A stretch of DNA of 64,000 nt from Catajapyx aquilonaris (Eukaryota). This document shows positions 1 to 64,000 of this stretch, in pieces. Positions within the stretch are counted from its first letter, which is position 1. Every line of letters begins with the position of its first letter. The position numbers and the translations under genes are program-made. Location: the NCBI GenBank assembly GCA_000934665.2, contig KZ537983.1:1-64000 (forward strand), read 5' to 3'. The notes under the pieces are model-generated. The model searched no databases. It worked only from the letters and a program-made list of their open reading frames with translations, and was not told where the DNA came from.

Positions 1-366
1 CCTTTCGCGTCCATATACTCCAGTTTCATGCCGATACCTCCATATTTGCGGCCGTGACAGCGAGAAGAAGAAGTGTCAAACTCACGGGCCGGCCCGCAAC
101 GGGCTACCCGCAACAATGAATAGCGTAGCCTAGAGCGCGCTCTTAATGGTTTAACCTTATCTTGAATGAATTGTGCATGTCTGTCATTCAGCTAAGGAGT
201 AATTGTGCAAGATCAGTGATATGTAGTATGACCCTTACAATATTCAGCTTTTTTTCTGAAGTAGATGGCAAGATGAAGCCAAAAGTTAAAATTCATATAC
301 AGTACCTTTCATGCATCCAGAAAGTAAGAAGTACTTCCATGATTTTAATGTGCATCCATGTTCCAG

Positions 367-654
367 ACTGCTGAACGTGTCTTGGCAAACACATGCGGAT
401 CAGACCTCCAGGTCAGATTTTTAGGCAATGCACCTTGCGGGTTCTACAAGTACAAATACCCCAAGAAGGCAGTGTGTCCAGACGCTGAAGTTGGTGCCAA
501 GGTTTTCTTCTTTAAGGCCCAGGTCCAATCTGGAAATGTGCTGAAAGGTGACGGAATCCAAGACTTCGCTTGGCTGACACGACCTGAAATTGGTACAGTT
601 CTCAGTGGCTCATATTACAAGAGTGTGTCCCAGTTCCTCATTAATGAAAACTAG
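367..654 (+). CDS. mRpL46: Last coding exon of mitochondrial ribosomal protein L46 (upstream exons lie outside the window)
   Basis: Acceptor ttccag ends at 366. Translation TAERVL...FLGNAPCGFYKYKYPK...GAKVFFFKAQ...DFAWLT matches the conserved mL46 C-terminal Nudix-like domain. Stop TAG at 652-654. Confidence 0.88.
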   Translation, partial: TAERVLANTCGSDLQVRFLGNAPCGFYKYKYPKKAVCPDAEVGAKVFFFKAQVQSGNVLKGDGIQDFAWLTRPEIGTVLSGSYYKSVSQFLINEN

Positions 655-727
655 TGAATTGGCATGTGGTCGTCATAATATACTTCTGTATTTGTAGCGC
701 TCTCAATACATGTTTAAAGATTTTGGC

Positions 728-3700
728 TCAGTTGTCTAATTGGCATAGCAAGGCTACTCCCCTCTTGATCCAGTGCTGCACTGGCACATCAGTAGGCAGG
801 AGGAGAGGAAGGACATAGTTGGTGGAGTGGCCTGTGGTGGACAGAGTGCCCTTCCTCTCTGAGGTTTTATACAGGGGTGATTTGTACCTGGTTCCTTCAA
901 GTATCTCGACCTTCTTCTTTGGCACCAGCCTGATTACTGGCACTGCATCCCACAACAACTTGGGGAACTGCTCAGCTAGGACAGACCTGCATGCAAAGGA
1001 AGTACAGTCAGTGTGACCAGCATTTCATATTTTGTTAAGTTTGCAGGTGTGTCAAGATGCATTGTAAGCGCTCGTACAGTACAAGACAAAATGAATAAGG
1101 GCCTACATAAGTTAATTCTACAGTAATGAGTATGTATAGGGAAATTGGAAAATAGGTAAATTCTCATTGATAGTTTTTACAGTACAAGATATACTTTGTC
1201 ATAATCAAAGCCAGAGAGAGTAGTCACTTATTTAGACAGGGTACATTGGAGTATGAAATTTTCAGTGCCCGACAGAATGCCTCAGAGCCAGCACCGGATT
1301 TTATCCAGTGCTGCTCAGAGCAACTCTGGAGCACTAGCCAAGGTGTACCCTGCAGCACCCAAGTGACTACCCTCTCATGGACCTCGTATTCACTGATCGA
1401 ATATCCTGTGATGTCTCGTGAAGTTTAGCGAATGGAATATTTGCTCACTTCTCTCTGTTCCATCTGGCTCCATCAAGGTAGAGTCCAAAGATGTAGACCC
1501 CATCTTCTGGGGGCTCAGCAAAATGGTCTTTCTCTGTGACAATAAAGTCATACCCCAGGAGGTCAATGGGAATGACATACTTCCGGGAGAAGTTCTGCAT
1601 TGCTCCAGTGAGGAAGGCCTGAGTGAAAAAGAACCCAGACACCCAGAAGACAGAAGGCTTCCCCACGTCATACCACTTCTGCAGGAAGGCTAGTCGTTCC
1701 AAGAAGTCAGCTATGTAGCTGCCTAGGGGCTTAAGGCTGGGGTAGGAAACTTTGGCCCAAATTGCTGGCATCTTGGACACCAAGAGGGAGGCAGCCAGAT
1801 TTTCCAGATCCACTGACATCACCACAACTCCCTTGATGGCCTTCTGCAGATTCTGAAGGCTACCCCGTATCATGGCTAGGAGGCGATTATAACGTTCCAT
1901 TTCCTGCACCAGCACTGTGTTCATTGACTCACTGTACGTAACTGGATACTTTTGGAGAGCCACCTCCAGATCATAGTTATCTGGTAGCTGGGAACAAAAA
2001 ATAAGCCTGTTAAATTTCCACATCTTCTATATCGATCAACCCTACTTCAAGCATCCAGATCAATAATAATCAAGATTTTCACCTTGCCAAGTACGTCCTG
2101 TGCAATGTCATATAGCATTGCATCTGCCTGCCCAGAAGGCCCTTTCCCAGATGATCCCTGTGTCAGAAGGGCTGAATCGCAGAGGACCCTGGTCTCTTGC
2201 ATCTCTCTGCTGATATCCACATTGTCATGCATCCCAAACACCTCAGGCATTTGACTTATAGGTAGGTCCTGGAAGGGAGGGGGGAGGCAAGGAAAGGGGG
2301 AAATGGTATTAGGAAAATAAGGGTGTGGATAAGGAAAAGGAAACACTGGAAGGGAGGAATAGAGAGCGTTTCGGGAAGCAGACAAAAATGCCTCGCCTTC
2401 CATTTCACCCAGGCGTATGGCTGCATTTGGGTGAAGGAAAAGTTCTTCCACAGGTGTTGTTTGCTCAATGGGAAGCCGATACTGTTGTTGTCAAGCATGT
2501 TGCAGAAATGTGAGCAGTAAATTTCATTATATCACCAAACCAGTAAGGTACTGCCTTATGCTACTACAATGAATAACTGGCCATATAGTCACTGGCCACC
2601 GTAGTCATTTTGAATGCACCAAACATTACCTTAATGTAGGTGATGTAGTCCTCATAAGCAGTCTTATTGGGCACATAATAGACCCCAGATGGAGACAGCT
2701 GGTACTTGGGCGTGGTGACCACATCTGGGTTATAGAAGTCAGCTAGGATGGTCATGAGTGTGCGGCGATCCCAATCATCCGTCACCCTCCCACCATAGTT
2801 GCACTCCCCAGTCAGGTATGATATGGCCTCATATGGAACATCATCATACTCATTGATGAACATCTGTGAATGTTTGAATTACCAATAAATTCATATAATC
2901 AAACCACTGCACTGTCCAAGTAGGTCTTATGGCATTTATCATCACATATGCCTTGATATTCATTTGATTGCAATTACAATGCACAAATGTTGCATAAAAG
3001 AACTTGCCTGCAATTGCTGCATAGATATATGCAGGTCTGACTCATTGAAGCCATAAGCAATGTTCCATCCTAAAGGCCCAAACTTTCTTCTTTCCTGAAC
3101 GAGGGCATGGAAGAAACAAAGTCCAAAGAGCAGCTTACTGAATACCTCTTCCCTGCCAGGACATCCCTTGTAGAATTCGGCTTCATTCATGGGGTTCATC
3201 AGGTATGACTGGAGAAGGTTCTGGCGGAGGCCAGTGGGAGGCTCGTTTGTCATCTTCACGCTGTTCTGAAGCACTGTTACTGGGAACTGGAAGGTACAAG
3301 GTTACTCCCAAATGTGGTCACCACAGACAGGCATGGCTGCTCCTTGGTATAAAATAGCTGACCTTTTCTGAAGGATAGCTGGTAAGCCAGAGGCGGAAGC
3401 TGTTAGCTGTGTTAAAATTGGTCATGGACTCGCATATTTTCTCCAGAGTAGGCAACCACGAGGTGGCCAAATGGCAGTTCTGCAAGCACACCCACGTACC
3501 CTCCTGCTGGGCCTTTTCCATCATGGCTTGCGCTATTGGGCCCTACAAATATATCAAGATTTACTCCAATTCATTGTTAAATATGACAACAAATACGTTC
3601 ATTACAGCACTAGCTAAGTGAATGAACAAAAGTAAGACAAGCAACCACATACTTGTCCTTGCCCAAGGGAGATGGCCTGGAAGTTATCGCCTCCCATATC

Positions 3701-6700
3701 CTTGTCTTGAGCAAACTTGAGCAGGGCAGACATGGGGTCAGCTCCAGGGGAGAGCACAAAGATGAGTGGAGTGATGCAATTTGAATCGATGTATGATTTG
3801 GCCAAGTCAAATGGTGGTGGCGTGATGAACTTCCTTCCAAGATGGTTGGAGATGAACTCAACCACTACTGGCACCACCTTTGATACAAAGGAACACACTG
3901 ATAATTACTATCTATAACATTCACCATATTTTGAAATTAATTTAGTGATGTAATGCTACCGTTGTTGTTATTATTATTAATGCTAGGAAAGGCTTACTTT
4001 GTCAGGCCTGATGCAACGCACAACAATAATCTTCTGGAAGGCAGTCAGAGTTGTGTCCCACTTTCCAGGCAGCGGACTGAGATGGGGATCCTTTAAGTCA
4101 TAGAATTCCCACCATTTCCTGACATTTTGTACAAAGTCATCCACAAAACCTGCAACATGAATCATATAAACTTAATGACACATATTATGCTCACAAAAGA
4201 TTCATGCTGTGCCGGATTGTGTAATAATGCTCGCAAAAATTATATAAAAATCTAAAACTGTAAACAGTGTGATAGAAAACCTCCTTTGAAGTCTGAGCAA
4301 AAAAAAAGTAACTTAATAAAATAAGTTGACCTTTGAATGGTGGTAAATCACCCATCCTGCACAACTCATCCCATGACTTTTCAAGAAGCCAGTCCGATCC
4401 AGGATTGGGACGGGTGTTTTCTAGGCCAACTCCACCAGTCAGTAAGAACATGAATGATTCCTTAAGTAACTCTCCCTTTGCCCTGAAAACATAGTCAGTC
4501 AATTGCAATAAATGGAATGATGGATAACCCAAAACAACTCACATCATTAAGTTGGTGCACAAAATAAATGAGAAGAGCAGTTTGTCCTTCGCAAATAATG
4601 AACGGCAGATGTTGCTGTACAAACTGTATGTGAAGTGGTCACTCAAGAACCTCAGCCGTTTGGGTAGCTCTTTTGACTTGTTACTGAAAATATAACGAGA
4701 AAGAAGTTACGTCACCTGACTACACATGTACAGAAGCACGTCATATTTGGCATACATCACATGCACTTACCTTGTGTCTATGGAATTGATGAACAGGTTG
4801 ATGAACCATGTGAGGGAATACTGATACATGGGATCCACATTGGGGAGGTCAGTGATGGAGAAGAAGAGTACAGAAGAGTGTTGCGCTATGGGTTTGTAGC
4901 CAAGTCGCGACTCCTCTATCTTGTTTTCTGTCTCCTTTGCCTCCTCTTGCTTTATGGCAATTTCATTTGATATCACCTAGTTGGACAAATACATACAGAT
5001 TCATCAATCAAAATGTAACAACTTGGTACAGTAAATATAAAGATTGGATGTGTAAACAGGAAAATTTTGTCCTTCACAAATCTTGACATGACTGTCCCAT
5101 TGTCTCATTCCAATGGCTAGTGCTTATGCATGCAACTAACCTTTGAAGAATCCAATATCTCAATGGCTGTTTCATCCTCCAAGATGTTTCCTTCAGATGA
5201 ACTCAAGGTGAACAAAATTTTGTCTTCCGTCTCTTTCTGGGCCTTATTGTTGGCAGCAGTTGAAACTATGAGGGTTAGGCGTTCCTCCTCCAACTCAGGT
5301 CTACATTCAAAGACATACATGGTATGTTGGCATTCATGCTAATTTTTGTATAAATATAAATACAGTAAACCTGGCCCATTTACAGAGATTGACAGAGATA
5401 CACTGAAAATCCTCCATCGGGACCAAACAAAAAGGTCTCCAGTTTCTGTTTGAATCCAGGATCTCTTATAAGATAGGTTTCACTGTGTAGAAACCAGTAA
5501 GTTACCGTTCTTTTGCAACCACAATGCCCAGCAACTGATCCTCCAGTCCATCTGGTGTTATCATAAAATTCAGCAGGGTCACTTTAGTGGAAAGCTCTGG
5601 GAGGTAGTGAGGGTTCCTCAGCTTGGTGGTGATGTAAAAGCGGAAGTCCTTGTTGTAGTCCACTGTTATCTCACCAAGTCGAATCATAATCACACCCCCT
5701 GGATAATAGGATTTTAGGACCACATTACAAAAATGTCTCATAAAATATCACACAATGGTAAAAAGATGTCTGGTCATACATATTCTCCATAATTATTCCC
5801 TTCAAAAAAATTCAAAAAAAAAAATCATACTTCAAATCTCTGGCTAAGTGTTACCTTGCTTAAATGTTTGCTTGAGTAACAATGGGTCCAGTGATGGGTC
5901 AAGGTCCTCATTGATATTTTCAAGCAAAACAGGTGTTCCAAATTGGACAGCATTCTCCAAGGTGCGCATGTAGTCTGACATAGACAGACGAATTACACCC
6001 AACCTATTCTCTTTCTCTGAGTTCTTGATCCATTTGTTTGCTTGACCCTGAGGATCAATCATCAGGGGCCACCGTCTTGAATTGTCAACGATGACTCCGT
6101 TGTCTATGGAGAACGAGTCTTTGGGCAAACCGGCAATGTTCCATGCCTGGATCTTGATGGGGGAGCCCATGGTACGACTTAAGCTGAAGTCCTTAGAGCA
6201 TGGGAGCTGCCTGCGCTTAACATATTCACACCAATCTGTTATGCAGTCATTCCTGAAGCATGTAAAATGCATGTGTTCATAGAGTGGGTACATGAAATTT
6301 CCCATCCCTTGGAATACAACAACAACAACAACAACAACATCACGACATTTCCCTATGAGGGGTAGTCAGCGATGAAGGGAGATGCAAGCTAACCCAACAT
6401 ATGAACTAATAAAACACATGAGAAAGAACCTAAAAACAACCTGTCCCACCCCCCACCCCTGCCCACCTCAGACATCACCTTATCCTCAGACCCTTGGAAT
6501 ACAACTTTGAAAAATCCATTCTCTTGTCCAAACTAACCGGAATGAGGCTGTGTATGCTCCCAGATATGCAATGATCCCTGATGAGAGCAGAACATCACCA
6601 GGGAGGTTGTCGTAAATCCCTTGAAGGGTCTCCGCAGCCAGAGTCCACCTGTCCTTCTCACCACCCAAGCCCCCAATCAACTTCTCAGCCCTCACCAGCT

Positions 6701-9700
6701 GCTGGGAGCACTGTTCCACTCGATTGGCTAGCTGCTCCTTAGTTCTTTGCAAAAAATTAGGTTTTGTTACTATGTGAAAAGTGATACATAGATAGGCCTA
6801 CAACTTGAATACAGTAAAACCCTCATAAGATGAGCCTCTGGGATCCAAAGTGTAGGCACTTCATCTTAAATGAGTTTGTAATATCTGTCGTATGTGGGTT
6901 TCGCCTTATCCAAGTTCGTCACAAGGGTTGTACTGTATTTACATCAGTGTAGAAACATCGCTCTACACAAGTTTTTAGAAAGGTGCACAAACCTCATTGC
7001 CTCGGCCAGACCCTGCCTAAGATTTTCCAGCCTGTCCTCCAATTGTTTGAGCTGAGCTCTTTTTCCATCCAGGAAGGCCATGGTTGCAGCCAGCTTTGTC
7101 ATTGCCTCCTGCAAGGCCGCCTGCTTGGGCTTCACTTGCTTGGCCACCTCCTCATACACCTCCATGGCCAGTACCCACTTGCACAAGCCCTCTGCTGCAC
7201 TTGATGCCTTTGCAACTAGGGTTGGCTTGAATTCTGGGTTATTCTTGAACTCCTTGCGAATCTTTGCCATGACCTGCATGAAGGGAAAGGAACAGAATGT
7301 TGAGCATATTGTAAAATGTAGCAGAGCCAATCATGAAGCATTTATCTGGTCCAGACCAGTTTGTATCCATTTCTAAATTATATGCAAAAAAAAGAGTTTA
7401 TTATAATCACAATCTTACTGTAGGCGATATGTTGTCCTTATCATATTCCTTCAATGTGTTCAAGAAATTCATGTCATTCAGCAACTTCTTACTGGGACCC
7501 CAGTAGTCAAACATCTGCACAGAAAATCACCATTAATGTGGAGAAGTGTAAAAAATATATTGTTTTCATATATAAGTTGGCCTACCGTCTTCCCTGGCTT
7601 GTTGGGATCATTAACTTTGTCAGGCTTTAGATCAAGCATGACACAAACAGCAGCCATCACCACTTTTACAGCATTAGGTGGATTCTTCATCGACTTCACC
7701 AAGCTGATGTCAGCAGGCTTCACAGTGTCCAGGGCAGACACCGCAGCTATGATTTCAGAATGATTTCATCATATGAACTAGGAGGGGCATTAGGAACGTT
7801 TTTAAACTTAATTTTTTTGCCACAAATACAGGGCCATGCAGGTTGTCAGATAGACACACTTTATTATTGATAGAACCCTCCTGGAGCCTACTGGACCAGA
7901 ATCTAGGGTATGCCAACCACTTCAGGCCCTCTAGGAACCAATTTTTGGGGATGCGGCACACCCACTCTCGGACAACTACTGCTTGTTGTTCAACAATGTC
8001 CTCAAAATGTCATCAGCGAAGGGGTTTTTTCATGGATTTGAACAGGTGGAAGTTACTGGGTGCCATATTAAGGGAGGACTGCGTGTGTGGAAGCACCCAA
8101 ACCCTATTACACGAAAAAAATCCCTTCGCTGACACCATTTTAAAGACATTGTTGACAGTTGTTTACTATGAGCAGTTGTCCATGTTCGGGTGCATCGCAC
8201 CAGCAAAAAGGGTTACTGGGGGGCCTGGAGGGCCTGGAGGGCCTGGAGAGCTTGCCACACCCATGACTGCTGTGTATTCAGCTCCAGGAGGGATTTATCA
8301 ATAATGTGTGACTACCTGCCAATCTGCAAGGGCCCTGTATTTGTGGCAAAAAAATAAAGTGTAAAGACTTTCCTAATGTCCTTCGTATATATCAGTCAAA
8401 AATATTGATCAGATTTGATATTGAAACAAAACTTAACATTATCTCAAACTTTTTATCCGATGTATTACTGTATATCAGTGATATCATAAAATTAATTTTC
8501 ATTAGTGTTCGTTTTGTTCAAGGGCCTCACATAATGCAATTTTGATTCATCACAAATTAGCTGCTAAATTAATTACCATCGAGAATAGGTATGGCAAGAG
8601 CAAGGTCAGCCTCGCAATCATCCTTCAATGCCTGTGACTCAGCTGCTTGAGCATTTGCCACCTCCTCCTCAGCTCTCACTGTTGCAGAAGCTTGCTCCAC
8701 AGCCAGCGACTCTTTCTCTATGGCTTCCATCATTTCCCTGGCTTTCTCTGCAGACTTCAGGAGTTCTGGCTGCATATCTGCCAGTTCCACTTGCATTGAT
8801 CCAACCTTCATTGATTACACAAGTTAGTCATCATTAACTCACAAATAGTTGTACATTTAAGAGTTATTACGAAGAAAGTCTACAAAAGCTTGGCTAAAGT
8901 TGAAACATTTCAAACTTTGAAAATAACAAAAAGGCTCATGATAAAAAGTGCTCCCCATTTCTTGCCTGTGCTGCAGCAAAGGCAAGCTTCTCCAGACCCA
9001 CAACATATCTCCTCTTGGCTTCAAAGATTTCGTCCTGCTTTGTCTTGATGAGAGCTTTGAAGCTATCTATCAGGGACAAGTATGATGTAGGTGTCACATA
9101 CACATGTCGACCCAAGGATATCAAGAACTTAGTGCCTAGTATTCTGGAAAGTACATTTTAAAATCACAATGAGAATATTTAAGTTACAAGTTAGAGCTGA
9201 AATCACAATGAAATGGCATCTATCAGCCAGCTACAGTCAACTCACATAGCCGATGTATGGAAATATTGGCAGGTCTCTACTGTGGCTGACTTATGCTCAT
9301 CCTCAATGTCGACTTTCTCTAGAGACTTCTCTGCAACCCTTTCCAAGGCATCTGGAGGCCATGCCTGAAACCAGTCTATTGTGCAGCAATTGATAAGTGA
9401 GGGAAACTGCCTGAGCCTGTTCCGGAAGGCACTTCCAATGGGACTGAAGGCAATGATGATATGCATATTTTCCTTGCAGCGTGACACAAAAAAGGCAAAG
9501 AGCGTCAAAGGTCCGAGGTCCACACCTTTCTTCCCTTTCTTTCCAGCCAGCTGGATAGCAGCAGCACCTGAAACAGCCTCCAGAATTTCCTGCTTTTCAT
9601 CAGGAGGGAACAGGTTAGGCACTTCTCCTGAGTTGAGCAGGGCATCAATATCTTCTAGAAAGCTTTCCTCCTTGATCTGGGAGTCCGTTATAAGGAAAAC

Positions 9701-12700
9701 AGTACTCTTGCCGTGACCACCTGCACCACGTAAAACTCCCTTCAGATCCTCACGCCACTCATTCTTGCCTGGGAATTGAAACATATTATTGCAATGAAGC
9801 ATGCCAGCCACTATGGCCTAGTTGCAACACTGAAGGACAATTATTGTCAAGCAACAATTTCGTCTTGTCATTCATTGTTGACAAAAATAGGCATAAAATA
9901 CTTACTGCTGCCAATGTTACAGTATATACAGTATATCAAAGGATAGACTATTGGTCATTGATCTCCTTACACTGGTACCACATGGCCTAAATTATCATTT
10001 AGACTTATAAATGTCAGGAGATTAATAGTTTCTCTACCATAGTTCTTGGTTATTTCTGGCTGAAAGATGTGGAATCCAGCCATGTATGATGCCAACTTTG
10101 TGAGGGACTGCCTTCCAGAGCCACCAACACCAACCAGAAGAGCATTTCCTCCTGGATTACGAAGGATGCGACATATGCGGGAAAGGTGCTCCAGAAAGTA
10201 CCTGCACAATGAAAAATAATATGGTGGTGTATGTACATAATTATTCTTCATGTACAATGCTCTATGGAGAGTATCACTCTCTGCTGACTATAAATTAGAT
10301 GGCATGACCGCTGCTAATTCTTCAGCCTTTATAGGCGTGATAAATGAAGGTCTTACAGAAAGAGAGAAGTTGACAGCACTAACCTAAATATGACAAGGTC
10401 CATCCTGCTCTTGCTGGCCTGGTTGAATTCATCCAATGACTGCTGCACCACAACAGCAAAGTCATCCAGACTGGTGACCTCCTCATACAGTCTCTCTTCT
10501 GGGGCTAAGTCAGGGTTCATGTAGTCTCCAAACATGAGGCTGCGCAGGTCGTCTTCAGTCACTTCTGCCCGTCCTTTGGCCAGAATCTCAAAAACTGATT
10601 CAAACCTCTCTTTGAACTGAACTTGAACACATCCCTTCACAGTTTTGAAGAGCCAGGAGCGGTCATCATTATCAGTCAGGCGGTCATAGAAGACTCGAAA
10701 GACTTCATGAACCCATAAGCGAATAATAAGGCGTTTGTTTCCCTCCACCAGGGACTCTTTCTTCAGGAGGCAACAGCCCAAAATTACTCGAGAGAAGTCC
10801 CGCAGGTTAAAGAGATAGTGAGACTTGGCTGGTGTTGGCAGAAGGTTCTTCATTGATTTCTTGTACACATCCATGGTTGAGCCAACCATTGGGTGGACGA
10901 GAGACCAAATCTCAGTAGGGAACTCAGCACACTGAGGGGTTGGAAATAGTTGTGTAAGTTTAAACATCACATGAAATTAACTCATACTGACTGAAAGTCT
11001 CACATTACTCAATTTTAAGAATTTCAACAGTAATATCTTTCCTGGATAATTGAATATTTTGACATCGACAGGATATTCTGATACCAAGTAGAATAGAATA
11101 TCACGTTACCTACACTATAAATGCATAGGATGAAACTATCTTACCCTAAAATACATCATAGTTAAGATACTGAATATCCTAATCATGCTGTCATCTGAGA
11201 AGGGGTTGATGGCAATCACATTAAAGTGCCTCAGGAATCTCAAGGTAATATCCTGCCTGCTACCTCCTGGTGGACCCATAGCAGCCATAAATAGCAGATC
11301 GATTAAATGGATCTTGGTTGTGTCCTTCCGGTCATACCTAAAAGTCAATGTTATAAAAAAGACGTTACATTCCTAAAGGCAACTCACAAGAGGCTGTGGC
11401 TGTTTCATAACGTTAGCTTACATCAGCAAACAACTACGGTTTACCCACCACATAGTAGCTATGGAACTTATCTTATACTCACCAGTGTTTGTGATCAAAG
11501 TACTGCCTGAGCAGCTCAATGGGGGGCTGAGCACCATAGATTTCCTTGGCTGGCATGTTCATATCATCAATGAATATTATGCATTTCTTGTTTGGTGGGG
11601 GGCCAAACACACCTTTTTTCCTTTTGTCTAGTCTGCTCATTATCAAGTCCTGCATAAGACCAGAGTAAAATTAATTACCATTATTCACCAAAGACTCCCT
11701 GTGATTTACAGAGCTAATGACGGTGACATTCACAGATGAATTATTTTCTTTGTAACAGACACTTGCAATGCCCATACCTGTGTCTGGTTGGCGGTTGTCT
11801 GTGCTGAGAATGTGATGAATGAGGGAATGTAAACATCTTTGGGCAGCTTGTTCATGAGTTTCTCTTGGATGTATACACTCTTGCCAGTTCCAGTGGGACC
11901 AACCAAGAGCATTGGTATGTCATTATGAACAAACATGTCCATTAGGTAGTTATATCTGGCAGTATCCACAGTAGGCACAATCACAGACCTAATGTTGATG
12001 GTCTCTACAATCGGGGTAGTTTTTAGCATTTCAACCCACAGCTTCCAAGCACCTCTTTGCTTGAATTCATACATGTATTCATAGACATTACTATCAGCAG
12101 GAATTGGCACCTCCACCTTCGCTCCTATTGACTCCGGGATAGGGTGATCTTCATTCTTTCCTGCAATTAACACAAAATGTTTAAAACAAATGAACATTGA
12201 AAAATTAGTTATGACATTCTGTTCGACTGAAAGCAACTCACCTGAAACCAGCTCCTTAAAGAAAACATCATATCTCTCTCTGCTCTCATCATCAAGGATG
12301 CCTCCAACCGCCCAAATGCATGCAAATTGCATGGCAGCCTCCATCCATATCCGGGTATACTTGGCATCCTTAGCCTCCTTTGCGGCAGTGTCCACTAGCA
12401 TCTGTGCCATCCGGAAGGCAGACACCACAAGATTACTGTCACTAGTTTTCTGCAGCTCCTTGCACCTTTTCCGTACAAAGCGTAAGCATGGTGGGAGAAG
12501 CCATGTGGTCAGATTCTCAATATAATCATCATGCCCTCCTTTCCACTGTGGGCTTAGCTGATTGATCCATGAAGTAAGCAACACCTTCCATCCAAGAATA
12601 TGTGGTTCAAAGTAGATCATACCGCAACGAGAAACGGTAGCAGGAGATGCCTGGGAGAGATCCATTGCTTCAAAGATAAGGGACATTGGAGGACTCATGG

Positions 12701-15700
12701 CAATGATCTCTCCCGACATGAGGCACAGTTTCTTGTTGTCATCCAGTACTGTGTTCATGTTCTCAATCCACACTGCATCTACTGGCCCATCAAATACCAC
12801 CCACTTTCGATCAGGAGTTTGCATTGTGGCATACTCCCTGTAAGCAAGTTTGATTTTAAAATGCGCTTCACATGTCACAAGAAGTCTTAGGTGTTTTTCA
12901 CTGTGAAAAACAAAAAATACCTAAAAGAAGTGGCAACCACTCCATCAGTCCACTCATGTGAAACAGGATCAAACTGTCCATAGAGCTGCCCCATGGTGAT
13001 AGATTTTGGGTTTATAGTCCGGTACAGCACAGGCTCCTCCTCCTCCCCCCATTTATTCAGCAGGGTCAGAGCTTCAGCCAACACCTGCAAGTTGTAATAT
13101 AGCACTCTTTATATATAGCCAAGAAAGCCCGCACTGGTTCACAGTAAACGAATCCTCACAATTTCATGCAAAGAATACAGTACCTGAAGTGTTGCAGTTT
13201 TCCCTCCAAATGGATCCCCAACTAACATGAATCCATGCCTGACAATCATCATCTCATAGGTTTGTATTACTTTGATGGTAAAGGCTTCCACTGCTTGTAG
13301 ATTCTTTTCTTCGCAGACCTAAAACATGGAATTTGAGTACACATGACCTCTTCAATGATCTTCCTCAAAGGTATATAAAGAAACTTAAACATACCTCTTC
13401 AACAGCTCGAAGAAAAGTGGCATAATCAGGCTTGGGCAGTTGAATCCCAGGGAAAAGATCCGAAATTATTCCGTTAAAGAGGGGAACATCATGGGAAAGA
13501 AATTTAGGGAGATTGACATCCATGATGGATCGCAGTAGCAGAATGTCCTCATGCTCTGTTGGGAACTTCAGTTTCAGATTGCCAGCAGCAGCCAGCACAG
13601 CCTTTACAGCTCTCATTCCATAGTCATAGTGACACTGCGATGAGAGCTGCTCTGAGCAGAGTCGATATGTAGTTACTATCTTCACTGACAAGCTACGTGC
13701 ATCTACGAATCCAAATGAGTAGAGAGATATCTCCCCGATCATGGCATAATCAGGCACCATCATTGCTACTGTGCGGAACAGCACCTTCAAAGTATTGTTT
13801 ACATCATTAAATTGTTCATAAAAACAGCCAAAGTGTACACACAAGGACTTTCAAACAATACCTTCAGATTGTCAGGCAATTCAGATCGTCCAGCATATCC
13901 TGGATTCATTGTGATGCATACGTAACATGATGGGTTGAGTCTCAGCTCAGTGCCCTCAAACATAAATGTCTCTGCATTGGCTCTGACTGCACGGACGATG
14001 CACAAAATCTGCTGAGCCACCACAGACAAAACCTCCAGGTCAATGCGATTGAACTCATCAAAGCAGGCCCAGGCACCACATGAAGCCAGCCCTTTGAAAA
14101 ACTTTCCCATGGCAATGTAGTCAAGGCCATCAGAGCAGTTGAACACAACACACTGCACTGCAAGAGCCTTTGCTAAATCCTTAGTTGTCTCCGTCTTCCC
14201 TGTACCAGCTGTTGGCATATACAAAATTTGAGTTAAACATATTGTGTATCTTGTGAAGTCACTGGTTGACATTATGTATGACAAGAGAAATAATCAACAA
14301 TGTCCCACACCTGGCCCTTCTGGAGCCCCATTGAGATGCAAGTGATAGGCCCCTACTAATGTCCGGTAACAGCGGTCAGTCAGTGGTGTGATGACCAGCC
14401 TGGGAGAATTTCCCAGGTATTCATAAGCATAGCGCACCGTGGCATTAGTGATTCTCACCAACACATTCTCCTCTTCCCAGTAATACCTGTTTTTTAAAAA
14501 CATTGCAAACTGAATGGTGACATACAAGTGATCTGCATAATAAGAGACCTTAGCTGTGCCAGCCACTGGAAGTCATTTTCTGTTCGTACACCCATGTTGG
14601 CCATATCCAGAACCACATCCTTTGCATGGACATCTATGACCACAAGGGCTCCCAGGGTGGTGCGGGCTTGTTTGGACAATTTACCTCGGACAAGGGCGAT
14701 TACTTCATTCAGCTGTGCCTGTGGCATAGGAGTGAAAATTACTTTCGTGGATTAGTCATACTAGCCTACAACTGCAGCATCAAAATTGTATCCCCAATGG
14801 TGCATGCTTAAGCCTGTCACAGTTGTAACAAAATGATCATTACTAACCACCAGCTTTTCATGGTAATCCCTCAGTCCGTCAGTCCCACCCTTGAAGGCTT
14901 CATGTACCTCAAGAGTCCAGTAGACTTGTGACCCACAGAGGACGACCTGCCCAGGCCATTCCACTACCCATGTTTCCCTCGGCACCCTCTGGTACGAATC
15001 AAGGGAGGCCTCTACAACATCTCGGATGGAAGCCAACATCACCTGCTCCACCTGCAGAAGCCATCTCTCCACACTGCCCTTTGCATCTGCAGTGGACACC
15101 TCCCAGCTGAAGGATACTTCTTCCCCCTCTGAGCTCAACATTCCTAGTATATTCATCTGAGAGTCAAATTGCAGCTTGGCAATGCCCTCAAAGCACTTCT
15201 TTAGGTGAGGCTGTACACGCAACGGGTCCTTCGTTTCGGATAGGATCTCCAGCATCTCATCATTCGACAAGAAGAAGAATCTGGAACATCAAAATAATAT
15301 TGCATCTTGCAAAAATGATATGATATAGCATAATTATAGAGATAGATTTTGAAACAAAGCTATTTAAATAGTTTGTATTTTAGTGCAAAAGCTCTTCACA
15401 ATTCAGTGTGTGAAAGGACTTCAAAAAAGTCAGTTTGTTTCACTAATGCTACATTTTAACTTACTAACCTTGGGAAGAAGAGCCTCTTCCTTTCTAGATA
15501 AGCATTGAGCCCCTTGTTGATCTTGTCCAACATTGAGTTGCATTCTATCATCTTTTCCAGCATGCCTTCCCCTCCAGCAGTGCTCAATACATCAGGGTCT
15601 TTTGCCACCACTCCCATGGTTTGTTTCCAGGTTCGATCCACCTGCTTGAACAACTTTGTCTCCTCAGGCATCTGAGCCATGATGTCTTCTGAAGAAAAGA

Positions 15701-18700
15701 TGGGTTCCAGGTACAACCATTGGGCCTGCACCTTCAGCCACTCATCCAGGACTTCCTGGACACGTGTCAGGAGATGTTCCCATTCTATGATCTCCTCTAA
15801 AATTCACAAAATGAAAAAGACTCACACACAGTTCATATACAATCAACTCAGCCAAAGAAATTAGTCACTGTAAGCTTACTCTCAAATGGTTTTATAAATG
15901 GTGATCCCCTCATTGTCTGCGTTTTCACAATGTGATCATCAAGAACCGTCTGTATGTCATCTACCGATGCAAGAATGGATATTCCAGTGTCCCTGAAAGA
16001 ACAAAACAGTGGTAAAATTTGTTTTACAGCATAGCTCATACATAGCTGATAATCCTGCAACCAAGTGCAGTGCACACATTAAAAGCATCACCCAGTGTAA
16101 CGCCAAATGTTGCCTGCATTCACTGCTTACCTGTATTGGGTAATGTTCAATTTCATTCCTTCCCACTCGCCCATCATCTTTTGCAATGCCTTCTCCAAGT
16201 TGTACTCCTTTGATGCTCCAGTACTAATAATCTCAAACCTGTGCAACAATGCTTGATGTTAGTTGGTGTCTGACAATAGTGACTAAGGCTAAAGGTGTGT
16301 TCACAAGCTTACGAAAATCTGTCACATCATGATGGAGAAGCCAATTCCTACTCATGCTAAAATGTCTCAAATTGACTGAAAAGCACTGCTTCTCATAAGC
16401 TTGGGAACACTCCTTAAGGGCTTGGATTGTTTAAACCACTTCTAGGGGGACAGTTATCATCTCGCCTGCCAATTCTGCAGGGTGTGGCACAGGAAGATCC
16501 CATATAGGAATGCGCACTAACAATAAGAGCAGTTTATACAACCATCTCCTAAATGTCCCAAGAACTCACTTTTCCAGGTATGGCTCTAGATGCATTTGAA
16601 GAAGCTTGTGCAGATTAGTACCCTGATCAGGCATCAGGTCCAGACCAGCCACTTCAGACATTTCCTGCCAATGCCTCACCCTCAGGCCAGGGTTACACAT
16701 GATACCAATGAAAGAAATGTATTCCTAAAAACAAGGGCATGTCATAATTACAACACCTCAAGCAACAATGCAACTTGTTACCTTAAAGTGCCTTATTGAA
16801 TTGATTTGGCGAGTGATAATCTGCAGTGGGCGAGGCAGCTTGTCAATTTTATTATCGTCAAAAACCATCTTTGGGACTTGTGTCTTCTTTCCTGATTCAT
16901 CTGTGTGTGTTTGTGGCTTATTCAGGGTTTGTTTCAGGGTCTTCTGAATTTTGACCATATCTCTGTCAAATCATAATGAAATGTTCACACAGCCTTGAAG
17001 TTGCATTATAGCAAGGAACAAACCGTAGCATGTCATCAAGCTGACTCTCTACAACTTCCACGTCAATTTCACTCAAGTGTCCAGTCATCCACTTCTTGTG
17101 ATACCTGTCCCACAGGATACACATGTTATACATCTTTCCAAATGGCTCAATGTATGTCTGAAATAGCATGAAAGGTTGTGTAATCATTGTTAGGCAAAAA
17201 TACACTACAAAAAGTTGATGTGTGACATACTGATATGTCACCCAGGCTCGGAAATGAGCTGAGAGGAAACTTGAGCAGGCCCTCCTCATTATTAATCCAG
17301 TCCAGAGTTTCGTCAATCTCCTTCACTCTCTTCACCAGATATCGGTAATCCTGAAAAGACAAATGTACTCTTGGTAATGTTTCCAAGTCACTTGAAAGAT
17401 GAAAAAAAAAAAAATCAACAAAAAGAGATCACTTGCCCATCGGTATTCACGGATTTTTTCCAAATCGTCCTTTCCATAATTTTCTAATGCACGAGCTCTT
17501 TTTGCTAGCTTTTCAATGTCAGTTTGTATTGAATCAATAGTACTAGTCAGACGATCTTCAAACTTCAACTTCGTCATTTCTAGTTCCTATTCATAGATTA
17601 AATAAAATGTATTAGATGTATCAAATGTGGAAAATTTCACAAAGCCAATTATCACAAACATACTACACACTACATATCACAAACATAACAACAGTACCGG
17701 TACCTTCAATATTCTTGGTTTTTCGTCATCCTTTCAATATTTGAAAGCATGTAACATGGTTCAAATTAATAAAGGTTACAGTAGTCCAATAACACATTAA
17801 CAATGCTCAAAATTCACAACAATGTAATACGAGTAAATGCTCATTCAATAGACCTCAAATCACATGCGCACCTCAGTGAGTTAATGAAATTAAATAAAAG
17901 CATAGTCTACAGACTGTGCAATGGTTTTCACAACAAACCCTGACATGTGCTAATATAATATTATGAAGCAGCTTCGACAGCAACCACCCCTCCTTCCCGG
18001 TAAAAATATTTAAAAATGAAAATAATTGAGTGTATAACCGCAAATGGCATGCAGTAAAGAGAAAAGTGAGTTCATGACATGTATCTTTCTCTAAACACAT
18101 TAAAGCAATCTTACCACACTGGCTTTGTCTATGAGAGGATAAATCTTCTTGGGCCAAAGCAAAGTAGTTGTATTCAGCTCGTAGTCTGAATCTTCCATTA
18201 AGCACAGCTCAAGAATGTAGAGAAGAGCCTTGTGCTGCTCCTTCACTTGCTCCATCAGCCTTGGCATTGCTACTCCCCTGATTTTTTCAAAATATTCAGT
18301 CAGTTCTATAACCTCTGCAGTGTTCTGACCTATTCTCTCGGACTGACGTTGTATCTCCTCAAATTCACCGCAAATCCTGAAATTGTGACATGTAACCAAA
18401 ATGAGTACAAACAAATAATGGTCATGCTTTACACATGCAAAGAACCTATCAACATTTGAATGACTTTCTTACGATAGGTTCATGTCTCGGTGAGTAGACT
18501 GCATGTATTGGACAAGTTTTCGTAGGTTGCTATGAGACACTTCCAACAAGACTCTCTTAAATTCTTCATAAGATAAGCTGAAAAATTAACAGTTACCAAA
18601 TATTTTTCTTTAGAAACTTGCATATCAGCACACACTGACACAGTATAATATATTCAGACTCAGAACAGCTTGAACTCACAATGGGGAAAAGTGACTGTCA

Positions 18701-21700
18701 CAAACATCAATAATGTACAGTAAAACTTATATAAGTCGAACTTCCCTAAGTTGAAGTTCTCTATAAGTCTAAGAAAATGATGAGCTTGGTTGGTCACAAT
18801 GTAAAATAATAGGAAATAAACTTCCCTAACTCGAATTTCTATAACTAGAAGTGCTCCATAACTCGAAGTGCAGGCAGGGCCTTACGATGGGATATCAATG
18901 CATTTTCAGTCTCCCTAAGTCCAAGTTCATGTTGGCGAGTATGGAAAATTTTCTCATTTCCCAGCCGAAGGGTAGGGAGTAGGCCACATGTACAGAAAGG
19001 CTCAATTTCCTGATCTCCGTCTACCAGACGTAGCCAAAGAAGTGTTTGACTCTGTTGAGACAATTGAATCCTTGAATTTAAGAGTAGCCAAATGTCCATA
19101 ACTGAGATTTTTTTTACAACAAAACAATGAGAAACATTGTAAGTGTGATAGTGACAGTTATTTTTGAGTTTTGAACACCTTTCGTCGCTGGATATAAAGG
19201 TAGGCTTCGTTATAAAGTTATGTGCTTAAATAATTGCAAGCTTCTCTAACTCGAATCTTCTATAACTGGAAGTTTTTTCCCGGCCCCATGGAGATTCGAC
19301 TTATAGAAGTTTTACTGTAATGAAATGATTGTTATGTAAACACTATTCTAAGGCTCAATACATCATACTTGTATCACATATAACTTCATCTTAACTTTCA
19401 TCAAAATTATCTACCTAATCAATGCAAACTGCTCAAACTCCAGAATTTCATGAACAGCATTGATGGCTTCTCGGATATTTTCTGCCATGTGACGACAATC
19501 CTCCAAAGATGGAGTTCCATCCATGAGATTATTCACATCAGCAGCCATTTCACCATTAACTATGTACTTATGCTGCTCCACTAAAATTGAAAAAATTTAC
19601 TTGATTCCTTAAGCAACTATGATTTACCACAAATTACTACTTTTAAAAAATTACAATTTCGGGAAATTATATTATTCATTTCAAACATGTATGTGTCAAT
19701 AGTGAAAAGAGGTGCAATTTCATTTCCAAAAGAAAATTAATGTGAATGTCCTTTAAGGAAATCATTAAAAAATAAATAAAAATAGTTATTACCTCTGGTG
19801 TTCCCGCAAAAATAATGGCCGAGATCATAGACTTACATTTCACATTTTTTTATAAATTATAAAAATGCTGTATCTACAGCTGTATACACACAGTTAAGAA
19901 TACAGAGTCCACTTGACCTTGACGAAGTAAGTGTGCCACAGGGAGTAGAACAGAAGTGGCTAGCACAGTTCACAATATAAATGTAAGTAATACTTCAAAT
20001 CGTTTCAAATGCAATGAAACAAGAAATGTGTAAATTCAGAGTATACTCGAGACCTATCTTGCTTACATCGCACGTATGCTTACATCTGACAATAAGTAGT
20101 GTACAGCTATGAGTGCATTAGAAATATGGTATAGACTCTATAGATGGTCCAAAACATTCAAATATGTTATTAAAATCATGTCTTTGAATATCTGACCCTG
20201 CCTAGGGGTGCCTGTGGATGGGTAGTGTCCACGGACATGACATTCACGGACGTGACAAACTCTGTTTATTCCACGTACAACGTGGTAAGTTTAGGTTACA
20301 AACTTTTAGTTCAAATGAGCAAGCTCTTTGTACCTAACAGCACACGTTCTTGAGCAAATATTGAAATGAAGTGCTTACCTACATTTACCGGGTGCCTCAT
20401 ATGTGACGCACTGATCTCGACACTTCACTAAATCTGATGTTTAGAACAGAATTACACGCCTTCAAGCAACCAACCCAACAGGTTTTTGATTCAGCTTCTC
20501 AATATCAGCAAGCAAAAAGACAAAAATCCCGCACATTGCTGCTTCCTGAATGATTTTATAACAGTTTTTGTTTTTGTCCATGGACGTGACAAGAAACCTT
20601 GGGACAAAATTACTCTTGCAATAAAATCGATGCAATTTGGAACTTCAGGACAAAGAATGCACTAGCCTTTACCTTCAGTATTCCTTTCTCCATTACTCTA
20701 ATATAAAAAGTGAAATAACATCTTATGCCTTGCATAAAAATTGACAAACTATGAAAGTGAAGGTTGGGACAAGCCACGTGACATGTCATGCTCTGTGACC
20801 TAAAGAAAAATATGAAAGAATTTTCTCATTACATGTTTGTCATGTGCCCCGTATTCCGCAAGTTGCAATCTTATTTCTTTGCATGTTATCTGGATTTCAG
20901 ATGTTATATTAAGTCCAGAAATTTGCTGGGACATGAAATTGCAGGTTTTTTCACTATTTACCCATATAAGGCAAGTAGCTTGTTGGCAGTGCTCCACTGT
21001 TGACCCCCAGAGATGAATTTATTTAGTTTCTCTTCATTGGCAGCCTTTTAAAAAATCCAATAGGTCAGACACATCCCTAATTACTTTTTTACCTGTTAGT
21101 GCAAAGTGTTCAGTAGGCATTATTAGCCATTGACGTAGCGATTCTTGCAAACCAGGGACTATCGTTGCTACAAAGTTTGGATGAACATAGGCTGGAAAGA
21201 ACTGCCCTGCACTGCCGCGAATTATCCATGAAGTTAGTGAAGGAACTGACTGCATGCCTTGAGCCAACTGTGAAGTTTAAAGAGTCTGTGTCACCAAAGT
21301 TCACAAAATGATTCCATGTGACACAACATCATACTGCTTACCACATCTTTGATCATTATGGTAGAAAGTTCTTCAACCACCATGTCTGGGTGAGGATAAA
21401 TCTGAGCTCTTCCATCCTCCATAATGGCATTAACTGTTATTTTGGGCAGGTAGCGAATGTCACTCATGGCGGCTGCGTATTCTGTCACCGTCCTTTGCAG
21501 CATGGCTTCAAACTGCAAGAATAATTTCATCAAGAAACATCAATGTTATTTTACAAATTATTCTCTAACATATAAAATGCCTTTCTTAACAGATACATTC
21601 ACCATGTGTTACCATTCACAGCAGTGTAGCTACAAGCAACTTACCTCGATAGTAACCAAACCAGCCACTGCCGGAAAAAGGAATTCAAGGTGGCCAGATT

Positions 21701-23350
21701 TCATTCCCTTCTTCAGCCACAGATGTCTGTGTCGGTCCTCTGTAATATAATTATCCGACACTTAAACATGCTGATGAGTCACAGAGGATTTTAGTAAAGA
21801 ATACAACCTGCGATGTATTGCTGAGACGATGAAAAAATTGTGAGGAATTCTGGAAACCACTTCTGCTTAATTTTTGACTCATTTCTGTCCATTTCATTCC
21901 TAATTTCCTCACTAAATTGCATAATTGTCAGAAAAGGCAGTGTACTGAAATATTAAAAACATTAATTAATCAATTACATTAGTATTAGGAGTTTCAACCA
22001 TTTTGGAGGTAAGTGTCCACTCCAGAGGACTTGTCCATTCCACCTAAGACACTACAAACAGTAGCATTAAAATATTAGACTTACCAAAAAAACTTGTGAC
22101 TTAATAGGTTAGCTTGAAAAAGAAGGGCCTTGTTCAGAGTACATGCTCTGCGCACGCAAGGATGCAGAATTATAAGGCCACTTGTTAAGTTACGTTTGTT
22201 CTGCACAAATTCTCCATGCCATGGAGCAAGTTGTTCGTACCTACAAAGTGAGTCAAGCCAATCATTGAAAAATAAACACCACACATGAAATAAGTCGCAT
22301 TTCTTACAGAGGTGGTTTCTCATATTGACCTAAACGATATGAGTCATCATAGGGAATGATGCGGAGGTTGACAGTTGATTCGTGAACATTGGCATCATAT
22401 TCCACCATGACTTGATCAATCAACTCAGCAACCAAATCTTTGTATTTTACTTGCAGCATTCCAGGTAACAGCTGTAACATCCAAAATGGAGGTAAGTGCA
22501 TTGCAGCAATGTAACACCTTGCACAACATATAGTGTGACTTACAGTCACTATGTTGGACAACCACTCTCTCGATATGCCAGGAATAGGAGCCAATCGAAC
22601 CGAGTTCCTCAGGAATTCAATGTGGTGGTCCACTGGGTAATTAGGCTCGTATGACATTCCCGTTGGTATATCCCTCTCCCTGTCCAAAAGCTTGCGCATC
22701 CTAATTTTGGATTTCCATGCTCTTTCCTCTCTGATGGTAAATAAATTAGATTACAAACTATGGACAACTCAACCACGGAAAATGCAATACTTACATAAGG
22801 GAATCAACTTTCTTACTGACTTCCCTCTGAAGTTTGAATCCCACCAGAGGATACTTTTCCATATGTTTAGACACAGCATAGTACTTGTCAGGACATGGTA
22901 TTTTGAGAGGCTGTGAGACTCTTTTTGCATTGGTATTTTTCAAGATTTTCTCACTTGCTCTTTTCTTCTTCTGTTCCTCATATCTCCGCAGCAAAGCACT
23001 AGACTTGCTCTCACTGGAATAAACGTACAATAAATGTAGCTAGAACTGTAATTATAATCACTGAAGAAATTCTACAGTTTCCAGTAGAATTTTGGACTGC
23101 ATACTGTAAAAAAATATTTTTTTACAAATGTGTATAACATCATAAGGGGTACAATACAGTTAAAGCCAGAACATTAGTATAATCACGAATTTTTAGTATG
23201 ATTTTGTGCGTTAAATAACTAGATATAAATTAAAATAAATTAACTAACTTACACAACTGCCGTAATAGTGCGATCTGCTCGTAAAGCATCACCTGATGTC
23301 CTGGCCGCATCTCGCGGCCTGGTGCTACTACTCTTGCGCACAGAAGCCAT
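728..23350 (-). CDS. Axonemal inner-arm dynein heavy chain, single-headed class (DNAH12-like; DNAH3/7/12 group), about 50 introns
   Basis: Exons join in frame at GT/GC-AG sites from ATG 23350 (MASVRKSS...) to TGA 728. All four P-loops are intact: AAA1 GPAGTGKT, AAA2 [11 protein letters not shown]3 [11 protein letters not shown]4 GVGGSGRQS. Also [24 protein letters not shown], the stalk coiled coil/[21 protein letters not shown] and [14 protein letters not shown]-terminus [15 protein letters not shown] is closest to DNAH12 as recalled; the paralogue call needs a tree. Confidence 0.95.
5363..5485. mobile_element. Degenerate pogo/Tigger-type MITE in a dynein intron
   Basis: TA|CAGTAAACCT ... 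AGGTTTCACTG imperfect terminal inverted repeats; the right TA is degraded. Confidence 0.45.
6321..6490 (-). mobile_element. 5'-truncated non-LTR retroelement (RTE-like) with (TTG)n tail
   Basis: Perfect 15-bp direct repeat CCCTTGGAATACAAC at 6306-6320 and 6491-6505; (CAA)n run at the left end; 3' sequence shared with the copy at 36168-36228. Confidence 0.75.
6812..6935. mobile_element. pogo/Tigger-type MITE
   Basis: TA|CAGTAAAACCCT ... AGGGTTGTACTG|TA: TIRs with TA on both sides. Confidence 0.65.
7781..8385 (-). mobile_element. Internally deleted/rearranged mariner element
   Basis: ~105-bp imperfect inverted repeats (7781-7887 vs 8281-8385) bounded by TA. The minus strand from 8093 reads [26 protein letters not shown], a decayed mariner HPPYSPDLAPSDFHLF motif, followed by ...PKNWFLEGL. 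Confidence 0.8.
16293..16414. mobile_element. PIF/Harbinger-type MITE
   Basis: TAA|AGGTGTGTTCACAAGCTTA ... TAAGCTTGGGAACACTCCT|TAA: 3-bp TAA duplication with imperfect TIRs. Confidence 0.65.
18718..19317. mobile_element. 600-bp pogo/Tigger-type non-autonomous DNA transposon
   Basis: TA|CAGTAAAACTTATATAAGTCGAA ... TTCGACTTATAGAAGTTTTACTG|TA (23-bp TIR, 1 mismatch), plus subterminal repeats resembling TAACTCGAA. Confidence 0.85.
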
Positions 23351-23779
23351 GGTTCACCTGGACTTCTATGTGTACACACTGCAACAGTTAGTAAAAAAAC
23401 CGTGTATTAAACGGCAAGTAAATCAAATCCACAGATCTTCAAAATTCTGTAGACATAATGTAAACCAATCGGAATGTCGGCCATCTTTTGTTGACAAAAT
23501 TGGCGCGCTCAATATCGCAAAAACCAGGTTAGCCAATCACGGTCGCCTAGCAATCTGACACGGGTTTCCGTGCCCACGGGGTTAACAGTACAGTACGTAC
23601 CTCTCCGAACGACTTCACTGGCGGATCGGATCGTGGTTAATATATTTTTTGTTAGAGAAATTTTTCTTTGACCATAAGGTGAGTGCTGGTCATTTTTTGA
23701 TATTTTGGAGCATATTATCCACAAAAAAACGGTCAAACGTGTCACTTTTGATTGTACAGAGCGCGCAGTATAAGTAACT
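23351..23779. promoter_or_regulatory. Bidirectional promoter between the dynein and IQUB genes, with an RFX X-box-like site
   Basis: Divergent ATGs at 23350 and 23780. GTCGCCTAGCAAT (23542-23554) is 11/13 to X-box GTTGCCTAGCAAC. CCAAT at 23465 and 23533; forkhead-like TGTTGAC (GTCAACA) at 23489-23495. Confidence 0.6.
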
Positions 23780-26700
23780 ATGGATGATAAGGAAGACATT
23801 CCTCATCCTCAAAACCCTGAAGATGAAGGTGAATCGGAGGAGGAACATTGGTCAGAAGTGTCGCAAGGCGAACTTCAGAAGGAGTTGGCTCGAGCGACGG
23901 GACAAGCCCCAGAGACGGAAGTGGACCTAACGTCAGCAGGGTCGTCAGCAGAGGAGATAGGAGGGTTGCAGGAGCCGACAGAAGGGTTGCAGAAGCCAGA
24001 AGGGTTGAAGGAGCCAGAAGGGTTGCAGGAGCCAGAAGGGTTGCAGGAGCCAGAAGGGTTGCAGGAGCCAGAAGGGTTGCAGGAGCCGGAAGGGTTGAAG
24101 GAGCCGGAAGGGTTGAAGGAGCCGACATCGCAGAAAGGTAGTACACATGCGTCGTATCTGACAATGGAGACAAAAAGCACGCACGGGTCGTTTCGGACAA
24201 TGGATACAAGAAGCATGCCGGAAAGCGTACCAACACAGACATCGATACCAGCAGTGACACCAGGAGTGACAGGTGGTAAAAAAGACAAGAAGGCAGGGGC
24301 AGATAGTGAAGAAGACAAGGAGATAGTGGCAAGTAGTGAAGAAAAGTTGCATGATGTACAGAGGGTGGACAGCTTCGAGCTTATCAGACATACTGAGGAT
24401 ATTAATGAGATGCACCAATCGCTAATTGCTAATCACCTTTTCGACGAATGCATTGTTCATCTCAGACTGCAAGGTGGAGGGATGGTCACCAAAACATGTG
24501 GCATAGGCACAACAGTATGGGAGCTGAGGGATGTTTTGCATCGAACTGTTCTTGTGGAGAATGACACCTTGTTATCGGTGAGTAACACTTTGTACCGGTG
24601 CGATTTATTATTATTAAATGGCTCTCCAAGCATAAAGAAGTGGCTGTGTAATATATTGTTTCAGTTTAAAAAAGGTGGTGACGTCGTGGCAGAGCATCTT
24701 CCCTTAGCAGCACTGACGGAGACGGACGCACTGGTACTGGACGTAGTGAGCTCAAAACCGTCTGATTATCCCATAAGATCGCCATACGATTGCGTCGTAG
24801 TCCAGGCAAATACAGGTACGTAATGTCAATAGCGCATTGTCAATATCCAACAGGTTTGTTTGATATAAGTACGGGATACAACGGTATGTAGGTTAAGATT
24901 TTCACGCACGAGTTGACCTAAACAGGACCACGGGGTCATTAAAAACATGCTCGCGTGACTTCCACATTATTGATCAAACTCATCTCATGGTTTACTACCT
25001 TGGACTTCATTAATTTGGGCCACGAGGAAAGTTCCACCCACTCGCGTGTCCAATACAGCAGAAACGAATCTAGAAAAGTTGTCTATGAATCGACTATTTC
25101 CTGCCGATTTCTTCGCATATACACAATTAACAATAGACGAGTCTATGAATGAGGATAACACCAAATAACACAATATGAATGAGGATGAAACCATTTTCGC
25201 GTTTGGATTTCGATGATGAGTGAAAATATCTACAACAATCAGCAATGACTCGTTTCCTTGGGGAGAAATTCAACAGTTCATTTAATTCCGGGCTTTCCTC
25301 CGCGAACATCGTGGGCCCGTGTCTGGCGTCGCCAAATGGTCGCGTTACGGTGCCGGATGCCCTGAAACACGGCTACTGGCAACCCCTACCCAGAAAACCA
25401 AGAGGCGACGCGACGGGCCTTGTCACTTATCGCACGATACGAGGAAATTTACATCCTCGTAAGAAATAAGATATGGAGAGGAAAAGCGACCCAGTGGATG
25501 GCCAGGATGGTGAGAAGGCGGCCAGTCACCACCAAGAAATTGATACAGTTGAGGGCACCTCTCAGGTAACTGAGCCAGCTGTGATAGGACAACAAGCTAC
25601 TGAGGTAGTCTCCAATGAAGGTGAGGATATCGCTCCTGAAACTGAGAAAGTTGAGGACACCTCACAAGAAACTGAGAAAGTTGAAAACACCTCACAAGAA
25701 ACTGAGAAAGTTGAGGACACATCACAAGAAACTGAGGCAGTTGTGATACGCCAAGCAACTACTGAGGTCATCTCGAGTTACTACAAGAAAGACACTGGGG
25801 ACATACAGAGCGACCAACAAGAAGAGTATGAAGAAACTGACGAGATTCTCACCGTTTTAGAACCACGGAGTCTCGAAGAATCTGGAACTTCAGCTGTGAC
25901 CATCACAGAGGCGACACAGAGCTCCCAACAATCCTCAGAACCACATAAAAGTATTATTATTACCATTATCATCAGTTCATCACTATTACTGTTAGTGAGC
26001 ATTAGAAAATCTACATTATTTAATGTGTGAGGCAAACATATTTCCCAGCGCGTTATAGAATGTTACTGGCGATAAATCAAGCTGCCTTAACCTCCTGAGA
26101 CCCCTGGTACAGTATACTGCACCTTTGTTTTTTCCAGCACCTTCTGACTAACTCAAACGCGTAAAAAAAAAACCAAAGGTGATTGAAAGGTGTACTAGGG
26201 GTCTCAGGAGGTTAATTGAATGAGGTCACAATCATTTTTCTGTAGTTACAAAAATTGTTTGCTTAGTGGTGCCTTCCAACCAAGACAACATTTGTTACAA
26301 GCAATCTTCTTGCACATTGTGAGGACACTGAGGAGGCCTAACAAGCTTTGTTATTCCAGGAAATGTGTATGTCCAAGTGTTGAGGAGCAAATATCCCAAG
26401 CCATATCTTGGTGGATACAGGCACATCCACACTGGTCAAGTGTACCACCATGCATCAGCACAAACAAGCCCATTCCTAAGACAGAGAGGAAAAGGTAATT
26501 CAACCAAGTCCATCTGTAATGTTAGTGATGGTACCAAGGGCTGAAATGTAAAGTTGTGTGATGGCTGTCAACCATATGGCAACAAAATGGTGCTTATTTT
26601 TTTCCAGTATTTCATCGAGATTCGCAGACATACTTTGGAAAAATCACAGCTCAGCAAACAAACCTGGACAATTCAACACAAATGCGCCGCCATGACTATT

Positions 26701-29165
26701 GGGTGTCTTCTGAGAACGACAAAGTGATCCATCCAGGGAAGTACACCGCATCAGCTACTATTGAACATGAGTTCTTCAGAAAGGTAAGCTCACATGTGTC
26801 ACTGATGTCAATGCACTGTAGCTATATCCTGCCAATTGTGGTCAGCTAGTCAGTTAGTCCTTGTATCCCCAGAGAAACATTCTCATACTTGTTATTTTTT
26901 TTTGCAGTTACTTTTGGTGCAAAAGGTGTGCAGGGGTTGGCTGGCTAGACGAGAGCGTGCCAGGAGGTTTGACCTAGTGAGAAAGACCATGGAGTGGTTG
27001 GAGAACGACATCGCCAAGGAAATAAATTATAAGGAGGGCTTCCTGAGGAGACAGTTTGAGCGGAAGGTCAACCCAAAAACTAAACTCGATTTTGAGCTTC
27101 TCTATAGGTACATCAATTTTAGCACTGTGCACTTAAATTACTTGCCATGGAAGCCATGAAAATGATACCATCTTTAGGGCTTCCCATGCAGGCCCTTACT
27201 GTAGCTAAACCCTCAAGTGCAACACTAAACCACTCTAATCTAATTTAACCAGAACGCTACAAGAATGGAAAGATCAGGAATCAGAAATGATAAAGGGTAC
27301 ATATGAAGGCGCTGAGAGACTGGTTGCCCTCCGAATGCTTCTTCTTCGAGAGTCGGAAATCCTCACAGTTATCGACGAATACAGTAAAAGAGCTGATAAT
27401 ACCCGGAAAGAAGAGGAGGTCATCCAGTTCTTTGACAAGGTAACACTGGGAAAAAAGTAATTGTCATTTCACGGCTTCATTGAACTTGACCTTTCCCATT
27501 CCTTCCAAAAGACTTCTGAACCAAAAGCCTGGAACCGGGAGATCGACGGCCAACCAGTGTTCATGGATACTCTGGACACCCAGAGAGCCCGCGAGTTGAA
27601 GCAATTGCATGACCAAATGATGGAGAATAAGAAGTCAGCAGAGGAACGACTAGATGTCTTAGTTGTCCTCAAACGCATAGTATGTCTCTGGGACACCGTA
27701 CATGCATCCAATTATAGCCTCCCACTTGCAGGTGGACCCATTTGATTGTGGAATAGTGGACGATATCATTGAACTGATAGATCGTGAGGCAGACCTGCTA
27801 GCACGAGGTATCCACCAGAAATATCTGTCTGGACTGAGACAAAGGTTAATCACACTCTTCAGGGAGCTCTGCAGGGATCCAGTCTTTAATCCCGAGTCAC
27901 TCCAGTTCTTGAAGGTGACCATCTTCCTGAATGCACATTTACACTGCCCATGAGACAAACCATTGATCTTATCAATGGATATCTTAGTAACACCTACTTC
28001 GTACCCCTGTCATTCAAGCATGGCAGGTGGCCATTCAGAGGACAGGCGAACCTGCAGTACATTAGATATCCACTGATATGGACCTAAGTTGACTTTCAAA
28101 TGCACAGTGCAGTAACAGAGTGCTCATATATAAATTTGTCCTATCTGTGTCCTCAGTATCCTCTGGACAGGCAGCCACTTAGGAAAAATCTCTATGTGTG
28201 CAAGAGTTGCAAGAAGTGCCTTCCCAGCAAGTGCTTCCAACTGGGAGCATCTAAGAGGTCTATAGCCAAGTGCAAGGAGTGTGAACGCCTAGAAAATGAG
28301 TCACGCACGAGGAAGGAGTATGGCTGGTACCGTAAAGTACTCTTCAAGCTACGAAAGGAGGAGGAGGCTCGGGGAGCTAACACATCGATTGTATACATCA
28401 TGCGGGTGAGAATTATTCAACCCATAGTAGAAATGCATTTTTTTAAAAAGTTATCTGACCTTTGCTGGTATTTGTTTGTGGCAGGCTTCTGACTTGAAGT
28501 TCCTAGTAGAGACTATCTGGGTTGGGCAATCAGCGCTGTCTGGCATGGACAACCTCTATGACCTGTGGTTGGCTCGTTGGCAAAATGATCTTGAATGGTC
28601 CCCGTGGAATTGTGTGCTGCTGACGCAAGATGAGATGAAGGCTCACTACAAGCTTAAGAACCTGACTGAGGTAAGCTAAGCTTCTGGCGAAGCAGGCAAT
28701 CAATGTCCATATGCAAATAGGAGGAGGGTTTAACTAAAGGAAAACTAGTGCTTGTGCAAACTATAGTTTCTACTAACCATCTACAATACAACCCAATGTC
28801 CCTTACCCAAAATCCTTCATCAGGCCTATGGACCAACCTTCATCCAAAAGGTGGAGTATAAGCATTCGGTGGCCCGATCCTATTATGGTCATGTTCCCCG
28901 TCTGGCAAGCCATATTACGAGCATGCCCATCAGTCCAATGCCAGGTGACAGGAGGAGGAAAGCAGCCCTACCCAAGAATCCCACATTTGATAAGGGCCCT
29001 GACACTGCATGCTTACATCCCCCTTGGTATTTATGCGATTCCCAATGCTCAGTCAAGTGGCAGACGTACAGAAGAACAAGGACTCCCAAGTGCCTTGTTG
29101 AAATTGATGAACACATTGATGGGTGTCACCTGCGACATGACTGTGACCTATATGCCCAGGACTGA
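23780..29165 (+). CDS. IQUB: IQ and ubiquitin-like domain-containing protein (radial spoke 1 base)
   Basis: Acidic N-terminus, then a ubiquitin-like segment (IVHLRLQGGGMVTK...). Spliced exons give KPYLGGYRHIHTGQVYHHASAQT (26360-), VFHRDSQT...STQM...PGKY, an IQ-like VQKVCRGWLARR, NPKTKLDFELLY, ELIDREADLLARG..LSGLRQR, CKSC...C..C and EWSPWNCVLLTQDE. Confidence 0.9.
23961..24125 (+). repeat. 18-bp coding minisatellite (about 9 copies) encoding EPEGL(Q/K)
   Basis: Tandem GAAGGGTTGCAGGAGCCA units in IQUB exon 1. Confidence 0.95.
25473..25950 (+). CDS. Putative alternative first coding exon of IQUB (acidic, repeat-containing) inside intron 2
   Basis: ATG-initiated E/T/S/D-rich ORF after a CpG-rich patch (~25290-25445). 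A phase-1 GT at 25951 matches the phase-1 acceptor at 26359/26360, and sequence turns AT-rich right after it. Confidence 0.5.
25638..25736 (+). repeat. 30-bp coding tandem repeat (3.3 copies) encoding ETEKVE(D/N)TSQ
   Basis: GAAACTGAGAAAGTTGAGGACACCTCACAA units. Confidence 0.95.
26091..26211. mobile_element. piggyBac-type MITE
   Basis: TTAA|CCTCCTGAGACCCCTGGTACA ... TGTACTAGGGGTCTCAGGAGG|TTAA: TTAA duplication, CC...GG termini, 21-bp TIR with 1 mismatch. Confidence 0.85.
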
Positions 29166-31219
29166 AGAAATCTGCTGTGCAAGACGATGAAATTGGCCTG
29201 GTCTTTCTTTACAGGGTTGACAAAGCTGTAAAATGTCTGGAAAACACAGGTGCTGATGGTACAATATAAATATTAAAATACATGGAGTGTTGTCTATTAC
29301 ATAATAGTCAAAATACACACGGTGTTGCAAGTATCAGGGCCATTTTTAGTTACCACTAATAACACCCAAAGTAGTTATTTTTGTGTAGCTTGTAGTGCAC
29401 TGATCCAGGTGCCCAATTATTTCTAGGTGGTTGAATATAGCAGTTTCTACATGCTACACAAATATACAGTTTCTAGCAAAATGCGATAACTAAAAGGACC
29501 CGCATACTTAGAACACCCTGTATTCACATATATCACTACTAATTCATGACTCAAGTCTCCAGTTTCATTTCCATGTTTGGGCTTCCAAGTTCTGAGTTTC
29601 AGACATTTGAAGCACAACCCAGATGAATGGCATTCAGCTTGGCTCCACATGGGCGATGACATCAACAGAGAGCCATGAATCAGTGCTGTCTGGCACGGAC
29701 AATTTCGGCCAGTAGTCGGATTGTTAGTATGAGCTTCCATTTCCTAGAGACATAAGCAGATAACCAGGATTTGGAAACCTAAATTCCCAGTTCTGAATTC
29801 CTTGGCCAAGTTTCAATTTCAGGAAATTTCAGTTGCAAAGCATTTTTTATGTGCAGGAATATTACAAAAAAAACAAAAAAACCTGCCAATAAATATTATC
29901 AATTGCTATATTTTGATTTATGTATCTCATAAATAAGAGTCCAACATCAGGATGTATAAGCAGATTCCAAGGTAAAAGCAAGTCAAGTGTTTGACAACAA
30001 ACTTTAATTTGAAAATCTGAATCATAAAATTCATCACTGTCATTACAGGAGCTTAAGTACAAAACCAAATGCCATGATCAGTTTGATTACAAAACATCAT
30101 TACTTACAAGGCTACCTGACAGTCATCATCAGTCATGCATGTCTGCATGTCCAAGAACAATGTCACTGACTCCTGTGTATACATGGTGACAATAATTCAC
30201 TTGTTCCAAATATAGCAGTGTAACACACGTCAACCTCAACTTTCTGAATAAAACGGAATGACAATAATCCATCTTCTAGTAACATGACAGCAGCGTAATA
30301 TATTTTCCCAACGATAACTTAAAATGATACGTAACGTGGAATGTGGTTTGTAGCTCAGCAGTTCAGCACAATTAGTAAAAATGTCACTAAGTGGGTGGCA
30401 TTAATAGTAACAGTCCAAAACTCTCAGTAGACTTGCAGGTGTGTCCCTATGCCACATCGAAATAGCCCACTAGCAACACACCATAAATAATTCTGCCACC
30501 TTGGAAAACACCAGCATTTTCTACACGCAGGCCAATAGTATGGTTGCTGTCACTGGCAGACACTTTCCTAAATATCTCCGCCACTTACATGGGAATCCAT
30601 GTTTCACTACATTACTTGACCCTGACTTGACAGTGTTCCAAATGCCAACAGTTTGTAGTAGAAAATGCACCCATTTTTATATGACAGATTACCTTGTGGT
30701 GCAGTTCCTTTAAGTGTTTTACTATGCTTTGTGAATGTGACTTTGAACAGAACCTGTGTGTGTGTGTGAATGTTCAGTGCACTAATCCAACTGCTGAAGT
30801 CAAATGCTACTTTCATTGGGGCTTGGTAAGGCAAGAAAGAAAGAAAAAACTGTCACTCTCTTTGGCTCTAAGATTCAGCATCCGATTTTCATGTCTGAAG
30901 TACCGTACATGCATTATTAATACGCTATCACACCCTGCAATTTTTTGGTCTTGTCAATATCTTCACAAATGGAGATATGCAATTTCTTGCTAATGATAAT
31001 AATGGAATGTGGAATAGTGGACCACAAAGGCTGGGAATCGGAATCAATGCAAAACATAAACATTGGCATATGTTCACAGATTACATCAATACTTCTGGAG
31101 ATGGAGAGTGTAAAGCCAGTGTAAATTTAGTACAGAACCTGTTTGTAGCACAAATAGGATTCAGCAGAAGCTTATTCTTACATAATGTTTGCTTGGTCCC
31201 AGTGGAGCATTTCCATATA

Positions 31220-31390
31220 CAGTAGACTCCAGATATAACAGCTTTGGGTATAACAGTCTCTCGGGTACAGCCGACTCGAAAGGCTGGTACTGCCATAACT
31301 CCATATATGGCCTGTGTATTTGGCTATAACAGACCTCGGTTGTAGCAGACTGATTTCCATGGTCCCTTGCAGTCCGTTATACCTGGATTC
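31220..31390. mobile_element. pogo/Tigger-type MITE, right end eroded
   Basis: TA|CAGTAGACTCCAGATATAAC ... GTTATACCTGGATTC, with internal TATAAC repeats. Confidence 0.55.
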
Positions 31391-33160
31391 TGAGGAATGA
31401 TTCAAGTAACTTTTTTCCCCCCAGAACGTGGTTGCACCAAAGCCAGGTTTCATATCATGTGACAAAATATGCCACCATAACAATTCCCTGCGCTGGTCCA
31501 AAATACTGCCCACTGTTCTGATCACAGACACCATGAAGAGTTGATATTGGTAATCCAAAATAATCTTCAAACTGGCCAAAATATAATCAGATTTTTTTTT
31601 TCAATAAATGATTCCTATTTCAAATAAAATTAATATTCCTCTTGCATTTAGCTAAAATATATATTCATTTCTACTTTTAAAAATTATTCTATCATGTACT
31701 TTTTGTGCCATGTAAGTGGCTTTTAACCCAATCTTTGGTGTGAATTCTTGCCTTACCAACTGTTTTACAGTCCCAAGGGTCACTGGGGTGGGGGAAAGGA
31801 AATACTCTCTTTCCAAAGATTCTGGCAGAGACAAAAAAGTGTGATACTTAGCTTCTATTTGGTTCTGGTGGCAAACTGGAATTATAGTGGCATGAATTCA
31901 TAAGTGGAATAATCGGGCAATGGTGCAACCCACCTTTCTTGTGTGCTAATTCTTCCCACTCTAGAAGCCAGAATCATTTGGGAAGAAAGATGTTCTAAAT
32001 AAAAACATAACTGTACAGCCCTGATCGCAAGCGAAACAAATCTGTAAATTTGCTGCGTGCAACAATATTGCCCATGTGGCCAACAGCCACCGCCAACAAG
32101 CAACTGTTTGCAACATATATCTAAGAAATAGGATGGCCTTTTCTGCTGCAACATTGAAATCACTTCCCTCTTCACTCCCAAACTCCAAGTTTTGCTGATG
32201 AGGAGGGTGGCTTGCATAGCATGATATTCTGTCTTAGTCACACACAGCACATTTCTTTGACTTCACATGAGACATGTTGCATGGAACTTTGTTTCGTGTG
32301 TGACCAGGGTGTAAGAAAATAAAAAAGCAGTAAAGGCATATCACAATAAATGTCAACACTGATCACAACTGATCATCCTAAGTGTTTCTGATAATAAAGA
32401 GAAAGCTCAGCAAACTCATCCTCAGATAAAGCATAGTTGTTGAGCAAATTATCTGTGTATACATACTCACTAAACGCCACCATTTCTCTTGATTTTTCAA
32501 CATATTGCTAAGACACAGCCATTGAAATGTTACACAGGTCACCCTAAATTAAATCATTTGTACAACCATAATAAGACCAACGTTCAAAACTCACTCTTCA
32601 GTCACTTGTGTAGTAGGGTGAGCATTATGTCTTAAGCTCAGTGTTGGATAATGTCCAACTAGGGTTGGGTTGTCTCACTGACAATAATTTTAAGCGAGGC
32701 TGTTACCAATAACATTTGAAATCTAAGTGAAATTTAGTTTGAGATCCACAACAGAGAAATCTTGATTTGACAATTAACTTTCTCAGAGTTCAAATAGCTG
32801 CAGAAAGCATTAGGAGCATTTTAAAATCTTGATGTAGTAAATGGAAAAGAAGATGGGAAATCTTTTCAGGTATCAAATATTCCACTAAAATTAATATTAA
32901 TGGAGTTAAAATTATGCGAATAATTGGTTTCCCATTGCATTGCACCATTTTAAGGGTTGCCATACTCGTACTGTGAATTATCATTTATTTTTAAGAAGCA
33001 TTACTTTTCATAAACATTACGCAACTTTAAAAAATTGGGCAGTTTCTGACAATGCAAGATATCTGATAAATATCGTGGGCACACAATAGAAAACCACTTA
33101 GACCAATTTTGTCAGTTTTGAGTTATTTACATCACTAACAGTAAGTAGCGTTTTTCAAAG

Positions 33161-33505
33161 GGAGGCGGAGTGGTGCTGCGGTAACGCACGTGGCCACGGA
33201 TGTTAAGGTCCCGGGTTCGATCCCAGCCCGAGGTTCCCCCCCTCATCTCATGCAGAGTTGGGCTATCTCTGGCTTCCTCTCGGGTGGAAATTTCCGCCAG
33301 ACTAATCCACCTGGGGGAGTTCACAAAATGACCAAGCAACTACATTGCACTTGCACTTTGCACATCCCCTCCTACCTACCCTAATTGTGGACCAACTAAA
33401 TAATTGTGAATTATACACATGGTTCCAAACATGGTGACATGGTGGTATTTCCACCCCCCTAGGAGGACCTTTCGGCCTTAGCACCGGTATTTTTTTTTTT
33501 TTTGG
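33161..33505 (+). mobile_element. tRNA-derived SINE (head resembles tRNA-Arg(ACG))
   Basis: Pol III A box TGGTGCTGCGGTAA and B box GGTTCGATCCC. TAACGC..TGGCCACGGAT..AAGGTCCCGGGTTCGA aligns to tRNA-Arg(ACG), but the stems do not close. A ~270-bp body ends in poly(T) next to an N. Confidence 0.7.
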
Positions 33506-33511
33506 GGNAAG

Positions 33512-33514
<3 letters not shown>

Positions 33515-33547
<33 letters not shown>
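33515..33547. repeat. (AG)n microsatellite
   Basis: Direct reading; adjacent to an ambiguous base. Confidence 0.95.
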
Positions 33548-33551
<4 letters not shown>

Positions 33552-33595
33552 AAAAAAATAACGGGAGCAAATCAAGTTGCAATTTTCCAGTTATA

Positions 33596-33661
33596 TTGCT
33601 GGTCAAGTCCAATTTGTCCGAAGTTTTGAAACTGTAGGACAAATTGGACTTGAGCCAGCAA
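33596..33661. repeat. Short fold-back palindrome (possible MITE remnant)
   Basis: TTGCTGG-TCAAGTCCAATTTGTCC ... GGACAAATTGGACTTGA-GCCAGCAA. Confidence 0.7.
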
Positions 33662-34057
33662 GCCAGGATTTTTTGTCTTCACTAGCATGCAAGCAAGTAT
33701 AAGGTCAAATCTTTAACTTTGAATATCTCCAAACTTTTTTTTTTTACTTAACGATTTTCTCTTGAATGCCCATGATATACTTTCTCCAATGCTCCTAACC
33801 TTTCTGTTGCCATATGAATATGCAAAACCATTATTTTCATATCCAGATTTCTCAGGTGGAAATCTAATGAGAAAACACTGCCAGTGAGTTTCACGTTTTT
33901 TCCCATCATATGAAAAAGAACACCCTCACTATAAATTAATGTCACTGGAGCTGACAACAATCCTGGAAGGTATCTTTTTCATTATTAGCTGTGACTCAGG
34001 ATATGCTTGGAGTTTTGACAGTTTTTTAAGATCAACTGGCCTTTCCCTCACTTGCAT

Positions 34058-37000
34058 TTAATCACCCATCAAGTTCAATGTGTAAATTGACTTTTTGTCA
34101 GGCACTTCACCTGCCTTTTTCTTCTCACTATTCTCATCAATCTCAATAGTTGCTTCAAGACTGTTCCCGCCACTCTCTTCTTCCGCCAGTGGTGCTTGGT
34201 CTCCAAACAAATTTATGTCATGTATCTTACGAGCGAATGACCTATCAGCATTTTCGTCCTGCACCTCTCTTTCCTGACTGCACTCACCCAATGACACAGC
34301 ATCCTTTTGAGCAGCATCCGACTCACCACCCTCATCACTTTCAGAAGTTTTATTTGTATCCACCTGTCCCGGACCTTCATCCTCGTCACTCCACATTGAT
34401 CCTGTAATGGATGCAATTTCCTCTTCTGACTTCATTCTCCTCAATATGTCCCTAAGGCGCGTCCATGACACCTCTAACTGACGTCCGTGTTCGTATGCCA
34501 TCAAACTGCTCCCAGGCATGTTCTGCAGGTTCAGGTTAAACACACTGAGTCTTCCAACCTAGGGAAACAATATTTTAATTACTTCATAAGGGTAAGAACA
34601 GTAAGAAAGGTGGCAAGCTAACCTTGTGAATCCTGGATAGCATACTGTTGAACTGCTGCGGAAGCTTAAACCGTGGCTTGTACTTCACATCCTTGGGTAA
34701 ATCTTGAGCAGTACAATACGGGAATATGACACACATAATGTCAAAGTTCTTGCTACTGCGATTTGCTATTGAGTCACGGAGCATAGTTAGAGCAATTTTG
34801 TGCAGTTTCCTGTACACTGCATCATGGACTTCTGGCAGCCGAGGTGATGCAACAACTATCACTGCATCAACCACATCCATAGCATGAATAAACCAGCTAT
34901 GAGGATCCTATTTTCATGGCAAAAGAACAATATTGAAATATTAAATTTCCAGTGTTGATATATTATTAAATTGCATACTTTGCCAGTCTTCGGAAGATCA
35001 TCATCCGCCAGAAACACATCAACCAAGCAGTTGGCCACCAAATGCTCCTTCAATTTCCTCACACACTCTAAGTGCTTGTCATGGGACACTCTGTACACAA
35101 GGAGTACTTTCTTCCTCCCTTTACTCGCCAGGTGTGAATTTGCTGAAGTGCAGAAGTATTCTTTAAACATTCACAGTGAAGAGCTTCTTAAGTGCCACAA
35201 ATGTCCAATGAAAACATCTCGCAATAGGGCAGGAATAATGCGTAACAATGCAAGAATTGAGTGCTATGTAGGATGTGCCCATGCATTACATAGAGAAGTC
35301 AGTATCTCTTGAATAATGGGCAAGTCCTTAATCTATTCCAAAACCATAATCTTACAATGTATAATTTTATGCAAAGTGGAGTAGCTGTCACAGGCTGTAT
35401 ACCATACTCTTTTAAGGGTTCATTATAACTGTTTAAACCTAAAAGTCCTCCCTTTGAGTTAATTTTTGGGTGTGGATTGTTGACGATGGTTGCTGCATGC
35501 AGCCCGTAATGAAATTTTGACATCTATGTTTACTCCCTCTTTTGTGGGTCAAATCATGCTCTTTGGGTAGAAGAGATCAGGCCACCAATGGCTGAGGGCA
35601 AAGAGCGTTAAGGAATTTTCTGCATTTTTGAAGGGCATCGACCCTTTTCAAGCCTGTCCCCAGAAAAAGCCTCAAAATTAGAATTTGAATGCCACACCTG
35701 TCAGTCTCTTAATATTCTATAAACTCTCACTATTGCACATTGAAACGAAAAATAATTCCAGAGTGTATGATAGGGCAGGTTCCTATTAATGTATCCTGCC
35801 AATATGAATGATGCATTTTGGTCAAAACTCCAGATTTTGCAGATATCTCAATCAGACATTTCAAACTTCATCGTAAGTGCCATTCAGGGAGAAAAAAAAT
35901 TAGTCACCAAATTTCCGGTGCCCTGCATACCAGAAAGAGAAACTGAGGTCACTCCAAACAGAAACAAGTGGGAAGTAAAGGGCTTTCACAATAGCCTTGC
36001 TATCAACCAACCCACTTCCCTGTTCATTTATCCTCTTATTGTTATCTGGGAGTACTGTGACATTTCCAAGTTCTAGAAGTGTTATTATATTCCCTCCATA
36101 TCAGCTGAAAATTCCAGCAGGAAAAATCACTGAGAGCCAATTCAACCTCACTCCATTGTGATATCAAAAAACAACACCACCACCACCACCATCAGGGCAT
36201 TTCCCTATAAGGGGCAGTCAGTTGTTGCTGTGATATCAACCAGAAAAATTAATTAGGTATCGATTCATTTTACATGGTTCATGCCAATAGCTCATGTTTA
36301 TTTACTAGGGGTCAGTGTGTTCTGAGTGATGCTCCCTGATGGGCTTTGTCTCAATTAAAGTGTGGGTTGCAGACTGGTCACAGCTATATTTCCTGCGAAA
36401 ATTTTAAGCTGTGCAGACCATGTTCTCATTGGTTTTAATTGAAGACACATAGGACTCACCTCTTTTGCCAATACACATTCCCACAACCCCTCCCATGATG
36501 ATAGCACTGACCACAATCAGGGCAACAGTAATGGCCATGTAGCTCGATTCACTGCTGTCATGCAGTGTCAGAAGGGCAGCATATGAGCGACACTTTCCAA
36601 CCTTGCATTCCTCTGAGATCATCTCCACATAACCCTGGAAGATTCCTTTCAGTGCAGATGGGTGTGGCTTCTTTGGGTAGAGAAGATCAGGCTCTTGGTC
36701 TTGCTCGGTTACATTCTGCATGTGCAATATCTCGCCTGTGGTGTTATCCTTGAGGAATACCCAGTACTCCTTGATTCCAAATTTTTTGGGGGCCTTTTGA
36801 AATGTCAGCTTGATCTGATCAGCACGTGACACATCCCAGTACATAAACACAGTCCAGGTGCTTGCATTTCCAATCCTACGTTCATCTGCAATAAAATTTA
36901 GGTGATCAGCATATTAATTACCGTACTGAAATTTCACCTAGGTAACATTCTTACCTATATTATACGGATCAGGCATTGTGAATAAGTATTCCTTCCTGAC

Positions 37001-37848
37001 TTTCAAGTCAGTCTCAAAGAATTCTATATGCACATTGCAAATCTCATTTCTTTTCCCAAATACTACATTGCGCCAAGGGCAATTAAAATAAGGGATGGTG
37101 GAAACATCAAATTCTTTTGCGATTCGGAATCGGCGGCATATAGTGACATTGGCACATTTCTGTTGTATACGCATCACTACATCTGAAATAGAACATGTGC
37201 TTGTGGTCATTTTCTTTACATATTATACTGTTGTCAAGTCATGCTCTTACTGTGCCACTTGCTTCCTGGAATAGTGACATTAATTAGAGAATATGTTTTT
37301 ATCCCAAATTTGTTATATGCACTGGCATAAAGTGTTGGTACCACGCCTTCAGGTGCAGCCATCACATATGAATGTTTCATGTCTACGCAATCTGGGAAAG
37401 AAATGAAACAAAAATTACGTGACCATCTCGTCAACAATCATTGGGCAATACACTTTTTGAATAAATGCACACCTGTATTTGTAGTAGTATTTATGAACTC
37501 CACAACGCAATCCTTATCTGTCACGTCCGGCACAAATGCTGAGAGCTGAAAACACAATACCTTCCATAACTTATGCACCTGAATTGCTAAACATGATGAA
37601 ACAAAGCATGGCCTGTCTATGCAAGGCACAAGTCTGATGGTGGCAATAGGTCCTTTTGTGGGTCGTACCTGGTGGGAGCATGAGACGGTCTTGTTATTGG
37701 AGCAGACCTTGAACTGGACCTCATGGGTGTTGGTGGGGGTTGGAATCAGAGAGCCTCGGACCTCTCTCTGCCCCCAGCCGGACATGAGCAGCGGCAGAAG
37801 GAGGATGCAGAGGGTGCCAGGAGGCACTGCTCTTCCCTGGGGGCCCAT
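34058..37848 (-). CDS. Interleukin-17 receptor-like type I membrane protein with cytoplasmic SEFIR domain (8 coding exons)
   Basis: Signal peptide (TLCILLLPLLMSGWG); Cys-containing beta-rich ectodomain; TM AITVALIVVSAIIMGGVVGMCI. The spliced cytoplasmic part KKVLLVYRVSHDKHLECVRKLKEHLVANCLVDVFL...DPHSW...VDAVIVVASP...MCVIFPY...DLP...RFKLPQQFNSMLSRIH follows the SEFIR box pattern, then EHGRQL and an acidic tail. Confidence 0.8.
36168..36228 (-). mobile_element. Very short 3' stub of the same RTE-like family as 6321-6490
   Basis: 11-bp direct repeat TGTGATATCAA at 36157-36167 and 36229-36239; (CAA/CAC)n tail; CATTTCCCTATAAGGGGCAGTCAG versus CATTTCCCTATGAGGGGTAGTCAG in the first copy. Confidence 0.75.
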
Positions 37849-38419
37849 CGCCCCCTCAGCCAGCAGCCGGACAGCAGTGATGATGGTCTCCAGCTGCAGC
37901 GATGACAGTTGGCCCGGGAGCCACTACCATATCAGGCATCAGCCAGCAGACACGAGCAGACACCCGTCCCTCCTCCTCGAGGCCTCGCCCAAACGGGTGC
38001 GCACGCCGGACTTTGCCCCCACCCTTCGCCAGTGGCCTGCAACTTCCTGGTCAGCACCGGGCGGCGAGCGGGGAAGAACCCGGCCGACCAGTTGTACAAC
38101 TACGCCCTACAACCTAGTATTGGCTCATGCAAGTTTCAGCCTCGATTGGTGTCTGCGCGGGCCCCTTCCCGTCGCTGCCACTAAAACTGACCACAGCCCT
38201 CTCCATTCCAACCACTCTTCTCATGCCAACACACTTCACAATATTTTTTGATAAATCCAACGCGTTGCAACAGTCGCGTAATGGTCTTTAAATTACTCAT
38301 GTCTCTCTAAACACATGTTGCGGCCATCTCGCGGCCTTGTCGCGCATGGGAATTGATCTGCACAAATTTAACGAAATAAAAATTTTGTCCGTTGTTATGT
38401 TGGTATTTTAACAACAAGG

Positions 38420-38429
38420 GGGACATCCC
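38420..38429 (+). promoter_or_regulatory. Candidate NF-kB/Rel site upstream of the first ASB gene
   Basis: GGGACATCCC fits GGGRNWYYCC and lies ~30 bp before an Inr-like TCAGTT (38457-38462) in the divergent IL17R/ASB intergenic region. Confidence 0.35.
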
Positions 38430-38594
38430 GCCTTCCTATCGAGAGAATATACACCTTCAGTTTTGATCCCAGAAGCAGCCGACTGCAGCAGACGAGACAA
38501 ACAGGTCTCAAGGTCTGCAGGTCTGCAGCACACAGTATCACCATCCCGTCCTGCCTAGATACCCCGCACATCAGATTAGAAAACTGGCCTCGAC

Positions 38595-39563
38595 ATGGAC
38601 GAGTATTTACAACGTACGGTCAAGTGGTCATTGCAGTGTAGCTATCACTACTCACCTTAGCATGTACTGAACGCCAACAGTACAATTTGTGACTTTGTTA
38701 TCACACCATCCATACTACCGTGGTCAACCGTGGTCCATACTCTCATTTCAGCCATGTTGCAATCATTCCCACTCCACCAAGCAGCTCGCCAAGGACAAGT
38801 TTCTGTGATGGAGGACCTTCTCCGTCGCGGCTATAATGTCAATGGGATGGAGTACGACCGTGTGACACCTCTCCATGAGGCATGCCTGGCAGGGCAACTT
38901 GAATCAGTGTGCTTCCTGGTTCGGAGCGGTGCTGAAGTCAACTTTGCCAACATCGACAGTTCCACCCCGCTTTGTGATGCTTGTGCTGGTGGACATGCAC
39001 ACTGTGTTCGCTACCTCCTTGAAAACGGTGCCCTGGTCAATCCACCATTTGTACTCAGCACTCCTTTGCACGAGGCAGCACTGAGAGGAAATGGTGAATG
39101 CATCCAACTCCTCATTGAATCTGGAGCGCTACTCGAGGCACGTGACTGCCATGTTGGGACTCCATTACACGCTGCATGTTCCAGGTACTATCCAGACCAC
39201 ACTTGTGTTGAGGAATTGCTCAAAGCAGGTGCTGATGTTGACGCTCCACAAGTGCATCGACGGCCCCTACATTGTGCAGCATCATCTGGAGACAAGGCAC
39301 TCAAGGCAGTGGAGTTGTTATTGGTACATGGAGCCAACTGGACACTACTAGACAATCAAGGGCGAAGGGCCAAAGACAGAGCTGAGATTGGGAGTGAGGT
39401 TTATCACTTGCTGGACCAGTGGGAACACAACCCCAGGCCGTTACGCCTCCTGGCATGTTGGGTAATACGAAAGAGAGTGGGACCAACAAAGTTGCCTGCT
39501 AAGCTGCACAGGTTGAAACTCCCACCATTGATGGCACAATATGTGCAGTCCCCAACGTTGTAA
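38595..39563 (+). CDS. Ankyrin repeat and SOCS box protein, ASB13-like
   Basis: A 19-nt first exon (38595-38613) splices in phase to 38752. Six ankyrin repeats (TPLHEAC, IDSSTPLCDAC, RDCHVGTPLHAAC, as in ASB13) and a C-terminal SOCS box PRPLRLLACWVIRKRV...LKLPPLMAQYV. Confidence 0.88.
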
Positions 39564-39626
39564 CTCACCCAATCCTATTTGGAATAAACACTCATTAAAA
39601 GCGTTCATTTGGCCTCGTTTTCAGAC

Positions 39627-39660
39627 CAGTGGTCCCCAACCTTTTCGTCATGACGCCCCC
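39627..39660 (+). mobile_element. Possible hAT (Charlie-like) terminal fragment
   Basis: CAGTGGTCCCCAACCTTTT start typical of hAT MITEs; no matching second end found; next to an N gap. Confidence 0.35.
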
Positions 39661-40945
39661 CTTTTTTCGTTTTCACCAAACACTCATGCNNNCCCCCCCC
39701 CCCCCCCCTCCACGTCACGTTACCTGTTCTTCCTAAATAAATCAATAACACTTACGTATGTCAGCAAAAGGATATATTTTTATTACAATGTCAGTGCATT
39801 TCAGTCCATAACTTTTCAGATTGCAGCTTAAACATTTGTTTAGATGACAGAAGAAGCATGGAATTGAAAATTCCACCCAATTACGGTACTAGACTTCCTC
39901 ATCATGATGTTTTTTAATGTCAAGTAATACGGTTTATCATCATTCTAATATAGCACAGTGTTTAAGGCAATTATCAGAAACCAACACGTTTTGTAACAAG
40001 CATTGGTTGTCAGGAACACATGACCATGATGTGAAATTGTAGCAAACCCAAGCTACCAGGTAGGATTAGATGAGCAACAGCAGCCCCGTCCCTTTAGCTG
40101 CTCTAAATTTGGAGCAGCCTAATGGGCAGAATCAATATCTTTTGGCCCATGTGTTTGCATAGAGTTGCACAGCCAGTAATTGAGTCTGAGTACTTTCCCC
40201 TCCACCCACTATCACCTCTTCTCCAACCTGTCCCTTTCCCCATCTTACACATGAGCAGCATTGACGTCAGTCATCAGGATCCGACAACTGGTGCAGGCCG
40301 ATTGATCCTTCATCCCGCCCAAAGACTGGCAGATCCTTAAAACTAAGACTAGGCCTGATACTAAAAAATTCCTATCTGCAGACTGCTTTATGGCAACTGG
40401 GTCCTTCTGCCTCACAATCATGGATGTGACCTCCAACATATTTGATAAGAATAGCTTTTAGTCTTGGTGATGTAAAAATTTGGGTGAATAAAAATCAACA
40501 TTTGGAACCCAAATATTTGAGATTCATCAATTTCACAGCCCCCAATTCAGTTCCTACACAAACATTGCCCCATTGCTCATGTTTGTCCCCAGGTATAGTT
40601 CTAGCAACATGGCAACACCTGGGCCATGGCCATATTCACCCACTCTTCATCTTCCACTGTGACACAAGTAGAAAGGATTGCAGAAAAATAAAATGCAACT
40701 TTTTCAGTTACTTGCACTGCACCACAGCTAGATATCACTATTCCATAATTATCATGTGCGTTGAGGTTTTCTGTAACTCCGACATAATAAGGCAGACATT
40801 CAGAGATATACTCGTAATCGCTTGCCAGGTGCAACCCCTCTCACGGCTTATGTGTCACTTCATAAATTGTGTTGTTGTAGGATAAATCTTACATCGGTGC
40901 ATGAATGGAGATTCCCAAATGGCAACATCTGCGTCAACGCAGATG

Positions 40946-43396
40946 CTAGCGGAGAAGGATCTGCTGGGCAACATATCTGGGAAGCCCTAATGTGTGCACC
41001 TTTTTCTCAAACTCCCCAATGCCCAGGGCCCGACGTACTGCCAGGATGCTGAGAAATTGCAGGCGCCTCGGCCCTGCCTGCTCCAACTCTGTAAGGTACT
41101 CGTATACCTTCCCATCATGGCTTGGGCAGACATCCTTGGGTCTAACACTGCCATCAGGCTGGCTAAAAACATTTGCCCCATACTTGACGAGGCATTGTGT
41201 GACCTCCAAGTGCTCACCCTTAACCGCTTCATGTAAGGGAGTGCAGCCTTCGTAGACAGGATTAGGGGCGGCTCCTTCCCACAGGAGGGCTTCGACACAT
41301 CGCAGATGAGCATTGCGGGAAGCTGCATGCAGAGGGGTACCTGACCCCACCTTGCTGGCATTAACTTGTGCATCGTTATCAATCAGTGTCTTGACAACTT
41401 CAATGTGGCCTGTTATAAGTTGAGCAATCATTAAATTTTATGACTAATTGCATGGTACCCCATGTAATATTGTGATGCAAGGGCAAGCAGTTTTCATCCA
41501 GATTAATCTTAATATTTTTAGTATTAAATTTTTTGGGCATTACCTCCAATCTGACATAACAAGGACACCACAACAGGCAAGTTCACCTTCAGTAGCAGCC
41601 TCATGCAAAGGAGTTGGTAACCAGGAAAATCGGTTGTTCACTTCAGCACCACACTCTAGCAGGTAATTCACAACGGATAGATGTCCCCTCCTAGATGCAT
41701 GTGCAAGAGGAGATGGGCCTCCATGCTCGTCAACTGTGTTCACCTTCCCGTAAAAAAATAATCAACTGTCAGTGAAGCTAGTTTGAGATAGTTATGATTG
41801 AGCCTTACTAATTCCATATTATCGCTTCTCGGCTCAATGAGCTAAGATCAAATGTGTAGTACTAATTCCATATTTACGTACATAAGACAAGATTTCTTTC
41901 AAGGCATGGATCATGATTATTTATCCTGCAGGTAAAGCAAGTTTATGAATATTTTGTTGTGTGTGGTGATGGCAGAAAAATTTGAAGCAACAATGGATTT
42001 TGCCAAACACAAGAGTTGGAAAGTAGCCAAGAATTCCCCCACTCTCTGGCTCCAAGCCCACATTTCTCACCTATTCTCCTTCATTACTCCCAGCAATGTA
42101 ATCTGGTAAACTGAATAACACAAACACATTTTGAAGGAATGGCATTCTTCCATATATGTTCCTGCCACAGTAATATGCCAAGCTGAATAGTTTGAATCTA
42201 GCAAATATCTCACTCGTTGCTTAATAATAATTTAGCGATTGTTGCAATTTTCATTTTAAGATAATTCCTGGATAAATATCCAGTTAATCATTGAGTGACA
42301 GTTTTTTTTTGCCATCCATACACTAAAAACTGAACTCGGCATAACAAATCCATGCAGATTGTACTTGTCATAAGTTGCTGGAGAGGTTTTGTCAACAATT
42401 AATAACAAGCGCAATTTGGCCAATTTGTTTTATGTCATTCAAGCCGCTTACGTGTGAGCAATTTGTTGCAGTGATTACGCCACCAAGCCGTAATAATAGT
42501 GGCAACCATATATTTTCACCCCAAACAATCATATTGGTCAAATAGCTCACCTGTAAACATGGCTTTAAGGGGGCGCATGAGTAAAAATAAGGTAGGCGCA
42601 TTTTAGAGGGAATTTTATTTTTTGTGGCGAAACGGACGGTTAATCGGAAAAATCACGCCGAAGGTGCCCTGCGGAAAGCTCGCATTGTTACCGATTGTTA
42701 CCGTATTTTTTTACTAATGCGCCCCCTTAAGCGGGGTTGCACTGGCTCCCGGAAAATTGGTCTGGCCAAAGAAGAGCCAAGATAGTTTGTTATCCATTGT
42801 TGACAGAATTGTTGACAATAATGAATAACAAGCTAACTGGTCTCTTCTTCAGCCATACAAATTTTCCGGGAGCCAGTGCAACCCAGCCTTAGAGCTTGCT
42901 ACCCTCCGTATTCAATTCCTGTCCCCCATAAAAGGCCTATTACCCACCATGGCACCATTTCTCACGAGGAACTCCACGACATCCAGCTTCCCCGACTCGC
43001 AGGCCTCTTGCAAAACAGCAATCTTTGCGCACGGGTCAAAGTAGTTGACGGACACCCCCCTTGCCACCAGCCTCTTGACCTTCCGCAGATCTCCCTCCCT
43101 GGCGGCCTGCAGGATCTTCCACCCATCCAGCGCTGCAACAGAGCAAGCATTAATCGACCCAAAGTGCAAACCACAACCACAGCGTTAGTACTAGGGGCCT
43201 TGGCTAGATCCCGGTGGGTGGTGAACTTGGCCCAAAGCGCTGTCATATGCAGGTATGGCTCAGTGGCCTCCTGGCCCAGTCGCAGGTCGGGCAGGTCGTC
43301 CAGCACTGGCACCTGGTACCTGTCGTCGATCAGATGCTGTCGCCTCTTCTCCGGCCAAGGGTCGTCATCCCAGCAGCTGCTTCCACCGTCTGCCAT
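40946..43396 (-). CDS. Ankyrin repeat and SOCS box protein (4 coding exons)
   Basis: Exons 43396-43192, 43132-42948, 41743-41587 and 41409-40946 join in frame. Ankyrin motifs (AAREGDL, LQEACESG, TPLHEAA, TPLHAAS); SOCS box PRRLQFLSILAVRRALG...LGLPRYVAQQIL. Confidence 0.85.
41821..41861 (+). pseudogene. 3'-truncated U2 snRNA retropseudogene
   Basis: ATCGCTTCTCGGCTCAATGAGCTAAGATCAAATGTGTAGTA corresponds to U2 nt 1 to ~40, flanked by the perfect 15-bp direct repeat TACTAATTCCATATT (41806-41820 and 41860-41874). Confidence 0.9.
42569..42726. mobile_element. Kolobok-type MITE (TTAA target, RR...YY termini)
   Basis: TTAA|GGGGGCGCATGAGTAAAAA ... TTTTTACTAATGCGCCCCC|TTAA. Confidence 0.75.
42730..42888. 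mobile_element. PIF/Harbinger-type fold-back MITE
   Basis: TTA|AGCGGGGTTGCACTGGCTCCCGGAAAATT ... AATTTTCCGGGAGCCAGTGCAACCCAGCC|TTA; almost the whole element is self-complementary. Confidence 0.8.
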
Positions 43397-44688
43397 GGCC
43401 GAGTGTCGCGTGGGAAGTGGCGACGACGCATCCCCAAAGGCACTGCTGATACCCCCATCCCCATGCCAATTCAGCAGTGCCTTTCGCTATGCACCACCTT
43501 AAGGGCGCCACTTTTCAACTATGTGTGTCTAGCTAGCTTGCCAAGGGTTTTATTTTAAGCCCCGGTTTTTCCATTCGCCCGGTCGTTGGCAGGCACCCAC
43601 CACCACTGAGCTTAATAGATGGTTGGCGCACAGGTCACTGACCACCCGCTCCCTGGATCGATCGTCGCTCGTCACCCCCTCGTCACCCAGCAGCTCCCCC
43701 ACCCCTTCAGCTCTAAAAAAGAGTCTATGGCTATGTCTTCCTGCAGCACTGTTATTCGGTCTCGTCACGCCTGCCTTCCAAAGTGGCTTGTCTCGCAATC
43801 GGGCTCGTCTCATGCAACCTGCATGCTACGGCTGCAGGGAGGCCTCCCTACAGGACGAGTAACCAGCAAGTGCACAGGAGGAGACGCAAGTAAGAGAGGG
43901 GGTTATTGCGACAGTGCGTTTGGTGGGGTTGGCATGGTGCCAGGTAGGATGTGCTCAATTGCATAGTTCACCGTCAGGGTAATTTTAATCAATGTGGTAG
44001 TACGCATTGTACGGTCGTGTTAAGGGTGTAATGAAACTGTGTTTTGGGCGGAGATATTAGGTTTTGTGCCTCTCTAGGCGGGTAGCGAGGACCTCCTCAT
44101 TATCCGCTGGGAACAGCCAGGATGATGATATGATGACTTTTAGTGGTGAGATTTACCCGAGCGTGCCAACCAATGACGTTGCTATCCGTGGCTTTTAAAA
44201 TATAAATTTCTTCACTAATCTAGGTTCCAGAATGTTCTAGCCTATTTTATTGATACCTATAAATAAAAAGCGGAGCAACTACCTGATTATTATTTCATGA
44301 ACCATGATCAATACTTCTGAGGATCAGGTCAAAAACATTGAAGCAAGGTTAACAGCCATCAAGTGCATGCAGCAAGTTGCGTGTAAATAATGGAGGTTAT
44401 AAAGTAGTGTAATTACGCCTAATGGTAGTGGCTAGCCAGAGAAATTACCATTTAGCTAGTACAGGACTAGTATGGTCTGTGTTGTGTGTATACGGTTACA
44501 AACTACAGTCAAAAGCTCAACCACAATCTGATCAAAATTAATATTAGTGTGGTAAAAATATATATTATGCAAGGGTGTTTTTCTGCCCAAGTTGACAATC
44601 TAAGACAAGGGAAAGTTAGACAAAGTTACACATGAAAACATATCCTGCATGTCTTCATTGTACTGAATATATGTGTCTTGATTCTAGA

Positions 44689-46409
44689 ATGAGCCTGTCA
44701 CCAAGTGAAAAGTCCCAGAAGGAGCGGGTATGGGAATGGCTCCTGCAGCGGTGGGGTGACATGCGCTCCCTCCGCCTGCCGCCAGGACTTTTCCCACCTG
44801 CCTGGGCCTACACCACTTGGGCGCCTGTGTCCTTCGCAGCAGCTCCAAGCACCTTGGATGATGTGTTCAGAAGCGAAGGCAGTGGCAACGAAGAAGTAGG
44901 GGCGCGGAGTAGTGGAATGAGCCTGATGTACCTCATGCGTGCTGCCAAGACAGGCCGACTCAGCCAGGTGGACCAAGTGTTCAGGAGGCGATTTGGCACC
45001 TTCTGGAAACCTCGGTGGAGCCAGAATCAAAGGAGCGTCAATGGTAGCAGCAGGGTCAACAGAAGAGACGAATTTGGCGGGACACCTCTCATGGCAGCCT
45101 GCGTGATGGGGGTGGCTGAAGCAGTCCGTTTGCTCCTGCAGCATGGTGCACAGGTGGATGCAGAGGACAACGATGGGTACACGCCTCTGTGGTGTGCCGC
45201 TTTTCTTGGGGAGGTAGCATGCCTGCAAATTCTGGTGCAGTTTGGAGCTGTGATCAACCAGGACTGCGGACCCAGCTCACCACTGCATGCAGCAGTTTGT
45301 TCTGGTCAGTGGTTCGCAAAACACAAATTGAATTTATGAACTTTTGTTACGGCACAGTATCCACAAACTAACCTCACACTGATCTTGTCTTTCATAATGT
45401 TACTTGTAAAACACTATGAAAAAATGTACAATTGGTAACTTATGTAGTGAATACATGACCCCACAGGTAACGTCCAGTGTGTGCGACTCCTGCTAAGAGC
45501 TGGTGCCAATGTCGACTCAACCCACAACACGCACCTCTCTAGAACTCCACTACATGCAGCTTGCTCCAGCCAACTACTGCAACATGTGGGCTACTATGAA
45601 GGACTGTTCCTATCACCCCAGAAGATCCAAGCAGCCTTTGACATAATACAAATACTGCTCAATGCAGGTACTGCTACACTTAATATATGTGAATAACAAT
45701 CTCTCAGCCTTGAAGAGCCTCCAATCCACTGACAAGAGTTGTGGTTCATGGACGGGGTCTAATGACTGAATACATGATCAATTAGTAAATCCACATCCTA
45801 TGTGAATAACAAGCATGAACCACTTGCTCTAGATTTACTGTCAATCATGCAGTCAGCCTGAAATGAAATGTTACAGACACTGTGTAATGATCGCATTGGT
45901 ATGAGGCTCCATTTGTAACAAAATGCTCTTTAACAACAATGCAATGCCTTTGTTGGCAGGTGCAAAGGTGAATGCAACTGACAGAGATGGCAACACTCCC
46001 CTGCACTGCCTCATGCAGCACATGAGCTCGGTCCTCCTCATGGAAGGGATTCTGCTCTTGGTTTCCCACGGTGCTAATTGCAGCCTACAAAACAACCATG
46101 GATGCACTCCACGGTTAATACGGAAGGTAACAATTATATCGGCTACACTCGGTGTCGCTTTGAAAGTGGTGGTAACACGTCTACTTCCAGTATTGCTTGT
46201 CGCAGCGCCTGTCTCGCTACCTGCAGCACCTGGAAGAGAATTGGCCCCTGCTCCCACTTCAGTTCCTGTGTTACTTGGCCATTCGAAAGGCATTGGGACC
46301 TCGAGATTTGGAATCCAAAGCGGCCTCCCTACAACTGCCTCGCAAGCTGCAGAAAGGAGTCCTGCAGCCGCTGCAAATATTTGCCCACGATGGGATCCAG
46401 CTCATCTGA
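44689..46409 (+). CDS. Ankyrin repeat and SOCS box protein (4 coding exons visible; start uncertain)
   Basis: Exons to 45304, 45467-45667, 45960-46126 and 46191-46409. Ankyrin motifs GGTPLMAAC, GYTPLWCAA, SPLHAA, RTPLHAAC, GNTPLHC; SOCS box PLQFLCYLAIRKALG...LQLPRKLQKGVL. Confidence 0.8.
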
Positions 46410-46594
46410 GACCACCAGATCCCACCTCTATTTTAAAATCCATGTGACCTTGCATGCTGACAATAAGCTGTGTGTTGTGATTACTCCCTCACTCAATACT
46501 CTTACGCTTCCCTTTTTCTTATTGCAAATAAATGCTGTGATGACATTCCATTATGAAAAATTAATTACCGTAACACAGATACACTTTAACACTT

Positions 46595-47275
46595 TCAGTC
46601 ACTGCTATCCTCCACTTCCTCGATTAATTTAGTCCTCTTTGTAGCGCTACACTCAGTTTCCTCATCTTCACTTGAAGTGTCACTCTCTTCATCGCTAACA
46701 GCTTCGTCTTCCTCGCTCTCATTCTGGTCATCTTCAAAGAGGGCCAAGTTCTGCGGAATAAAGCTAGCATTAGGAGTGGTGCTCTTGGAGTGGCTGCCCA
46801 TAAGTTCCTTACCATCTCCACGTACGGCTCTGATGAACTGTCCACATGCTCGATATTGACCCTGTCCTCCCCTCCTTCCTCCTTCATCTCCTCCATCAAC
46901 TTCTTGTTGGCATCTTCCATCTGCGGCAAGAACGACTTGACTCTATCCAGAATCGAGTTGGCTTCCACCTTGTAGGTGCTGTTTCCGCCAGACTTCCTAC
47001 TTTGGCACAGCAGTCGCCACACGGCTGCATCTCGTGCTGTACAATGCAATAAGTACATAAACAGCTGTAATTTTTTGACATATTTCAGGTAATGCTGTCA
47101 AAGATGCAGCCTTTTGAGTCAAGCAGTGTATGACACAATCGTGGACAAAATTAACCTCAATCTATTAAGTATCTATCTGCATCTCGTCCCAACCCACAAC
47201 CTGCTCTCTCCAGACATGGGAAAAGGTAGAAAAGGAGACTCGAACTTTACCACGTGAGGCGTCTTTCTCCGCCAT
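46595..47275 (-). CDS. NOPCHAP1: NOP protein chaperone 1 / C12orf45-like (DUF4598)
   Basis: Three exons. SILDRVKSFLPQMEDANKKL...VNIEHVD...YVEM|NLALFE followed by an acidic tail ending KLIEEV matches the family pattern. Confidence 0.75.
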
Positions 47276-48030
47276 CTTTGGACTGGCACATGGGCAGAGA
47301 TTGCGCGTGGTGATGTAGTCAGGTGTAATTCCGACTGCCATGTTTGTACAGGCAGAATCGCGCGCCATGATTTGAATTGCAAGTTTCCATTTATTTATTT
47401 TTTTGACATCCAATTATCACGGCCAGTAATAAGATGAAAAAGTCAATTATTGTGCTGCAAGTCATGAAATTTTTTGACGTAGAACGACTAAAAATGTGGT
47501 CTAGTCACCGTATCTATTGGTATTGAGCCGAATTGTCATGGCCTGAAAAAGTCATTGATTCCCATTAAAATTGCACTGCTACCTGCTGAAATTGATATCA
47601 GCCTGGTACTTTCCTATGTATGATATAACGACCGTCTATTTCATACGTCCATCAAAATACGTACCAAACAAAGGAACATAATTGTAGGCTATGACATGCT
47701 TCATGTTGCTTTCTGCAGGACTCAACAAAGTAAATCCCAGCAAATGGAAACTTGTTACACTACACATTTCTTCAGCAGTGCAAGGAAAATTGACAAGAAA
47801 TGTTTCGACTTGGTTAATAATAAACAATGATGGCTTTTTGGTCGATCACTGTCAATGAAAGAAAATCAAGCACAACAAATTCTTAATAAGAAAAAAAAAA
47901 ATCTCAAGGCATTATAAAATGCGACAGTGTTCTCAGGAAGTTACGCTTAATATGTGTAAGAGGTCCTGATTTTAAATGGTCATTAGTTCAATCATCAAGT
48001 GGCAAATATTTTGCCTCACACAACGCCTTA

Positions 48031-48387
48031 TCTTAGACGAGACTCGCTACGCTTGGCAGTGGGGCTGCGTACCCCCGCTGCCAGGGTATGAAAAAACGGT
48101 GGGGCAAATGCGTCCCAACGTTGACTATGTCTAAAATTAGAGGAAGACTTGCCCTTTCATATGTATATCTCAGTTCAGTTTCTCGACTGAAACTTCTGAA
48201 TTAAAAGTGTTCAATTACTTTCTGATTTGCCCTCGTAATTAAAGTCACCACATATCGAGATTCGAGTGTATAGAATGGAAATTTTTACAAACAAACACAC
48301 TTCCTAAAATACTGCATATGTAGGCCCTACCCCTATACCTTTACCAGCACCCCCAACATACCCGGTCAGCGCCGGGTAACCTGCTAG
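48031..48387 (+). mobile_element. Helitron-like non-autonomous element (5' boundary tentative)
   Basis: 3' hairpin ACCCGG-TCAGCG-CCGGGT then CTAG|T at 48384-48388; GC-rich hairpin at 48054-48083; possible A|TC start at 48030/48031. Confidence 0.55.
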
Positions 48388-48849
48388 TTTCCAATATACA
48401 GTAGGCCTACAAATAAATTAGAGGAATCACTCCTTAACATATTCATATCAAAATGGTGCGGTTTTAGTTCAAGACCTACTACTAAAACTTCTCATTGCAT
48501 ACGCTGAAATACACCTGGTTAACAATGTATCATAGATGTCTGTCAGGCAGGTTGCATGAGTCACGCAATTCACAAGAAAAAACTTGACTAAAACCGACAT
48601 AAATATTGACCGAAAATGTAGCTCTATTGTTGCCATTTCAACAAGCATTTCAAGAACTACGGACATCTACAAAGCACATATTAGCATCGTGAAATATTTA
48701 AGATCAACATGCACGTCATCCCTGTACTCTTCATTTCTGACAATAGAATAATTCACCATAGCAAAGGTTACCACGAGCAGACATTACGACGTACATGGGG
48801 GTTGTAATATTTATAAAAACAACTGAATCAAGTCAGATGGAGCAGAAGC

Positions 48850-50799
48850 ATGTGGTCGGCACTATGGTTACTGTTCCTGCTCTCGAGCATCGCTGCCGAA
48901 GCTGTACAAGTACTTCGAACTCATCATTATTCGGTGCCTGAAAATTTGGTGGCACATTTCCTGGACAGCCTCATGGACCAAATGGAAGACTGTCTACTGC
49001 TTCTAGCTGAAGACTATCGAACACCATTGCTGTTGCCTTTTGATGGACTCCTGAAGAGAAACATTTACGTCCACATCCACATGGATCCTGATTCCAATCA
49101 CTCATCATATACTGGCCCGTACTGGTTTTCCTGGCTGGAGATGCCTTCATCTAAGCATCAAGCAGGAACGTGCGTCTTGACGGTTTACTCCTTTGAAGAT
49201 CCAAAGCAGCTGGAGCCTCTGATTGAAACGACCGCTGCTCTTGTGCGTCCAAGAAACACGCAAGACTTCAATATCTTGTGGGACAGACGAGTAGGACTAT
49301 CAGATGATCAGATTTTCCAGGACATGCATAACGAACACTCATCCATGTTGATGAAGAAGGTACACATCAGTTATCACTCGGATCACGTTCTCCACCTGCA
49401 CAGCATTTGTTTGTACTGCGACAAAGGCAATCCAGTACTGGTATCACTAACCAATTATACAGCGAACTCATCCGTTCAGTCTGCAGACATGATATTCCCC
49501 GACTTGAATCGAAATTTACATGGAAAACTAGTAAAAAATATATTCATATATGACATGAATTCGACACTTGTGAAGTCTTTGATGCAAGCTGGCGAGCCTG
49601 TTTTCACACCCATGCGATTCATGGACGAATGGTGCGATCATGTCAACTGTGACTGGGTGCAGCACACTATCGACATGTCTCTTCCTGCAGAAACGAAGCT
49701 GGAAAATGGAACCTGGACTGGGATGTCAGGTGGTGTCCTTTATAGAAATTACGATATTGGAAGTTATTCTCTGCACACGTACGAATCACTGGAGATCACC
49801 ACCCACTCAGACATCATATCGTACGACCAGTTCACATTCCTAATCAGGAAGCCTCATGCAACATACTCATGGCATGCAATCCTGGAGGCCTACACTCCAT
49901 CAATGTGGTTGATGATCTTCCTGGCTTGCTCCATCTCCAGCTTCATCTTCTGGGGTCTCCTTAAGATCCACCTGATTGTCGAAAACTCTTTTCAACCTAA
50001 CCATCCACCAAGTCATACATTCCTATACAGTTTGCGTTTCCTATTCAGCACCTTAATTGAAGAAAACCCGAACCTGCTTCCAACAGGACACACCCCGAGG
50101 GTATTCATCGCATTCTGGTGGATCTTCTCAATGGTAATCACCTGCGGATATGACACCAAACTTATAGCTTTCCTGATTAACCCTAAATATGAGCAGCTAC
50201 CTACCTCCTTCAAGGAAATGGTGGCAACACCTAAATGGTCTTGGGGAATGTCTGAGAACCACGCTCCTTACATCAAGGCAGCAATAGGAGGTGCTCCAAT
50301 GGAGTACCTTCAGAAAGTTCCGCTAACCATGGAAGTGGACAAGGACTTCCACACCTGTATCAAGAGAACAGTTGACGAAGATTACTCCTGCATCAGCATA
50401 CAAAAACGTCTGATGCCCGAACGGTCCATTACAGTAGACCGAGAAGGATACATACCGATTGAACTTGTGTACGACACCACCCTGAGCATCAATTTAGGAT
50501 CAGTGTTTCACAAGTACAGCATTCTTCAACCGTTGCACAAAGAAAAGCTGACCAGTTGTTCGTCAGCAGGGATTATTGATAAGATGCAAGCTGATTACGT
50601 TCATGGTTATTTTGTCAAGAGTCTTCGTGAAGCTCGTCAAGAAGGTCGGTTGTATCATACATCCCTGGCTTTGAAGATTGAGCAGCTTCAAGGAGCTGTG
50701 TACTTTCTCATCATATTTGGATGGGGTGGAGCGTTTATCTGCTACGTAATTGAATTTATATCCGGACACCGATCACAATCATCAGTGAATCATCAGTGA
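48850..50799 (+). CDS. Divergent ionotropic receptor (variant iGluR), intronless
   Basis: Signal peptide; S1 ENGTWTGMSGGV...YDIG; pre-M1 FLIRKP..W.AIL.AY...MW; M3 RVFIAFWWIFSMVITCGYDTKLIAFLINP; M4 LKIEQLQGAVYFL. The S1 ligand-binding Arg position appears to be Ser (TYES). Confidence 0.88.
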   Translation: MWSALWLLFLLSSIAAEAVQVLRTHHYSVPENLVAHFLDSLMDQMEDCLLLLAEDYRTPLLLPFDGLLKRNIYVHIHMDPDSNHSSYTGPYWFSWLEMPSSKHQAGTCVLTVYSFEDPKQLEPLIETTAALVRPRNTQDFNILWDRRVGLSDDQIFQDMHNEHSSMLMKKVHISYHSDHVLHLHSICLYCDKGNPVLVSLTNYTANSSVQSADMIFPDLNRNLHGKLVKNIFIYDMNSTLVKSLMQAGEPVFTPMRFMDEWCDHVNCDWVQHTIDMSLPAETKLENGTWTGMSGGVLYRNYDIGSYSLHTYESLEITTHSDIISYDQFTFLIRKPHATYSWHAILEAYTPSMWLMIFLACSISSFIFWGLLKIHLIVENSFQPNHPPSHTFLYSLRFLFSTLIEENPNLLPTGHTPRVFIAFWWIFSMVITCGYDTKLIAFLINPKYEQLPTSFKEMVATPKWSWGMSENHAPYIKAAIGGAPMEYLQKVPLTMEVDKDFHTCIKRTVDEDYSCISIQKRLMPERSITVDREGYIPIELVYDTTLSINLGSVFHKYSILQPLHKEKLTSCSSAGIIDKMQADYVHGYFVKSLREARQEGRLYHTSLALKIEQLQGAVYFLIIFGWGGAFICYVIEFISGHRSQSSVNHQ

Positions 50800-52175
50800 A
50801 CAACTGGAGAATGCATCATATGAACATTTCATGAAGTATGTCCGCACTTACAATGCACATTCGTACCCAACATTGTTTGGCCTTGATTACACGCATGACA
50901 TTCCACCCATGTTTCCATAATGCATAGTTTCACAATCACATCTGGCACTGCCTGGCACACACTACATGGTGCACCTGGCGATAATAGCATCATTTGAACC
51001 AGTCACGGATTATGATGCATTCAATATGGGAAGTCTGAATCAACTCTCGCTCTCTGTGTTTCTTTGCATCGGACTGATGACAAGAATTATTGCGGCCAAA
51101 GGTGAAGTGTGAACTTACTGTACCGACTTAAAAATTGATATTAATATTTTGTTATTATTTATAGACACGTATCTCAAAAGTGTCCCAACACATTTTGGCA
51201 AGATAGGCATCAGCAACACTACATGGAAGGTGAAGAAATCGAATAATTTAACTCCAATATATCTGCAAATGAATCAGTGCCAGTTCGAATAATTAATATG
51301 AAAATTCTAATTAGTATAGGATGACCTGGAAAAACGACATGAAACAGCAACAACTAGAGAAGAAATTTTCGTATCAGCATTTGCCCTCTTTGCAATGTTC
51401 ACGTTTTACAGAGTTGGGATATATCAACATAACTAAAATGCAGAACAGACGGCAATTTGCCATTGTAACAAGTATTCTCATATTGAAATTATTGTCATAG
51501 CTGCTACGAACTGTAAAAATAAACTCGAAATAATATTTCTGGTATTAATGTCCATTATTACTTTTGACTTTTTCACTGCTACACCCCAAAAGCTACATAC
51601 GGCTTCACCGCTACTCCTGAAATCATTATTATGCAATTGATCTAGTACAAAAGTGTTATTTATTTTGCATATGGTAGCTGGCCTATAAGCGGTCCATTCG
51701 GTGATTTTATTTAGCAAAACTAGGTCAACCAACTATGTGAATACTTCTTGTGCTCAATATTCGCCCACACTAGTTATGAATCAGTTACTGTCAATTTTCC
51801 AACAAAACACATCAAACCGAGATCAAATGACAAAGGCGAACTGCGTGTTACTGCTTGGAATAGAGAAACGTCCATAGTGGTCAACTGGTCACCAACCTCG
51901 CACAAATACTGACAGGCGTCTCTTTCTTTCTCTATTCGGAAACCCCACATCCTTTTATTGTAATCGTACAGATTGGATTCATGAAATAAGTATACAAATA
52001 ACTCGGGCCTACAATCCTAACCGTGATCCCAACCATCTTTAGGTCACGACTTGACCGTTAGCTGATACAAATGTCACAAAGGACCAAATGCACAATTCAT
52101 GTCTCTGGGAGTTCTTGCCAAACGTAGCAAAAGTGGAAAACACCACATATCAAAGTCACTTGCTAAGAAGTCAGA

Positions 52176-54158
52176 ATGTGGTACCAGATGCTACCATGTC
52201 TTATGCTCCTGTGTGGAGCTACTACAGCCAGGATAGTGATGCAAAGTGCCCAGAAGCAAGGACTGGAGGATCTGGTGGTTGATTTTCTGAACAACCTTAT
52301 GGACCAAATGGAAGACTGCCTACTGCTTCTAGCTGAAGACTATCGAACACCATTGCTGTTGCCTTTTGATGGACTCCTGAAGAGAAACATTTACGTCCAC
52401 ATCCACATGGATCCTGATTCCAATCACTCATCATATACTGGCCCGTACTGGTTTTCCTGGCTGGAGATGCCTTCATCTAAGCATCAAGCAGGAACGTGCG
52501 TCTTGACGGTTTACTCCTTTGAAGATCCAAAGCAGCTGGAACCTCTGATTGAAACGACCGCTGCTCTTGTGCGTCCAAGAAACACGCAAGACTTCAATAT
52601 CTTGTGGGACAGACGAGTAGGACTATCAGATGATCAGATTTTCCAGGATATTCATAACGAACACTCATCCATGCTGATGAAGAAGGTGCACATCAGTTAT
52701 CACTCGGATCAGTCGGATGTTCTCCATCTGCACAGCGTCTGTTCATATTGTGACAATGGTGACCCCCTATTGGTTTCAACTTTCAATTATTCATCTCAGT
52801 CCATAGTGCACACCAAATCTACAATATTTCCAGACCTGAATCGGAATTTGCATGGCAGGCTACTAAAAACTTTATTCGTATTTGACATGAATTCGACAGT
52901 TGTAAAATCTTTGCTGCAAGCTGGCGAGCCTGTCTTCACACCCATGCGATTCATGGATGAATGGTGCGATCATGTCAACTGTGACTGGGTGCAACACACC
53001 ATCGACACATCTGTTCCTGCAGAAGTGAAGTTAGAGAACGGAACATGGACCGGGATGTCAGGTGGCGTCCTTTACAGGAATTACGACATTGGAAGTTTCA
53101 CTTTCCTAACATACGAATCGTTAGAGATCACCACCCATTCAGACCTGATTTCCTACGACCAATTCACATTCCTGATCAGGAAGCCTCATGTAACATACTC
53201 ATGGCATGCAATCCTGGAGGCCTACACTCCATCAATGTGGTTGGTGATCTTCATGGCCTGCTCCATCTCCAGCTTCATCTTCTGGGGTCTTCTCACAATC
53301 CATCAACTCATGAAAAATTCCTTTCAACCTAACCGTCCACCACAGAACATCTTCCTCTACTGCTTGCATTTCCTGTTTACCACCTTAATAGGCGGTAGTC
53401 CCACTTTGAACCCAACCGGACATACTCCACGGGTATTCCTCGCATTTTGGTGGCTCTTCTCAATGGTAATCACCTGCGGATATGAGACAAAGCTCATCGC
53501 TTTTCTCATCACCCCCAATTATGAGCATCTTCCTGCCTCCTTCAAGGAAATGGTAGAAACACCTCAATGGTCTTGGGGCATGTCCGAGAACCACGCTCCT
53601 TACACCAATGCAGCAATAGGAGGTGCTCCAATGGAGTACCTTCAGAAAGTTCCGCCAACCATGGAAGTGGACAAGGACTTCCATACCTGCATCAAGAGAA
53701 CAGTTGACGAAGATTACTCATGCATCAGCATCAGGGAACGTTTGACTCCGGAACGATTCATCACCGTGGACCAAGAAGGACACATCCCTATTGAAGTCGT
53801 GTACGACACCACCTTGAGCATCAACGTGGGTCCGGTGTTTCACAAGTACAGCACTCTTCAACCGTTGCACCGTGACAAGTTGACGAGATGTTGGGCGGCC
53901 GGAATCATTGACAAGATGAGGCTGGATTACAATTATGCATATTTCGTTAAAGGTCTTAGAGATGCGAGAGAAACAAACAGGTTGTACCGTAAGTCCATGG
54001 CACTGAAGATTGAGCAGTTGAGAGGTGCGATTTATGTCCTGGTTATATTCGGATGGATGATAGGTGTCGTGTGTTTTTTGGCTGAAGTCGTGAAAGGTAG
54101 AAAAAAACAAAAGGAACAGGAGGCAAGTACAAGTATTGCGATATCACAAACAGAGTAA
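52176..54158 (+). CDS. Divergent ionotropic receptor, intronless tandem paralogue
   Basis: Same domain motifs as 48850-50799, with long identical protein stretches. Confidence 0.88.
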   Translation: MWYQMLPCLMLLCGATTARIVMQSAQKQGLEDLVVDFLNNLMDQMEDCLLLLAEDYRTPLLLPFDGLLKRNIYVHIHMDPDSNHSSYTGPYWFSWLEMPSSKHQAGTCVLTVYSFEDPKQLEPLIETTAALVRPRNTQDFNILWDRRVGLSDDQIFQDIHNEHSSMLMKKVHISYHSDQSDVLHLHSVCSYCDNGDPLLVSTFNYSSQSIVHTKSTIFPDLNRNLHGRLLKTLFVFDMNSTVVKSLLQAGEPVFTPMRFMDEWCDHVNCDWVQHTIDTSVPAEVKLENGTWTGMSGGVLYRNYDIGSFTFLTYESLEITTHSDLISYDQFTFLIRKPHVTYSWHAILEAYTPSMWLVIFMACSISSFIFWGLLTIHQLMKNSFQPNRPPQNIFLYCLHFLFTTLIGGSPTLNPTGHTPRVFLAFWWLFSMVITCGYETKLIAFLITPNYEHLPASFKEMVETPQWSWGMSENHAPYTNAAIGGAPMEYLQKVPPTMEVDKDFHTCIKRTVDEDYSCISIRERLTPERFITVDQEGHIPIEVVYDTTLSINVGPVFHKYSTLQPLHRDKLTRCWAAGIIDKMRLDYNYAYFVKGLRDARETNRLYRKSMALKIEQLRGAIYVLVIFGWMIGVVCFLAEVVKGRKKQKEQEASTSIAISQTE

Positions 54159-54845
54159 TGTAGTTAATATTATTAGATTCTTGTCACTCACTTCAGCCTC
54201 TCATCATCATGATTGCATAGTGTATACACTATAGAACAGGGTTCAATCCAATCTATTGTTGCGAGCACTAAATAACTCTTAAAATGACGTAGATCTTAGA
54301 TCAGGGATGATCCTTCCTCAACAGTTATGTATTATCTACGGTAAATAAAGCTGCTTATAATCAGATCCCACAAGAGTGTGTTTCTTAATTACCTATTCAA
54401 TCTTCAAGTAGTTTACGATTGCATCACGACCAACAATGTCTGCGCGAACTGCAGCGAATCACCGAATAGCAACTACTGCAGTTCAAAAAATTGAGCATCG
54501 GTTATGACAGAAGGCGAGAAAATAATGTTATGTCACCGAGAATCTGTAGTCTTCTGACCTATGATGTGCACATTCCAAGGACTTGCCGAGATAAGATGGT
54601 CATAATTATAAATTATTTCTCTGCATTGCACAGCCCTGCGGAATCAGCAAAATGTGCAACAATATCTATTTTAGCCTATGTTACATAAAACTATTAATTA
54701 CAAACCAAGGCCCTCGCTTATCACTGTGCTATTCATTTCCATACAACATATGACAAATATCGACATGTTTCCCCCCCGAGTACGACACTATCAATCATGC
54801 AACTTGCCCTTAGACCTTCAGCAATACCATCTGAGCCGTGCAGGC

Positions 54846-56526
54846 ATGAAGTTCACATTCATGATCACGGCCTTAACAGGCCTCTTTTGCATCGTGGAGT
54901 CATACAACATCCTGATGGTGATATACTTTGCTTCCAAGAGTCACAAGCAAGTGCTGGAGCCCCTAGCTAAAGGCCTTGCTGAACGTGGACATCAGGTGAC
55001 ATTCTTCAACCCGTTCCCCAAAACTTCAAAGGATATTCCAAATCTGAAAGAGGTTATTCCGAGTGAACTGACCAGTGGTATGGAAGGAGTGAATCGACGT
55101 TTCCAGAGTCGTGATCCTCCAAATAAGTTAAAAGTGCTGTTCAAGTTTTTTGACTTATCGATGGAAATGTGCGACATATTTTTGTCAAGTACGGAAACAC
55201 ACCAGCTCTTGAAGTCAAAGTTCGATATTGTGCTGATCGACGGTTTTTTGAACGACTGTGCTATTGGTTTGGCCTACCGTCTGCAAGTGCCGTTTGCTTA
55301 TGTAACACCAGCCACACTTCTGGGTTGGCAAGCAATGGGCACGAAAAATCCACTGCCATCGTCCGTAATACCATTCGGATTTACGCCGTACACCAACCCG
55401 ATGACATTTTGGCAACGGGTCATAAACTTTGTGTACAGCAATGCAGGGGATTTAATTCGTCTCTACTACGGGATCCCACATCATGATCACATTATGCGGA
55501 AACACTTGGGACAGGATCTTCCTTCGCTGGCAGACATGGAACGAAACATCAGTCTGGTGTTGATGAACCAGCACTTTTCGATGGAGTTCCCAAGAGCGTG
55601 GTTACCAGAAATGGTTGAAGTTGGAGGACTGCATTGTCGACCTCCTCTGCCTCTTCCAGACCCATTGTTGGAGTTTGTGGAAGGTTCTGAGGGCTTCATC
55701 TACTTCAGCTTCGGATCGCTTTTGGTTGGCAGTCAGATGGACCCCAAACTGCGAGATGCGTTTCTGTCTGTTTTCGGCAGCATCCAAGAGCGTGTCGTGT
55801 GGAAATGGGAGACTGAGACCATGGAGGGGGTTGACGTGCCCAAAAATATCAAGCTCATCAAATGGGTTCCTCAGCAGGACATTCTAGGTAAGCCTTGTCA
55901 CAATAAGATGATTGTAAGTAATACGTTTGGTTTCAGGGCATCCCAAGTGTCGGTTGTTCATCACCCAGGGTGGGATGATGAGCCAGCAGGAGGGTATTTA
56001 CCACAGTGTTCCCATGCTAGTCATACCCTTCTTGGGTGACCAAGAAGCAAATGCGATGCGAGCCATTAAGCTAGGTTTTGGCCTGAAGATGGAATTGGAC
56101 GAAATAACGCCTGATTTACTAAATCATACCGTCAGTCGACTTCTGGATGAGACACAGTATGTTGAGCGAGATGTTACAATCTAACAATAATTAGAATCTC
56201 AATTCAGTCCACTGTTGGACTTTGATTGACACTGGTTACTTTCTAGGTTCTGCCAACGTGTGGAACAAGTTTCAAGTATACATCGAGACCAAATTGTGAC
56301 CCCGATGGAGCTGGCCATATTTTGGACCGAGTACGTCATACGCCACAAGGGTTCACCACATTTGCGGTCCGTGGTCAGGGACATGCCTTGGTACCAGGTG
56401 TACCTGCTGGATGTGATATTGTTCATCGCGATAGTAGTCACCGCAGTATTAGCTGCAATGTACCTTGTGGTCCGAGCTGTTGTTCGGCTGTCATGTGAAA
56501 AACATAAGACACATAAAATAGATTAA
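54846..56526 (+). CDS. UDP-glycosyltransferase (copy 1)
   Basis: Exons 54846-55887, 55937-56156, 56247-56526. Signal peptide; catalytic SH; signature [21 protein letters not shown]...EG...VP...P..GDQ..N; C-terminal TM and KxKxx-type tail. Confidence 0.93.
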
Positions 56527-56742
56527 ATTGATGGGCCTATTAAGATTATTCTTCCAATCATATTATGTTGATACCTATGGCCACGATACACCGCCATGAT
56601 TGATGAACAACCGACACTTGAGATGCCCTGAAACCAAACGTATAGGTCTATTACTTACGAGCTACTTATACTTCTAAATTTTGACTAGGCTTATACCTAT
56701 AGAAATTCACTATCATTGATGTCTGTGGGAACAGCAGGTGAA

Positions 56743-57198
56743 TCCCTATAAATAAAGCTCAAAATGTGTACGCCGGTATGTATGTATGTATAATGTCACG
56801 TCTATTTAACCCATTGCTCCCCTTATTTTTAAGATGTGCTGTACGCCAGGTAAAACCGTAGGGTAAAGCATATACTATTCCACAAAAATGCTACTGTAAG
56901 GACTGAGTTTGCAACATATTGAGGTAAGGTGCTTTTTTTATCTCCCCATTTTGCTTTCTTTCTCACTGGCACAAAAATATCAGTAATGTCCTGGATCTGA
57001 CTATAGCTGAAACATATCCTGTACGGAAAAATTTTAGGGTCCCGTGGAAGGTATGAGGTCTTTGAGGTGTGGGAGATATTTCAGTGAGAGGTGTTTTAAG
57101 GTAAAGTAATTTTTGTTTGCTTGTTTGCCCATGGGAATGGGTATTTGTTGGTGATTATCATGGAAACAGGCAGTGCGAAGAACGGGCTCCGCTGTTAG
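56743..57198 (+). mobile_element. Helitron-type non-autonomous insertion in the UGT1-UGT2 spacer
   Basis: A|TCCCTATAAATAAAG ... ACGGGCTCCGCTGTTAG|T with no TSD and an internal (TATG)n. The paralogous spacer has the empty site GAA|TTACCTAATAAAA at 59593/59594. Confidence 0.8.
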
Positions 57199-57570
57199 TC
57201 ACCTAATAAAACTACTGCTGTCAAAAAATTAAGCATTTGCTATGACAGAAGGCGAGAAAAATGTTATGTCACCGAGAATCTGTAGTCCTCTGACCTGTGA
57301 TGTGCACATTCCCAGAACTTGGCGAGATAAGATGGTCATAATTATTTCTCTGCATTGCACAGAATTGCGGAATCAGAAAAATGTGCAACAATAATTTTAG
57401 CCTATGTTACATGAACCGAACTACAAACCAAGGCCATCGCTTATCACTGTGCTACTCATTTACATACAACATATGACAAATATCGACATGTTTTTTCCCC
57501 GGAGTACAACACCAGCTATCTATCACACACATCCTTAGACATTCAGCAATACCATCTGAGCTGTGCAGGC

Positions 57571-59399
57571 ATGAAGTTCACCCTTATGATCATGGCCTTA
57601 ACAGGCCTCTTCTGCATCGTGGAGTCATACAACATCCTGATGGTGATATACGTTGCTTCCAGGAGTCACAAGCAAGTGATGGAGCCCCTAGCTAAAGGCC
57701 TTGCTGAACGTGGACATCAGGTGACATTCTTCAACCCGTTCCCCAAAACTTCAAAAGATATTCCAAATTTGAAAGAGGTTATTCCGAGTGAACTGACCAG
57801 TGGTATGGAAGGAGTGAATCGACGTTTCCAGAGTCGTGATCCTCCAAATAAGTTAAAAGTGCTGTTCAAGTTTTTTGACTTATCGATGGAAATGTGCGAC
57901 ATATTTTTGTCAAGTCCGGAAACACACCAGCTCTTGAAGTCAAAGTTCGACATTGTGCTGATCGACGGTTTTGTGAACGATTGTGCTATTGGTTTGGCCT
58001 ACCGTCTGCAAGTGCCGTTTGCTTATGTAACACCAGCCACACTTCTGGGTTGGCAAGCAATGGGCACGAAAAATCCACTGCCATCGTCAGTAATACCATT
58101 CGGATTTACACCGTATACCAACCAGATGACATTTTGGCAACGGGTCATAAACTTTGTGTACAGCAACGTAGGGGATTTGATTCGTCTCTACTACGGGATC
58201 CCACATCATGATCACATTATGCGGAAACACTTGGGACAGGATCTTCCTTCGCTGGCAGACATGGAACGAAACATCAGTCTGGTGTTGATGAACCAGCACT
58301 TTTCGATGGAGTTCCCAAGAGCGTGGTTACCAGAAATGGTTGAAGTTGGAGGACTGCATTGTCGACCTCCTCTGCCTCTTCCAGACCCATTGTTGGAGTT
58401 TGTGGAAGGTTCTGAGGGCTTCATCTACTTCAGCTTCGGATCGCTTTTGGTTGGCAGTCAAATGGACCCCAAACTGCGAGATGTGTTTCTGTCTGTTTTC
58501 GGCAGCATCCAAGAGCGTGTCGTGTGGAAATGGGAAACTGAGACCATGGACGGGGTTGACGTGCCCAAAAATGTCAAGCTCGTCAAATGGGTTCCTCAGC
58601 AGGACATTCTAGGTAAGCCTTGTCACAACAATAAGATGCTTGTAAGTAATACGTTTGGTTTCAGGGCATCCCAAGTGTCGGTTGTTCATCACCCAGGGTG
58701 GGATGATGAGTCAGCAAGAGGGTATTTACCACGGAGTTCCCATGCTTGTCATCCCCTTTTTGGCTGACCAAGAAGCCAATGCGATGCGAGCCATTAAGCT
58801 AGGTTTTGGTCTGAAGATGGAATTGGACGAAATAACGCCTGATTCACTACATCATACCGTCAGTCGACTTCTGGATGAGACACAGTATGTTGAATAATTT
58901 CAATCTAATGAACTGGACATTATAGCGAAAAATGTGCGATATAGTGAAAATGGCTGAAAATTATGTCTTTTTGGAGAATCTTTTCTCGGGCTTGGGATAG
59001 AACCCGGGACACGACTTTTCATTGGACAAATTTCAGTTGTTTTTTCGCTCCACCCTACGGGACATCTGAATTCAATACACTCACTGTCGGGCTTTGATTG
59101 ACACTTGGTTTCTTTCTAGGTTCTGTCAACGTGTGGAACACGTTTCAAGTATACATCGAGACCAGATTGTGACCCCGATGGAGCTGGCAATATTTTGGAC
59201 CGAGTACGTCATACGCCACAAGGGCGCACCACATTTGCGGTCAGTGGTCAGGGACATGCCATGGTACCAGCTGTACCTGCTGGATGTGATATTGTTCATC
59301 GCGGTAGTAGTCACCGTCGTATTAGCTGCAATGTACCTTGCGGTTCGAGCTGTTGTTCGTATGTTATGTGGAAAACAGAAGACACATAAAATAGATTAA
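57571..59399 (+). CDS. UDP-glycosyltransferase (copy 2)
   Basis: Exons 57571-58612, 58665-58884, 59120-59399; near-identical to copy 1. Confidence 0.93.
58985..59010 (-). mobile_element. B-box-containing fragment within a copy-2-specific intron insertion
   Basis: Reverse complement GTCCCGGGTTCTATCCCAAGCCCGAG matches the SINE head GTCCCGGGTTCGATCCCAGCCCGAG near 33208-33232. This intron is ~145 bp longer than in copy 1. Confidence 0.45.
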
Positions 59400-59985
59400 A
59401 TTGAGATTATGATTATTCTTCCAATCATATTATGTTCTTACCTATGGCCACGATACATCAAAATGATTGATGAACAACTCACACTTGGAATTCCCTTAAA
59501 CCAAACATATAGGCTACATGTACTTCAGAGTTCTGACTAGCTTATACTACCTAGAAATTCACGACCAATTATGTCTGTGGAACAGCGGACGAATTACCTA
59601 ATAAAAACTAATACAGTGCAAAAAATTGAGGATCTGTTATGACAGAAGGCGAGAAAAAATGTTATGTCACCGAGAATCTGTAGTCCTCTGACCTATGATA
59701 TACGCATATGCTTATGAACTGGCCGAGATAAGATGGTCAAATGTTTCTCCGCTAGGATCCACAAATCATTGCTGAAGCAGCAAAATGTGCAACAATATCT
59801 ATTTTAGCCAATGTTACATGAAACTCATTACTAACCACGGCCCTCGTTAATCACTGTGTGCTCCTCATTTCCATACAATACAATATGACAAAATAAAATC
59901 AACATGTTTTTCCCCCCGAGTACGACACTATCAATCATGCAACTTGCCCTTAGACCTTCAGCAATACCATCTGAGCTGTGCAGGC

Positions 59986-61648
59986 ATGAAGTTCACACTC
60001 ATGATCACGGCCTTAACAGGCCTCTTTTGCATCGTGGAGTCATACAACATCCTGATGGTGATATACTTTGCTTCCAAGAGTCACAAGCAAGTGCTGGAGC
60101 CCCTAGCTAGAGGTCTTGCTGAACGTGGACATCAGGTAACCTTCTTCAACCCGTTCCCCAAAACTTCAAAGGATATTCCAAATCTGAAAGAGGTTATTCC
60201 GAGTGAACTGACCAGTGGTATGGAAGGAGTGTTTCGACGTTTCCAGAGTCGTGATCCTCCAAACAAGTTCAAAGTGCTGTTCAAGTTTTTTGACTTATCG
60301 ATGGAAATGTGCGACATATTTTTGTCAAGTACGGAAACACACCAGCTCTTGAAGTCAAAGTTCGATATTGTGCTGATCGACGGTTTTTTGAACGATTGTG
60401 CTATTGGTTTGGCCTACCGTCTGCAAGTGCCATTTGCTTATGTAACACCAGCCATACTTCAGGGATGGCAAGCAATGGGCACCAAAAATCCTCTGCCATC
60501 ATCTGTAATACCTTTCGGATTTACACCGTACACCAACCAGATGACATTTTGGCAACGGGTCATAAACTTTGTGTACAGCAATGCAGGGGATTTAATTCGT
60601 CTCTACTACGGGATCCCAAATCATGATTACATTATGCGGAAACACTTGGGACAGGATCTTCCTTCGCTGGCAGACATGGAACGAAACATCAGTCTGGTGT
60701 TGATGAACCAGCACTTTTCGATGGAGTTCCCAAGAGCGTGGTTGCCAGAAATGGTTGAAGTTGGAGGACTGCATTGTCGACCTCCTCTGCCTCTTCCAGA
60801 CCCATTGTTGGAGTTTGTGGAAGGTTCTGAGGGCTTCATCTACATGAGCTTCGGATCGGTCGTGGTTGGCAGTCAGATGGACCCCCAACTGCGAGATGTG
60901 TTTCTGTCTGTTTTCGGCAGAATCCAAGAGCGTGTCGTGTGGAAGTGGGAGACTGAGACAATGGATGGGGTTGACGTGCCCAAAAATGTCAAGCTCATCA
61001 AATGGGTTCCTCAGCAGGACATTCTAGGTAAGCCTTGTCACAATACGCGTAAGATGCTTGTACGTAATACGTTTGGTTTCAGGTCATCCCAAGTGTCGGT
61101 TGTTCATCACCCAGGGTGGGATGATGAGTCAGCAAGAGGGTATATACCACGGAGTTCCCATGCTTGTCATCCCCTTTTTGGCTGACCAAGAAGCCAATGC
61201 GATGCGAGCCATTAAGCTAGGCTTTGGTCTGAAGATGGAATTGGACGAAATAACACATGACTCACTACATCACACTGTCAGTCGACTTCTGCATGAGCCA
61301 CAGTTAGTCTAATTAGAATTACTTTGTCTTATTAGAATGGGACATCGTTTGATGCTTTATTTCTATAGGTTCTGCCAACGCGTAGAACAAGTTTCAAGTA
61401 TACATCGAGACCAGATTGTGACCCCTATGGAACTTGCAATATTTTGGACCGAATACGTCATACGTCATAAGGGTGCACCACATTTACGGTCAGTGGTCAG
61501 GGACATGCCGTGGTACCAGGTGTACCTGCTGGATGTGATATTGTTCATCGCGGTAGTAGTCACTGTCGTATTAGCTGCAATGTACCTTGTGGTCCGAGCT
61601 GTTATTCGTATGTCATATGGAAAGCAGAAGAGACAGAAAAGAGATTAG
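59986..61648 (+). CDS. UDP-glycosyltransferase (copy 3)
   Basis: Exons 59986-61027, 61083-61302, 61369-61648; near-identical to copies 1 and 2. Confidence 0.93.
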
Positions 61649-61822
61649 TATTATTCATTGTGTCACAAACTGGTGCAATAAATGTGACATAACCTTATCC
61701 GATTGTTTCATTGCCGGTGTGACTATGACTCTTCGATAAAGGGCAAAGTATACAGTACAATGACTTTATCTTATCACAACCTTGACCAACACAGTATCAC
61801 CCCCATTTTCAGCTGTGCAGTC

Positions 61823-63468
61823 ATGAAGCTAAGTGTTGTGATTGTGGCCTTAACAGGCGTATATTTGGTGGGAGCATCTAACATTCTAATGATAATCTAC
61901 TTCGGATCAAAAAGTCACAAGAATGTGCTGGAATCGCTGGCACAAGGTCTGGCTGAACGTGGACACCAGGTGACATTTGTGACCCCATATCCAAAGACAC
62001 GTGAAGTAGTGAATCTACGCGAAGTGAACCCAAGTTTGGTGACGACTGGAATACCACGGATACTCGAACAATTCCAGAAACGGGATCAACCAGCAGTTTG
62101 GCGAAGAATGTTCGCCATTGTAAACTTCTCGTTAGAAATGTGCGACACGTTTTTCCGCAGTCCAGAAACTAAGGAATTGATGAACTCAAAGTACGACCTA
62201 GTCTTGATCGATGGTATATTGAACGACTGTGCAGTCGGTTTGGCCCACCGTTTGAACGCACCATTTGGCTACGTGGCACCAGGTGTGATCTTAGGATGGC
62301 AGGTCGTGGGCACCAAGAACCCTCTCCCTTCGTCAACAGTCCCGTTTGGGATCATGCCATATGAGAACATGACATTCTTGCAACGTACGGGAAACTTCCT
62401 GATGAGCAACTTGGCCGACCTGTTCCGTCTGTACTACTCCGTGCCTTTGTACGATGACCTGATGAGGACACACCTTGGCAGTGACCTTCCTTCGCTGGCA
62501 GACATGGAGCGAAACATCAGCCTTGTCCTGATCAATCAGCATTTTTCAATTGTGGCTCCTCGTGCCTGGTTGCCTGAACTGGTCGAGGTTGGAGGGATGC
62601 ATTGTCGTCCTGCTCAACCTCTTCCAGACCCATTGTTAAAGTATGTCGAAGGATCCGAAGGCTTCATCTACATAAGCTTCGGCACTGTTGTGATAGGGAG
62701 TCAGATGGACCCCAAACTACGAGACGCGTTTCTGTCTGTTTTTGGCAAGTTGAAAGAGCGTGTCTTGTGGAAGTGGGAGACTGAGACCATGGAGGGGGTT
62801 GATGTACCCAAAAATGTCAAGCTCAGCAAATGGCTTCCTCAGCAGGACATTCTAGGTAAGAGTCTGTCACCCCTACAGATTGCCCAATAATGCATTTGGT
62901 TTCACAGGTCATCCCAAGTGTCGGTTGTTCATCACCCAGGGAGGGCTTATGAGTCAGCAGGAGGCCATTTACCACGGAGTGCCCATGCTTGTCATGCCCT
63001 TCGTGGGTGACCAAGACGCCAACGCGGTACGAGCCCAAAGCCAAGGATATGCCTTGAAGATGGAAGTGGACGAAGTGACGTCTGATTCCCTGGAAAAAAC
63101 TATCAGACAACTTCTGAAGGAGCTACAGTTAAGTCGGTTACTTTCACAGGTCAACTGAACGGTTATATTCATCTCGTCTTCATTTTAGGTACCGCCAACG
63201 TGTGCAAGGTTTATCCCAGGTGTATCGTGACCAACCTGAAACCCCGCTGGAACGTGCGATATTTTGGACCGAGTATGTCATACGCCACAAGGGTGCAACC
63301 CATATGAGGTCCAGAGCCAGGAACATGTCTTGGTACCAGATTTATTTAGTGGACGTCATTTTATTTATCACGATTGTTTCCGTTGTCCTGTTTGGTATCT
63401 TCTACCTCACGGTGCGAACCCTTATTCGCATGATTTGTGGAAAAGACAAAAAGCAAAAAGTAGATTAA
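61823..63468 (+). CDS. UDP-glycosyltransferase (copy 4, older paralogue)
   Basis: Exons 61823-62855, 62908-63127, 63189-63468; same intron positions, diverged N-terminal domain, tail KKQKVD. Confidence 0.93.
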
Positions 63469-63938
63469 TATCTCCTAATACTGTACTGTACTGTACATTA
63501 CACAACTAGTCATACATTTATGATTGTAGGCTATGTACAAACACACGTGATGTTTTCCTACGTTACTGATGCATCATGTATCCTAACATCCGCAAATGAA
63601 GGCCACAAATAAAACATCTCGTCACTATAATTACAATACCAGAAACCCACAACACTAGTGACTTCCCACACCCTAATCCGCCTAAGAAATGGCGACAGGA
63701 GCAGTGCCATTGCATAAGCCACTGCTGCAGTGGTTCATCTACTGATGACCAGATGTCCAACATAATTCTAGCGATTAAACTGTCAACAAGCTAGCTCTGA
63801 AGCTATGAAAGCCATCCTGGTGACATTGTCCTTAGCACAGGCTATTAGTCGTAACCCCATTGCAAGGTGCACTATTTTGGACCGTGTGAGGCTTTGACCT
63901 TTGTGTTTTGCTACAGAATGCAAGGATTTGTTTATTTA

Positions 63939-64000
63939 CTAGCAGCGGTGCCCGCTCATCGTACGGCCTGTTTCCATGGTAATCACCAACAAAATCCCGT
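63939..64000 (-). mobile_element. Helitron 3' end (element continues beyond the window)
   Basis: Minus strand ...GCGGGCACCGCTGCTAG|T resembles the 3' end of 56743-57198 (ACGGGCTCCGCTGTTAG|T). Confidence 0.55.

Follow-up and report, generated by a model that had tools for sequence, protein, structure and literature searches.

A DNAH12 orthologue head-to-head with a probable first exon of IQUB in a compact pancrustacean neighbourhood of IL-17-receptor-like, ASB and NOPCHAP1 genes

The window (the whole 64,000-nucleotide stretch of DNA that was analysed) carries DNAH12 on the minus strand, IQUB on the plus strand, an IL-17-receptor-like SEFIR gene on the minus strand, three ASB genes, and NOPCHAP1 on the minus strand, in this consecutive order within positions 728-47413. 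Genes were detected by comparing stop-to-stop open reading frames (ORFs) of at least 60 amino acids with Pfam, including 76 minus-strand ORFs from positions 1-24660, and 101 plus-strand and 99 minus-strand ORFs from positions 23244-63794. A previous sequence-only reading had placed five families side by side within about 47 kb, and the Pfam ORF scan, alignments and translations recovered all five. Its span of 728-47275 agrees with the gene models, positions 728-730 being the dynein stop codon. The ASB family assignment also stood, whereas the single ASB gene gave way to three, designated ASB-a, ASB-b and ASB-d. The first exons are predictions, and because of this the exact spacings within the DNAH12/IQUB and SEFIR/ASB13 pairs are predictions too, as are any shared promoters. 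Three tandem repeats, all coding, are present in the window, in which neither tRNA genes nor Rfam families were found. The features are as follows.

728..23350, minus strand: DNAH12 orthologue (inner-arm dynein a heavy chain), many exons; Pfam, PDB phmmer, trees and tblastn.
728-730, minus strand: DNAH12 stop codon, read in the sequence.
23350-23348, minus strand: predicted DNAH12 start codon; this ATG and the exon 1 that holds it are predictions based on the ACCATGG context and the GTAAGT donor.
23351..23779, no strand: DNAH12-IQUB intergenic stretch of about 430 bp, putative bidirectional promoter, between the predicted divergent start codons.
23780..29165, plus strand: IQUB (FAP253/CFAP253, radial-spoke-1 base protein); Pfam and PDB matches.
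23774-24823, plus strand: candidate first ORF of IQUB, 349 codons, start at 23780; assigned by position and strand.
26806-28679, plus strand: confident IQUB exons; domain and PDB matches.
28767-29165, plus strand: candidate last ORF of IQUB; assigned by position and strand.
34058..37845, minus strand: IL-17-receptor-like gene with signal peptide, Ig_ILCR1-like ectodomain, transmembrane segment and SEFIR domain; Pfam, translations and insect homologues.
38757-39560, plus strand: ASB-a, ASB13 orthologue, single exon; six Pfam Ank matches and a SOCS box, alignments and tree.
40949..43124, minus strand: ASB-b, divergent short ASB, with exon ORFs at 42912-43184, 41540-41761 and 40946-41437; Pfam Ank and alignment to ASB-a.
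About 44686-46409, plus strand: ASB-d, divergent ASB extended at its N-terminus, in four exon ORFs; Pfam Ank and SOCS box.
46598..47097, minus strand: NOPCHAP1 (C12orf45 homologue), at least two exons, tail-to-tail with ASB-d; Pfam and translations.
Near 47165-47413, minus strand: possible further 5' exon of NOPCHAP1; translations.

Dynein heavy-chain families were matched by 26 of the 76 minus-strand ORFs in positions 1-24660 (Pfam, E<=0.01). The domains follow each other in N-to-C order on the minus strand, from DHC_N2 (17322-14761) to Dynein_C (2026-728). They make up a complete motor that comprises DHC_N2, AAA1 to AAA6, the stalk/MTBD and the C-terminal domain. On a termite DNAH12 of 3937 residues, 23 chained tblastn HSPs account for 2805, and weak colinear tblastn matches with full-length DNAH12 proteins extend the tail to position 22648. 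Phmmer searches of the PDB ranked DNAH12 above DNAH7 and DNAH3, both for a 396-aa exon (370/362, 310/307 and 289-295 bits, respectively) and for a 193-aa exon (276/273, 264/259 and 229/228 bits). Two quick trees with SH-aLRT support, without bootstrap, agree with these scores. The smaller tree (28 rows, 359 columns), from which P0003 and P0038 (BLAST matches spanning at least 600 residues) were left out, places the gene inside the DNAH12 clade with a support of 99. In the larger one (35 rows, 1451 columns), the DNAH12, DNAH7 and DNAH3 clades each have a support of 100. Arthropoda and Pancrustacea are recovered at 100 and 99; within Pancrustacea, the window gene, Amphibalanus and the insects show no resolved order. 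The source animal groups with the barnacle and insects in the dynein phylogeny, and lies outside the ten sampled insects. The window dynein is therefore a DNAH12 orthologue, as had been proposed, and its placement in both trees rules out a DNAH7 or DNAH3 identity. The sequence-only reading was to be given up if the dynein grouped with DNAH7 or DNAH3; since the gene lies apart from both, the reading survives on this point.

The IQUB gene was recognized from its exons at 26806-28679. The IQUB-like domain PF25805 was found on the plus strand in 27461-27953, with scores of 57 and 71 bits. An IQ motif (PF00612) in the ORF 26806-27159 scored 18.2 bits (E 0.002), which is under the Pfam cutoff of 20.3. 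In the PDB search, four exons are colinear with residues 467-530, 526-587, 588-679 and 667-731 of human IQUB, and the matched chains, from human IQUB and Chlamydomonas FAP253, are named IQUB, FAP253 and CFAP253. The ORF 23774-24823 gave no PDB match, and no Pfam match even at E<=10. A single-sequence model of its putative Ubl region has a mean pLDDT of 41.6 and displays a beta-beta-alpha-beta pattern only.

The probable first exon of IQUB lies head-to-head with DNAH12, the predicted start codons being about 430 bp apart. A CCAAT box is located at 23531, between the two genes. A weak X-box-like 13-mer at 23542-23554 was picked out in hindsight and does not count as evidence for RFX binding; a search with three strict X-box patterns gave zero matches across the whole window. 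The two gene products sit next to each other where radial spoke 1 (RS1) has its base. Excerpts of published work identify the heavy chain of IDAa as DNAH12 and dock it at the RS1 base. The head-to-head genes of the window hence encode two components of the RS1 base/IDAa module of the axonemal 96-nm repeat (PDB 8j07, 9fqr, 7jtk, 8glv), namely the IDAa heavy chain and the RS1 base protein IQUB/FAP253. The link between this module and the window is a genomic adjacency in one species.

These observations bear on the possibility that DNAH12 and IQUB alone form an old, functionally constrained divergent pair with a shared cilia-specific promoter, next to which the SEFIR, ASB and NOPCHAP1 genes are unrelated neighbours. 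The short head-to-head arrangement, the attachment of DNAH12 at the RS1 base and the PDB matches of the IQUB exons all speak for such a pair. The human segments that hold DNAH12 (3p14.3) and IQUB (7q31.3), which the sequence-only reading treats as ohnologous, would also fit a split of the pair by reciprocal loss. We nevertheless consider it unlikely, as the adjacency is known from one species, the 349-codon ORF at 23780 is tied to IQUB by position and strand only, and the strict X-box is absent from the window.

The next gene has the architecture of the IL-17 receptor family, with an ectodomain, a transmembrane segment and a cytoplasmic SEFIR domain. The SEFIR domain lies in one minus-strand exon (34584-35170) and scored 24.8 bits against a Pfam cutoff of 23, whereas Ig_ILCR1 in 36404-36913 (minus strand) scored 25.7 bits, under its cutoff of 27. 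The translations begin with what looks like a signal peptide and contain a transmembrane stretch. Insect SEFIR receptors align with the window gene across both the ectodomain and the SEFIR domain, and the Atlas neighbours of these insect homologues are SEFIR, IL17R_fnIII and Ig_ILCR1 clusters. The gene has 20 relatives at E<=1e-3; of the 19 whose names were retrieved (all but P0288), 16 are from insects and 3 carry no organism. All 16 with a named organism are insect "uncharacterized" receptors, and none (0/16) is from a vertebrate. The IL17R_D_N domain (PF16742) was not matched in any ORF of the gene, the IL17RB and IL17RD clusters tie at 0.96 for the homologues in the Atlas, and a phmmer search of the PDB with the SEFIR exon gave no meaningful match. 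Membership of the IL-17 receptor family, as previously proposed, is thus upheld by the SEFIR domain, transmembrane segment and ectodomain, whereas IL17RD orthology is not, given the lack of PF16742, the insect-only named relatives and the Atlas tie. Judging from its domains and relatives, the gene is probably an arthropod-type IL-17-receptor-like gene.

ASB-a is head-to-head with the SEFIR gene, with about 900 bp between the predicted start codons. It shares 45-48% identity with decapod sequences and 47% with that of Tachypleus. Among the 120 matches listed for it, those named as an ASB are all ASB13 or ASB13-like, except for one Bulinus ASB9. In the ASB tree, which sampled ASB13 as the sole ASB subfamily, ASB-a falls within the ASB13 split with an SH-aLRT of 95. 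On sequence grounds, ASB-a is an ASB13 orthologue; its six Ank repeats and SOCS box fit the short ASB5/9/11/13 type, which has about six ankyrin repeats and a length of about 280 aa. ASB-b is colinear with ASB-a at 31-50% identity, including a SOCS-like C-terminus that is seen by alignment only. ASB-d is likewise colinear with ASB-a; its SOCS box scored 27.1 bits in Pfam, and an Atlas search with its main exon retrieved generic ankyrin clusters only. Both ASB-b and ASB-d have very long branches outside the ASB13 set. The earlier description of the ASBs as short and ASB13-type, not ASB14/15-type, is supported by the colinearity of all three with the 268-aa ASB-a, membership of the ASB13 set itself being seen for ASB-a alone. 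ASB14/ASB15-type proteins are long, about 590 aa, and carry at least ten ankyrin repeats; this type was rejected by comparing this size with the ASB-a length that all three genes follow. No phylogeny of the ASB family came up in a literature search.

At the end of the cluster, NOPCHAP1 was identified by a match to PF15370 in 46624-47097 on the minus strand (39 bits against a cutoff of 27, E 1.2e-9), which covers profile positions 2-46 of 110 inside one exon. Human NOPCHAP1 presumably lies near APPL2 at 12q23. No paper naming C12orf45 together with APPL2, ALDH1L2 and SLC41A2 was found by literature search.

We compared the locus with gene lists from vertebrates. Excerpts of published papers place ASB14, APPL1, DNAH12, HESX1 and PDE12 within one 1.06-Mb interval in goat, APPL1, HESX1, IL17RD, ARHGEF3 and TASOR within one interval in sheep, and il17rd, appl1, hesx1 and arhgef3 within one interval in salmon. 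In the same kind of excerpts, SLC13A1 is surrounded by CADPS2, IQUB, NDUFA5 and ASB15 in pig, human and mouse, and a 10p15 deletion gene list holds NET1, ASB13, FAM208B and GDI2 together. Most of the vertebrate map put forward in the sequence-only reading is borne out by these lists. In the part of the Nakatani 2021 supplement (PMC8302630) that was available, the scaffold lists do not contain these gene names. The window shares with the mammalian IL17RD-HESX1-APPL1-ASB14-DNAH12 cluster (3p14.3-type) the position of DNAH12 a few genes from an ASB and an IL-17-receptor-family gene. However, no HESX1, APPL, ARHGEF3/NET1 or TASOR homologue was detected by the Pfam ORF scan in the 64 kb, and IQUB is positioned between the dynein and the receptor. 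The mammalian cluster also has ASB14 and IL17RD, whereas the window has ASB13-type ASBs and a SEFIR gene that is identified no further than as IL-17-receptor-like. With the mammalian CADPS2-SLC13A1-IQUB-NDUFA5-ASB15 cluster (7q31.3-type), the window has in common that IQUB is found a few genes from an ASB, but the ASB type differs and no NDUFA5, SLC13A or CADPS homologue was detected.

Linkage in other animals was assessed for two pairs, DNAH12/ASB13-like (7 species) and DNAH12/SEFIR (4 insects). The measures are proxies: a shared contig was called from equal contig sizes, and distance was taken from RefSeq accession numbers, which may not follow genome position. DNAH12 and the ASB13-like gene are on one chromosome in 3 of 3 chromosome-scale assemblies, among the 7 species with both proteins. 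The shared contigs have sizes of 35,489,417 in Tachypleus, 70,419,761 in Haliotis cracherodii and 66,300,187 in H. asinina; the two abalones are not independent samples. The corresponding XP accession gaps are 464, 387-389 and 108, with the reservation that accession order may not follow position. In four molluscs (Plakobranchus, Physella, H. rubra and H. rufescens), the two genes are on different scaffolds, and they are adjacent in none of the 7 species. The comparison took the ASB13-like best matches only, and further copies of ASB might be closer to DNAH12. The SEFIR homologue and the DNAH12 orthologue share a contig in none of the 4 insects (Bacillus rossius, Periplaneta, Polyplax and Cephus), and each of the 3 chromosome-scale insect assemblies puts them on different chromosomes. 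Insect synteny is known to be eroded. For DNAH12, ASB13-like and SEFIR genes, these proxies lean against the idea that the orthologues are unusually close in outgroups, as they are either non-adjacent on the same chromosome or on different chromosomes or scaffolds.

Horseshoe crabs have about 13 chromosome pairs and abalones about 16-18. Given these numbers, the co-localization of DNAH12 and ASB13-like on one chromosome is unlikely to be due to chance, which argues that at least this pair reflects old linkage. The same result stands against pure coincidence, i.e. a lineage-specific juxtaposition combined with flexible matching to the human map after many windows were read. Human has 18 ASBs, 5 IL-17 receptors and 3 related dyneins, which eases such matching. 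The ASB match indeed relies on paralogues (ASB13-type here, ASB14/15 in human), the IL-17-receptor-like gene is unassignable, and the SEFIR gene and DNAH12 are separated in the chromosome-scale insect assemblies. Nonetheless, we regard coincidence as quite improbable.

The outgroup data bear equally on the proposal of a tight pre-duplication bilaterian block of IL17RD-like, ASB, DNAH12, IQUB and NOPCHAP1 genes. Vertebrates would have split this block among 3p14.3, 7q31.3, 10p15 and 12q23 by reciprocal loss after two genome duplications, while molluscs, chelicerates and insects would have dispersed it independently. DNAH12 orthology, which holds in two trees, is consistent with this proposal, as are the IL17RD-HESX1-APPL1-ASB14-DNAH12, IQUB-NDUFA5-ASB15 and NET1-ASB13-FAM208B groupings in the excerpted gene lists. 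In the three chromosome-scale protostome assemblies, the 108-464 accessions between DNAH12 and ASB13-like would be somewhat nearer than random, not significantly so. Against it, the SEFIR gene is not tied to IL17RD by its relatives, domains or Atlas neighbours, the ASBs do not belong to the ASB14/15 type, and adjacency was seen in none of the species compared for either pair. In addition, the four human segments are presumed to be tied together by ohnologue pairs. The proposal thus appears doubtful, and these proxies lend no support to a conserved bilaterian micro-block. Simakov et al. 2013 and 2022 and Irimia et al. 2012 reportedly described bilaterian ancestral linkage groups and ancient microsynteny blocks. 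Ancient microsynteny blocks need adjacency across several distant lineages, which was not seen for the two pairs tested. DNAH12 and ASB13-like, members of families that are neighbours in the window, are co-chromosomal in a chelicerate and in molluscs, which is the signature of chromosome-scale conserved synteny. A full-text literature search, to which the supplements of synteny papers were external, found no published block with these genes.

The explanation that we favour, and believe somewhat likelier to be right than wrong, is an ordinary compact pancrustacean stretch, in which the genes are neighbours by virtue of a shared ancestral bilaterian chromosome and local compaction. The families of the locus would descend from one ancestral chromosome, as suggested by the co-chromosomal DNAH12 and ASB13-like genes of horseshoe crab and abalone; for all five families together, such a common linkage group may be presumed. 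In a lineage with a compact genome, two pairs would then have become or stayed head-to-head, DNAH12/IQUB (about 430 bp) and SEFIR/ASB13 (about 900 bp). What counts against chromosome-scale synteny plus compaction is the striking human coincidence, as excerpted gene lists put IL17RD, ASB14 and DNAH12 in one small mammalian interval, and IQUB beside ASB15. By a rough and informal estimate, scrambling within a shared linkage group would rarely bring members of the same three or four families to within a few genes in both lineages. A bolder and distinctly unlikely conjecture is that the bilaterian ancestor had a compact neighbourhood around a divergent DNAH12/IQUB pair, with an IL-17-receptor gene, a small cluster of ASBs and NOPCHAP1 on its flanks, and that it has persisted almost intact here. 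Through reciprocal loss, vertebrates would have ended up with its genes on four ohnologous segments (DNAH12+ASB14+IL17RD; IQUB+ASB15; ASB13; NOPCHAP1), and molluscs, horseshoe crabs and insects would have loosened it independently.

The analysis has two by-products that may be of use: arthropod genes that are publicly named, inconsistently, DNAH7 or DNAH12 can be assigned clearly to DNAH12, and an IL-17-receptor-like SEFIR family occurs in many insect orders, where it is annotated as uncharacterized. On present evidence, the locus is mainly an illustration of synteny at the chromosome scale, a phenomenon already well known. The new detail is the probable head-to-head arrangement of DNAH12 and the first exon of IQUB, the products of which meet at the RS1 base. 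If the neighbourhood is ancestral, it would serve as a clear case of ohnologues lost reciprocally following the genome duplications of vertebrates, and the structural partnership of inner-arm dynein a with the base of radial spoke 1 in the axoneme would be mirrored by a shared promoter.

The window consists of intron-bearing animal DNA with a G+C content of ~43%. Every stop-to-stop ORF of at least 60 aa (76, 101 and 99 ORFs in three sets) was scanned with Pfam, which recovered all five gene families that the sequence-only reading had placed between 728 and 47275 (DNAH12-like, IQUB, IL-17 receptor, ASB13-like and NOPCHAP1). Its gene list and coordinates were correct, and its ASB entry is amended to three genes. 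The features that accompany the dynein gene are as follows.

ATG at 23780, 349 codons, plus strand: putative first ORF of IQUB, assigned by position
26806-27159, plus strand: IQUB IQ-motif exon, weak Pfam match
27461-27953, plus strand: IQUB-like domain exons, Pfam
34058-37845, minus strand: SEFIR gene (IL-17-receptor-like), with signal peptide, Ig_ILCR1-like ectodomain, transmembrane segment and SEFIR domain
38757-39560, plus strand: ASB-a, ankyrin and SOCS box, single exon
43124-40949, minus strand: ASB-b, ankyrin and SOCS box
~44686-46409, plus strand: ASB-d, ankyrin and SOCS box
46598-47097, minus strand: NOPCHAP1, Pfam

The ~4.8-kb stretch that separates IQUB from the SEFIR gene (29200-34050) harbors no Pfam-recognisable ORF and includes a single N at 33508 bordered by simple CT-rich repeats. 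An NNN is located at 39690-39692. Just outside the neighbourhood, two tandem intronless plus-strand ORFs of 660 and 663 codons (48817-50799 and 52167-54158; Lig_chan, 49 bits each) look like variant ionotropic-receptor (IR) genes. They are followed by four UDP-glycosyltransferase genes in tandem (54675-63468, plus strand). These share one three-ORF layout comprising a long first exon and two short exons, which correspond to UDPGT profile positions ~335-413 and 411-498.

Dynein heavy-chain families were matched by 26 of the 76 minus-strand ORFs, all within 728-17322 and arranged in protein order, from DHC_N2 through AAA1 to AAA6 with the stalk to Dynein_C. Colinear but weak tblastn matches to full-length DNAH12 from abalone, sea cucumber and a marsupial extend the tail to 22648. 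The start codon is likely the ATG at 23350-23348, which has an ACCATGG context and a GTAAGT donor 33 codons on. Two exons were compared with chains from solved axonemes. The first scored 370/362 bits with DNAH12, 310/307 with DNAH7 and 289-295 with DNAH3, and the second 276/273, 264/259 and 229/228, respectively. A quick one-exon IQ-TREE analysis (28 rows by 359 columns) placed the window dynein inside the DNAH12 clade with an SH-aLRT of 99. A second quick tree (35 rows, ~1,450 columns), in which the window was represented by an approximate multi-exon protein assembled by script, separated DNAH12, DNAH7 and DNAH3 into clades each supported at 100. The two trees confirm the proposed DNAH12 orthology and argue against DNAH7 or DNAH3. 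The DNAH12 subtree mirrors animal phylogeny, with the window within Arthropoda (100) and Pancrustacea (99), where the window, the barnacle Amphibalanus and a ten-insect clade (100) form a trichotomy. The source is therefore a pancrustacean outside the sampled insects. Insect proteins in the DNAH12 clade go by inconsistent public names ("DNAH7", "DNAH12" and "dynein heavy chain at 62B"). Two sister copies lie on one chromosome in Bacillus rossius, and two copies are adjacent by locus tags in Pyrocoelia (RI129_006394/5).

On the opposite strand, four exons align colinearly with human IQUB residues 467-731. Attempts to tie the 349-codon ORF at 23780 to IQUB found no link. The ORFs assigned by position to the N-terminal region of IQUB carry two in-frame coding tandem repeats on the plus strand, an 18-bp unit repeated 8.8 times (23962-24123) and a 30-bp unit repeated 3.5 times (25638-25743). 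DNAH12 and the most probable first ORF of IQUB are oriented divergently, their inferred start codons ~430 bp apart. Between these starts, a CCAAT box and a weak X-box-like 13-mer, recognised post hoc, are located at 23531-23554; strict X-box patterns had no match anywhere in the 64-kb window.

The SEFIR exon, used as query in an exhaustive HMMER search, returned 20 relatives at E≤1e-3 (best E 4e-9, 37% identity), 14 of which contain the Pfam SEFIR domain. Records were examined for 19 of them: 16 come from insects and carry the annotation uncharacterized or SEFIR-domain, and three have no organism given. The insects comprise crickets, cockroaches, a termite, stick insects, a louse, a mayfly, a katydid, leafhoppers and three Hymenoptera, and their proteins also align with the ectodomain of the window gene. 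These relatives span Orthoptera, Blattodea, Phasmatodea, Psocodea, Ephemeroptera, Hemiptera and Hymenoptera under no public name other than "uncharacterized", and Gryllus bimaculatus has adjacent IL-17-receptor-like SEFIR copies (GLH10112-GLH10114). In the Atlas, one insect relative has arthropod SEFIR/Ig_ILCR1 clusters as its neighbours, and the chordate IL17RB and IL17RD clusters score equally at 0.96. The description "IL-17-receptor-like" is justified; specific orthology to IL17RD does not follow.

The SEFIR gene is head-to-head with ASB-a, an ASB13 orthologue, at a distance of ~900 bp. Among the best 120 matches listed for ASB-a, all ASB-named proteins are ASB13 or ASB13-like except one Bulinus ASB9, and the closest are from decapods (45-48% identity) and horseshoe crab (47%). 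These 120 matches include decapods, horseshoe crab, molluscs and vertebrates and no insect; insect ASB13 may be lost or strongly diverged. In a small unrooted tree with ASB13 as its one reference subfamily, ASB-a falls inside the ASB13 set (split 95), and ASB-b and ASB-d fall outside it on branches of ~3 changes per site. Both are colinear with ASB-a over their whole length.

Linkage in other animals was assessed by proxy, with contigs of equal size carrying both proteins taken as the same contig and the difference in accession numbers taken as gene distance. DNAH12 and ASB13-like proteins were compared in seven species. They share a contig in all three assemblies with chromosome-size contigs, namely Tachypleus tridentatus (35,489,417; XP accession gap 464), Haliotis cracherodii (70,419,761; 387-389) and H. 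asinina (66,300,187; 108). They are on separate scaffolds in H. rubra, Physella acuta and Plakobranchus ocellatus. They are also on separate contigs in H. rufescens, a case left uninterpreted because its two accessions belong to different series. The close numbers of the three same-chromosome pairs suggest that accession numbering follows position. If so, the two are separated by tens to a few hundred genes, linked and not adjacent, and the linkage is perhaps regional. The SEFIR homologue and the DNAH12 orthologue are on separate chromosomes in Bacillus rossius, Periplaneta americana and Polyplax serrata, and on separate scaffolds in Cephus cinctus. The proxy data, from few lineages and with two non-independent abalones, lean towards a spacing of these genes no tighter than a common ancestral chromosome alone would give.

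Four human segments (3p14.3, 7q31.3, 10p15 and 12q23) are presumably tied together by ohnologue pairs, and the sequence-only reading gave a gene neighbourhood for each. Gene lists in the available text of published studies agree with three of these. IL17RD, APPL1, ASB14 and DNAH12 are covered by overlapping lists from a goat 1.06-Mb interval (ASB14, APPL1, DNAH12, HESX1, PDE12; PMC12686773), a human candidate region (HESX1, APPL1, ASB14, DNAH12; PMC7519921), a sheep interval (APPL1, HESX1, IL17RD, ARHGEF3, TASOR; PMC11591336) and a salmon interval (il17rd, appl1, hesx1, arhgef3; PMC8102513). IQUB and ASB15 occur with CADPS2 and NDUFA5 around SLC13A1 in pig, human and mouse (PMC5614667), and NET1 and ASB13 with FAM208B, GDI2, PFKFB3 and PRKCQ in a human 10p15 deletion (PMC6393686). 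The fourth, NOPCHAP1 with APPL2, was not found in the available text of the published literature.

In the simplest and most likely reading, the five families would be members of one ancestral bilaterian chromosome that, in a compact genome, came or stayed within 47 kb. That the window instead keeps a full ancestral bilaterian micro-block, split in vertebrates, appears unlikely. In its favour, an IL-17 receptor and an ASB are a few genes from DNAH12 in mammals and another ASB is a few genes from IQUB, a match seldom expected from shuffling several hundred genes within a linkage group, on rough reasoning rather than computation. The force of this match is softened by the many windows read and the many family members, as human has 18 ASBs and 5 IL-17 receptors. 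A tight block lacks support in the reachable outgroups, where DNAH12 and ASB13-like genes are nowhere adjacent and DNAH12 and SEFIR genes share a contig in none of the four insects. The conserved-block interpretation is partly supported, at the scale of the chromosome. Full-text searches found no published description of this neighbourhood, and supplements of classic microsynteny papers may bear on the point. Conserved synteny with reciprocal ohnologue loss is a familiar phenomenon, and the window is at most a new instance.

In the axoneme, the products of DNAH12 and IQUB adjoin each other at the base of radial spoke 1. Walton et al. (2023) assign human inner-arm dynein a to DNAH12, and in the same solved axonemes the chain matched by the window's IQUB exons bears the name IQUB/FAP253. 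A putative shared cilia promoter would be a reasonable mechanism keeping the two genes together, and of all leads at the locus, their head-to-head arrangement lends itself best to testing.
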